A program made the translations under genes and the position numbers. From Prorocentrum cordatum (taxonomy: Eukaryota): DNA of 64,000 nucleotides. Below the pieces are notes generated by a model. That model was not told the DNA's origin. It made no database searches and was given only the letters and a program-made list of their open reading frames with translations. Below are positions 1 through 64,000 of this stretch, piece after piece. Location: contig CAUYUJ010000137.1 in NCBI GenBank assembly GCA_963575745.1, positions 496,001 to 560,000 on the forward strand. Reading direction: 5' to 3'. How positions within the stretch are numbered: position 1 is the stretch's first letter; every line of letters starts with the position of its first letter.

Positions 1-512
1 CGAAGACCCGACTTTCGGGTTGGTGGGGTACGGGCTTCACAAGTGTTCTTTCAATGTTCTCCGACCACTCCACTGGAAATGGAGGGCAAATCGGAGCCTT
101 CGGGTTGGGTTGGGGTGGTTTGGTGGTCGGTGAGCGTTAGGATCCGACACGACCCGAAGTAACTTCGACGGTCGAGCTCCCGTGCCTGAGTTCCCCGCCT
201 CCCGCACGGGAGGAACGAGCGCCCTTCGCGGGGCGTGGGGAAGGCTGGATATTGCGTCAAGGGGTCCGTTCGGTGCGCGCGGCTGGAGGGGGAGGGGAAA
301 ACGCGCCGGCTGGCGGGGCGCGGCGTGGGGGGGAGGGGTTGACCAAAACTCCGCCCACGTGCTTGGCCGAGGAAATCCCACGAGAAAGAAGGCAGGAGGG
401 AGAAAGAGAGAGAGAGAGAGAAATCCCAAGGGGCGGCGCTCTGGCACCGGCGGCTGACTCAGTGCCTCGGGGGTTTCGAAACAAAAAGGGACTGCATGAT
501 CATCGCCCCCAA

Positions 513-850
513 TCAATAATTACAATCTGGACTGTAAGTGCTGCCCCCTATCTGGATACCTACAGCGTTCACCGAGTACTTGTAGCAGCTCTTCCCGTCG
601 AGCGTGCAAGTCTGCAAGACAGTCGGCGTCACTGCGTTGCCACCGATCGTTATGCCAATCGACGCGCCCGCGGGCAACTCACCGCCGTCCGTGCAGGTCG
701 GCGAACCGCCCGACGTGATGTTGCAGTTGTATTGCAGGATGTTCTCGCACGTCGGCTCCACGCACGTCTCTGGCGGGCCCACGAACGTGGTTACAGGGCA
801 GCAGCCGTCGTCGCCGAAGTCGGCGAAGGCGATCGGGCACCCGATCTTGC
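513..850 (-). CDS. Probable terminal exon of a Cys-rich host protein (GKIGCPIAF...YSPDCNY*)
   Basis: Pyrimidine tract plus AG acceptor (cttcctcttgcttcccccAG|GCAAG) at 851-852; stop-free, protein-like Cys/Gly/Thr-rich frame ending in TGA at 513-515. Confidence 0.6.
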
Positions 851-1307
851 CTGGGGGAAGCAAGAGGAAGGCCGAAGAGGGAGGGAAGAGGGAGGGGGGA
901 GGAGGGGGGAGGAAGGGGCAGGAGGAGGAGGAGGAGAGGGAAGAGGAGGAGGAGGAACAGCAGTTGGGGTCGGAGCAGCTGGGGTCGGAGGATCGCGGGC
1001 CGCATCTGCGCTGCGTCGGAGGATCGCACACTGCATGGACGAAGAAAAGGTGGGTTTATCCTGAACACACTGCGTCACCCGCGCACGGGCGGTGCTGGAG
1101 TAGGGACTATAGGCATACCACGACGCGTTCGTAGCAAAGGGGAGCGTCTTAAGATCAAGAACGGATATTCTTAAACATGAGGCCGACGTACGAAAGCAAA
1201 ACGGCATCGATCAGAAAATGAGGAGGAAAACAAACAAAAACAAACAAACAAACAAACAAACAAACAAACAAACAAAAAAACGCACCCCCCGAACAAGTAC
1301 AGAAAAA

Positions 1308-1539
1308 CTTCCCAAATGGGGTCGGAATAAATGGGGCCCGGGTATCGCGCCGCATCGCCAATACATCGCCGATGCATCGGCGTGGCATCGGCGATGCACG
1401 ATGCATCGTCGACGTGGGCGGTACATCGGCGACGTCGACGTGGAGAACATCGGGCTCCACGTCGAGCCGCGTCGCCGATGCATCGGCAAGGCGGCGAGAT
1501 CCTTCAATCCCCATCTTCTCCGACCACATCTAGGAGGCC
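1308..1539. repeat. MITE-like family A copy (internal 11-bp GCATCGGCGAT/ATCGCCGATGC repeats)
   Basis: Degenerate termini ttcccaaatggggtcgga...ctccgaccacatctaggaggcc; related copies near 960-1030, 6815-6978, 8940-9110, 27067-27286 and 28296-28490. Confidence 0.65.
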
Positions 1540-1699
1540 TGGATGGTGGGCTCACAGACGTGCCAGGACGCCTCGCCACTGCTTGAGACGCCGCCGGCGC
1601 GTCGGCGGAGAAGCGGGGGCGCTGCGCGGGGCAGCGGGCGCGACCACCGCCGCGCCCCGGAGCGAGGACGGGGAGGGGGAAGGAGGAGGGGGAGGAGGA

Positions 1700-4600
1700 G
1701 CGAACGTCACCTGAGGGGGCGACGGTCTGGTCAGCCGCGCCGCGGCGCGCCGGCTCACCCCGTCGGATCTGCGGGAAGATGGAGAGCACGGCGCGCGGCG
1801 GCGATGGCGGAAGTCTGCTTGCTGCACGTCATGGGCTGGACGTCATCTCTCGTCAGGTGGCATGCCCTGGCGGCCACGCTGAGGCGCGAGACCGAGTTCG
1901 GGATGCCATTCTCGCCGTCGAAGGGCTCTGACAAGTCACTGACGAGGGGGGCAGGGCGAGGCGCGCGAGAGGGTTGGCACTCAGCCGGCCACGCAGCAGG
2001 CTCAGCTGGCGCCACATCCGCTCGCGCACGAGGTGGTGCTGGACGCGGTCGTTACCCTGCGGGTGCGCGCGCCCAAAGTGGCAGGGGGTTGTCCTGAATG
2101 ACGTGCATTCTGTGTTTCGTAGCCCACGCGCCCGCGAACGCTTTCACAGCGGCCCACATCCTCGCTGGCGGCAACGTCGCGAGGTAGGTGCGTAGACGCT
2201 TCCAACGCGCTGGCAGGTCGGCTGGAACGCGCTGGAGCTGTGCAAGATCTGCTGGCTCGCTTTCATCTGCTGGTGAGTTTTCGTCGCGCATGTCGTCGTC
2301 GGGGTCGGCGCCTGAGTCAGGGATGCGGTACGGCAGGAAATTGGCAACCCATCGGCGTCTGGCTCGGTGCTGTGCGGCTCCATATTCGAACAATGCGTTC
2401 TGGCTGCGCGTGTCCTCCCCAATGTTGGTCACTCTCGTGAGACGCCGTTCGAGTAGCATGCGGCCGACGCCGCTGTTGCCCCACGGCTGCGCGCGCATGT
2501 TGACGGCGACGCGGCGGCGCTGAGCGTCCGCGTCGCACAACGGGGGGAACAGGCCGGTGCCGAGCAGTTCGCACAGCCAAATGTTGCACAACTGGGCCCA
2601 GTCGCCCCGGCCGTCGACGCGGCGGTCTCGAAGCAGGATGTCGGGGCGCCAATGAGACGCCCACGCTCGACGTCGTGTGAAAAGACGTTCTTGCCACGGC
2701 GGTGGCCGTTCGGCGGTTCGGGGGGGAGCTGCTTGACAGGGTCCAGAACAGCGAACTAGGCAAGAAGACGACGCTTGATGGTGTCGGGCATGGTGTCGAC
2801 GTAAAGCTGCTCGGTTAGTGGCATCATGCACGCTTTCTGTGGCGTGATCTTGGCAGGTTTGCGACGATGAGATCGGTCTTGTTGTTGTGATTCCTGCGCT
2901 GGCTGGCGTTGGAGGAGAGCTTGAAGGCCTGCTCGCGCAGCAAGCTTGCTCGCGCCAACGATTGCTGCGCGTGCGCGTGGTAGCGGCCCAGCAGCGCGAG
3001 TCAGACGTTTGAGATGAAAGCCTTGACAATCAAAGGAGAAGGTGGAGTTGGTGATGCCCTCGAAGCGCTGGACGATGGCGGTCTTGATTTCCCCCAGCGA
3101 TGATGTCTGGGCCTGGCAGCGCACAGGTGGGTGCGACGATGCACTTCTTCGCTTGGAGATGGAGACCCGCAAGCGTCTCGGCGGCGATCATGCTCGGGGC
3201 GATCGCACTGGCGTCGTGGAGTCTGGCGAGGATGACGCCTAGGTCGCCGGCGCAGGCGCTGACGAGGCCGCGCTCGATGGCCCTGAGCTCGGAGCTGATG
3301 GCCGCGATGATAGGGCCGAAGAAGAGGGCCCAGAATGCGCCACTCATGGGGCAGCCTTGAGCTATACCCGATGCCGCGGCGAGCGGCGGGCGTCGCTCTC
3401 CCCCATGTCCAGGCGCGAAACCGGCCAGCGGCAGCAGACCTGGATAAGGCGCAGCATGTTACCGTGAACGCCCCAGCGCGTGAAGGAGTTCCACATCGAC
3501 GGATGGCCGAGACTCGGGAAGGCGGCCGCGCTGTCCATGCTGACGAGGACGGGCATGTCTGCCGATGCTGAAGGTGATCGGCTGAGTTGTCTGGCGGCTG
3601 CGTCTACCACGACAACGTTGTTCACAAACTGGCGGCAGCTGACGATGCCCTGCTGCTCGGGGGGCGCCTGGGCGGCGAGGGCGCGGACCTGGCGGTCGGC
3701 GGCGGAGACCGACAACTCCGCGCCCGAGCTCTTCATTGATAGCGGACGAAGGCAATCTGGAGCGCGAGTGCACTCTGCGCTGTTACTCGGCTCGTCGCCT
3801 TTTCGGCAACATTGCCATGCGGGAGTAGAGGTCGTGCGGAATGTTGTCGTTGGCGGCGACGTCGTTGCAAGCGTCGGCCAGAATGTCGAGGCTGCCAGGC
3901 GCGCGGGGCCGCGCCTTGCATGGAAGAGCGGCCGGGCCAGGCGCGGAGCCCCCAGCAAGCCCGGCGGCTTTCTCGAGCGCCCGCGCGCCAGGTAGCGGGA
4001 GGTCGGCAGGTCGACGCCGAGCGAAGATGGAATCCAGGTACTCGGCGAGGCGCATGACAGCCACGTGTTCCCCTGCAAATACTAGGGCCCAATGCCGCGC
4101 GATGGCCTGGTGCATGGCTGCGGGGTCAGTCGCTGCGCTGGCCAAGCTGTCGGCGATGACCTCGGCGCCCAACGCGAGGCGCTTGGAAAATGGTTCCCGC
4201 TGTTCTCCGCGAAGCCCTTCACGCGGGGCGCGCTGGCGCCATTTTTGGCAGAGGGGGGCGTCATTGACTGCGCGTGCTGCTCCCGAACGGGCTGCCGCAG
4301 GCGCCTTGCGCTCATCGCCGAGGCAGGCGTGCGTGGAGTCAGTCGCCACGGAGAAGTTCATGTCGTCGATGCCGACGGCGCCCGCCACGATCTCCAGTTG
4401 GGGCCCGCCGGCGCCGGCGTTCTCGATCAGAGCCTTCGCGAGCGGGGCGATCTGATGCCAGACGGCCCTGGCGACGCCGCGCAGGGCCCCGGCTCGGGCC
4501 TCGCGAGATACCGAGGCAGACTGCGACTGCAACTCGGCGGCAAAGATCTTGGCGAGCACGTTGCGTGCTCCGGCCCGCGCAGGCGGATGCGCAGGTGCAT

Positions 4601-6646
4601 GATCTTGCGGTGGCTGATGGGGCCCTTGCCGTTCTCGAGCGGCGAGTCGTCGGAAACGCAGATTGTCTCCATGGGGGGCACGAGGCATGAAGCAGCGGTC
4701 AGCCGTCGATTCACTCATGGCGGCTTGGAATCTGCGCGTCGTGGGCGGAGCGGCAATCTCGATCGCGTCGCGGAACAGGTTGCGCCAGAAGCCGGGCTGG
4801 CATTGCTAGCGCTGCGCGGCTGTGGCGTCGGCGCACACGGGGGCGTCGATCGACTTCGGCGGGAATTCGGAGACGTTGAAGTCCCCCGCTATGACAAGGT
4901 GACGGCGGCGCGGTTGCTCGCCAGCACGAAGCCGAAGCGCAAGCCCCTGGTCGCGGAGATGAAGCCGATCGGCAGGAGTGAAGCCGCAATTGTGGACGTT
5001 GGGGACGGCGACTTCAAACTGGAGGCTGGCATCCGAGACTGGCAGACAAGCGGCGCGGCCAGGGATGGCGACCTCGAACCTGGCGCGAGGATGGAGTTAT
5101 TGCGGAAGGTGCTGTTCATTCCTGCCGAACGGAACCAGGAAGCCGACGCCGCCCGCGTTGGTGACGGGTGCGCCGCCGACGATCATCGAGGAGTTGCACG
5201 GCTTGTATTTGTGCTGCGTGGAATTGGCCAGGACGGTGAAGTCGACCAAAGTGCCATGCATTTCTTGCACTGCACTGAGAGCACGCTGTCCGAAGTAAGG
5301 CAGAAGTGGGCGAAGCTCACCAGCGCAACGCTGGTCTGAATGACCAAGTAGAGCTCGAGTGCTCCAGGAAGCGACGTTGAGGCCCTCCTGCGGGGGCGCG
5401 AGGAGCCAAGGGCTTCAGTGGTGGCTGAAGCCACTGTGCAGCAGAGAGCGCGTCTGCGAAGTTGGACTCGAACTCGGACTGGATTTCCTGCTGGATGGGA
5501 GCCGTCGAAGCCTGGGTAGACAGCAGCGCGGGACCACTGGAGCTTAGTAGGCACGACAGCTGTGCCACCAAAGAAAAGGCGCACCACAACTTCACCACGG
5601 CTCGGCACGAAGTCCAATGTTCCGCGTGGACTTAGGTCGATTTCTGACTTTGCATGTTGCATGATCTTGGCGAGGCGGTCGACCTGGATCTCTGCGCGCA
5701 CAGCGTTCGGTCTTCCGTCGGCCGACACGTGGAGAGGAACGTGCGAACCATGAGCCACATGAGAAAGAAAAAAAAAAGTTGCCCGCGCACGCGCCGTGCC
5801 CGAAGCTCCGCAACCACGGTACCACCGCTGACTTGTAACGAGTGGCGCTTGGCGGGGCCGACTGTGCTGAAAATGGTCATGTTCTTGTTGATCTCGGCTT
5901 TCGAGAACCAGTCTGCGAAGGCGCGCTCGAGCTCGGGCTGAGTGAACTCCTGCGGGCTGCTGCGCCAGTACGTGGTGGGGCCAGGGTCGCGATCCCAGGT
6001 GCCCAGTCCATCCAGGTTGAGCACACGTACTCTGGCTTCTGCAGATGTGACGATGGCTTCCAGCTCGGCGACGGCGACTCTGAGGTCGATGTTCTGCTGC
6101 TCGAGGATGTTGGTGCGCTCATTGGCTGCGGTGATATTTCGTTATGTAGCTTCGTGACGTTAGCTGAGCTCTGCGGTGATCTGCGTGCGATTGGCGAGGA
6201 ATTCGTTGCTAGCTTGCGCAATGACGGCTCTGGCGGTACCTTCGAACTTGTCTGAAGCGTCTCTGATTTGTGCGGCCATGATCTCCTCAAGCTGCTTTCG
6301 AACGTGAACGGGCAAGCCGTGCACTGCAAGCTTCGCTGCTCCATCATGCCATGGGTCCGGTTGTCGTTTGGCACCATCGTAGTCTTGACCACTGGCTGCT
6401 GATGACGTTGGTGTTGCTGCGAATGGTGTCGTTGGCGTTCCCATGGGAGCACGCTGATTGCCTGCGCCAGCCTCGGTCGATCGCGCGTGGAGGCTGCTGC
6501 AGGCGAGTGCAGGGCCGAATACGAAGCTTAACCAGCAGGGCAGCTGGAAGGCGTGGGATGGAAAGCAGGTCCTCAGCTGTCCCTGGACCAAGGATCTCCG
6601 TGCTCTGCCACAGGGCGGAATCTTCTTGAGCCAAAACTGCTACGGT
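1700..6646 (-). mobile_element. Decayed LINE (non-LTR retrotransposon) 1: SL, ORF1-like, APE endonuclease, RT, C-terminal region
   Basis: APE motif LVIAGDFN (GDFN 4875-4886); RT motifs LRPLSM, MDSAAAFPSLGH, QGCPMSG (~3340-3359) and ACAGD (degenerate xADD, 3243-3257); coiled-coil ORF1-like pieces ~5330-6450; many stops and frameshifts; GGA-rich tracts at 1670-1700 and 6647-6707. Confidence 0.85.
6625..6646 (-). other. Genomic dinoflagellate spliced-leader copy at the 5' end of LINE 1
   Basis: Reverse complement ACCGTAGCAGTTTTGGCTCAAG matches DinoSL at 20/22. Confidence 0.85.
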
Positions 6647-6984
6647 GGAGGAGAAGGAGTAAGAGGAGGAGGAGGAGGAGGAGGAGGAGGAGGAGGAGGA
6701 GGGGGAGATGGACTGCTTGACAGCTGGGGTCCTCTCGGACCCGGAGCTCGGAGATCGCCGCGGGCGGCGCCCCAGGAACGCCGCCCGAGGCTTCGGTGGG
6801 GGGGCCTGGCTAGAGGTCTCCTAGATGGGGTCGGAGCGCATGTGGTCGGAGGATCGCGCAGCATCGCCGATGCATCGGCGATGCATCGGCGATGCATCGG
6901 CGATGCTTCGGCGACGTCGGCGTGGAGAGAACCGGTCCCCGCATCGAGCCGCACCGTCGATGAATCGGGGATGCGGCGCGCTGA

Positions 6985-7152
6985 CTACCTGCCAGACCAC
7001 CCCAACCCAACCCGAAGACCCGAATTTCGGGTTTGGGGGGGAGGCACAGGTTCCAAAAATGTTGTTGTCAATGTTCCCCCAACCACCCCACACTGGAAAT
7101 GGAGGGCAAACTGAGGCCTTCGGGCTGGGTTGGGGTGGTTTGGTGGGTGGTG
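6985..7152. repeat. MITE-like family B
   Basis: TIR ccagaccaccccaacccaacccgaag ... cttcgggctgggttggggtggtttgg; other copies at 1-133 (cut by the window edge) and 9151-9331. Confidence 0.7.
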
Positions 7153-7226
7153 AGGAGCAGGCCCGAACAGTCCGCGCGGACCTCGCAAAACTCCATGCGC
7201 TTACGCCGCTTTCTGGTCGTAAGTGC

Positions 7227-7392
7227 CTGGGGTGGGCTCCACGACGTCGCCGAACAGCGGCTTGCACTTCTGGTCCGAGGTGCACGTGCTGGTCACCGAG
7301 CAGCAGCCCATCCCGCACTTCACGTCCACGATGCCGCACCTCGCAGTCCGGGGAGCCCACCCCCCGCTCGGCGTGTCGGAGCGGCTCCGCAC
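7227..7392 (-). CDS. Probable upstream exon of the same Cys-rich protein (VRSRSD...CGMGCCSVTSTC...VEPTP)
   Basis: Acceptor ccttctgcgccAG|GTG and GC donor CCAG|gcac; 166 nt = 55 codons + 1 nt, which joins in phase with exon 513-850 (CCA G|GC AAG = P-G-K). Confidence 0.55.
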
Positions 7393-7537
7393 CTGGCGCA
7401 GAAGGCAACCCGGCGCACACCGCCACGCGCGCGCCTGGGCCAGGGCCATCCTGGGCCCTGGCCTGGCTAGACGAGCGCGCTCCACTACTCGCAAGTAGCC
7501 ACTGGCAAATGGCCTCCATCCGCCGCGGGGAATTTAC

Positions 7538-7668
7538 TATATATATATAAACACGTACAGATGTGTATATATATATGTATATATATATGCATATATGTAA
7601 ATACACATACAGATGTGTGTAAATATATACATGTATATATATATATGTATATATATATATATACATAG
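7538..7668. repeat. (TA)n-rich microsatellite
   Basis: Imperfect TA/TG/CA dinucleotide run. Confidence 0.9.
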
Positions 7669-10104
7669 ATTACACCATACAAAAGCGTATGGTTATTCGG
7701 GCGTTTGCGAGTAGGCACTCTGCGGGTCGCGGAGCCCGCTCGGCGAATGGCGTGCGCACACGCCCGTCCTGGCCGAGGCCTGGAGGCTCTGCACGACAGG
7801 GCCAGCCCCCGGCTCGCCCCTGTCCCTCGGGTGGGCGTGCCCAGACGCGATGGCCGCCCTGGGGATGCGACCTCAGACACCGAGGGAATCCGTAAGATCG
7901 GCATCCAGGTGAGGCGATGCCAGTCCTAGGGAGAGGGGTGTTGCCAGGCTGGTAACACCACCCCGGGCCCCCATCCCCCATCCTTCAGCCACCTTCCCCG
8001 AGCCGGATCGATCTGCGAGGGTCCTGGGGCCAGACACGGGGGAAAAACGCCCGTTGTGAAACAAATGCAACGCCCGGATCCGAGGGTACGTACGTCTTCG
8101 GTGGCAACTCACGGGAGCCTCCCATACCATCTTGTCGGCTCTTGCGAATCGACGCTGATCCGCGCTGAATCGACGCCAACCTGATTACCAGACGCTAATC
8201 GACACTAGTGCGCTCCAAAGACGCACCCACGAAGGCACGCAAGGCTCCCATGCTCTGCCCCGAGCGCGCCCGTCATGGCCGAGGTCGCGGGGCTCTGCAC
8301 ACCAGCCTCGGGGCACGGGGTGGCCTTGGCCCAGGCCCCGTCGAGGATCTAACAGCACACTCCCATGCCCGTGGGGGGTCGGGGGGCTGGTTGTTGCATT
8401 CCCAAAAAAAAATTGAATTCGATAAGCCAGCACCTGTTTTTGAATACAAAAATCTGACTTTGAATTCAAAAACCCGTGGGGGGTCGGGGGGCTGGTTGTT
8501 GAATTCAAAAACAAGCACCGGCTGAGGGTGTGGGTGCGGATCCTCGGACCCTGGGTGGGGCTCCCCTGCGAGCGGGGAGGCCCCTCCAGCAACACGCGCA
8601 CCCATGACTCCCTCCGCCACCCCCTATGGGTATGGGTGCGTGCACAGGGTGCCCCTCTGCGAACGCCTGCGCGCTGCGGCCCGCCGCCTGCAGCAGCCCC
8701 ACCCCGTCGCTCTCCTCCGGGAGAGGCCCAAAAAAGCCCCGACGGAGCACTGCCAGAGCCGATGGAGGAAGTACGCACAGTGAGGATGCAAGGGCCTTGC
8801 ACGCCCAAGCCGGAGCTCTCGAGCGGCACTGGCCATCGAAGAGGGGTGGGGGCAGGGTAGGGGTGGACCGAGGAGGCAAGGGTTACGAGGGGTACCTCTG
8901 GGAAGACTTTATGCATCCTCACTATCGGTATCGACTGCGAAGCCTCCCAGACGGGGTCCGAGTAGATGTGGTCGGAGGATCGCGCCGCATCGCCGCCGCA
9001 TCGCAGATGCATCGCCGATACATCGGCGCCGTCGGCGCGGAAGAGATCGGGCTCCACATCGCGCCGCATCGCCGATGCATCGCCGATGCATCGGCGAGCG
9101 GCAGCGATGTGGCGCGACCATGCGACCGCACAGCCGCTCCGACCTGACCTGACTACCTACCAGACCACCCCCACCCAACCCGAAGACCCGAATTTCGCCT
9201 GAATTCCGGGTTGGAGGAGGTACGGGCCTCATGTGTGTGTTTGTCCATGTTCCCGTGCCCCCACCCCACCGGACATCGAGGGCAGATCGGAGCCCTCGGG
9301 CTGGGTTGGGGTGGCTTCGTGGGCGGTGGTGGCCTGGGAGGCCCAGAGACTGTCAGCCCAGGCAGAGGCCGAGCGCTCCGTGCGGGCCTCCTCCGCACGG
9401 CTTCGGCACCCCGTCGCTCTACTCGGCCGCCGCGGCGCAGCCCTCGGGGGGCGCCGCCCCGGCCGCCGCCAGGACGAGCGCCAGGGCCGCGGAGGCCCGG
9501 GCGGGGAGCGCCATCGGGCGTTCTGCCGCGCGGAGGGGGGCGGGGCGCGCACCTGCAGAGGCCTCCCAGAGGAGCGACGAACAGAAACGGGTCTTACGCG
9601 GGATGGCACACAGGACAGCCCGTACGAGAAGGAGGCACGAGAAGGATGCCAGGGCCTTGGAAGGTCACGTCGACACTTTGCGAGCAGGGCGCGCCCAGCG
9701 AAAGCGTTCAAGGATGGGCCGAATGGGGAAGGATGCAAGGGAAACCTTGGAAAGTTGCACATCCGTACAGCGCGGGTTGACTTACAGTCATCGTGCCAGT
9801 ATAGGGAACGCATAATAACAAAACGACGGGGATTTGTTTCTGGCCACGGGCCACAAACAGGTTAGACGACTGAACAATAAGGAACGGCCCAAAACCCCGA
9901 GCCCCTCCTAAGCCCTAAGCGGTCCTTATATCAGAGCCTTGGCTATCTCGATCTTACGCGACTGCGTACGCGGGCCGCCAACGCGGAACGCCACACTGGA
10001 AGCGAGTGTGCTTGCACGCGAACTTACGCGGGCAGCTTACGCGCCAATGTCGGTGAAAACGACCCCCCGAGCATTCGAGCCCGAGACGGGTAATTAAGGG
10101 GCCT

Positions 10105-10320
10105 TGCGTTCGCGTTGCACTGTTTTGCGTTGCGTTGCACAACTTTGACTTGCTCTGCATTGCTCTGTGTTGCTCTGCATTGCGTTGAATTGCGTTGATT
10201 TGCGTTGCGTTGCGTTGAGTTGCGTCGCATTGCTTTGCGTTGCATTGATTTGCATTGCTTTGCATTGCTTTGCATTACAGCGCATTACTTTGCATTGCTA
10301 TGCATCGTTTTGCATTGCGT
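10105..10320. repeat. Pentanucleotide (TTGCR)n satellite
   Basis: Tandem ttgcg/ttgca/ttgct units. Confidence 0.9.
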
Positions 10321-11177
10321 AGCGCCACTTAGACTGCACCACGTGGATTGCAAGAACTCACTGCTTAGGGTCAACTGGCTAGCAAACATAGATACATATA
10401 GACAGGTACGTAGTGCGACAAGCAAACAACACACATCTAACAACACCCCAAAAAACAATAACATCAATATCATACTGGTGACACGCACGTGATAGCTCTA
10501 CGATTTCCGAATCCACTACCGTGCTTTCGGCACGTTGGGGCATGTCTGGCAAGGGGTCTGCAATGTCCCCGACACCGCCCCCCACCCGCGCGCGGGGTCA
10601 ACAGTCTGCCCCCCCCCCCCCCCGAGTTGCTGCTCGGCGCGCTTGTCGACATCGAGACGGCGCAAAGATAACAGAAGACCGCCCCGACATGACTGCAAGT
10701 CGCCCCAAGGCAATCGAAAAGCTGCCAAACGAGCCCCCAAGGCTCCACGATCTCCCCAGATCTGTCCAAGACGCCCCAAAAAGCGTCCAAGGGACCAGCG
10801 AGGCCGTACGGGCAAAAACCGTTGAAAAAACATAAGATCTATAGCATGTGCTTCCGAAGCTGTTCGGCTTCAGATCGCTTTGGTGGAGACCCCCAAGTCG
10901 GCCCCAGGGGGCTACACGACGGCCCCAACATGGTCTCTACTTCGTACTGAGCTCTTCGGAAGAGCTCGGTGCGACCATCGCACCCAAGACTGCACCGAAC
11001 CCTCCGACGGGCCCCCAAGCAGGCCCTCAAGATGCCATCGAGACGCCTTAAAAACCCAAGATCCCAATGTGCCTTCAAGAGGGAGGCCGAAGGAGGGAGG
11101 GAAGGGGAGGCAGGAAGGACAAGGAGATCGAAGCTGCGGACGAGAAGAATAGAAGAAGAATCAGAAGAAATAAAGGA

Positions 11178-11338
11178 TATAAACATAAACTGTTGGCGTT
11201 CCGCGCGGATTTCTTGGATCCGCGCTGGACCCCCTCCCTGGTGCGCGGAGCGCGCCAGGGGCGGCGCCGGAGGCGCCGCAAGGGGGTCCAGCGGGGATCC
11301 AAGAAATCCGCGCGCAGCGCCAACAGTTAATGTTTATA
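11178..11338. repeat. MITE-like fold-back family C
   Basis: Arms of ~55-60 bp, tataaacataaactgttggcg..cgcgcggatttcttggatcc and its complement; copies at 23221-23378, 26692-26846 and partial ~12090-12185. Confidence 0.8.
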
Positions 11339-12718
11339 GCGTTTTTTCTTTTTCGAAAGAGGGCACTAAAGACCCGCACGACCTTAGGCAAAGCACCGAG
11401 CTGGAGCGGACATCGAACTCGACATCTGTCCAGCTGCGCTGCTGCGCTGGCACGGTGGCGGGGCTTGTCGCAGACCGCTGGATGACAGGTTCGGCAAGAT
11501 CTGGGACCCCTGCAAACTTAGGTCGGGCATGTCCCCCTACAGGCGGATTCCGGACGAAAAATGCAAAATAATCTTACAGATAATCAACAATAGTCAAAAA
11601 ATACTAAAAACAAATCGTCCCGAAACTATTGTTTGACTATTTTTGAAGATTCCTCCTATAGAGGGACGAGCCCGACTTAGGACTGCACTTCACACAGCCG
11701 TCATACTGAGAGAATGGATGTGATGGCAGCGTGTGCCCGCGGCTGAGGCAATCTCGGACGAACGGAGCACCTCGATTGATATGCTGGACCCGCCGATCGC
11801 AATCACACAAAACGAGAACCATGCTGCGCACTCCAGCACGGCAAAGCCCAGCCCACGATCAGGGAGGCACGCACGAACGCATCACCGCTCAGCCAGCGCG
11901 ATGGAAGGGCGACGATCAGAAGTCGTACACCACGGCGCGCGCAGGCACACGCCCGCCGCACACGTCGAGGCCGAGCGAACGTGCCGCACCATCCAAGCGT
12001 CCGAAGCGGGGCCCGAGGAATTGCAACAGTGCAACACCGCACGCGGGAGACACCCGTGAGAGAAGGGACAGAGACAGAGACCACGGCATCAACACAAACT
12101 CTTCGAGGTCCGCGCGGGCTTCCTGGATCTGCGCCGGACCGCCCTCACGGGGGGCGCGCGGAGCGCCAGGCAGGGCCGTCCAGCGTGCGCGCCCAGCTCT
12201 TCGTCACCATAGGGGCTGGACGGCGCCGAGAGGCCCCACCTGCGCCGCCTCCTCCTCCTCCCCCTCCTCCTCCTCCTCCTCCTCCTCCTCCTCCCTCCGC
12301 AGCTCGCCCGAGCCCGTGGAACTAAGCGAGGGCACGGCTCGGCCGTCGCCGCCGGGACGGGGCGCCCGAGCCGGGCGGCCGCGCACGACGAGAGGCGCAG
12401 AGGCCGGGAGGGGCGGGGGGGCGGGGGCGGAGCGCGCGTCAAGGGTCTCCAGGAAGCGGGGGGACCTCCAGGAGGGGCGGGGCAGAGGCCAGGAGGGGCG
12501 GGGGGGCGGAGCGCGCGTCGAGGGAGGGGCGGGGGGGCCTCCAGGAAGCGGCCGAGAGAGGAGCCCCCTCGGGCGCCCTCCGAGGAGCCGCGAGGGCTCG
12601 GCCGAGCCCTTTAGGCGGCAGCTCGGGGGAGCCTCCGGTGCCGTCTTGCTGTTTCTGGCGCTCGCGAACCGACGCTGACCGACGCTTGCCGACGCTCCTC
12701 GAGGCCAATCGGAGCGAG

Positions 12719-13085
12719 ATCCGCCGACCCCTTGTGGGTCTAGGTGTGTGAGATCTTCCCCCCCCATACGTAAGCCCCCCCTGGGACCCCAGACCAGAAA
12801 TTTGACCCCCCCTTTGGCCGCGCAAGACCCCCGGCCGAACTCACCAGGGGGGGTCTGGCCCTCCCCAGGCTCGCTTTGGAGCTCCAATACAGGCCCTTGG
12901 GCGTTCCAAGAGGTTCCCAGCACCGGCCCACAGGGCCCATCGTCGCCGAAAAATCGTTCCAAGACGCCCACGATGGCCTCCAGACGGCCCAAGATGGCCT
13001 CCAGACGGCCCACGATGGCCTGGTGGAATGCAGTCCTGGACGCGCAGTAGTTTACAGAGGGGTCGGCGGATGTGGCGCAAGCCTG
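12719..13085 (+). mobile_element. Small non-autonomous element with Helentron/DINE-like ends
   Basis: Perfect 14-bp inverted pair ATCCGCCGACCCCT (12719-12732) / AGGGGTCGGCGGAT (13058-13071); 5' hairpin gaccc-cttgt-gggtc; 3' mini-hairpin ggc-gcaa-gcc; internal 21-bp tandem ccc(a)agatggcctccagacgg. Confidence 0.5.
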
Positions 13086-13304
13086 CAGAATCGATGCGAA
13101 TCGCCGCTAAGTCGGCGCATCGTCACCGACTACCAGGCGCCAGCGCGCGCGAGTGCACTCGAAAGACGGAGCTTGCGAGGACACGCAAGGCTCCCATGGG
13201 TCTGCCAGCGAAGGCTCTGCCGAGCCACGTCCTCGGCAAGGCCCGCCCGCTGCCTCCCCCCGCTGGCTGCGCGAGTGCAGCGCGCGCACTCGCGGCGCCC
13301 CCTC

Positions 13305-13389
13305 CTTGCGGTGGTAGTCCCTGGCGCGGAGTACGTAGTCTTTGTGCTTCTCCAAGTACCCGAGCTTCTTGCGCTGGGCAGGCTGGTGC
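13305..13389 (-). CDS. UTP11: Isolated exon of U3 snoRNP / SSU processome protein Utp11
   Basis: Translation (R)HQPAQRKKLGYLEKHKDYVLRARDYHRK matches the conserved Utp11 N-terminal motif (QP..R...G.LEKHKDY..RA..YH.K); acceptor ctccgcgcAG|G; donor uncertain (GA or GC). Confidence 0.75.
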
Positions 13390-14788
13390 CTGCGCGGAGC
13401 GCCCGATCCGCTGCGGTGAGCACTCAAGACACAGTCTGCGCCGTTCCATGGACTCTCACCCTGTTCGCAGGAGCGGCCAGCATCGAATCGGCACACCAGA
13501 TCGGATCGGAACGTGCGTTGGATCAGGCTGCATCCACACGGAGTCGGACTCGAATCGGATCGGCCGCTCCTGGATGTACACGGGCGCCATAGCAGCATCG
13601 GGCAGCACCGCATAGTCGGAATACCGAAATCGGATCGGATCGGGCTGGCCGAGACCGATCCCGAATTGGAATCGATCGGACCGGACTGGATCGACCGGGA
13701 CGACCTTCCCCGGCTGCCGCCGACGACCCTCGCCCTTTCCCCGCCCCCCACACGCCCCCTGCGTGCGTGCTTGCCTGCTGCTGCCCTTGCCGCCCCCCCA
13801 ACCTCCCCTCCCCTGCTTGGGTCCGCTCGCCATGGTTTCCCTCCTCTCCGAAATAAGAAACAGTGCTTTTCCACCTGCTGCAGTACAGCACACGATGTGC
13901 AACTGCAGGCCATCCCTGAAGAGACTACCCCTCAGGTCCGAAACGTTGTGTGCTGAAACCTGGCACGGTGGGCGCTGGGGGCCAAAACAGCTTGTTTGGG
14001 TCAGATCGCCGTGCTTGTTCATCTCCCCCCCTGGGCTTTTGGTGCTCCCATCGTACTCAAAGACCAGATCCCAGAAATAATTTCGAGCAGCCTGAAAAGT
14101 GTCGAACAAGTGTCGAACGAGTATCGCCTCCCAGGGCCCGACACGTGAAAACCCTCAAGTTTCGGTACGTTCTTGGTGCTCAAGGCTAAAGGTGATCAAG
14201 GCTAAAGTAGGCTAAAATGAGTTGGAGCATCATAATTCTGGGCCTTCTTCCTGCCGTCCTCCGAATCTTGCAGGCTGGCGCGGGGCCATCCCTCTGCCGC
14301 GGCGCCCTTCGCAGTGCGCGTGCGCGCTGCACCAGGGCCTCCACTGACGATCCGAGCAACTTGCTCTTGCGATCGTCCACATTTGAACCGGTGGCCAGGG
14401 TCGCGTGGCCAGCATCATGTCAGGACCACCCCGCGCCCCTGTATTGCTGCCGCTGATCTGACCGCGGTTGAAGGTTTCAATGGCTTACTGACTGTCCTGT
14501 AACCTTAGTTGCCCGTGCAGAGTATTCGATCTTCGACTTTTTGGTGCAGCCACCCGACTGTGCCAAATCGTCTCTGCTGGTTACGTGCCACAAGTTGCCG
14601 CTGCTGCTCCTCCTCCCCCTCCACACCGTGCGAGCGCGCCATTCGGACGTCGTGAGTCCCCCCGAGGGTGCACGGCCAACATGCGACAGTCCACGCCGCT
14701 CCGAGGGAAAGGGCCGAGCGGAGAGGGTCCGAGACACTTCTAGGACGAGCCCCTCGTAGCTCCTGCGGCGCCCCAGAGACGCCCCGGG

Positions 14789-14922
14789 AGAGGAGGAGGA
14801 GGAGGAGGAGGAGGAGGAGGAGGAGGAGGAGGAGGAGGAGGAGGAGGAGGAGGAGGAGGAGGAGGAGGAGGAGGAGGAAGGAGGAGGAGGGGGGGGAGGG
14901 GGAGGGGGAGGAGGAGGAGGAG
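14789..14922. repeat. (GGA)n microsatellite
   Basis: About 30 perfect GGA units followed by a degenerate tail. Confidence 0.95.
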
Positions 14923-15046
14923 GCGGGAGCCCGCGCGGCGCCTCTCCAGGTGCACCCGCCGGTGCACGACGCGGCGCAGGTTGCCGTCGCCCCCGCCCAT
15001 TGTCGCCACGCGCGCGGGGAGCACGTCCTGCCCCGCCCATATAGAG

Positions 15047-15202
15047 GAAAAAGAACTATGCACATGCACCGATCCTGGCCAGGCCCATCCTAAGCCCAGG
15101 ATCGGTGCATACGCCCTCCTGCCTTGGCCAGGAAGGCATATGCACCGATCCTGGGTCAAGGGTGGGCCTTGCCAGGATCGGTGCATGTGCATAGTTCTCT
15201 TC
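15047..15202. repeat. Fold-back MITE-like element D
   Basis: agaactatgcacatgcaccgatcctggc ... gccaggatcggtgcatgtgcatagttct, with nested internal inverted copies. Confidence 0.75.
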
Positions 15203-15269
15203 GCTCGCCCACACCACTTGGCGGGGCCGCTCTCCGCGCGGCGCGAGGCGGCAGAACTCGGGAGGCACG

Positions 15270-15285
15270 GCGACGACGACGACGA

Positions 15286-15329
<44 letters not shown>

Positions 15330-15606
15330 TGGCGGCGGCAGCGGCGGAGACGGAGGCGATGGCGGCGGCGGCGACGAGGACGAGGACAAATCGACGACGA
15401 CGACGACGACGACGACGAATCGACGACTACGAATCAACGACGACAACGACGACGAATCGACGACGAATCGACGACGACGACGACAACGACGACGACTACG
15501 AATCACGACGACGGATCGACGACGAATCACCGACGAATCGACGACGACGACGACGAATCGACGACGACGACGCTGACGACGAATCGACAACGACCCGACG
15601 ACGACA
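15270..15606. repeat. (GAC)n / GACGACGAATC compound repeat
   Basis: Directly visible tandem array. Confidence 0.9.
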
Positions 15607-16689
15607 GCGGCGGAGCGGGCCCAGGGGCGCCGAGCGAGGGCCCGCCCCGCCGCTGAGCTCGGCCCCCTCAGGGCTTCGCACACGGGGGCTTGGCTAAACG
15701 GGGTCTTGGTTTTTTTTCCGGATGCTCCTATTAGCTACCTGGCGGGGGGAAAGGAGGAGGTTGCCTTCTCTCAAGGCTCGGAAGTGCCCCAACCTTCTGA
15801 AAGCTGAATGGCTTCTGACCCCTTTCCCGGATACACCAAAAAAATGTTGTGTATCCGAAGGCGCGAGCGTTTCTGAGAAGCCCTTCTGGGAAGGCGTCCT
15901 CCTCTGAGAAAGCCTTCTGCTTCTCACTTCCCCCCATCGCTCGCCGCCAAACTATGCCGCCGTCTGCGTTGCCCAAGGCCTCCTGAACGGGCGCAGTCGG
16001 CGGCCCCCGTCCCCCAAGCGTGGAAATCGGCGCTCCCCGTTCTCGGAAGGCTCGGACGTCCCCCGGCCTTCTGAAAGGTCTTCTACACCGAAGACACCAA
16101 ACAAATCTGAGAGGGGCGCGAGGGCCTCTGAGGAATCCCGCCGCCGTCTGAGAAGGCCTTATATTTCTCACTTCCCCCGTCGCTCGCCGCAGAACACCCA
16201 AAGGGGGTATATTTACTGTCGGACCTACGCCAGCAGAACATCCGTCGGCCAAAACGCACAGAACATCCAAGGGCAACCTCCACAATATAAACAAGAACGT
16301 CTAACACACACGAAGAACACGAGGGCACCCTCCCGGAACCGACCTCGATCTTATACCTCGGTCCGACTGTAATGGGAAGTGGCCTACAGGGGGGTGATCA
16401 AAAGGTCCCCCCAGGGGCCCTCTTCTTCACACCGCATTCACGTCACCCCCCATTACCACTCGCCCGACCATCACTCGGAGCCGAGCAGGACTCACGACCG
16501 GGGAACATATCCGTATCCGCGCCCTCGCGGTCTGGATACTGGTGCGCGATCCCGCGGATACCCGAACCCTGATATGAGTTAACGAGTTTAAGAAAATTGT
16601 GGCGGTACAATTACAAAATATAGCTTCGCCGGCAAGGGTGTCGCAGTCGTGGTTGTCGCAGAAGGAGCAATAATAGAAACTCATGTTGT

Positions 16690-17264
16690 TGTGGTTGCAG
16701 TCGTCGTAATGGCGGTACTAATCGTACCCGTGAGAATTGTCGAATTAAGGGTGGTAGTAATAGTAACCGTGAGAGTTGTAGTCTTAGTAGTAGTGGTAGA
16801 AGTAGCCGTCGTAGTCGTAGTCGTCGTTGCAGAAGAAGAGGCAGTAGTAGTCGTAATAATACTAGTAGCAGTAGCAGTAGCAGTAGCAGTAGTAGTAGTA
16901 TGCGTAGTACTAGGAGTGACAGACGTAGTAGTAGCAGAAGTAGAACTCGTCGCAGTAGTCGTCGTCGTCGCGATAATAATAATAATTGAAGTGTTAGAAG
17001 CAGCAGCGGCAGTAGTCGTAGTAGTACTAGTAGAGTACTAGTAGAAGTGGAAGTAGAAGTAGACGTAGAAGTAGAAGTAGTAACACTAGTAGTAGTAGCA
17101 GTAGTAGTTGTGATAGCAGTAGTAGTAGTAGTAGTAGTAGTCGTAGTAGTAGTACTAGTAGTAGTAGTAGTAGTAGTGGTAGTAGTAGTAGTAGTAGTAG
17201 TAGTACGAGTAGTAGTAGCAGTACTAGTAGTAGTGGTGGTGGTAGTGGTAGGGGTAGTAGTGGT

Positions 17265-17296
<32 letters not shown>

Positions 17297-17580
17297 TAGC
17301 AGCAGTAGTAGCACGACTAGTAATAGCACGAGTTATAGTACGAGTAGCCGTAGTAGTAACAGTAGTAGTAGTAGTAGTAGTAGTAATAGTAGTATTAGTA
17401 GTAGTCGTCCCAGTAGTAGTAGTATCACCCGTGATCATAGTATCGAGAATTAAAAAAAAAGTAGCAGAAGTAGTGGTAGTAGTGCTAGTAGTAGTAGAAG
17501 TAGTAGTGGTGGTGGTGGTAGTGGTGGTGGTAGGAGTAGTAGCAGTTGTAGCAGTAGTAGTGGTAGCAGTAGTACTAGTG

Positions 17581-17653
<73 letters not shown>

Positions 17654-17684
17654 TGGTAGTAATAGTAGTAGTAGTAGTAGTAGT

Positions 17685-17744
<60 letters not shown>

Positions 17745-17784
17745 ATAGTAGTAGTAGTAGTAGTTGTTGTAGTAGTAGTAGTAA

Positions 17785-17823
<39 letters not shown>

Positions 17824-17857
17824 AAGTAGTAGTAGTAGTAGTGGTAGTAGTAGTAGC

Positions 17858-17895
<38 letters not shown>

Positions 17896-17905
17896 CGGTA
17901 GTGGC
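16690..17905. repeat. 1.2-kb (GTA)n microsatellite
   Basis: Degenerate at left, near-perfect toward the right. Confidence 0.95.
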
Positions 17906-18918
17906 AGTGCCATCGCGGCGCAAGCCCAGGGGCGTAGCGGGAGACGATCAACAAAAATAGCCTACGACCCCCAGACTTGATAAGTCGAACCCGTACAATG
18001 GGGCCCCTTGTGAGGGGTCGGAGGGCGGAGTTTGTTGATCGCTTACCGACAGTACCGTATCGGCGCCCTCGCGGTCTGGACTCTGGGGCGCGATCCCGCG
18101 GACACGCGGATCGCACGGAACCGTTCTGCGCGGGGCATCCGCGAAAAAACGCTACGTATCGGCGAGGTCGCGGCCCAGGGGCCCAGCCCGCCAGGCCGCG
18201 GATGCGGATACGTTCTCGCCAAGAAGGAAGGGAGCCCACAACGGACGTACGCGCCCAACCACGTACATGAATACGCCCCCCCGTCCGCGAGACCAACCTC
18301 GTGAGACGAACGCTCGCGCAATGCGTGCTTGGGGAAACCAGAGGGTACCGATACCGCTACTCCCCGAACCTCCCCCGGGGAACGTTCTGACCAGAGTGTC
18401 AAAGGGAATATGGAGTGGAGACCTAAGACGAAGAAAACGAGGAAGGGCAGCGGTATCTGTACTGTTCCTTCCTCTGAGTACTTCAGAAACCAGCGTAAAT
18501 TTGTATGTGCGTGTATGTCCTTCTTTCACCCCTGGGGAGGACGAGCGCCCATGCGAAAAAGAAGGAAAACCACATGGCGATTGAACTAGGACAGCGCCAG
18601 AAGTATATGATATCTGGGAATCCAAGTTCAAAGACCGATTGGTACGGGTACAATCGGACCCAGGCCAAAAGAACATCCCTCAAGAACACGAGACCCGTTG
18701 CCAGCCGAAACGCACAGAACGTCCAAGGGTACCCTCCCCAGGATGCACAAGAACATCCAGCATACATGACGAACATGACACCCTCTCCGAAACGACCTTG
18801 ATCATATTCCTCGGTCCAAGTGTACTTTCGAAACCAGCGTGGACTCTCAGATGCGTGTGCGTCCTTCCTGCGGTCCCGGGGAGGACCAAAACACCCAGGG
18901 AGATGGGCGGCAGGTGGC

Positions 18919-19134
18919 CTCCTCCTCCTCCTCCTCCTCCTCCTCCTCCTCATCAGCATCATCATCATCAGCAGCAGTATCAACATCATCATCATAATCA
19001 TCATCGTTATGATCATCAACATCACCATCATCATCAGCATCCTCATTATCAGCATCAGCAGCATCATCATCATCATCATCATAATCATCAATCGCCAGCA
19101 TCGTCATCATCATCATCATCATCATCATCATCAG

Positions 19135-19167
<33 letters not shown>

Positions 19168-19300
19168 TTTCCTCCTCCTCCTCCTCCAGCTCCTCCTCCT
19201 CCTCAACCTGCTCCTTGTCCTCCGCCTCTTCCTTCTCCTCCTCCTCCTCCTCATCATTCTTTTCCTCCTTCACCTCCTTCTCCTCCTCCACTCCTTCTCC
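18919..19300. repeat. (CCT)n-(CAT)n-(CCT)n compound microsatellite
   Basis: Directly visible. Confidence 0.9.
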
Positions 19301-20487
19301 TTATGAAAAACGCTTCCCTGTCGCACCCCGGGGCCAGTCGGAAGAACGGGCCGGGCGTTTCGCCTGATACGGTCTTAGCACGCAAAAGCTTAAGCATTGC
19401 CAGCAACTTCACAGATGGAGGGCTGGTTGCTTCCAATATGTGGTTCTCGCTTTAGCGCCGCGTGCACTCGTCTTAATTATATGTGCACAAAGGCTTCACG
19501 CGTATTGAGATCGGGTGGTTCTCAAAACGTAGCTCTCGCCTCAGCGCCGCGCGCATTCGTTTTCAACATGTGGTTTTCAAACCGTACGTCTCGCATATGC
19601 GCCGCGCATATTCGTTGTAAAATGCATAAATAATTCACGGGTTGAGGGCGGGTGGTCTACAAAATGTGGCCTTCGCCTTAGAGCCGCGAAACGCTGCTTG
19701 AAAATACAATAAAGTTACGGATTGAGGGCGGCCCCTTTTCAAAATGTGACTCTCGCCCCAGTGCCGCGCACAGTCGTTTGACAAATGTGCAAAACTCGCA
19801 TTACTTCCCATGTCTGACGCATCAGAAGCGGTGTTATTGGAATGAATGGTTCAGTACCGTCAGGGCGCAACAGTTACGTTCATTTGCGTTGAAATCAAAA
19901 GAATGGTGTTCGGGCGCGATTCAGGATCGCCAGGACGCAACAGCCAGGTTGACTCGGGGCGCTGAAATCTTGAGAATTGTGTTCTGGTGCACATCAGGAT
20001 GTTCAAACGGTTGCCCCCCAACGAGGCACCTCCCTCGATGGAACGGAACCCGTGTAGGGGCCTACGACGACGGAGCCTGGGGGTAGGGTATATTCCAACA
20101 TTGTTAATGAGTCTTGTCCCCCTCCTCCTCCTCCTCGCCCAGAATGGACGCGGACAAAAAATGGGCACGATGCCCACAAGCAGCTGTTGATTACAACCGA
20201 CAGCGGCCGCTGTTGGACAAGCGGCAGTCTGTCTCGAGTGGACGTCGTCCGCGGCGACACCAACAGCCATCCTCTTCAATCAATATGGACCAAGCTCCGA
20301 CCAGCCCTTTACGGCGTAGGTGGTCTAGGGAGCTTCCTCTCCCAACCCCCTTCTCCCCCTTCGGAGCAGGGTTTATCACTGTTTGGGGCAGGGTTTATCA
20401 CTGTTTCCTATTAATCAAAACCCCCATCCCACCCGGCCGGCGGCCAACCCGGAACAATGCCAACAGACACACACACACACACACACA

Positions 20488-20518
<31 letters not shown>

Positions 20519-21139
20519 CACCACCACCACCACCACCACCACCACCACCACCACCACCATCCCTGTCAAAAGCACTACAAAACGCACTCTGCCTCCACAT
20601 TCAGAGCACGCGCAGCCGCCCCGCGACCACTTTGTATTGATATTTTACGAGGACGGCCGGGGTGCCGGCAGATCCCACCTGCCTTCTGGCCGCGGGTTCT
20701 CCTGGGCATCTGGGAGGCCCTCAAGAGGCTCTCCTGGGCATCTGGGAGGCCCTCAAGAATGCCTTGTAACCGAAGACCCCCCAAAAGAGGCCCGTCGCCG
20801 TCGTCGTCGCCGCGTGACACCCGGGAAACGCCGCGGGCTCTGAGACCCGCCCGCCCCGTCGGTCAGCGCCCCGCCCAGCTGCTCGTCCCAGCCGCCGTCC
20901 ACGTGCGGCCGCCGTCCGCGGGCGCGCCCGCCTCTCCTGTCGCACTCGAGCCGCAGCTGGCGGGACTACGATTGTACCGTCGGGACCTTTGCATTGGTAT
21001 GTGACAGAGCCTCTTTGGGGGTTTAAACCTCCGGTCCTTTGGCCCAGTGTTACGTATGTGTTGGGAGGGCGGGTTGGGAGTGAGCTACACGGCTTGCTCC
21101 TTGTAGGATCCCCTGGACCTGGACGGGGGGGTTCGCGGG

Positions 21140-21992
21140 TAGCTGGAGCCTCCAAAACGGCCCCAGCGAGGAAGCCAAAATCATTGGGTTTACTAAGGTT
21201 TGGGCCCCATGTTGGCCTTCTGGGGCGGCGAAGGGAACCCCCCTTCTTTGATCGATCTCCTCCGAGATGGCCCCAAGAGCGCTCCCAAGGCTCCCAAGGG
21301 TGTCCCAAGAGGGCCCCAAGAGGCGGCCAGGAGTCCCCAAGGGGCCCCCAAGAGGCCCACGGGATGCCCCCAAGAGGCTCCCAAGAGGCCCCTAAGAGGC
21401 CCCCCAGAGGCCCCCCAGAGGCACCCCAGACGCTCCAAGAGGCCTCGGCGAGAATGCCAAAAATCCTTGATTGTACTGGGGGGGGGGGAGGGGGGGGGGC
21501 ACTGCTTAAGATGATTCCAAGAGCGCCTTGGAGAGCCCAAGGTGATCACCAAGATGGCTCAAGATATCCCAAGATGCCTCAAGTTGGCTCCCACGATGCT
21601 CCAAGGAGTCCCAAGACCGCTCCAAGACGGCTCCAGGTGGCCAAAGAGCTCCCCCAGGAGGCCACGAAGAGGACAAATCCTTCATAAACCTTAGGACAAT
21701 CAATGTTTTTTCCTTTCTCGCCTTTTCGCGTCCGATGGCCGCCCGAGGACTCAAGATGGCTTCAAGATGGCCCAAGAGGGCTCCAAGAGCGCTCCCAAGG
21801 CTCCCAAGAGCGCTTCAAGAGGGCCCCAAGAGGCGACAAGGAGGCCCCAGGACGCCCCAACAGGCGCTCAAGAGGCCTCCGAGAGGCTCCCAAGAAACCC
21901 CCGAGAGGCCCCAAAAAGCCCTCCGAGGCACCCAAGACGCAGGCGTCCAGGACCGCCAAGAGGCCCCAAGACGCTCCTAGAGGCCTCCTCCA
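21140..21992. repeat. Dispersed repeat with ~10-11-bp GGCCCCAAGA-type tandem units
   Basis: Many ccaaga/ggccccaaga units; related sequence near 10680-11080 and 20700-20790. Confidence 0.7.
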
Positions 21993-24747
21993 CTCGGGGA
22001 CCCTTCCTCTGTGTGCTGCCCACTTCCCTGATCGAGGCAATTCCTCTGGGCATCGTCTCTGGATGGGCTGGTGGGGTTGAGCGAAGCGTCTAGAATTGAT
22101 GTTCGCCGTTGTACCCATTATATCCGTACCCACTGCGATCGTACCGAAACAGGCAGAGGACGAGACGACGACAGGGGGGAGGCACGAGGCGGGCGAGGAA
22201 AAAACGGTGCAGATCGCAGGCACCGAGCCAGGCGCGCGCCCGATCCCACTCAGCCCACACGCCCCGTCCTACAGGCTCGGCGCCGTCGCGGGGGAGCGAG
22301 CACGAGCTCGCCGCGGCGGGGGGGAGGGGGGGGGCAGCCCCAGCTGGTGCGCGGGCGGAGCGGTTGGTTGCAGGGCGAAGGGAAGCAGGAGGAAGGGAAA
22401 GAGGAGAGAAAGGAGGACAGCGGGTGGAAGAGGTCAAGGAGATGCAGGACGAGAAGCAAGAGGAGGGGACGATGGGGAAGCCGAAAAGTACCTGTACCGC
22501 TACCCCCCAGACCTCTCCTGGGGCGCGTTCTGACCAGGATTTCGAGGCCAATCCAGCGGTGGCGACGAGGGCCTCCCAGGAGGCCGAGAAAAGGAGAAGC
22601 GGGCGGAGGGGCAGAGGTATGGGTACCTTTTCCTCCTCTGGGTGCAGGATGAGAAGCAGGAGGGGTGAGGAGGAGAACGACAAACTGGCGCCGCGACAAC
22701 GCGCGCCATTGCGGAGCACCCAGGGGTGCCGTGGAGGGAGGGGTCGCCATCGAACTCGCGGTTGCCGGACAGTCTGTGTGGTTGGCACCCCTCGGTGCTG
22801 CTAAAAGGTTCCTCCTTGACTTCCTCACCATCGCTCGGCCGTCCATTTCCCGTGCATTTCTCGGCTTCGCGCGTGTACTTTTTGTCGCAAGATGGTCCAA
22901 GATGCTCCACGATCGATGGAACTCGCCGAGAACAAATGCACACGTCCGAGCGATGCCAAGCTTATGCATGTTCGAAGCCCACGCTCAAGGTCCGCGAGGT
23001 TGTCGGGCATCCACATTCGGCGGCGCGGCCGGGAGGGAAGTGAGAAAAGGCGGGCCTTCCCAGAAGGGTCGGAAGTCCCCCTTGCCTTCCGAGAAGTTTC
23101 CTAGAAGCCTTCCCCGAAGACACAGAACACTTCTCAGAGGTCGCGAGGGCTTCCAAAAAGCCCCGCCGCCTTCTGCAAGGGCCTCCTCCCTCTCAGAGAA
23201 AAAGAAGAAGAAGAAAAAACATAAACATAAACTGTTGGCTCTCCGCGCGGATTTCTTGGATCCGCACCAGACCCACCTCCCTGGCACGCGGAGCGCGCCA
23301 GGGGCGGCGCTGGAGACGCCGCCAGAGGGGGCCCAACGCGGATCCAAGAAATCCGCGCCGAGCGCCAAAAGTTTATGTCTTCTTCGACTACCGACTACCC
23401 ATACCCCCCTCAGAAATCGTAGGGGTATGGATAAGGGTAGGGTTAGGTTAGGGTAGGGGTAGGGGTAGGGCTAATTAGGTTGTTGATCTGGCTTGTTTTT
23501 CTCCGATCTCACTTCCCACCCTCGCTCGCCGCCGACACACGCCCTGCGCACCTGGGCTTGTTGGGCACTGCCACAGCGCAGGAAGAGAGCCGCGCTGGAG
23601 AGCTCGGCGGCCGCGGAGAGGACCCAGAGGCGGGCGCACAGGACGGCTGCTCTTGAGGGGTGCCCATGTGTTCTCTCCTCCTCCTCCTCCTCCTCCTCCT
23701 CCTCCGCCTCCTCCTCCTCCTTCTCCTCCTCCTCCTCCTCCTCCTCCTCCTCCTCCTCTCGGGGTCGCGCAAACATGGATTAGCAATCCATGGATTTGGC
23801 GCGCGGTCGCCAAATCCATGGGTCGGGGGAGGTGCCCTCCCCAAAATGCGGCCAGTGCCGCCTCGTTCGGCGGCGGAGATCGTCGATTTCCACTGAAAAC
23901 GGGACCCGTCGCTATTCCACGCCCCCTTGATCCATGTTTGCGATCGCCTGACTCTCCGTTTCGTCCTGGTCGCCATGTGTTTGAAGATTGGTGTTGCCCG
24001 CTTGTAAATTCTTCCACGGAACCCCCGCCGCCGGCCTTCATGGTCTGAGCGGGCTCATTCCTGTCCCTCCCTCGCACCCTGTTCCTTTTGCTAATGTGCC
24101 CCGATTTGCTCCCTGTGCATCTCACCGCCTGCTGACTGGCGTCTGATTGTCCTTGACCACCTGGCGCCCGCGGGCAATTCAAATTTGAGGAATGGCCACT
24201 TGCTGGTGTTTGAAGACGGCCTGCCTGGCCCTGATAGTTGGGGCGGCGACGACATCCCTCTCGCCTGTCGAACGGACGGACGGGCGCGCGGAGGCGCCCC
24301 CAGCCCAGGAGCGTGAGCAAACCGACTGGCGGCTTGCGCGGCTAGGCCGCAGCCTCATAATATGTTGCTCGTGGGTGCTCATGTGCTATCTGCTCGAGTA
24401 TTGTCCACTTGCCGCTGTATCGGAACGGCCGGCATGGCCCTGAGATCCCTGATGCGGCTAGAAAGGCCTTGCGATGGTCCTTCCTTCCCGCCCTCCTCCT
24501 CCTCCTCCCACATTGGCGGCGCGCACCAGGGGGTATGGGGATAGGGGACCCACCCCTGCGCGTGGCCGACAACCGCCACCCCCGGGCCTGGGCAGCCCCC
24601 TTCGATGAGCCTCGGTACGTGCGCCGGCGCCAGAGTGCGCCTGCCCACTCGGGCCCTCCAGTGCGGCGCAGGGAGCGCAAGGAGCGAGCCAGCACTGGCC
24701 GCGCGCAGGTGAGCGGAGTAAACGCCCGTTGAACTAGAGGCTGCTTT

Positions 24748-24947
24748 CGGCGGCGAGCGAGGGGGGGGAAGCGAGAAGGATAAGGCCCTCTCAGTAGGCG
24801 GCGGGGCTTCTCAGATGGCCTCGGACCTTGCGAGAATTGTTCTGTGTATTCGGGGAAGGCTTAAGAACACTTCTCGGAAGGCCGAGGGACTTCCAGGCCT
24901 TCTGAGAAGGCCATCTCCTTCTCACTTCCCCCCAGGCTTGCCGCCGA
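24748..24947. repeat. MITE-like family E
   Basis: TIR ggcggcgagcgagggggggaagcgagaag ... cttctcacttcccccc..cttgccgcc, internal ttctcagaag/cttctgagaa; copies at ~15740-15948, 16020-16190, 23020-23200, 25535-25724 and 29004-29194. Confidence 0.7.
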
Positions 24948-27066
24948 TGGTTTGTTATAAAACTCAAGCAAATGTATTGACATGGCATTTGCATCCGCCG
25001 CATTTTCCAAATGCGCTGGGCCGCAAAGGCGTGCAAGTGAGTCTCGATTTGCGTGAAGTCCGGATTTCATTTCGGGCCACGCCACGCCCCCCCGCCTCCA
25101 TGCAAGTAAGCATGCCAGAGTCTAAAGGAAAAAAACCTCCTATGTCACCAGCCCCCGAAGACCATCCGGAGGCTCGGGGCTTCGTAAACGGGGGCTTAGC
25201 TGAACGGGGGCGTATGCTTTTCCGTATGCCCCCATTTGCTATGCCCCCGTCTCCGGCGCCCAGGGCCCCCCAAACGGGGCATGACCAACCGTGGAAATCC
25301 GCGTTCCCCGTGCCCCTGTTTGCTGTGCTCTCGCCTCTGGCGCACGTGGACGCTCGGGGATAAACGGTCCGGGTCAATCCAGGCCCGGGTCAGTCAGACG
25401 GTGCAGGATCCTGCCTGCAGGATCCTGCAGGATCCTGCAAGATCCTGCACTCAAGCCCGGGCCAGTGCACCCCTGGCTCTGCAGCAGTCGGCGCCCTGAC
25501 CAACCCCCATTTGCGTTGACCCCCATCCCTCGGCCGCGAGCGAGGGGGGGAAGTCAGAGGGCGAGGGCCTTCTCAGAAGGATCGGAAGGCCACCGGCTTT
25601 CTGAGAAGTGTTCTGAGCCTTCCCCGAAGACAACAAAACTTCTCAGAAGGCGCGAGGGCTTCTGAGAAGTCCCTCCGCCTTCCGAGAAGGTTTTCTCCTT
25701 CTCGCTTCCCCACCTCGCTCACCGCGGAATCTCTTGAGCCCCAATCAGGGACCGAAGCTGGCCCAAGCCCGGCCGCTCCAGAACCTCTGGGAAGGATCCT
25801 CGGCCCCCCCCGCGCCCGCCGCGGCCCTTCCTTCGGAGGCGCCCGAGAGGCCTGCCATCGCTCGGACGTCCAGTCCTCGTGCCCTTCTCGGTCTCGCGCG
25901 CTACTGGTTCTCCGCAAGATGATCCAGGATGCTCCTCGCTGGTCCTCGCCGAGGAAGCGCGCACACGTCCGAGCGACGCCAAGGAGGGGCGCGTCAACGA
26001 GGGAGGTCGTAAATCATGGCCAGAGGCGTGTGCGCGGACGAGGGAGAGGGGGCCAGGGAGAGCATTGAAAGACGAAGAAGAAGAATAATAAGACGAAGAA
26101 GAAGAAGTAGAAGAAGAAGAAGAAAAAGAAGAAGAGGGGGCCATGAGATCTGGGAGATGTCATGGCCCCACTAGTCATCGCGTCATCGCCCTTTGGCACG
26201 GGCGCTCGGCCACTACTCTTTGCATCCGTAAAACGCACCCAGGATGCAAATCGGGTGAAAATGCAAATCTCACGAAAAGTTTCCCAAACCCATCAGAATG
26301 TAAATGCCGTGTTTGCGGCGTGGCCGGCGGGAATGCTGGCGTTGGCCTTTCAAAGGGGTCACAAAGCCTACCCACAACGCGTCCCAAAGACGGGGGTCGA
26401 CTAGTGGACGCACGCCCATCTCGAGCTCTTCATCCTCGTCCCAGCTGTATCAGAAGCTTCTCCTCCGCCTGAAGCCGTGGCCACTCTTCAGAGAGAAAGG
26501 GGGGCGGCGCAGCAGCCAGCGGGAAGCGGCAAGAGCAGCACGGGCGGTCGAGAAGTGGAGCCAAGGTCTTGCCAGGGGCGTCCAAGGAGGGCAGCGTCCA
26601 AGAGGGGGGCTCGAAAGTCATGGCCGGAGGCATGCGCGCGGCACAGGGTGGGCCAAGGGGCGCGTGGAAATAATACAGGAACAACAAACGGCATAAACAT
26701 AAGCTTTTGACGGTCCGCGCGGAGTTCGTGGATCTGCGCTGGACCGCCTCCCTGGCGCGAGGAGCACGCCAGGGGCGGCGCCCGGGGCGCCGCCGGGGGG
26801 GCCGATCCACGAAATTTGCGCGGAGCGCCAAAAGTTTATGTGTATGCCGCTTGTTCTTCTTCGAGCATGGAAGTGGGCCATGAAATCTGGAGAAATGTCA
26901 TGGCACGGGTCATGACTCCCCCCCAACCCCTAGTCGTCCCCCCCCTCATTGTCCACCCCCGAGGGCAAGGGGGACCTGCGCACGGACCTTGCCCGGGGTG
27001 CGTTCGGAACAGAAGCTCGAGGCGCATCCAGCGGTGGATGGGCCTCCCAGGAGTCCCAAAAATAGA

Positions 27067-27286
27067 GGCCTCCCAGATGGGGTCGGAGTAGATGGGGTCG
27101 GGGGATCGAGCCGCATCGGCGATGCATCGCCGATGCATTGGTGATGCGCCCGCGACGCCGGCGATGCATCGGCGACGTCGGCGTGGAGAAAATCGGGCTC
27201 CACATCAAGCCGCATCGCCGATGCATCGGCGATGCATCGGCGATGCATCGGCGATACGGCGAGACTCCGACCCCATCTGGGAGTCC
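27067..27286. mobile_element. Most intact family A MITE, with TAGA on both flanks
   Basis: 19-bp perfect TIR ctcccagatggggtcggag (27070-27088 / 27265-27283); GG...CC termini; TAGA at 27063-27066 and 27287-27290. Confidence 0.75.
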
Positions 27287-28056
27287 TAGAGAAAGGGAAG
27301 GACAAGGGAAGGGTCGCGTCGCGACCTGGGCGCCCCGTCCTCCCGGGAGCCCCCCCTCTTGGCCGCCCCCGAGGGCAGGGGGCCTGCGCCTGTTCCCCCC
27401 GGGCAGGGCCTGCTGAGAGCTGCGGTCTGTCCCGCGGCGCTGGGTCGGGCGGGGCCGCGCGTCCGCGGGGCCGCCCCCCCGGGGGCGCGCGCCGGCGGGG
27501 GGAGGTCTCGGGAGGGCGCGGGAGGCCGGCCGGCGGCCCATGGACCTGGACTCCCCCCCTCCCCCCCTGGGTGGCGGCATCCGAGCGCCACCCTCGCCAA
27601 CCATCGCTTCTCCTGGGTCGGTGGGAGGCGGGAGCGGGGCTCGGATCTCGCCGCGTGATCGACGAGTTCCGAGCCCTGCCCTCGCCGCCCACCGGGGTGC
27701 TGAAGTCGTCGATCGGCGAGGGCAGGGTTCGGGTTCGCCGCCGATCCGATGCCTCCGTCCGTCGGTTCCCCCGCGCCTGCCCCCCTTCCCGGGGCGCACC
27801 GCCGAGCCCTATCAGGGCCCTGGTCGTGCTTCGCGCCGTCGCGCCTCACGATGCGTTACGTTCATCGCGTCGTCGGACCTCGGACCTCGGGCTCTTCCCC
27901 GCCGGTCGCGTCGTCGGACCTCGGTCTCCCTTCCCCGCCCACCACCCCCCCGAGGGTCGCTAGGAGTCGGCGGGCGTGGAGGATGCCTCGGGCGCCGAGG
28001 CCGCCCCGGATCGTTGCAGAACGCCCCGAGAGCGTCCTGGATCGAACTGTCCTCAT

Positions 28057-28233
28057 CCTAGGCTGAGGTCGGGCATGTCCCCCTACAGGGGGATTTGGGC
28101 GAAGAATAGAAAAAAACTCAAGAGAAGCACCCACCAAATGGACAAACATAGTCAAAACATCGTCCCGCACTATTTGTTTACTATCTTTAAATTTATCCTG
28201 TAGAGGGACAGGCCCGTCATAATTAATCCTAGG
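28057..28233. repeat. MITE-like family F
   Basis: gtcgggcatgtccccctacagg ... cctgtagagggacaggcccg; copies at ~11515-11683, 28490-28595 (partial) and 29503-29612. Confidence 0.7.
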
Positions 28234-31200
28234 CCTACCTGACCCTCTGCCCCCCACCATCCTGCCGGTAGTATCTGCTCGCCGCCGACAATGGTGGCCT
28301 CCCAGCTGGGGTCGGAGCACATGGGTCGGACGCTCCACATCGCCGATGCATCGCCGATGCACCGGCGACGCACCGGCGACGCACCGGCGACGTCGGCGAC
28401 GCCGGCGTGGAGAAAATCGGCCCCACATCGAGCCGCATCGCCGATGCATCGGCGATGCGGCGCGATCCTCAGACCCCATCTACTCGGACCTCAAAAAGAA
28501 ACAAAAAAAAAACTCCAAAAATCGTCCCCGCACTATTTCTTTACTATGTTTGAATATTCCTCCTGTAGAGGGACAGGCCCGACTTAATCCTAGGCCTACC
28601 TGACCCTCCCCCCCCACACGCCTTCGGAGGAGAAACACAGACCACCCTGAGACCCCCGGTCGCCCATGGGTTCATGGTGTGGGCACGTCACGCTCTCCAT
28701 CGCAAAACCTTCGAAGACCAAGAAACCCAGGGCACCCTGGAGGCAAGCAGGGTGTTTTTGTTGGCATGGGCCCCCACCTGTAGGCCTACCTGACCCTCCC
28801 CCCCAAGCCTTCGGAGGAGAAACGCGGACCACCGCCGCCGAGAACCCATCGGCGAGGTGCCCGCCCCTGGGCGGTGGCACGCCCGAGCGTCACCCCAATG
28901 CAAGATGACGCTCGGGAGTGCCACCGCCCAGGGGCGGGCACCTCGCCGAGGGGCTCTCGGCGGCGGTGGTCCGCGCTCCTCCCCGGAATCCTCCCTGCTC
29001 GGCTGCGAGCGAGGGGGGAAATGAGAAGACGAAGGCCTTCTCAGAAGGCGGCGGGACTTCTCAGAAGCCATCGCGCCTTCCGAGAAGATTTCTGCGTTTG
29101 CGGGGAAGGCTTAGAAAGCTTCTCCGAAGGCCGGGGGACTTCCAAGCCTTCTGAGAAGGCCCGCCCCTTCTCACTTCGCGCCCTCGCTCGCCGCCCACCT
29201 GCAGAATTGGGGAAACCAGAAGTTGCCGATCTGACAAGATGTTCGAGGCGAACTAACGGTGGCGACGAGGGCCTCCCAGGAAGCCAAAAGAGGGCGAAAA
29301 CGAGGGACCGGCAGCAGTATGGGTACCGTCAACCCGCATGGCAAGGATGAGCAACTTTCCAAGGCTAGCTTCGAATCCTTGCCCAGTCGGCCCATCCTTT
29401 GAGACGTTCGCTGGCCAGCCTCGTTCGAAAAACGTTCACACGGGCCTCCAAGGCACTTGCATCCCTACCGCACATCCTTATGACACGGGTTGCCTGTACC
29501 TCTAAATCGGGCGTGTCCCCCTGCAGGGGGATTTGGGGCGAACAAATGAAAATACTGAAAGAATACCCCCCAGATCAAAACATCGTCCTGTAGAGGGACA
29601 CGCCCGAGTTGACTGTACCTCTTCCTCCCCTGCAGAGCTTGCTCGCCGCCGACAACAGAGGCACGCAGCCCTCGCCTGGGGAGGGAGGCACGGCCGCGCA
29701 GACCTCGCCGCCCCCGGCCAGCTCAGCTGGCCCGCGCCGGCGCGGCGCGGCCGCCCCTCCTCTCGGGGTGGACGCTGGGGGGGGGCTTCACGCAGGGAGA
29801 TTTAGCCAAGGGTTTTCTGCGAAGGGGGGGGGGTTAGCGAAGGGGGATGTTGCCCGGGACCCCCTTTGCAAAAAGCCGATTCGCCCAAATCTGACTCGCG
29901 CAGCCGGTCTGTGCAGCGCAGCCCAGCGCCCTCGAGGCGCCCTTGTAATCGAGCGAAGCGCCCTGCAGCGAAGGGGAGACTTCACGAGTGGCGAACCATC
30001 GATTATCCCGAATCGGTTGGAGGCGGGGGTAGGTCTCGGATTTCGACCCCCGCCGCCAATCGAGTTGCTGAAATCGTTGATCGGCACGGTGAGTGCTCGC
30101 ACTTCGCCGTCGATTCAACGCCTTCATGAGTCGGCCCCCCATCCCTCACGAGCGGCAAACCTGGCTATACCTGCGCCCCCGCGGTCCGGATTCCAGGACG
30201 CGATCCCGCGGATACGCGGTCGCACGGATACGTTCCGCACGGGGCATCCGCGACAAAAACGCCCCGCACCCCGGCGTCGCGGCCCAGGACGCCTTCACTT
30301 GTCACTCCCACTCCCGCCCCCCGTCCCTCACGGAGGCGCCCGCGCAATCGGGGGAGGCACCCTGCATCCTGGGCCCTGGGCGGCCCCCCATCCCGCCCCC
30401 CATCCCTCACGGAGGCGCCCGTGTGATCGGAAGCGCGCCGATCCTGGCAAAGCCCGCCCTGGGCCCAGGATAGGAGGAGGAGGAGGAGGAGGAGGAGGAG
30501 GAGGAGGAAGAGGAGGAGGAGGAGGAGGAGGAACACCACCCCGGTTAGCGCAACAGCTCCTGGTGAACTACATGCCGAAATTCATTTTGACGTGCCCTCG
30601 CACGGATGGACTGCCCAGCAAATCTGGCTACCTGGGACCTGTTCAGTAGGCCTTTCCTGCGGGCAGCATTGAACGATGAGAATAACAAATCAGAAGTTAA
30701 AGCACTTGCATGAGTCTGTTCGCGCGCAAGGGCCTCAGAGAGAACACTGTGGGGAGACGACCAGCGATGGGGAAGGATGCAGGCAACAGGATCGACACCC
30801 CAGAAAGAGGGGAGCTGGGGCAGCAAGCGGCGAATACACGGCACAGCAATGGGGCACTCAAAGAAGCGCGGAATGATGTCGGTCCCAGGACACGGGCACC
30901 CGAAAACACACTGAGCGGCGGCTTGACGGAATCACTTGCTCGTCGGCCAAACGTTGGAAAGAGTTTTGAGGATGGACGCAATGATGTAACTAGGGGCATT
31001 CTACCTACAGCATCAAGACGGCGGATAGTCAGTCAGCATCAGCAGAAGTACAAACACTGCCCCAAGATTGCATACGATTGATGACAAGGCGATTGGAGTA
31101 GATGGTGATACGAGTTAGAAGGAGGAACTTTGCGATAGCATGTTGAAGTGGTCGGGGGGGTTTGTCGGAGGGAACGTCTGGAATAGCTATATCACTGTCG

Positions 31201-32283
31201 TATGCTTTTCTCCTGATAATGAAGAGAAGCTTGCGGTGGTAGGGGTGCAGGGAATAGGCGGGGCAAAATTCGTCATCTTCTACAAGTGCCGCGAAACGAC
31301 TACTCATCTCCTAGAACTGCATTGACCTTAGCGCCGTCCTCAGCAGCGACGCGCGTGCAAGGATACTGATCGAGCGGCACTCCAACGACAAACCCAAACG
31401 TTTCAGATGGAACATCACCTTGGGAGGGAATGAGTGACGAGGGGCACGAGGAAGCCGCTGGCGCGAGTCACGTTCACATCGGAGCAGTTCTTTACTTGGC
31501 GGGGATAACTACGCAACGCGTGAGCATACTGGTACAGCATACGTGTTGCAGGCTTGGATACTCTGCACAAAACTCAAGCCCATTTTGCGCACTGCATCTG
31601 TACGTGCCCGCAATTTGCTGGCCACCGGATCCCATGGCGATAGATACCCATCCCACCCAATCCGCGCACCCAGAAGCTTACCCGAATGTTGAGGCAAGAA
31701 CTTCGAAACGTTGAAGCCCCTGGTCTGAACCCCCTCGAAGACCATCGTTATTATTAATATTGATCCTAATGATGGCACACTTGCCGGTGGCCGCCCCAGA
31801 GACAATCATCCTCTTCAGGACGAACGGTAACACCATAAACATATCCCTGGCAGCCAAAGAGAAAGATCGTCGGCGAACGCACGCATCTCGAACTCAAGGC
31901 GGGGTCTTCATTGGAAGGATATCGGAGAACTGGAACCAACGCGAAAAGCACCCCGCTGAGCGGGCATCGTTGTTCCACACCTCTTTTTGCAGCATAACCA
32001 TGCTTCCCGAACTCGCCCATGGATGCGCACGTCCATGCATCATCATATAGAGCAGCGATCGCCGACGCGAGAACTGTTGCCAAGCCCTTGCGCTTCAGCA
32101 CAATATCCAGCTGCGACACGCGCTTGGAAAGGCATTCTTGAAATCGAAGAGCCCAAGCCCGCTCTTCAGCTCGCGCCCCCCCCCCCCCCCCCCCCCCCAG
32201 CGCACACGCGCGCACACGCGCATTTTTATATATATATATATATAATATAATATATATATATATATATTAAAAAAAAATTATAT

Positions 32284-32333
<50 letters not shown>

Positions 32334-33093
32334 AAAAATCCATCTGTGTGATCTCATAATGCATCATCCTTCCTCGCACGAATCCTCGCTGAACTCCATG
32401 AAAATATTCCGAAGCAACATGGTTTAATGTGGTAGTTAGGACAGCACTGACCATTTTACTGTCCGCGTTGGATAGCGAGAGCGGCTGAACAACAGTTGGT
32501 TCCCTTATCTCCTCCCCACCATCCAGGATCTCCCCCTCGGGTCAAAAGACTGCACGACAGTAAGTAATTTGCGGATGAAGCCGCCCGCCTTCCAGAATGT
32601 GCCGATGCAGATCATAGGGGGCAGCGCGTTGAACCTCTCCCGAGTTGCGCCATGCAGAATAAGGCACTCCGTCAGGCCCTGCTGCAGAGTCACTCCTGGC
32701 TTCCAGGATCCTGAAGAAGGCCGTCTCGTCCAAGACCCAGTCGAACCTCTGGCGGGTGCTATTCACATACTGTTCACCTGACCCATCAACCGTTTGGATG
32801 CACCCAAGCGGCGGATGAGTGGAGGGAGGTCGTTGGCAGTCAAGAGGATCAGGTTCATGTTCGCTGTCAAATATGTTGCCCCAGTGCCGAGTCAAGAATT
32901 CAGCAGCTGCATTCGGATCTGAGTGCAACTCACCAGAGGGTTCACGAACGGCAACGAGCCTAATCCTGGGACGCGAAGAAGCGCAGGTAGATGCTAACCG
33001 ACGCACACGGCAAATTGCCTGCTCCGCGGCTGCTGACCCCTCCCTCATCTCCCTGCGGACCTCGGCCTCCTCCTCCTCAGGCTGCAATGTCAT

Positions 33094-34993
33094 GGAGGGT
33101 GCGCCGCTGGATCTCCCCAGGGGGGGTCCTACCCCCTCCCCCCCTTCCCCGATCCGTCGTCGGGGACCCCCCCCTCCCCCCCGGCCCCCAACCCGTCGTC
33201 GGGGACCCCCCCCCTCCCCCCCGGCCCCCAACCCGTCGTCGGGGACCCCCCCCTCCCCCCCCTCAAAAAAGATGGGGTCCCGCCCCCCATCCCCCCCCTT
33301 TCGCCACGCCCGCCCCCTGACTCTCCGGAACCCGACCCCCCGCCACCCCCCTACCCCCCAGTCCTGCCGCTAACCAAACCCCTAATCCCAAAACCACCAC
33401 TAGACCCAGCCCCAAAGAGCGCTCACTACTCATTACTCACTACCCACAACTGACTACTCGCTATTCGCTACTCACTTCTACCTACCCCCTACTCACTACT
33501 CACGACTCAACTATCCACTACTCACTAACAACCACCCACTACTCGCAACTCACAACTCCCAACTCAATACTCCTTCCTCCCTACACACTACTCACTACTC
33601 ACTCCTCACTGCCCACTGCTCAATACTCGCTACTCACTACTCACTAAGAACTACGCACTACTCCCTACTCACTACTCACTACTAACTACTCATTACCCAC
33701 TATCCACGCCTCACTACTCACTACTAACTGCTCATTGCCCACACATCACTACTCACTACCCACTACTCGCTACTCGCTACCCCCCCCCCCCCCCCCCCCC
33801 CCCCCCACTCCCTACACAATACTGACTACACAGTACTCAGTACTCACTGACTCGCTACTCCCTACTCGCTACTCAATATTCACTACTCACTCCCCGCTAT
33901 TCACTATTCACTACTCATTACTTACTACTCCCTACTCACTAGTCGCTACATAGTCTCTAGTCACTAGTCACAACTCACTAGTCACTAGTCACTAGTCACT
34001 AGTCACTTAGTCACTACCCACTACTCACCAATCGCTACTCACTACCCACTATTCGCCACCCACTTCTTACTACTCACTGCTCACGAAACCCTACTCCCTA
34101 CTCCCTACTCACTACTCACTACTCACTACTCACTACTCGCTACTCCCTACTCGTTACTCACTAATCACTACCTACTAATCACTACTGGCTACTCCCTACT
34201 CACTACTCACTACGCCCTACTCGCTCCTCACAACTCACTACTCGCTACTCGCTACTGGCTACACACTGCTCACTACCCACAGCCACTACCCACTACTCTC
34301 TATTCATCACTACTCACTACTCACTACTCACTACGCACTACGTACTCTACTCAGTACTCACTACTTACTACTCGCTACTCACTACTCACTTCACGCTACT
34401 CACTACTCACTACTCACTACTCACTACTCATTACTCACTATTTCCTACCCAGAACGCTCTACGCACTACCCACTACTCACTACTCACTCATCACTACTCG
34501 CCACCCACTACTCACTACCAACTACTCACTACCCACTACTCATTACTCCCTACTCTCTACTCGCTACTCGCTACTCACTACTCACTACTCACTACTCGCC
34601 ACTCACTACTCACATATCAGTACACACTACTCACTATTCACTACTCCCCACTCCCTACTCCCTACTCCCAACTCGCCACTCACTACCCACTACTCAGCAC
34701 CCAATACTCACTACTCACTACGCACTAACTCACTACTTACTACTCACCACTCCCTACTCCCAACTCCGCACTCCCTACGCGAGGGGGCGGGGAACCGACC
34801 CCCCCCCCCCTCCTTTCCAGCGCCAAGGAGGGGAGGGGGGGGGGCGTCCGGAGCCCCCCCCCCCTTCGAAGGAGGAGTAAGGGGCGGAGTTCGCCCCCCC
34901 CCCCCCCCCCCCCCCCCAAAAAGGAGGGGGGGGGGGGTGGGGTTCTGGACCCCCCCCCCTAGTGTACTCGGGGAGATCCACTGGCGCACTTTC
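33094..34993. mobile_element. Non-autonomous TIR element (Mutator-like) nested in LINE 2 ORF2
   Basis: Imperfect TIRs gtgcgcc..tggatctcccc..agggggggtcc at both ends; 10-bp direct repeat GCAATGTCAT at 33084-33093 and 34994-35003; removing it rejoins LASLMTL-QPEEEEAEV. Confidence 0.8.
33420..34775. repeat. Heptamer (CTACTCA)n satellite
   Basis: About 1.35 kb of ctactca/ctactcc/ctactcg units. Confidence 0.92.
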
Positions 34994-37400
34994 GCAATGT
35001 CATCAGCGATGCAAGATGCACATGAAATCCACGCTGGTCGATCCAGGTCATGCTGGGGAGGTTGAAAAACTTGCGCAACCTGCGATATCCTCGACAGGGG
35101 CGAAAGGCATGCGCGCCGCTGCTCGAGCGGGCTACGCGCACGAGCTGCAAAGCACAGGCAGCACGTTCTGGATCTGTCTTGGCCCCTGCGACCTCGACGC
35201 ACCTCCGCGCGTCTGCCGCGGCAATGTGAAAGACCTTTTTTTCAGCCCAGCGACTCGAAATTCTGGTTCATAGCTCAGGGAAGTCGTTCAAACATGATAT
35301 TCCACGAATTCTCTGAATGGGACGCGTTTGGCAATCCACGAGGGCATATTCTGCATTCCAGTCCCCTGGGGCACGCGGCGGTCGCTGGCACAGGAACACT
35401 GGCGCGTGGTCAGACGGCTCGCAGTTGTCCGCGACTTGCCAGGAGACCCCAATATTAGGCCGATGGTCCAACAGCGCCGGGGCCTCCAAATTCACGTAAA
35501 AACAATCGAGTCGAGCGATGGACTGACGATCTCGAACAACAGCACGATGAGTGAACGCCGCGTGCTCGACCTGACTGCACCTGGGGAAATTTCATCACAG
35601 ACGGTGGTTAACCTTGACGGCAAGGGAGAGGAGTGCGGGGGTAGAACATAGAACCGTGCTTCTCCTTGCTCGCGAAAGTTGAGACCACCCACCAGCACGC
35701 TGCAGGCTTGAAATTGAGGAAGAAGGAACCGCGAGAGACGACCAAGGGCATTCCTAGCGAAACCTCCCGACCAATCTGGATCAAGACGTTGCCCCGAGAG
35801 CTGCAAGATTCCTTTGGCGCCGACAAGGGCGAGGGTGAGGGCGCGGCCAGGAGCGCAAACAGACGACGGAACATAATCAAACAGATCTATGAGTTTCCTC
35901 CGTGCCAGGAATACGACCCCTCCATCGTGCGACTCGCTAATGAACGACCCAAAGATCTGGAACTCGGGGTAAGCACTTTCCAGGGCGCGCGGGCCCCCCT
36001 CCTGGCCATGGGTTTCCTGCGCGCAGATTGCGCCCATTTTCCTCGAAAGCCTGGCCAACGCTTACCTATTTTTGAGACCGCGGAGGTAGTGAGTGGAGAT
36101 GGAGCGAAACAGAGCCCGCGCATCCCACGAGCACATGCGCAGAGGCTGAGACGGCAGAAAGGGTTTGGCCACCGAAGGGCCACGCACAGGCGCGGGCCCT
36201 ACTGCACCCCCAGTAGAACATGTCGCTGTGGACGAGAAGGTTGCCGATGCAGCCGAGGAAGGAATGGCTGCCGCTGGCCGCGCATCTGCAGCGCCCCCAG
36301 AACTGCCGGCACATGCGCTCGACGAGGAGGAAGAACTGGCGATCTGGTTGTCGCTGTCAGTGTCGAAGTTGAATTCTGAAACGGCCTCCGATAAGCGCGA
36401 TGAACTTGTTTGTCAAATGTAGGCGCCCCTCGTGTTGATGTCGGCCATTATTATTTTCATTTTGGTGGAGTCTCGCAGGTCTCCTCGCCCACCTCGAATG
36501 CGAAGAACGCGTGGCTGACCTCTGAGGTAGAAACCAAAGGCCATACGTCTTCACCATCGGTCCAGTGAACCGAGCCCTTGTATCCGTTGATGATTGGCTT
36601 GCTCTGAGGCGTGAATTCGGGACTGCTCGGCGATGGGGTCCCAGCATCTGCTCAGCGCCCGCTGCGTGACCCTGACGTCCTTCGGGAGGTCCGTTCTCGC
36701 TTCCAAGTAGTGCACACTCCCATCTCTCGGGTCGGTCAAGGAAGATATGGCTTCGTCGAACATCTCCGTGAAATCCTTCGCGATGGTCTCGCTGGTGATG
36801 CAAAGGCGATATGATTGACAGTACGTGGTACTGTGGCTCAACGTTGTTCAGCATGGTGGAGGTCATCAGGAGCTTCACCTGCTCGAAATGCTCCTGACGT
36901 TTGCTGGCCAGCAGGGGCCTGGGAAATAAGCCAATCCACCTACGGTTCTCGTCGAACGTGTATGATATCGGGTGGCTGGGAGCGGGGGGGGGTGCATCTG
37001 GATGGCGGCGCTCATCGTCAGGTTTCGTCCTCTTCGTCATCGGTGCTGCGCCTCCGCGAAGCACCTCCCATGATGCGGTGCTGGCAGAGGCGGTCGAGCA
37101 TCCCGTTCGAGCTTGGCTTTGAAGAACAGCGATGATAGCAGCATGTTTCTGGAACTGCTTATGTACCTGATCCAGCGATTTGGCCTGGCTGTCGATGGTG
37201 CTCTTGTGGTCGTCCAACTTCCCATTCAGCACACCCGACAAAATGCCAAATGCTCCGCGAAGCTGCTCTGGAGGTTGGCTTGCATGCTCTGCATCTGTTT
37301 CGTCATGTTGTCGCTCAGGGTGGTCTGGATATGTGCGACGACCGCTTGGAGCTGATCACTCGCCATGGCTGCACAAAGGACGGTTGGCGCACACCCAGGA

Positions 37401-38620
37401 AAAAATTAGCCTGACGAAAGACCCAACCATACGTAGTTGTGAATACCGCAATTGTGGATATATTCCTCGGTGGCGCCCCCGGGCCACGAAACGAGTGAGG
37501 GGTGTGCCAGAATGGGGGGGGTGGAACCGCATGCGGGCGCAGCCACTGGGGCCTTCGGTGGAGCTCCTTATGGGGCCACGAAACGTGTGAGGGGTGTGCC
37601 AGAATGGGGGGTGGCACCGCATGCGGGCGCAGCCACTGGGGCCTTCGGTGGAGCTCTCTATGGGGCCACGAAACGTGTGAGGGGTGTGCCAGAATGTGGG
37701 GTGGAACCGCATGCGGGCGCAGCCACTGGGGCCTTCGGTGGAGCCCTTATGCCACGAAGCGTGTGAGGGTGTGCCAGAATTGGCACCGCATGCGGCGCTG
37801 GGGCCTTCGGTGTAGCTCCCTATGGGGCCACGAAACGTGTGAGGGGTGTGCCAGAATGGGGGGTGGAACCGCATGCGGGCGCAGCCACTGGGGCCTTCGG
37901 TGGAGCTCCCTATGGGGCCACGAAACGTGTGAGGGGTGTGCCAGAATGGGGGGTGGAACCGCATGCGGGCGCAGCCACTGGGGCCTTCGGTGGAGCTCCC
38001 TATGGGGCCACGAAACGTGTGAGGGGTGTGCCAGAATGGGGGGTGGAACCGCATGCGGGCGCAGCCACTGGGGCCTTCGGTGGAGCTCCCTATGGGGCCA
38101 CGAAACGTGTGAGGGGTGTGCCAGAATTGGGGGTGGAACCGCATGCGGGCGCAGCCACTGGGGCCTTCGGTGGAGCTCCCTATGGGGCCACGAAACGTGT
38201 GAGGGGTGTGCCAGAATGGGGGGTGGAACCGCATGCGGGCGCAGCCACTGGGGCCTTCGGTGGAGCTCCCTATGGGGCCACGAAACGTGTGAGGGGTGTG
38301 CCAGAATGGGGGGTGGAACCGCATGCGGGCGCAGCCACTGGGGCCTTCGGTGGAGCTCCCTATGGGGCCACGAAACGTGTGAGGGGTGTGCCAGAATGGG
38401 GGGTGGAACCGCATGCGGGCGCAGCCACTGGGGCCTTCGGTGGAGCTCCCTATGGGGCCACGAAACGTGTGAGGGGTGTGCCAGAATGGTTGTGGGAGGG
38501 GGAGGAGGGGGGAGGAAGGGGAGGAGGAGGAAGGAGGAAGGAGGAAGGAGGAAGGAGGAAGGAACGCGGGGACCGTCTCTTCAAAACGAGGACCCAACAA
38601 CACAGGTTGGTTGGGAAAAA
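37401..38620 (-). mobile_element. Helentron-associated (HINE/DINE-1-like) non-autonomous element, copy 1, in the 5' region of LINE 2
   Basis: Ends aaaattagc..cgaaagaccc.accata and ttcaaaacgagg.cccaac..caggttggttgggaaa are shared with copy 2; CCCAACCA sub-terminal inverted repeat with a terminal hairpin; A/T runs at both ends; central tandem array plus purine microsatellite. Confidence 0.6.
37480..38488. repeat. 90-bp tandem repeat array (~11 units)
   Basis: Unit ggggccacgaaacgtgtgaggggtgtgccagaatggggggtggaaccgcatgcgggcgcagccactggggccttcggtggagctccctat; near-identical from 37820 to 38488. Confidence 0.95.
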
Positions 38621-38718
38621 AATGGTCCGCCTGGGCACGACACCCAGATTGCCCTTTTGAAGAGAGCTGCCCGCTCGTGGCCAGAGGAATTGGGCAAAGC
38701 CCGCTGCCGCTGTTGGCA

Positions 38719-38755
38719 CTTGAGCCAAAATGGTTTGAGCCAAAATGGCTACGGT
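38719..38755 (-). other. Tandem DinoSL plus relict SL at the 5' end of LINE 2
   Basis: Reverse complement ACCGTAGCCATTTTGGCTCAAA (21/22) immediately followed by CCATTTTGGCTCAAG (SL nt 8-22, exact). Confidence 0.93.
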
Positions 38756-39368
38756 GAGAGGAGGAGGAGGAGGAGGAGGAGGAGGAGGAGGAGGACAGGG
38801 AGGACAGGGAGGACAGGGAGGAGGGCGGGGAGCGGGGGCGGAGGAGAACGCGAATGAGAATGTCAGACCACTGCGTGATGATGGCGCCTTACACCTGAAA
38901 AGGGGGAGTCCCGCACGGATCCTTGTCGGAACTTCCTCTCGGCCTTTCTTGGAACGTTGGGCCAGGAGCCAAGGTGTCTCCTGGGAACAGGAAGAGACGT
39001 ACCCATCGGTCGGAAGGAAAGAACCGAAGCATGAAGTAGGAAAACAATAAAAATTCATGTGATCTCAGCCCGCGCCTTGAAGAAGGGGTTAAAGGGAAAA
39101 CCGCTCGACTCTTGACCTAGGAAAGCGCCTAAAGCAGATGAGGGTCTGGGACACCAAATCGCACATACGTTCAAGGACCGACGGGTATACACCGGTCCTG
39201 GGTCCAGGATGGGCCCGGCCAGGATCTTCGGTAACAACTCTGAGGAGCCTCCCATACGTTCTAATCGACGCTAAGCGACGCCCAGTCGAAGCCCAGTCGA
39301 CGCTAATCGACACTACGTCGGCGCTAAATCATCGACGAGCAGACGCCAATGGACGCTAACATACGAAG

Positions 39369-39624
39369 TGTGAAAGTTATATTGGCAAGGATGTGAGTTA
39401 TGGGATGATGTTTCGAATTATCTATGTTATTGCTCTCGCCCGCTCATGCTTGCACTCTCTTGTTTACTATTGCCATTTGTGGCTTGAACCCGCCCAGCTG
39501 AGGCGGGAGGGTGGACGCACCTATCGAACGCAGAGTTTGATTCGGTATAAGATATCCTATAATATGCCTGTCTTCTTCTTGCATCAAGAGGTTGTGGGTG
39601 GAAAGATTTGGAACATTAATTACA
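39369..39624 (+). repeat. 5' LTR (256 bp, TG...CA)
   Basis: 12 substitutions and no indels versus the 3' LTR by manual comparison (~95% identical). Confidence 0.95.
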
Positions 39625-39625
39625 C

Positions 39626-39640
39626 TGGTAGCGTGAGCTG
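39626..39640 (+). promoter_or_regulatory. Primer-binding site TGGTAGCGTGAGCTG
   Basis: TGG one nt after the 5' LTR; TGGTAGC fits the 3' end of an initiator-Met-type tRNA (inferred). Confidence 0.7.
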
Positions 39641-39900
39641 AATCAGTCCACGGTACGAGGATTACATACAGAGTGGCCTTGCAGACATATATGCTGGCGC
39701 TCAATTACATCCTCGCAGTGCTTAACCACTGCGCTCATCAACAGATCACGGTGATCGGCAAAACGCTCAAAATCATTACCTACAACAGCTTGGACGGAGA
39801 TCGAGATATCAACAACATCCCGGGCGAGCAGCAGAACTAAAGCAACGAACTAGACAGCTACTACATCGGTAACAAGCTCAGTAGCATCACAGACATCAAG

Positions 39901-42240
39901 ATGACGTCCAGGCAGCAGCAGCAGTTCAATGACGGCCCCCTCTTCGTGGACAAACAGGGCGTGGTACACTACAACGGCGACCCATCCTACGGAGAGGAGT
40001 TCGAGGAGCGTGCCATACTCGGCTACCACGCGAGCGAGGAAAAGATCAAGAAGCTCTATGCGATCAAGCTCAAGAATTCTCTGAATGGACGAGCGTGGAC
40101 ACTCACACGAAAAAAGGTTGAGATCAGTACGCAAGCAGTTTTGGACGAAGCAGGTAATGACCCACTTGCTGCAGTCAAACTAGTGGTAACTACAGTACGA
40201 CAAGCGTGCGAAAGGATCGCACCACAAGCAGCAAGCGTTCGAGGAGTATTTCTTCCGAGGTGTTCGCAATCGAACGGAGTCTGTGCAGGACTACATACCG
40301 AGACGAGAGACGGAGTACGAGCGGCTCAAGTCACTTTCAACGAACACGACAGTCAGCGAGGACCTGCGGACATACTTTCTCTGAAACTAGCGAACATCAG
40401 CATGCAAGAGCACAAGGTAATCCTTGGCCAATGCAACAACGAAAACATCTGGGACGACGTGACGGCAGCCATGCTGATACAGCTGGACAGCACAGGACGA
40501 CATTATCGTGGACATGGACGATACGAAACCTACCCGGTGGACTACGACGACGAAGAGGAAGAAGCTCTACTCGGAGATGAATGCGCACCGTGCGATGAAG
40601 ACGTTTTCCCGAGTGATGAGGACTACGACGCACTTGCAGCGGACATCGACGAGTTCGAGGGAGTGATTGATGACGTAGACCCGGACGAGATCAGCCAGGA
40701 AGAGTGCGACATCCTGGCGACAGAGGCTCAACGTCTTGGCTGGAAAGCTGGACGGCGCAACCACAAGCCCAACTACAAGCAGGCCAGGGAGCGGCTTGCT
40801 CAGAGCAAGTCGAATAGAGGCTGGAAGGCCAACATCAACAAGCAGGGCTCCATTAAGATGGACAGCAAAGAGGCCGAGGATAAGCTGAAGCAGATCAAGG
40901 CGCGCACGAAGTGCAACGCGTGCCACAAGAAGGGTCACTGGAAGGGTGACCCCGAGTGCGAAAAGACAAGGTCACCAGCGAGTGGATCCAGTACGCTACA
41001 GCGTGGAGGACGAGGAGGCGGACGTGGAGGACGAGGCTTTCACGGACGACCTGTGGGTTTTCTACGACGAGCTGGATTCGCAATGGCGACCGCGGTCGAG
41101 CTGCTGATGGCGGACAGCTCGATGGATATGACCGCCATACAGATTGTCAGCGACCAGCTGGCAAGCATCGACGTGGCGAAGGAGGAGATCACGAGTCTGA
41201 CGAAGGTAAGAATCGACACCGAGGAGCAGATCGTGAACACCTACGCGGTATCAGCAGCAGGAGACCAACCGAACTTCCAAGAGAGGATCGACCAGGCACA
41301 CGAACCATACCCAGTACCTGGAGAGCATCAAGCACAAGAATCTGACGAACCCCTGAGCACTCCAGTGAGCTCAACGAGCAGACCTACACCAGGGACGTGG
41401 TCGAGGCCGGATCCCAGCAGACCAAGTACAGACTACGTGGAAGATGACAACACAGAGACTGACCTACAGAAGATACGAGAACGTGCAGAGCAGATCGCAG
41501 CATTGTGGGTAAGCTGCGAGAACATGGAAGCGGCCTACAGGGACTATATGGATTTCTGTCTGGACTGGGCCTTACATCGCTTCCAGCATCTCATGCACAT
41601 CACCATGGAGATGGCACCGAACGGTCTCAGGAATATGGCCTACGATCTATGCCAAGCAGCCTGGGACAGGACCTCGGAGCTTCGTGACATCGGAAGGAGT
41701 ACTTGCGAGCGCCTACCGATTGGAGTACGACCGTCATGGTTGTGGACGCAACGCCGAGCTGGAACCAACTACGCTCCAGAGGGAATTGGGCGGCAGCAAC
41801 CTTGCGAGGAGCTGGAAGAAATCGAAGCCTACGCCGTACGAAAAGGACCTATTCCAGATGGATATGCTGTACTGGACACTGCGTGCCTACGTGGATGTGG
41901 AGGTTCAATATCACTGGACGGCTATACAGGACGGCAGAGTCACCACGCGGATGAGAGGATCATCCATGCGCTTCCGAGGCGTGAACGATAGCGCCCCGGT
42001 CATGGCAGAAGGAGAACAAGAGGTGACGGCTGGACTTGCTGGAGCTGACGTGAACCTACGCTTCCAGAGGTTGCCGAAGTCAAAGACGCCAATACTGCTG
42101 AGCATCCACCAGCTGGAGGAGCTCGACACAGTGATATACATCAAAGATCAGAAGGCGGACTTCAAGGCGATCAACAAGTACGGAGTGCCTCTCAACAAGA
42201 CGCAGAAGGGACACATGACGATCTCGCTGAAGGAGTGGCC
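39901..42240 (+). pseudogene. gag and aspartic protease (frameshifted)
   Basis: Zinc knuckle CNACHKKGHWKGDPEC; RGG stretch; protease AVLDTAC (LDTA 41872-41883) and distal PILLS; gag segment QAFEEYFFRGVRNRTESVQDY lies in another frame at ~40230-40380. Confidence 0.85.
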
Positions 42241-42439
42241 GAAAAAAGAGACGACAATGATCGAGCCATCAGTAACGTCTGACGAGATCGACATCTGGAA
42301 TGCGGAGGTCCAAGAGATCGATAAGGGCATCCTACGGCGGAAGCAGAGGAAGCAGATCGAGGCGTGGGAGAAGGAGATTCAGGACAAGCTGGACAAGTGC
42401 CAGCAGATCGTGGACACGCTGAAGGCGGACCCAGAGGAA

Positions 42440-43065
42440 AAGCGGCCCATCTTCTGCGAGCTCTACGCAGGTGGCATGGCAGCCACATCAGAAGCTCAGC
42501 AGCGGCGGCATCCAGTGACGAGGCCGAGGGACATCCTGATCGGGGACGACCTGCTGGACGCGAAGTCGCACAAGACCGTCCTGAAGCAGCTGAACGAGGA
42601 TGACCCCTACGTGACCATTGTGGGTTTCCCCTGCGACCCGTTCACGAACAAATCCCACATATTCCCGAGGGACACGAAGATGCGCAAGTTGGCGATCGGC
42701 ATGAAGCACTTGCAGTTTGTCAAGAAGATCTGGCTCAACTGCAAGCGCCGAGGAGCTCATATGCTACTGGAGAACCCATTGACGTCAAGAGCCTGGCAGC
42801 TTATGCCATGGCTGGGATCAGAGTTCGTAAGCGCGATGATGCACCAGTGAACCGAAGGCAACAACCTGGTGGACTTCATGGGCGATCCGGTCAAGAAGCC
42901 GACGAGGTTCCTGACAACGGCCATCATGCTCGGCAAGAAGCTCAACAACATCAGGTGTGACGAGCAGCACGTACACACGAGCGTGATCAACAGGCCGAAG
43001 GGAACAGCATCGAGCCTTGGGAACTGGACCAAGAAGCTAGCCAAGACGATCTTGGACGGCATCGA
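42440..43065 (+). pseudogene. Cytosine-5 DNA methyltransferase-like domain within pol
   Basis: Motif I FCELYAGG (from 42452), motif IV GFPC (42623-42634), motif VI ENP (42770-42778), MHQ*...KKPTRFLT, C..H.H and a terminal helix; one in-frame TGA at 42848-42850. Confidence 0.82.
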
Positions 43066-43269
43066 GGATCAGCGGGACCTCGAGAAGCAGCATGGTGGCT
43101 ACGCCCGGTACGCCAACAACTTCGACGACATCAACTGTGACGAGTTCGAGGCCAACCCTGCGGAGACGGAGGCGCCGATGCACGCTAGCGCGGCGGCGAT
43201 CTTCAGCAAGCATGGCGAGAACATCGAGATGTCGGAATGGACGGCGGCGCCACCACTCATGCGAGCAGC

Positions 43270-44340
43270 TATCAAGAAGATACACGAGAGCCATTCACAT
43301 GGACCCTACAAGGAGTCACTGGTACGGTATCTACAGCATGGCGGAGCTAGCCGACGAGCGGTACAAGCAGCACGTCTCTTCAGATGCACGACATGTGAGG
43401 AGCAGGCTCGGACGGCAGCAAGACCCACGGCAGCTCAGCCTAAGGTTAAGGACTTGAACGAAGCCATCAGCATGGACTTCATGATCATGCCAGACCTGGA
43501 CAAGAACATGCACGTGGTGCTTGTTATCGTGGACGTGGCCTCGGACTTCACCGTGGAGATCTACACGTGTCCCGGATCGAGACCTACGGCAGAGCTAGCA
43601 AAGAAGGCTTTCGAACTCGGATGGCTTACCTGGGCCAGGCCACCACGCATCGTGGAGCAGGACCAGGACTCTACCTTTATGGGCGAGTTCGAGACGCTAT
43701 GCAACGACCTGGGCATTGTGATCAACAATGCGGCTCCAGAGGCCCACTAGCAAATGGGCAAAGTCGAGAGGAAGATACGATACCTGAAGGAGATGGCGAC
43801 GAGTGTCTTCAACGCTGGGGACGCTCGTGGTCAAGATTCGGTTGCAGCAGCAGTACGTGGTATGGCCAACGCGTGCAATCAACTTGTCAGCACGGCAGGC
43901 TTCTCACCACAGCAATGGGCACTTGGAGCTGGACACCGACTGCCTGCAAGTTTGGCGAATCCCGACAACGACCCAGCAGTGGTTTCACGAGTGGCCGAGA
44001 ATACATCATTCTGGAACCGACTACACCTTCAACAGATCTGTTCGGAATCCTTTTTCAAGGCAGCAAACTCATCAGCATTGAGACGGACAGTTCTGGCGAG
44101 GACGAGGCGAATTATTAATGGTTTGGCGATCTGATAAAAGTGAAGTAAGTGTCATTTCAGCAAGGTGAATTATTAATGTTTTGGCGATCTGATAACCTAA
44201 AGCGCAACCTGCATGCACGATGGCATAGACCTGCCCGGTGCTTGGGCAAGGATGAGCACGGTTACTGGCTGATCCATAACAGGATCCCGATTCTGAGTTC
44301 ACCCAGTCTCCTTCGAAGGGCGACTGAGCACGAAGTGAGC
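43270..44340 (+). pseudogene. Integrase (HHCC, DDE core, C-terminal SH3-like region)
   Basis: HESHSH...CTTC; ISMDF, IVDVAS, QDQDSTF, H*QMGKVER (in-frame TAG 43748-43750); FQQGELLMFWR...RWHRP after a frameshift. Confidence 0.88.
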
Positions 44341-45409
44341 ACCATGCAGTTTACCGACCTGTTTTCAGATGGCGGACCTGCACGTGGAAGAGCTGGTCAG
44401 CGTGGTTTTCTGGATCTTCGAGGTCAAAAGTATAACCCAGCACGAGATGATCAACAAACAGACCAGCAGCCCGATCAACAGCCAGATCAGCAGCCAGATC
44501 AACATCAAAATCATCGAGATCCAGGACATCAGCAGCATCCTGGACAGGGCGATGCTCCACCACAGCCAGCAGGAGTACAAGATGATGCACCTTCGAGCGC
44601 ACCGACGACGGCACCAGCAGCACATGCTCAAGGCAACGTGGAGCTGACAAAGCCAGCGGACAGCAGGAAGCGACGATCGGAAGTGGTACACGATAACGAC
44701 GTGATGCCAATTCGTCAGAGGCTGGACGACGAGTACGAGACAGTACCAGCTGATCAAGATCAAGCGGAGGAAGATCTACAAGCACGACTTGTTCGAGCGC
44801 GCCAAGCTTGGGACACCATCTTGGGGGCAGTGGCGGCCAGAAGCCAGGGCAAGACCGACCTGAGGCAGCTGGATAACGTCAGGAACGCCCCTCTTCTACC
44901 TGATCCGACACCTGGGTACAAGATCGAGAGGCGGCGGCTTTTCAACTTGGACACGCGTGACCTGATTCAAGATATCTCGAGAGTGGACTGGATAGCCGAT
45001 CCTCAGATCATCGACGATGTGGCATCACAAGACCCCATCACGATCATCGAGGAGATCACTCTGGGAAAGGAAGAGGAAGCTGGAGATGGACCAGGAGGTG
45101 GCCAACAGCCTGCAGCAGCCCCGCAGGAGCCTACCAACACGGACAAGACCATGGAGGAACCTAAGGAGGTGAAGCGCGGAGGCAAGAAGCACGCCAAGAA
45201 GGACCTGAAGCTCAAGCAGACCAAGCGGGACGACGCTCAGGACGATCGAGCTCAGCTTCGAGTACCTGCCAGGATCCAGAGGCACATGGAGGAACGCCAG
45301 AAGGCGGAGGAAACGGCAGCAGCACCAGCAGAGGCACCGCAAGATCAGCCGGCTACATCAGCCTGCGCAGGGCAAGCGCCAGGATCACCCAGTCACGCTC
45401 ACGGAGTTC

Positions 45410-47341
45410 TTGCTGGACGATGTGCCGATCAGCATCAAACGAGCCCGGGCACAAACTGGGCCAGTCAAGAAGCTGGCAGATACACCGCTGCTCGTCGAGG
45501 CGTTCGCGGCCGAGCGGATGCGCAGCCAACCGACGAGAGCCAACAAGCATCAGGAGATCAACTTGAAGACGCTGGGCGACGACAAGCTCAAGTGGAAGAA
45601 GATGCAGCAGGCGGTGGAGAAGGAATGGAACACGCGGTGCAAGCACGATGCAGCAACCCACATATCAGGAGCAGCAGTCGACAAGGTCGACCCGGACAAG
45701 ATCCTAAGCTCCAAGGTGGTCTGGACCGATAAGGGCCCCACGACCTTCGAGCCGAAGGCCAGGATCTGTGGGAGAGGCTACGAGGAGGAGTTTGACGACA
45801 AGCTACGACGGGACTCACCTACATTCTCAGCATCGATGACGTTACTCTTGTGCAGCATCGCATCAAGCCTCAACTTTAACCTAGTCATCGCGGATGTGAA
45901 GGGAGCCTTCCTGCAAGGCAAAGCCATCACACGCGAGCTCTACTTTCGTATCCCGACGAACCTCGGGAAGTGCAACATCCCGGGAGTGAAGGCGGGCGAC
46001 CTGCTGAAGTTAAACAAGAGCATCTACGGGACCAACGATGCAGCTCGTGCGTGGTATGTGGCACTACGCGAGACGCTCGTGAAGCTTGGGTGGGAAGGCC
46101 TGAGCTTCGAGCCCGCGACCTTCATCAAGCGCAATGCGGAGGGCACGATCATCGGGATCATGTGCCTGCACGTGGATGGCTTCCTCATGGGCATCAAGCA
46201 GCACGACCCGGAGGGCGCCAAGATCATGAAGGACCTGCAGAAGGATATCGACTTTGGCGAGGTCGAGTATGCGAGGAAAGAGCAGGCGACGTTCTGTGGC
46301 CGGGGCTACAAGCAGGACAAGGACGGCAGCATCAACGTCACCATGGAGGCCTACGTGAAGTCGATGCAGACTGTACGTATCTCCAGAGACCGCAGCACGG
46401 CACCAGATAGCGCCTTGACCCACGCAGAGCATCGTGGACTACGAATGGTAGTTGGACAATTGCAATGGGCAGCGCGGATGATATGCTTCGAAGAGGCCTT
46501 CGAGGCATCCCGACTGGCATCTACGCTGGGAGCTCCGACGGCGAAGAACCTACAGGACGGCAACGCGGCCATCAGGTGGATACAGAAGCGGGGCGACTTG
46601 CTGATCAGGTTCTCAGCAGGCCTGAACCTGTGGGAGACCATGGTGATCAATGTCACCGACAGTGCTTTCGACAATCTGCCGAAGCACAGATCACAACGCG
46701 GACACTTCATCATGCTGGGCGACCAGAAGATCAACGAGGACCACAGTAACAAGTACAAGGTACACTGCATTGGGTGGCAGTCTTCCAAGATTCAACGAGT
46801 AGTACGATCTACTCTATCGGCGGAGGCCTACTCATGCGCGGATTTAGTGGACATGTTGATATGGACGAGATCAACCCTGGCGGCGATCCTGGACCCGGAA
46901 ATGGACATGACCGAGATTGTGCACGACACCTGCCCGGTGAAATGCATTTCGGTGACCGACTGCAAGAGCCTATACGACACGATCACAAAGGAGAAGATTT
47001 CTATGACGGAAAGGAGGCTTTCTTTGGAAGCGGCTATATTGCGGCAGTCACTCAGAGAGGTCAGCATCAAGTGGGTCAAGAGTGAGCAGATGCTAGCGGA
47101 CTGTTTGACAAAAGTACTTCCAGGAGGCTACGCGAGAAAGATAATTACATCAAATTTGTGGACTCTTGGGCCTGATGACAGGGCACCATCAACACGCGGA
47201 CGAAAGCTTGTTGGATCAGAGAAGGTGGCAGCCAACAAGGAGGTAGACGAGCTCTACGCGAAGATGGCCAAATACGTCAAGCAGGAGCTGCACGACGACA
47301 CTGGGAAGGACGACGAAGAGATCTGTACGTGGCCGGTGTAG
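45410..47341 (+). CDS. Copia-type reverse transcriptase and RNase H
   Basis: KARICGRG, ADVKGAFLQG, LNKSIYG, LHVDG (46169-46180; second catalytic Asp replaced by Gly); RNase H TDSAF, SAEAY, TDCKSL, QMLADCLTK. Confidence 0.93.
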   Translation: MLDDVPISIKRARAQTGPVKKLADTPLLVEAFAAERMRSQPTRANKHQEINLKTLGDDKLKWKKMQQAVEKEWNTRCKHDAATHISGAAVDKVDPDKILSSKVVWTDKGPTTFEPKARICGRGYEEEFDDKLRRDSPTFSASMTLLLCSIASSLNFNLVIADVKGAFLQGKAITRELYFRIPTNLGKCNIPGVKAGDLLKLNKSIYGTNDAARAWYVALRETLVKLGWEGLSFEPATFIKRNAEGTIIGIMCLHVDGFLMGIKQHDPEGAKIMKDLQKDIDFGEVEYARKEQATFCGRGYKQDKDGSINVTMEAYVKSMQTVRISRDRSTAPDSALTHAEHRGLRMVVGQLQWAARMICFEEAFEASRLASTLGAPTAKNLQDGNAAIRWIQKRGDLLIRFSAGLNLWETMVINVTDSAFDNLPKHRSQRGHFIMLGDQKINEDHSNKYKVHCIGWQSSKIQRVVRSTLSAEAYSCADLVDMLIWTRSTLAAILDPEMDMTEIVHDTCPVKCISVTDCKSLYDTITKEKISMTERRLSLEAAILRQSLREVSIKWVKSEQMLADCLTKVLPGGYARKIITSNLWTLGPDDRAPSTRGRKLVGSEKVAANKEVDELYAKMAKYVKQELHDDTGKDDEEICTWPV

Positions 47342-48067
47342 ACGTACAACTACGTGGACGAGTGCTTCTACGACGACAAGGACGAGTTTCAAGACGAGGA
47401 CTACGTCGAGGCATTCTACACGGAAGAGCTAACGGACAACTACCTGATGGAGAGGAGTGGCGCGCAGAGAACCATCCAGATACCTGACCAAGTTGTAGTT
47501 CTGTTTTAACTCTGTGCACTTGCAGTGTATGGAGTTTGTCTTTCGATGTCTCCTGCGGTGGTGACAGTAGTCTCTATCATCGCGGGTACCATCATATTTA
47601 TTTACGTAATGCAGCCTAAGCAGAACGACGACGAGGACATGTTTGATCCGATGGAGGTGGATAAATCAAGCAGCGGCAACCTGTTCAAGCCGGAGTTGCC
47701 CGAGAAGCAGGTCAAGGTCAAATCCAGGACGGCGAAGGCTACGCCGAAAACTACAACGACAACACTCGCAGTACGAGCCGATCCAGCGACCTATGACGAC
47801 GAAATCATGGGAGATGAACCAATTATGCTGGGAGATAGTGCTCTACTAAGACAGTGGCTGGAGACCATGGGACCGACGATAATCAGGAGTGGCAAGTACG
47901 AGGGCGACAGCTATGAGACGATCTATACGAAGGACAGGCACTACGCACATTGCCTAGGACGGTGTCTCAAGCTGGACGCAGACGAGAGCAGGAGTTATAG
48001 TCTCGATCCGAGCATCAAGGTTTACGTTGCATACAGTATCACCAAGTCAGCAGTACGTGTGCGCTGA
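47342..48067 (+). pseudogene. In-frame extension 3' of pol: acidic tract, hydrophobic segments, GKYEG-type motif
   Basis: Same frame as RT beyond TAG 47339-47341 and TAA 47507-47509; hydrophobic stretch AVVTVVSIIAGTIIFIYVM. Confidence 0.6.
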
Positions 48068-48489
48068 GGATGATGAATGATTTGGGTTACCATTTCAGAT
48101 GATGAGTGATGTTTGGTCACCATCTGCAGATGAGGAATGAAGGCACACCCTCAAGAGCTCAGGTAAATATTTCATAGCTTAATATATGTTGCTCGGTGCG
48201 CAAACCTCAGGTAAAGATTATCTTATATGTTGCTCAGTGCGTGGATTGCTTCTATCTTAGTATATGTTGCTCGGTGTACTGATTTCGTTTTTGTTCTTGC
48301 TATCTGTTGTTTGATACACGACGTTAGTTTGACCGTTCGAGCAGAGAGTATTGGTTTGCTTTTATTTGATATATGTTGCTTGTTGCACGGACGATAGTTT
48401 GATCGTTCGAGCCAATAATATTATTCAATATTCTGGAGCCTTGCTGCAGAATTTGCCAAGACATTCTTTAGCAACGTTTCCTTTTCCTG

Positions 48490-48745
48490 TGTGAAAGTTA
48501 TATTAGCAAGAATGTGGGTTATAGGATGATGTTTCGAATTATCTATGTTATTGCTCTCGCCCGCTCATGCTTGCACTCTCTTGTTTACTATTGCCATTTG
48601 TGGCTTGGCCCCGCCCAGCTCAGGCGGGAGGGTGGACGCACCTATCGAACGCAGAGTTTGATTCGGTATAAGATATCCTATCATATGCCTGTATTCTTCT
48701 TGCATCAAGAGGTTGTGGGTGGAGAGATTTGGATCATTATTTACA
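48490..48745 (+). repeat. 3' LTR (256 bp, TG...CA)
   Basis: Direct repeat of 39369-39624. Confidence 0.95.
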
Positions 48746-48967
48746 GAAGGTATTCAGGGCTGTTCCGCTACCGAACAGGATCGGCGTGCGTGTATCGTTG
48801 GCGCCCTGGGATCCTCCGCGCCGCCGCGGCGGCCATCGCGGACCCGCAGAACACCGCCGCGGCGAAGGGCGCGGCGAGCCACCTGCCAGGGTAGGCGCGG
48901 CGAGGGGCCAGGGCGGCGCAGCGGGCCCGGGGAGACGGGCTGGCCTGCTCGATGCTGGATGCTCCAT

Positions 48968-50250
<1,283 letters not shown>

Positions 50251-52896
50251 CGCCTGTCAACTGCTCCCCTCTTTGAGTTGCCTCCTCTTGCCTCCTCCCT
50301 CCTCCTGCGGCGTTGTGATGCGCCCTGAGCGCCTTCAGGCGATGAGGCGGTGGGGGTGGTAGGACAGGACGGGTGCGAGGAGATTCACCAAACCTTGGCG
50401 CCCGTGCTGCATGTACGCACTGTTGCAGCAGCTAGTGAGTGCCACACTAAGCTGACCGTCTCCTTGGCGAATCGGATCGCAATCCAATCCCTCCCTCCTG
50501 CATCCTACTCCTTCTCCTCCTCCTCCTGTACGCTGTACGCCGATGGCTCCAAAGTCGATCACGACGCAACCACCTTCATCCTCCTCCTCCTCATCATAAT
50601 CATCCTCATACTCCTCATACTCCTCATCCTCCTCGTCGTCCTCATCCTCATCCTCACCCTCCTCCGCCTTCTTCTCATCCCTGTCCTCCTCTTTTCTGAC
50701 GCTGCGCGAACGTAAGCCAGTCTGCTGTAGCGCTGGGGGGGAAGACACAAAACGTCAACATGTCGCCTTCGGCCAAGGGAACAACCAAGTGAGTCGGGCA
50801 GGCGCAGCGGGGACAAAACAAGCAAGACAAGCAGCGGTGTAGATGCTAGCACTGACGGGCACAAATGATACGCCTGCCAGAAAACGAGGTGGAGAGGGAC
50901 AGGACATCCGTCATACGAATCCCCATGCCTGGACCTAAGAAGGAGGCACCGAAGTACAGCGGGCGATACTCGCGTGCACAAGTGGGAACAGTAATGCAAA
51001 ACATGAAAGGTGTCCCACTAACCCGCCCCCACCCCCCACAGTACGTCCTCAATCAGAAATGAAGACCTCCTGAACGAAGTAAGGAGGCTTGCAGAGCGAA
51101 AATTAGCATCGCGAAAGACCCTACCATAAGCAGTAATACGTATCGCAGTTGTGAGTACCATCTTCGGTGGACCCTCCTATGCGGCCACGAAACGTTTAAG
51201 GGGTGTGCCAAAGTGACCCGTCGGCGGCAGGCAGCCGGTGGAGCTCCCTATGGAGCCACGAAGCGTGCGAGGTGTGTGCAGAAATGGAGCGGCACCGACA
51301 TGCGGACCCAGACGTTGCGACCATCGGTGGTGCAGCCTCAGGCTACGAAACGTGCGAGGGGTGCGCCAAAATGTGGGATGGGACCGCATGCGAACGCAGC
51401 CACTTGGGACTCAGGTGAAGCACAATGTGGGGCCACGGATCGCGTGATGGGTTCGCCGAAATGGGGGGTGAACCGCATGCGAATGGAGCCACTGGGGCCT
51501 TCGGTGGAACTCCCTATGGGGCCACGAAGCGTGTACTGGGGTGTACCGAAATGGCGAGGTGGCGGCGTGCGGGCCTGCTACTGGGGCCTTCGCAAGGGCC
51601 CCCTACAGGGCTACGAAACGTGTGAGAGGTGTGCCGAAATGGCGAGGTGGCGGCATGCGGGCCATGACACTGGGGCCGAAATGGGGGGTGACGGCATGCG
51701 GGCCCTGCCACTGGGGTCTGCGGTGGAGCTCCCCATGGGGCCACCAAACGTGTGAGGCGTATGCCGGAATGGCGAGGTGACGACGTGCGGTCCCTGCCAC
51801 TGGGGCCGTCGGTGGAGCTCCCCATGGGGCCACGAAAGTGATGGGTGTGCCGAAATGGCAAGGTGGCGGCATGCGGGCCCTGGCAATGGGCCTTCGGTGG
51901 AGCTCCCTACAGGGCCACGAAACGTGTGAGAGGTGTGCCGAAATGGCGAGGTGGCGGTGAGAGTAATGCCGAAATGTCGGGGTGGCGGCATGCGGGCCCT
52001 GGCACCAGGAGCCTTCGGTGGAGCCCTCCCATGGAGCGACGAAGCGTGTGATGGGTGTGCCGAAATGGCGAGGCGGCGGCATGCGGGCCCTGGCACCAGA
52101 GCCTTCGTGGGAGCTCCCTATGGGGAAACGTGTGAGGAAGGTGCCGAAATGGCGAGGTAGCGGCATGCGGGCCTTACCACTGGGGACCTTCGGTGGAACT
52201 CCCTATGGGGCCACGAAGCGTGTGAGAGTAATGCCGAAATGGCGACATGGCGGCATGCGGGCCTTGCCACTGGGTCCTTCGGTGGGGCTCCCCATGGGGC
52301 CACGAAATGTGTAAGGGATGTGCTGAATTGTTGCCGATGGTGATGGCGATGGCGATGGCGAGGATCGTTGTGACAATGAAGCTGGCAACGATAATTGCGA
52401 TGATGATGATGATGATGATGATGCTGATGGTGATGATGATGATGCTGATGACGGTGATGATGGTGTTGCTGATGTTGATGTTGATGATGATGATGATAAG
52501 GGCGATGATGGCTGCGATGATAATGATGATGAGAATGAAGATGATGATGGTGACGATGACGATGATGATGATGATGTGGACGATTCGGGGCCATCTTGTT
52601 TCTTCTTTGTGCAAACGGCGGAGGGCGGCCTCGAGGGAAACGCCAGCAGTGAAGCACAGACACGGAGAAACATTAAAAGCTCAAGTGGGTGGGGGGGCCC
52701 AGGGTAGAACTTGAGCGAGGGAATACGGCCGCGGTGTTGCCACAAATGCCGACAAGTCGCTGTATGTGGACGATTCGGGGCCATCTTGTTTCTTCTTTGT
52801 GCAAACAGCGGAGGGCGGCCTCGAGGGAAACGCCAGCAGTGAAGCACAGACACGGTACCACACGCTAGTCTACCCAGGTGGCCACAGCCGAATTAC

Positions 52897-53645
52897 TCAT
52901 TGACAAAACATTTTCTTATATCTCGCGGCGCGGGACAGATGACGAGCTTCGGCCACTATCGTTTCAGTTCTAGCAATGGCCACTTCCGAGGGGAGACCCT
53001 TAGCAGAGGCACGAGCTACGGCGTCCAGTGCTGGACGTCCGAGGCCTCCCAGGTGACGTCTCAGAGCGCGATCACAGAGGCCATGGGCGCAGAGGCAACG
53101 ACGAGCGAGGCAATCCAGATCCCGCACGCTCCATCCGACGAGGTGGCGTCGCTGTCTCACGCGCCCCGCACACATGCACGCATCGAGGGAGCAGGAGGAG
53201 GAGGAAGAGGCAAGGAGAGGGGACAGGCGGGGATGCCTCCAAATGAGGCTCGACACAGGGTGCATAAAAATGATCGGGACTCTGCGGAAGATACACTCCG
53301 CAATCAATTTGAAGGTGGATTCAGCCAACGCGTTTGCCACTCGCACGGCGCGACAGGCGGCCTCCGAGGCTCTATTCACGCGCAGGAGAGAATCAAATTT
53401 GCGGACACGCGACGCCCCTGGCGCCCTGGTGTCCCAGGGCAAGGACGCCCAGACTCCGAGCACAGCCGAGGCGCGCACCCAGCCAGTCAGAGACTTCAGA
53501 ACCTGAGGGTCAGCGAGGTCGTCGAGGCGATGTCGAGCCACGTTCACAGCAACGGTGCCGAGCCCGCGGGCCTCGCACACTCGCCGAACTCGGTCGGGGA
53601 CACAGGTGCAGAGCATGATGAGGCACGGCATCACGGTGGCATGCG
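52897..53645 (-). CDS. Degenerate C5-methyltransferase-like domain at the 3' end of the YR element
   Basis: Spacing DLADP..WV..VWASLPW..ANALA..IIFMHPVSSLIW..LDACM parallels the DNMT domain at 42440, but with PC changed to PW and ENP to MHP. Confidence 0.55.
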
Positions 53646-53669
53646 CCCGCGCACGTAGCCACAGGCGCC

Positions 53670-54872
53670 TCACATGAAGAGCCACTTGTCGGTCATCGCG
53701 GGAGGCGCCTGCACCGGCGCCGCCGCCGACGCCGGCCTCAGGGGCGGCAGCGGCAGCGAGAAGATGCCCGCCCTCGCGATCACGTCCATCAGGCCCAGCA
53801 GATCGCTCTCGACCTTCTGCCCGAAGTCGACCAGCGCAGGGTCGAGCTGACCCAGCCGCTGCTGCATGCGCGCCCGCTTGGCGTACCTGTTCAGAGACTG
53901 GCCCGTCCTCCACCTGCCGCGGTCCTTGACCTCCTTCCTCGCGCGGCGACCCGAGAGGAGGTCGTCGGAGGCCCCCCCGTGGCGCAGCGAGTAGAGGGAG
54001 GTCTGCTGGTCGGAGATCCCGAGCTGGGCCAGGGCCTCCGCGAAAGCGCGCCGCAGCTGGTGCGGCGCGAAGGCCCAGAGGCTCTCCTCCGCGCGGCGCC
54101 CTTGCCGAAGCGCCTCGAGGAGAGGCCAGGGGAGAGGATCGTCGACGATGACGCTCTCGTCGGCGACCCCCGTCTTGCCAGGCCCCCCGCTCGCCGCGTC
54201 GTTCACCAACAGAGCCCAGTGCTGGTGGCCCTCCGTGGCGCCCGACCTCGGCGCGATCAGGGAGGCCACCGTGAGACGGTAGGCCTCGCTGGGGCGGAGG
54301 TACGTGTCGAACGCGATCCTCACGAAGACCGCCTGCGACAAAAGCCCCTGAGACAGCAGCACGCCCACGATGGCGAACATCGCGACCCTCGGCAGCGGCA
54401 GCCTCATCTGCGGCGGCACGAGCTTCGCCCAACCCTGAAGGGCCCGAAAGGCCCGTGGCAGCGGGCGGCTGCCCATCAGCATCGACGGCAGATGGTGCTT
54501 CAGAGAGGCCATCGTGACGCGGCCCGTCGCACTGTCGTACCCGTCGAGGAAGAGGTGGACGAAGAACACCACGAGGATCGTGTCGAGCCCGACGCTGTTC
54601 TTGAAGTCCCTGGCGGTCCAGAGGCGCCAGTTCAGAAACCTGAGGGCGGAGGCGCGGTAGTTCTTGCCCGTCGACTCCGAGACCGCGTTGGCCCCCAGCA
54701 CCGACAGTCCGCCCCGCAGATGCGTCAGCGGACCAGGATGTTCCCGCCTGGCCCTCGCCGCCTTGATCACCTCCTTGGGAGATCCGCGGGCGGCGCGCGC
54801 CGAGGTACGACCCGACGTCCTCGAAGCTAGGGCCGACGAAGAAACCCCCCCTCGACGGCTTGTCCGCGACAT
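53670..54872 (-). CDS. Tyrosine recombinase
   Basis: YLRPSE (catalytic R), GKTG, SLRHGGAS, GRW, LNRY (catalytic Y); intact 400-codon ORF. Confidence 0.92.
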   Translation of the reverse strand: MSRTSRRGGVSSSALASRTSGRTSARAARGSPKEVIKAARARREHPGPLTHLRGGLSVLGANAVSESTGKNYRASALRFLNWRLWTARDFKNSVGLDTILVVFFVHLFLDGYDSATGRVTMASLKHHLPSMLMGSRPLPRAFRALQGWAKLVPPQMRLPLPRVAMFAIVGVLLSQGLLSQAVFVRIAFDTYLRPSEAYRLTVASLIAPRSGATEGHQHWALLVNDAASGGPGKTGVADESVIVDDPLPWPLLEALRQGRRAEESLWAFAPHQLRRAFAEALAQLGISDQQTSLYSLRHGGASDDLLSGRRARKEVKDRGRWRTGQSLNRYAKRARMQQRLGQLDPALVDFGQKVESDLLGLMDVIARAGIFSLPLPPLRPASAAAPVQAPPAMTDKWLFM

Positions 54873-57102
54873 TCCTCTCTGACGGCACCCACCGCACGAG
54901 CAGGCGCAGGCCGCAGGCGAGGGCCACGCCAGCGATCCGCCGCAGGGCGCGGAGAAGATGTCGGCTCCCAGACCGCCCCTTGCCGAGCGACAGAGCTAGA
55001 GCCAAATTGTCCACGACGCAGACGACGCGATGATGATGAGCACCCAGGGCCCTCGAGGCATCATGGACGCTGAACCCCAGGGCCTCCGCCTCGCACTGAA
55101 GGATATCGCAGCCACGGCGGGCATGACGGCTAGAGCGCATGGTCTTCCAACCCTCGGCCCCGTAGATGGACTCAGGGATCTCGAGGAACCCACTGGGCCC
55201 AGACGACGAAGCAGTAGAGGCAGTATGCGATGTGTCGGCGCGGCAACCGTCGGCAGCATCGTCACGACCGTCGACGTCAAGGGCATGTGATCTGGCAAGC
55301 GCGGCATCCCCATGACGATATCTCCAGCGTTCGGCGACTCGGCCGACCTCGGACGACAGCGCGGGGGGGACCTCCTTGACACAGACGCCCTTCCCGTACG
55401 GCGACGCATCAGAAGCATAGACCCGCGAATACCAGCGAGACCTCGTAGAGGCACTCCAGAGCGGGATGAGGGCCACGGCAGCCGACAACTCCCTGACGAC
55501 CGAGGGCCACAGGGGTCCAGGATGAGGTCCCACAGCCCCCATGAACCGATAGACCGCGTTAAAGATGCTCAGAACGTCGCGCCTCAGGATCATCCCCCAT
55601 GCACAGTGGCCTACGAGCACGCTGAGGGCCCCAGCAGAGGCCCGCCCACGCTTCAAAAGCCCGAGAACGGCTTGACGAGTGCGAGCGAGGCGGTCAGGAC
55701 GAACACGAATGATCCCAGAGGCCCCGTCGATCTCCAAGCCCGTGAATACCCCTTACAGACCGCAGGGGAGAACTCCAAGACAGGCAGCCCGCGGGCCGTG
55801 AGAGGGTCAGCAACGGCACGCGCCAGGGACGTGGCTGTCTCGGCACACTTGGATACGACACAGAAGTTGTCAACGTATCCTGCACACACCGCGTCCTTCT
55901 CAGCGACCAAGGGCCGCGGGCAGCCCCCATCCAGAATCATATCGTCGCGACCGAACCCGACATCCGACAGGGCTCTCGTCAGCGCACTCTGGCACAAGTG
56001 AAGGGCCCAACTCCATCCCATGGGAACGACCGTGACAAGAGGCTGGACGCAGTCGTTGATGCCAAGACGAACCCCGTTGACCGACTTGAGGCCGACGAAT
56101 CTCGTTTATCGGAGGCAGAGAGAACAGCGACTCCATGCCAGCTGGCAGGCGTAAATGATAAAAAGCACACTGAATGTCGCCCTGCGCGAAATGAAAACTG
56201 TCGTCACAGTCAAGGCTGGCCCACGCGCTGGGCGTGGGGAGACGAGTGGCTGGTGGGCAGGAGAAACTGCAATTGGCCAGCCTGGTGTCGAACACCAACC
56301 TCAGCTTGCCGTTTGATTTCTGCACGAAGAGACCAGTAGAGAAGGATGCCTGTTCGCTGGAGACCCGCCAGGAGATCATGCCGTGGGCCTCCAGCTGCTT
56401 CAAAAACTCAGCGTAGGACTTCGGCTTAAAGCGCAGCTCAGGATCGACATAGGGGCGGATAACCCCCAGCGGTTCGCGCAGCTCCGCCGCCACCGACTCG
56501 GGATTCAGCATACTCTGCCTCCAATCCTGCAGCACGATGGAGTCGGCCTCGGAGACGACGCCGCAGGTGGAGACTGCCTTCGTCGACTCGGGCAAGGCCA
56601 CAAGCGGCATGCTGTAGGGGCGCACTCGACCGCTGTCACCAGCGTAGCCAGGTGCCTGTGCGAGCATCTCTACGAGGGATGCTTCGCAATCGCGGCCTCT
56701 CTCCGAGTAGGCGGCGGGCAGCTCGAAGTCGCGGTGCAGCCCCGCGATGTAGTCCACAGCGGCTGCCTGGGCCGCGGGCGGTGGCCCCCCTTCGTCAGGC
56801 ATGGAAGGCTCGCCCTTGCCGCAGTGGAGCCAGTTGAGAGCAGACAACCCCTCGTTGCACCACTCTCTCCAGCCCGCGCCTTTGGCGGCGCGCAGACGAG
56901 CCCCGCGCCCAAGCGGAAGATGGCGACGCCCATCCACTGGAAGAAGAGGAAGCGGAAAAACGTCTCGCTGGCGATGGTCACCTCGCGCGGGCAACTCCAG
57001 GCCAGGTGGGGCCTCGACGGGCTCGGGGCCAAGCTGGCCAGGCTCACGAGCAGGTGGCGCGTCGCGAGGCCCCCCCTGACCAGCGTCCTTCGGGAACGTC
57101 AT
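54850..57102 (-). pseudogene. RT and RNase H of the YR element (two frameshifts)
   Basis: KSNGKLRLVFD, GDIQCAFY, PMGWSWA, YVDN (55866-55877), SDASPYG, VDN, WVPSERNVADKPSR. Confidence 0.9.
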
Positions 57103-58296
57103 GGCTGCCGCAAGGCCCGCTCCTCGCGAGCCTTGCGGCGTTCCTTCGCAACGGTAGCCTCACTCTTCATCTGCTCAGCAAACCAATCCATTACGGGTGG
57201 GAGAATGCACAAATTGCCCAACGTCTCTCCAGTGCCGAGGAAGTGGCCAATCTCGGAGGAAACGTCGGCGGCCGCGGCCGCGGCGCCGTCCTTGGCCTGG
57301 CCCTTGGGGAGTCCTGCGCGCCCGCTCCTCAAAGAAGCGCCCCTCCACCATCAGCAGCTGCCGCGATAGGAACTCGTAGGAAGACAGCCCGCAGATGATC
57401 AGCTGGTCGTGGCAGCGCAAGGTCTCGACGACACGGCACAGCGTCTCGCACAGCCTGTCGGTGTCGTCCGTCTCTGAGGCCTGCTTCATGGCCACCCAGC
57501 GGTTGAGCCACGACGTCGCCCCGTCCGCCATGGGGGGCATGAAGTGGAGCACCCACATCGTGGTCGTCAGGCCCTTCACGGGCCAGTCGGCGCGGGGGGT
57601 CTCGGTCTGGCGCTTGACAGCGCCCCTGACAAGCATGTCCCGCACCCCCCGCGCGTCGAGGTCGGTGGCCAGCACGCGGGGATCAGACCCTGCGGCGCCT
57701 GGGGCCGCGGGGGCCGCGGCGGCGGCGCCGACGCCCGGAGGGCCAGCGGCGGCAGGCAGGGCGGCCCCCCCCGCACCGAGCGCCGCGGCCAGCGCGCCCA
57801 GCCCGCTCACAGGCGTAGCGGCAGACGCGGCAGGCGGCCCAGGGGCGCCCGCGGGGGGCGCGGCCGCGCCAGCCAAGGCCGGGGCGCCAGGCGCTGCGGC
57901 GGCGGGGGCCGCTCCGAGCGGGTCGAACACGGCCGGGACCCCCTTCGAGACGCCCAACACGTTGTCGGCGCTGAGCTCGAGGATGAAGGGCGAAGGCGCC
58001 AGAGGCCCATGGCCCTGGGCGACGCAGCTCCGCGCAGCAGCCCAGGCGACGGCTGCCGACGGCAGCCGCCAGAACTTGTCGAGCTCGTTGGCGGCGACGC
58101 CTACAATCGCGACGCCCTGGCCCGCCGAGTCATGCACAACTCTCAAGTCACCACCTGCCGCGTCGCTCTCAGCATATACCTCATCGTCAGGGGCAAGGAT
58201 GTACCCAGGCAGCAGAGTGAGTCTCTCGTGGAGGAGAGCGGCCGCCCCGACGCTGTACCAGAAGTAGTGGAACTGTCCAGCGGTGCGAGCAGCCAT
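57099..58296 (-). pseudogene. gag-like ORF of the YR element (one frameshift near 57330)
   Basis: MAARTAGQ..HERL..PDDEVYAE; Ala/Pro linker; C-terminus KERRKAREER; its TGA overlaps the RT ATG (ATGA at 57099-57102). Confidence 0.7.
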
Positions 58297-60115
58297 TCCG
58301 CCTAATGGCAGAACTTCCTCGCCTGGGTAGTCGCCGCGCTCACGAGGTCGAGAGTGTCCGCGGCCTCCTGATGCGATGCTGGAGCGGGTGCAGGCTGCAC
58401 CACGGGGGCCGTCAGCGAGCTCTTGAACAAGTAGCCGCCAACGACGCTGCCGTACGCGAAGCCACCCACCACGAGCACGACCACGAACTCGATTGACCAG
58501 CCTGACGGCTGGGCAGAAGCCAGCGAGCCTTGCCAGTCGAGCAGCGGCACTCCACCGCTGGGCAGGCCAGCGCAGGAGAGCAGACGCAATCGGAGGAGGG
58601 CGTCGAGCTGCCGCGTACGGTGATTGCAGCGGAGAGGGCACTGCGAGGTCGGCGTTGACCCGCGCAAAGAATGAATGCGTGCGTTCCTTTAGAACTTGAG
58701 CGAGGGAATACGGCCGCGGCGTTGCCACAAATGCCGACAAGTCGCTGTATGATGATCATGATGACGTCGAGGATGACGACGAGGACATGCGGAGGGCGGA
58801 GGCAGGGATGGGAGAAGGGAGGAGGGGGAGGCAAAAGGAAAGGACGCGGGGCGCTGTCTTTTCAAAACGAGGGCCCAACACAACAGGATGGTTGGGAAAC
58901 ACAGACATGTGCGTAGCGTGGCCAAGTGAAGCACGGCAATTTGCGGCTGAGACGATCCGAATTGGATGAGTACGACACTGAAGTTGCGAATGGTGCTGCG
59001 GCAAACAGCCCAGAGCGAAGTAGGCTAGCTAGCTTACCCGCTACTCACTCGCCAAAATGGCAGCACACAGCAATATTAGTAGAAGAGGAAAGCGCTGGCC
59101 TGTAACTGCCATAGTCGGGCAGGCTGGCCAAATCGGTACTGGCTGGCCTTATGTATAGGCAGGAAGGTATGTCAGCGGCTAAGCCAGATGCTTGAGAAGT
59201 GCTGGAACTGGCATACATAACACAGTTGGCCTGTGGTGGCACTTCCACAGTATGGTTGACCTGCCGTGGGCAATGCGTAGCGGGTGGCTGCTCCTCCTCC
59301 TCCCCAACTTCACGCCCATGCTGAAACACACTCCCCAACCCCCATCAGTATCACAAGCGCATGCGGCAGCAGCGGAAACCTAGCAGCAGCGCAAATGAAT
59401 TAAACTGCCGTGTCGGTACGGGAGCTGCAACGAGTGTCGTGTTCAGCATGCTGCCGTGCGATCAGCATTTCGCAACAAAAGGCTTAGCGTGAAATGGTAG
59501 TTGCAACGCATGAGGACGGCACAGGCAGCACTGTCTGGCCTCGCGAGGTTGCTGTAGTCTCCTATCCAAAAAAAAGGAGGGGTCAGGCGTGCGAAATGGT
59601 GTGTTGGGCGCCTGCAGTAATCCTCGGGCTGCCACCCAGGATTGTCTCGGCGCGCCCCTGACCTCCTCAGCGGCAAGACCTCCCACCCACCACTCACCCA
59701 AACGTGCGCGCGCCAGACGCACGTTGGACAACCCCCTCTGTGAACGGATCTTCACGCGCGGAGACTCCGCCGGCCACGCGCAGCAGACCTATCTTCGAGC
59801 CCACACAGGAACAAAACGCATCCGAAATGGGCGCGCGCCAAATCCCACCAGCCCTTTAGGGCGTGAGTGGTTTAGCGAGCCCCCTCTGTCCTCAACCCCC
59901 CTTCTTCCCCTTCGGGGAGGGGTTTACCCCTCCCCCTACCCCCTCCCCCTGGGTCTGGAGAGGGAGTCCCGCGGGTCGTCAGGGCGGTCTTTTTCGACTC
60001 CTGGGAGGGCCAATTATTCACTGCGTGGGGACCCCCATATGTGCATCTCCTTGCTGGCGCTCCCTTGGTGGTGGGACTCGGTGAGGACGAATCTGGATTT
60101 AAGTGTGACTGAGCT

Positions 60116-60295
60116 GCCTCTCTCTCTGCTCTCTCTGCTCTCTCTGTCTCTCTCTCTCTCTCTGCCCTCTCTCTGTCTCTGCCTCTCTTTCCCTGCCTCT
60201 CTCTCTCTCTCTGCCTCTCTCTCTGCCTCTGTCTCTGTGCCTCTCTCTCTCTCTGCCTCTCTCTCTGTGCCTCTCTCTCTCTGCCTCTATCTCTG

Positions 60296-60333
<38 letters not shown>

Positions 60334-60365
60334 CTCTCTTCTCTCTATTCTCTCTCTGCTCTCTC

Positions 60366-60400
<35 letters not shown>

Positions 60401-60432
60401 GCTCTCTCTCTTCTCTTCTCTTCTCTTCTCTC
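60116..60432. repeat. (CT)n microsatellite
   Basis: Directly visible. Confidence 0.95.
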
Positions 60433-60588
60433 CAGTCTCGGCTCGAGAGTGCCCTGCACTCAGACCGCAGCCGCGACGCGAAGCGCCCCGCCTCGGAGTC
60501 AGACTCCCAGGCCTCGCGAGACCGGAGGGGTCCCAGCAGGACCCTACTGATTCGCGTCACCTCTCTCCCCACCAGAGCGCCCGCCGCA

Positions 60589-61809
60589 ATGGCCCCCGAC
60601 AAGCCGGAGCGCCGTCGCTCTTCCAAGCAGCCGCCGAGCTCACGTCCTGCTGCTGAAGGGTCACTCCTCCAACGCAAGCAGGACTGCATTGCAGCTTTCA
60701 AGCAAGCGGGGTCTGACCGCCCCACGGCCGCATACAACGGGCTCGCCGAGCTGAACGCGGACGAGCTGCAGGCCACGTACGACATGCACACGACCAACAC
60801 AAAGAAGCTCGGCAGTGCCTTGATCCGCATGTGTGCCGCCAACCAGATCAGCTACACGCTGGATCACCACCAGCGCAGCAAGCCTAAGCGCATTGGTGGT
60901 GACACATCACACCCACCAGCTGCGTCCGCACGTCTTCAGGCTGCGGACGCCCAATTCATTGCCTTGGACCCGGCCTTCTGGAAGGTCCCAGTCCTTGCTG
61001 AACCCACATCACTTGACGACGGCAAGACGTACAAGCCCAGTATCAGCCTCCACGACTACGAGAGCGGTGAACGGCTGCTGCAACACCACCTCGAGCAGGG
61101 TAAGCGTACCACGGGTCAGCTTGCGATTGCTGTCATGGGCCCAAAAAACGATAACTACGTCGGTACCGAGCTCGCCGTCCCCGTGCTGAAGCGTCACCCC
61201 AAGGCGCCCAAGGTGGTCCACACGCACGTCCCCGTGACCGTGTACCAGCTGGGCACCAAGGAAGTCGCCTGCACGGAAAAAGTAGCCCTCGCCACCATCG
61301 ATCCTGCCGACCACGTATGCTGGATTCGGGTGACCATACATGAAACCGAAGCCATCGCCGCAGTCCCCTCCATGCATCAGGCCTTCGAGGATCAGTTCTC
61401 GGGAGGTGCCCCCGTGAACGGTGGTCCACGCGCCAAGGGTCCTTTCCGAAGGGACTCCGCCCCACAGGACAAGGCGCGCCAAAACCAAAAGCACAGGGAG
61501 TCCAAGAAAGACGCTCGCCGTCAGGAGCTCGATAATCAGCTCCAGGACACCTTCAAGGCCCTCTTCCACGGCAACTTTAAAGCCGTCACCATCCTCGAAC
61601 CCTGCAAAAGCCTAGGCAGGTATGGATCGGGCGTCGGAAAGAGGTCCCTGGCTGCCACCTTCGGCGTCAGTCTTCAAGCGGTTGACAAGGACTTGGCGGG
61701 TTCAGGGCAACTCGGCGCCACCTACGACCTCAGCAACGTAGGTGCAGACGAGCCCACTGCAGACAAGTACCAGACCGTGTGGTTCCCTGAGGACCAGCCC
61801 ATCACGATG

Positions 61810-61844
<35 letters not shown>

Positions 61845-63085
61845 ACAAAAAAAAAATAAAAACAAAACAAGGCCCATCACGATGGCAGATGCGTTCCAGA
61901 AGTCGGTGGATTTCAAGGCCTTAGGAGTCGTCAGGCACGGCAAGTCAGGCTTATTGGGGATCCGTGTTGCACGAGGGTCAGACGCCGCCAAGGCTGCTGC
62001 CGTCAGCATCCGTGGCTGCGAAGCCACCCTCGCCAAGACGCGATACCGCATCACTGGCATTGCGGCACGCCACGCCACGCTGACCCAGCTGGCTAAGACT
62101 CTCACGGGCCCGTCCGTCAAATGGGACTGTGAGGTCTACCGCACCGCCTGGGACCCAGCCACTTCGGCTCAGTTTGCCTTAGTGCGCGCCCATCGTCCCC
62201 CACCCACATATACGGTACAGGTCGCAGGGTGCCCCATCCCGTGGAGCATCACCGAGGCCCCGTTGGCTGAGGTGGTGCCGAAGAGGGACAACGTTACCAT
62301 TGTCACCCCTACCACTATCACAGAGCCTGTGACGCCGCAGCCCGTGGTGGCGGCTTCAGCCCCGCCACGGGCACACTCCTAACCAAAGCGGCCCAGAGCC
62401 CTTACCTCCACGACCTCATGACTGCCACGCCCAAAGGCAAGGGCGTCGCACCGCTCCCGATCCCCAAGGAGGAGCCTCTAGCCAAGCGCCACCGATCCTC
62501 CAGAGGGAAACGCGACGCCACGCCGCACGCAAGATCACACGGCGCCCCAGGCCGCAGCTCCTCTGCACCCCCGCACGGCACGGATGGAGCTGCCGAGCAG
62601 ACGGCCGTCCAAGGACCAGGTGTCATGACCCGCAACTTGGCACGGTGGCGGCTGAAGGCGGGGGCCACACGGAAGGGGACGCTGCCACAGCCGCCGAGGT
62701 ACCAGGCGACGCTGACGACGTCGAGATCCTCTCATCAGGTGATGAATTCAGCGTGGCATCTCGCGAACTGAACACCCTCGGCGAACGCTTCGCAACGGCC
62801 CCTAAACTGTCAGACGCCGCCACGACCCGCATCCAACACATGGAACAACAGCACGAGCTGCTTGCCAACACGGTGGATAACATGCAGGTTCAGCTTGCGG
62901 GCGTTCTCTCATCCCAGGCCACACTCACGGAGCACGTTTCAGGTTTGGAACGAGGGCTTGCCACCGTCGTCACTCAGCAACAGACGGCAACTACCGAAGC
63001 TGCTGCACTGCGTGGTGACATCCAGGCCCTCCTCGGGCACCTCACGGGGGGCACCATCCACCTGCCACAGGTGGCCACCCTCGAA
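60589..63085 (+). pseudogene. Long protein-like ORF with a separate coiled-coil C-terminal piece; probable LINE ORF1-like gene
   Basis: 597-codon intronless ORF with natural composition (60589-62382), then heptad-rich RIQHMEQQHELLANTVDNMQVQL...LRGDIQALL at ~62820-63040; no RT seen inside the window. Confidence 0.5.
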
Positions 63086-63301
63086 ACAAAAAAAGGAGGA
63101 ATACAGAAAAAAAAAAATAAAAAAAAAAAAAAAAAAAAAAAAAAGATAGAGAGAAAAAAAAAAAAAAAAAGAAGAAAACAAAAAGCATATAAAAAAAAAA
63201 AAAAAAGAAAAAAAAAAAAATAACAACAAATAATAAAAATAACATAAAAAGAAACAAAAAAAAAAAAATAAAAAAAAAAAACAAGAAAATACCAAAAAAA
63301 A

Positions 63302-63334
<33 letters not shown>

Positions 63335-63352
63335 CCCAAAACAAAAACAAAC
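63084..63352. repeat. A-rich low-complexity tract
   Basis: About 270 bp, mostly A; may be a sequencing or assembly artefact. Confidence 0.7.
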
Positions 63353-64000
63353 CACAGTAAACAAAGCAGCAATCAGATGCCGAATACCCGTGGCTGTCCT
63401 GCGGTGGAATAGGGAACCAGACACTTCTGCCAGGTCACCCCAGGGACGGGGCCCCCCAGGGGCTGACAAAGGCAAAGACAAGGGTCGGGTCACTCAGGAA
63501 CCCTATTGAAGGTGCCTCAGAGAGCCTGCCTCAGCCCTCCGAGGAAGCGCCTTCAGAGGCATCTCTTCTCTCTTCGCGTCGTATCTCTTTCTTGTCATAT
63601 CATGTCAGTTTTGGCAGCAGCACGAGCAAGCTATCTGGTGTAGGGACACCTGTCATCTTGCTGTGGGTGTGTTTGTTTCTATGTACATGAGCATGCAGGG
63701 GTATCTGAGGATGCGTGCTGACATGCAGCTTTTGGCTCATCGCTCGCGCCGCCCGCCAGGCCTCGCCATCATGTGGCGCCTTGCCTGCAGCCTGGCCCTC
63801 CCCTCGCTAGCTGGAGCACACCCGTCTTCAGGCGGTGCGCCCCAGCATGGAGGTGAGGTTCTCCTGCGACACGCTGAACGTGGGACCCTTTTCTACCTCT
63901 ACGATGACAGCATCTACAAGTACGATCATTGCACCATTTTGGACCCGATCGTGAACGGCACCGTTGCCGCGGGTCCGTGCGGCATAGGCCAGGCACACAG

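Follow-up and report, generated by a model that had tools for sequence, protein, structure and literature searches.

Among retrotransposons that are physically linked to spliced-leader (SL) sequence, SLACS, CZAR, CRE and NeSL-1 are elements with a restriction-like endonuclease that insert into SL RNA genes. The elements described here share that linkage but differ in its nature, as the SL makes up the element's own first bases, the endonuclease is of the AP type and the location is a microsatellite. Another comparison is offered by the microsatellite-specific LINEs Kibi, Koshi, Waldo, Mino and Dong, which Kojima and Fujiwara reportedly described in 2004. Our elements resemble them in having full-length copies flanked at both ends by one and the same simple repeat, a repeat type that depends on the family and head-to-tail stacking, and differ from them in carrying a spliced leader, which those LINEs are not known to have.

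Other described systems correspond to further parts of the arrangement. In the available portion of one source, microsatellite targeting is stated only for LINEs with a restriction-like endonuclease (PMC4640811). In R2 and L1Tc, according to the accessible parts of two reports, the 5' end is processed by an HDV-like ribozyme (PMC3185411, PMC4035085); by analogy, an RNA processing step may here too free an element lacking its own reliable start from a host co-transcript and fix its 5' end, although this step would be the host's trans-splicing, which would also supply the cap. SymbioLINE-Dnmt elements are LINEs of Symbiodiniaceae with a DNA methyltransferase as ORF1 (de Mendoza et al. 2018, PMC5890265). 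As far as the accessible text describes them, the likeness lies in an ORF1 followed by an endonuclease-reverse transcriptase ORF2, conserved UTRs and a missing poly(A) tail, and that text contains none of the terms 'spliced leader', 'DinoSL' and 'microsatellite'. Unlike in SymbioLINE-Dnmt, Pfam found no DNMT family in any frame of the 5' region of either of our elements, or in ORF1 of five relatives. Finally, DinoSL-tagged retroposed genes, in the part of the report available (PMC5585692), share two features with our elements, a 22-nt leader copied into the genome at the unit's 5' end and second-round relics cut at the internal AG; here, however, it is the retrotransposon itself that bears the tag, in no fewer than three distant LINE families, and microsatellites form its boundaries. 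The main texts of the open-access literature, so far as accessible, hold no statement of LINEs beginning with DinoSL or targeting microsatellites in dinoflagellates (PMC7245778, PMC12014239, PMC3942190, PMC8045281, PMC5585692, PMC6050394, PMC11453091, PMC5890265, PMC10235124, PMC9651163).

We searched both strands of the 64,000-nt stretch of dinoflagellate DNA analysed here (the window) for the DinoSL 21-mer CCGTAGCCATTTTGGCTCAAG, allowing 3 mismatches at most. There are two matches, both on the minus strand, at 6625-6645 (2 mismatches) and 38734-38754 (1 mismatch), and 0 of 100 shuffles gave two; the base before each 21-mer is an A, at the D position of the leader. Each SL forms the sense-strand 5' end of one of the window's only two LINE bodies, with the endonuclease following on the same strand after 1.2 kb in element 1 and after 2.6 kb, including a 1-kb tandem array, in element 2. 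Numerous stops and frameshifts mark both elements as heavily decayed, and both copies are dead. In our view they are very probably two old full-length copies of two very different AP-endonuclease LINE families that were propagated from SL-capped RNA (Table 1).

Table 1. Features of the two elements in the window, each listed from its 5' to its 3' end.
Feature	Positions	Strand	Basis or remark
Element 1, 5' flank (CCT)n	6647..6707	minus	plus-strand (GGA)20.3; 86% matches
Element 1, genomic DinoSL copy	6625..6646	minus	ACCGTAGCAGTTTTGGCTCAAG; 2 mismatches vs 21-mer
Element 1, 5' UTR and decayed ORF1	5451..6624	minus	ORF1 HMM; collinear tblastx with L141
Element 1, decayed ORF2	1934..5450	minus	tblastn, Pfam
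Element 1, AP-endonuclease part of ORF2	~4689-5450	minus	
Element 1, reverse transcriptase part of ORF2	3096-3811	minus	
Element 1, C-terminal part of ORF2	1934-2210	minus	
Element 1, 3' tract	1670..1700	minus	ctcctcctccccctcctccttccccctcccc; C/T-only, imperfect CCT-like
Element 2, 5' flank (CCT)n + (CCTGTCCTC)n	38758..38830	minus	tandem repeats
Element 2, genomic DinoSL copy	38734..38755	minus	ACCGTAGCCATTTTGGCTCAAA; 1 mismatch vs 21-mer
Element 2, relic leader	38719..38733	minus	CCATTTTGGCTCAAG; equals SL portion after its internal AG
Element 2, array of 11.4 units x 90 bp (30 aa each)	37481..38489	minus	tandem repeats
Element 2, putative ORF1, 332-aa open frame	36357..37355	minus	position alone
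Element 2, AP-endonuclease part of ORF2	35061..36160	minus	tblastn
Element 2, (CTCACTA)n array, 190 copies, 1.3 kb	33422..34759		between endonuclease and reverse transcriptase
Element 2, reverse transcriptase and C-terminal part of ORF2	30545..33039	minus	homology 31251-33039, 30809-31081
Element 2, 3' tract (CCT)20	30472..30532	minus	plus-strand (AGG)20; 12 nt past ORF2 stop

Judged by their sequences, the window elements are AP-endonuclease-type non-LTR retrotransposons (LINEs), combining an RVT_1 domain with Exo_endo_phos in the same ORF and lacking long terminal repeats, as self-BLAST of the window gave no repeat pair bracketing either element except the (CCT)n tracts. With 151 family proteins as tblastn queries, 370 of 370 HSPs lie within 1934-5450 or 30809-36160, on the minus strand in every case, and this search gave no LINE homology elsewhere in the window. 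The RVT_1-type matches reach E values of about 1e-24 at 3096-3811 and 1e-23 at 32338-33039, the endonuclease part of the relatives is placed at 4689-5450 and 35061-36160, and the homology of element 1 ORF2 stops at 1934. The window's ORFs by themselves yield weak RVT_1 matches in Pfam (E 0.1-0.3), and an Exo_endo_phos match in element 1 (4809-5096, E=2.4e-4) scores 21.4 bits, under the 24.5 cut-off. Pfam returned almost nothing on single ORF fragments of both elements, and the family was reached via P0001 and an exhaustive HMMER search, which gave 3595 cluster representatives. Exo_endo_phos and RVT_1 are both present in P0001 and in 7/7 full-length relatives, where RVT_1 exceeds the Pfam cut-off in 7/7 and Exo_endo_phos in 4/7; compared with solved structures, the reverse transcriptase matches R2 and L1 about equally (E 8e-12 to 4e-9).

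The initial annotation of this DNA had described two distinct LINEs, both headed by an SL, in the order (CCT)n-SL-ORF1-APE-RT-(CCT)n. Most of that picture stands: the two elements share no nucleotide similarity outside the SL and the tracts, the two SL copies and two LINE bodies pair off with one SL at each 5' end, and tracts are present at all four ends, although that at the 3' end of element 1 is imperfect and consists of C and T only. The order of endonuclease and reverse transcriptase holds in both elements, whereas the ORF1 part is borne out in element 1 and not in element 2. An ORF1 HMM from the SL-LINE relatives has its three best window matches in element 1, where they are collinear (6163-6639; 5635-6141, E=9e-5; 5186-6118); the homology of element 2 ORF1 to this HMM is not significant, and tblastn of the relatives' ORF1 proteins against the window gave no match at E<=1e-3. 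The 90-bp array of element 2 is open in the frame of its putative ORF1, with one stop between the two (37356-37358), and the (CTCACTA)n array is a secondary expansion or insertion. Its ORF2 ends with a stop codon at 30545-30547, 12 nt ahead of the (CCT)n tract, and its 5' tract reads (GAG)12.7 and (GGAGGACAG)3.7 on the plus strand within 38758-38822. Across the window, (CCT)>=4 tracts number 12 on the plus and 8 on the minus strand, 662 nt in total, and 3 of the 8 on the minus strand touch a LINE end.

Relatives of these elements were collected from metagenome contigs (DNA or unprocessed RNA) by a LINE-first scan that was blind to the SL. The search was seeded with a 12-sequence alignment, a 26-sequence alignment having no stretch conserved enough, and gave 399 matched stretches, of which 123 were confirmed and 80 loci kept. 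The SL (<=3 mismatches) occurs at 15 sites in 14 loci, always on the ORF2 strand; none was found on the opposite strand in the 80 loci. It lies 1.2-1.6 kb before ORF2, on the same strand, in 8 of the 12 loci that include the ORF2 N-terminus together with 1000 nt or more of upstream sequence. Three of the remaining four loci probably do not reach the expected SL position, which ORF1 homology puts past the contig start in L147 and L159 and at the very edge of the contig in L146; L164 has a degenerate 12-mer. The prediction that other full-length copies would start with SL and have nothing conserved upstream was upheld in the relatives. With an SL heading both window LINEs and these 8 of 12 independently found loci, the earlier proposal that the retrotransposition template was an SL-capped RNA is supported.

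Chance juxtaposition of SL and LINE was rejected. Mammalian U6-L1 chimeras provide an analogue for a further route, in which the reverse transcriptase would have joined the SL to LINE cDNA by switching template onto SL RNA or another capped mRNA. Such switching would likewise put an SL at the 5' end, and nothing specific speaks for it; we hold it to be highly improbable, given that the 22-nt exon alone is present, without the SL-RNA intron, that its distance to ORF1 and ORF2 is consistent, and that the cut in the relics coincides exactly with the internal AG.

These relics bear directly on how an SL-capped template could arise from a resident copy. In element 2 the relic CCATTTTGGCTCAAG sits immediately 3' of the SL, while element 1 has none; in the relatives, three SL sites (L141, L145 and L149) have a relic that starts with the leader sequence just past the internal AG. 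Their presence supports the view, already taken in the initial annotation, that at least some source copies were transcribed from upstream and then re-spliced at the AG within the genomic SL. A near-complete 22-nt SL at the sense-strand 5' end and a relic starting just past the leader's internal AG are both features of DinoSL-tagged retroposed copies, and the poly(A) expected of such a retrocopy is replaced in the window elements by (CCT)n at the 3' end. The other 12 of the 15 sites in relatives have a single SL without relic. Moreover, an SL variant that has lost the internal AG, CCGTATCC, is common to L141, L156, L162 (two sites) and L179, and could be either a leader inherited with the element and not renewed or a variant of the host's own leader. 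Single leaders and a possibly inherited variant would suit an account in which the retroposed leader, perhaps together with the adjacent repeat, acts as promoter and copies are transcribed from their own 5' end, in line with the TTT(G)-motif idea put forward for retrogenes in the accessible parts of two papers (PMC5585692, PMC6050394). We regard this as quite improbable, because the relics of the three relatives and of element 2 need an upstream start, and because a start inside the SL gives no complete 22-nt leader unless the RNA is spliced again.

Microsatellites adjoin the SL in the relatives as well. At 7/15 sites a perfect microsatellite, 12 nt or longer, ends no more than 12 nt from the SL, compared with 226/42,662 control positions (0.53%), and by this strict criterion 8/15 sites have no repeat directly before the SL. 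The repeat is mostly (TA)n, otherwise (CAT/CAG)n or (AGAGAGAC)n. On the 3' side of the ORF2 match, a clear A-run with (TA)n, or (TA)>=5, lies within 700 nt in only 9 of the 46 relatives with at least 150 nt there, and five more relatives have shorter A-run/(TA) forms. As in microsatellite-specific LINEs, independent full-length copies have the same microsatellite on both sides, namely both window elements (2/2) and, with (TA)n, L162 and L179. In four contigs an SL lies downstream of the ORF2 end, with ORF1 homology after the SL in one of these; the order in L155 is LINE 3' end, short (TA) run, SL and ORF1 homology (58% identity).

The same flanks speak to the idea that these LINEs target SL RNA genes in the manner of SLACS, CZAR and NeSL-1, the SL then being target and not element. 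The SL does adjoin the element, as such targeting would have it, yet this identity is contradicted by the microsatellite on both flanks, which stands upstream in place of an SL-gene flank and at the 3' side in place of the SL intron. Furthermore, the leader is complete, with a relic behind it, and true SL RNA genes in genome contigs read SL followed by GTAC and have a different upstream sequence, so we give this reading next to no credence.

An SL-first scan of genome contigs found a microsatellite directly before the SL at 4 of 12 sites that were not SL-RNA-gene-like and had enough upstream sequence. One of the four, L132, is an unrelated LINE that also starts microsatellite-SL; its ORF1 has a RanBP zinc finger, its ORF2 of at least 2260 aa has endonuclease and reverse transcriptase, and tblastn gave no match between it and P0001. 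The corresponding scan of viral contigs returned almost solely AT-rich giant-virus bins, useless as a dinoflagellate sample.

Beyond the template, the initial annotation had proposed promoterless elements dependent on trans-splicing, in which a pyrimidine microsatellite makes a polypyrimidine tract that turns the AG of the genomic SL into an acceptor. Re-splicing at the internal AG, for which the relics are the proof, is what this model calls for, and the window itself suits it: the 30 nt before the SLs have pyrimidine shares of 0.97 and 1.0, and the AG-free runs before them extend over 71 and 120 nt. Long AG-free stretches are also general, with a median of 48.5 nt before the SL at 18 sites against 12 nt at control positions, and element 1 lies downstream of a Utp11 exon in the same orientation (ORF-wise Pfam found no other Utp11 exons in the window). 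On the other hand, only the two window elements are pyrimidine-rich before the SL; among the relatives, (TA)n predominates as the repeat upstream and the median pyrimidine share over 30 nt is 0.47, at the background of 0.53 seen at control positions, while the repeat before the SL of L132 is purine-rich and itself contains AG. The repeat is found at the 3' end too, which points to the integration mechanism and not to selection at the 5' end, and a repeat flanking both ends is better explained by microsatellite-directed integration or a microsatellite tail than by splice-acceptor selection. The polypyrimidine claim is therefore at best family-specific, and we find the full model unlikely as an account of these elements. 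Both ends of each window element lie in the same simple repeat, within which a target-site duplication is indistinguishable from the repeat, and the sequencing reads yielded no empty site, so that the repeat may have served as target or as tail.

Propagation from SL-capped RNA, our preferred reading, would proceed as follows. DinoSL would be trans-spliced onto the LINE RNA, as onto dinoflagellate mRNAs, and the element's reverse transcriptase would copy this RNA to its capped 5' end, giving a full-length copy whose first 22 bases are SL. Integration would take place in, or be primed on, a microsatellite matching the element's 3' tail, the repeat being (CCT)n in the two window families and, in the environmental relatives, mostly (TA)n; a repeat on both sides would follow from this, and head-to-tail stacking would be possible. 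A resident copy, transcribed from upstream, could then be trans-spliced anew, either at the AG inside the genomic SL, which would leave the 15-nt relic that is seen, or, by a presumed second route, at the AG that ends the SL, which would leave no scar. The leader would in this way both fix and renew the 5' end of the element.

More tentatively, the scheme could extend to dinoflagellate LINEs as a group, a generalisation that we consider possible but on balance doubtful. Having given up their own promoter, these LINEs would use host read-through and carry the leader as a self-renewing 5' end, with both AGs of the SL as acceptors that restore a capped full-length RNA. AG-poor microsatellites would make the AG of the SL the first usable acceptor, and the same enzymes, copying SL-capped RNA right to its end and integrating at microsatellites, would be the long-sought source of the thousands of SL-tagged retrogenes in these genomes.

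If our preferred reading holds, host trans-splicing would represent a third LINE solution to the 5'-end and promoter problem, beside internal promoters and 5' ribozymes. Our study also singles out LINE families in which the reverse transcriptase demonstrably copies SL-RNAs as far as the capped 5' end. These families are thereby candidates for the enzyme responsible for the mass formation of retrogenes in dinoflagellates; the accessible parts of earlier work left that enzyme open or favoured copia elements (PMC5585692, PMC6050394). Additionally, LINE ORFs are included when retrogenes are counted by their upstream DinoSL relics. Song et al. 2017 report 'RNA-dependent DNA replication' as an enriched GO term among SL-tagged genes, which the available text reads as gene activity and not as LINE structure (PMC5585692), and LINE ORFs among these genes would explain the enrichment. 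For the annotation of full-length LINEs in dinoflagellate genomes, the order microsatellite-SL-ORF1-ORF2-microsatellite provides a search key.

Sequencing reads add a minor observation on element 1. Only one DNA run matched part of the window, with 0.22 of sampled words. When reads were mapped to the window, run X2 gave nothing and run X3 four short pieces. Read joints in run X1 that skip about 5.4 kb (1586 to 6981) had the appearance of an empty site, a candidate that we rejected, as both sides of these joints are copies of a flanking repeat that is very abundant. With the (CCT)n tracts skipped as repeats, run X1 contains diverged copies of the body of element 1.

Each of the two LINEs of the window, referred to here as elements 1 and 2, begins on the minus strand with a copy of the dinoflagellate spliced leader (SL, or DinoSL) and has a CCT-type tract at both ends, an arrangement which the initial annotation had claimed and which lies far beyond chance. 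Searching for the 21-nt DinoSL core with up to three mismatches returned two matches in the window, both on the minus strand, and two matches were reached in 0 of 100 shuffles of it. Directly behind the element 2 leader stands CCATTTTGGCTCAAG, the leader portion 3' of the internal AG; such a relic is expected, according to a passage of the Polarella paper, when transcripts of a leader copy in the genome go through trans-splicing a second time. Tracts of (CCT)≥4 (12 on the plus strand and 8 on the minus strand, 662 nt in total) make up about 1% of the sequence although the window is rich in them, and of those on the minus strand three adjoin a LINE end.

Pfam searches of single ORF fragments gave almost no signal for these elements because the fragments are too decayed, the sole match being Exo_endo_phos at 4809-5096, below threshold. 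A single relative, P0001, came out of a word-based search; it covers the endonuclease and the first half of the RT, and served as query for an exhaustive HMMER search. The family recovered in this way is large, numbering 3595 cluster representatives, with lengths of 1150-1270 aa common among them and a C-terminal C-C-H-C motif in the consensus; among the full-length members tested, 7/7 passed the RVT_1 cut-off and 4/7 that of Exo_endo_phos. When 151 family proteins were compared with the window by tblastn, all 370 HSPs fell into two minus-strand spans and no LINE homology appeared elsewhere in it, so that there are exactly two LINE bodies in the window, each preceded by one of the two leader copies. 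Some 60-80 residues are left beyond the C-terminal-most family matches. An ORF1 profile built from relatives had its three best window matches, collinear, in element 1 (best E=9e-5), and the ORF1 of element 2 lacked significant similarity to this profile. The two elements represent distinct families, as they show no similarity to each other at the nucleotide level and almost none in direct translated comparison. Both are dead, with numerous stops and frameshifts, and element 2 additionally contains two arrays, one of (CTCACTA)n over 1.3 kb and one of 90-bp (30-aa) units over 1 kb, the latter open in frame with its putative ORF1. A related array (~72-77% identity) lies 13 kb away, and tblastn with the family proteins found no LINE homology adjoining it. 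In X1, a DNA sequencing run holding part of the window, the element 1 body has several diverged copies; a short interspersed repeat around (GCATCGGCGAT)n, which flanks element 1 on both sides, reaches a summed contig depth of up to ~30,000 in this run, against 2-80 over the LINE body.

Table. Positions and readings of features in the window
Feature	Position	Strand	Remarks
Element 1 leader	6625-6645	-	(CCT)n-cttactccttctcctcc-ACCGTAGCAGTTTTGGCTCAAG
Element 2 leader	38734-38754	-	(CCT)n-ctc-ACCGTAGCCATTTTGGCTCAAA, then directly CCATTTTGGCTCAAG
(CCT)n tracts	6647-6707, 30472-30532, 38758-38822		confirmed real
Element 1 3' tract	1670-1700		imperfect, C and T only
LINE homology (HSPs)	1934-5450, 30809-36160	-	
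Element 1 homology end	1934		~230 nt before C/T tract
Element 2 ORF2 stop	30545-30547		12 nt before (CCT)20
ORF1 profile matches	5186-6639		element 1
90-bp unit array	37481-38489		element 2
Related array	51100-52330		
(GCATCGGCGAT)n repeat copies	6811-6980, 1310-1496, 27063-27275, 28296-28493, 8944-9328, 1-134		
Utp11-like first coding exon	~13299-13391	-	Pfam Utp11, E=1e-11, profile positions 7-37
Long open frames	39841-47338	+	probably a Ty1/copia element; copia-type RT, RVT_2 E=4e-15 at 45209-47338
Trinucleotide array	16774-17890		(AGT)374
Trinucleotide array	49099-50167		(CAT)357
Trinucleotide array	15267-15605		(ACG)106
Trinucleotide array	14790-14923		(GAG)44
Open frame	52900-55752	-	951 aa, no Pfam match
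Open frame	57178-58755	-	526 aa, no Pfam match
Open frame	60109-62379	+	757 aa, no Pfam match

The SL-headed layout also holds in relatives, as seen in two independent samplings of other dinoflagellate DNA, one LINE-first and one SL-first. The LINE-first scan of metagenome contigs used two RT peptide motifs and no SL in the query, and 80 loci were kept (123 confirmed, 399 matched stretches). At up to three mismatches, these contain 15 SL sites in 14 loci, all on the strand of ORF2 (the endonuclease and RT frame) and none on the opposite strand. Twelve loci include the N-terminus of ORF2 together with 1000 nt or more of upstream sequence, and in eight of these the SL lies 1.2-1.6 kb before ORF2 (L139, L141, L145, L149, L150, L156, L179 and L193). 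As for the other four, ORF1 homology indicates that the expected position lies before the start of L147 and L159 and at the margin of L146, and L164 has a degenerate 12-mer. Between SL and ORF2 there are ORF1 frames of 330-470 aa, and the sequence upstream of the SL is unrelated from locus to locus, simple repeats excepted. Relic leaders follow the SL in L141, L145 and L149. Four loci have an SL downstream of the ORF2 end; L155, which reads LINE 3' end, short (TA) run, SL and ORF1 homology (58% identity), is two elements head to tail. The SL-first scan for exact SL in genome contigs gave 20 unique sites, located on contigs of eukaryotes that had been wrongly binned into bacterial MAGs. SL RNA genes (SL then GTAC) account for six of them, the upstream sequence is too short at two, and at 4 of the remaining 12 a microsatellite directly precedes the SL, namely (GT)-type, (TCA)n, (AGAGAGAC)n or (GACA)n. 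The (AGAGAGAC)n copy, L132 (1-8137), whose contig is assigned to a bacterial MAG, continues from the SL into a 406-aa ORF1 with a RanBP-type zinc finger and then an ORF2 whose open frame spans at least 2260 aa and whose endonuclease and RT lie far from the N-terminus; it has no tblastn match to P0001 and is a second LINE, unrelated to that family.

Perfect microsatellites of at least 12 nt end within 12 nt of the SL at 7/15 sites in the LINE-first loci, compared with 226 (0.53%) among 42,662 control positions taken from those loci. The same rule, which 4.1% of window positions satisfy, scores one of the two window sites, since the other tract ends 16 nt from its SL. The repeat before the SL is mostly (TA)n in these relatives and (CAT/CAG)-type in L145. 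After ORF2, many relatives have only a short 3' UTR that leads into an A-run and (TA)n (strictly so in 9 of the 46 loci whose sequence extends 150 nt or more beyond the ORF2 match, in shorter form in L150, L155, L160, L165 and L182), and L162 and L179 have (TA)n at both ends. Taken together, these findings give a shared rule: an element is flanked left and right by one simple repeat, its type set by the family. LINEs specific for microsatellites exist in other phyla and are likewise bounded at either end by a single repeat type, as are the window elements, L162 and L179. Other phyla also have LINEs that target SL genes, a mode which the flanks of our elements contradict. The proposal that a polypyrimidine tract makes the trans-splice acceptor does not extend to relatives: only the window elements are pyrimidine-rich before the SL (shares of 0.97 and 1.0), and the median over 18 sites is 0.47 versus 0.53 at control positions. 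AG-free stretches before the SL are long (median 48.5 nt versus 12 nt at controls), largely because of the repeats themselves, with L132 as a counter-example.

In at least three distant families, full-length LINE copies begin with the SL itself. Also shown are relics that start after the internal AG, the flanking repeat at either end and, in L155, two elements head to tail. With SL-headed relatives and relics found, the core of the original proposal, an SL-capped RNA template with re-splicing at the genomic SL, stands and generalises; the elements might, as also proposed, do without an internal promoter. We infer that LINE RNA would receive the leader by trans-splicing, that reverse transcription would proceed to the capped 5' end, and that integration would occur in, or be primed on, a repeat matching the RNA tail; in the window families, a (CCU)n tail could pair with (GGA)n on the nicked strand. 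Copies already in the genome, when read through from an upstream start, could then undergo trans-splicing again: re-splicing at the internal AG would give the observed relic form, and re-splicing at the leader-terminal AG would, on our reasoning only, restore the element scarlessly. A Utp11-like first coding exon, for which an ORF-wise search found no further exons, lies ~6.6 kb upstream of element 1 in the same orientation, which fits read-through transcription and proves nothing. Simple leader renewal may be challenged by CCGTATCC, a variant without the internal AG that is common to L141, L156, L162 (two sites) and L179 and may have been inherited with the element; however, four of its five sites come from one metagenome sample and belong to differing subfamilies, and it may therefore be that organism's own leader.

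SL-headed LINEs are a novel combination of already known parts, of interest to transposon and dinoflagellate-genome researchers. Passages of several papers describe genomic DinoSL as a mark of retroposed RNAs and the reuse of its AG (PMC7245778, PMC5585692, PMC6050394, PMC12014239). Where Song et al. (PMC5585692) report 'RNA-dependent DNA replication' as enriched among SL-tagged genes, they take it as gene activity; in hindsight, this enrichment is the SL-headed LINE phenomenon. The enzyme of retroposition is left undecided, or copia favoured, in the relevant passages of that paper and of Song et al. 2018 (PMC6050394). The Symbiodinium LINEs of de Mendoza et al. (PMC5890265) have conserved UTRs and target-site duplications and lack poly(A), and the terms 'spliced leader', 'DinoSL' and 'microsatellite' are absent from the text of that paper. 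A 2024 review and two viral-insertion papers, in their pertinent passages, place SL and LINEs side by side and not in one structure. Our searches of openly accessible articles returned no description of SL-headed or microsatellite-bounded dinoflagellate LINEs. The nearest functional analogue is R2 and L1Tc, in which a 5' ribozyme releases the RNA from co-transcripts (PMC3185411, PMC4035085).

Leader copies also occur in other settings. Exact DinoSL precedes many genes on both strands in AT-rich giant-virus bins (L001-L119; e.g., GVMAG-M-3300023179-82, GVMAG-M-3300023174-52 and GVMAG-S-3300013131-116). The motif AAAA[T/A/C]TGA, which we take to resemble the mimivirus early promoter, lies 47-52 nt upstream in 122 of 134 unique contexts (119 at 48-50 nt), and the base before the leader is A in 127 of them. 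These viruses seem to encode the host leader at transcript starts, a topic on which one search of the literature showed no title. Finally, a lone DinoSL copy at L127:7980-8045 sits between two copies of the 19-nt ttttgcttgcaggcgtgag and may be a retroposed bare leader with its target-site duplication.
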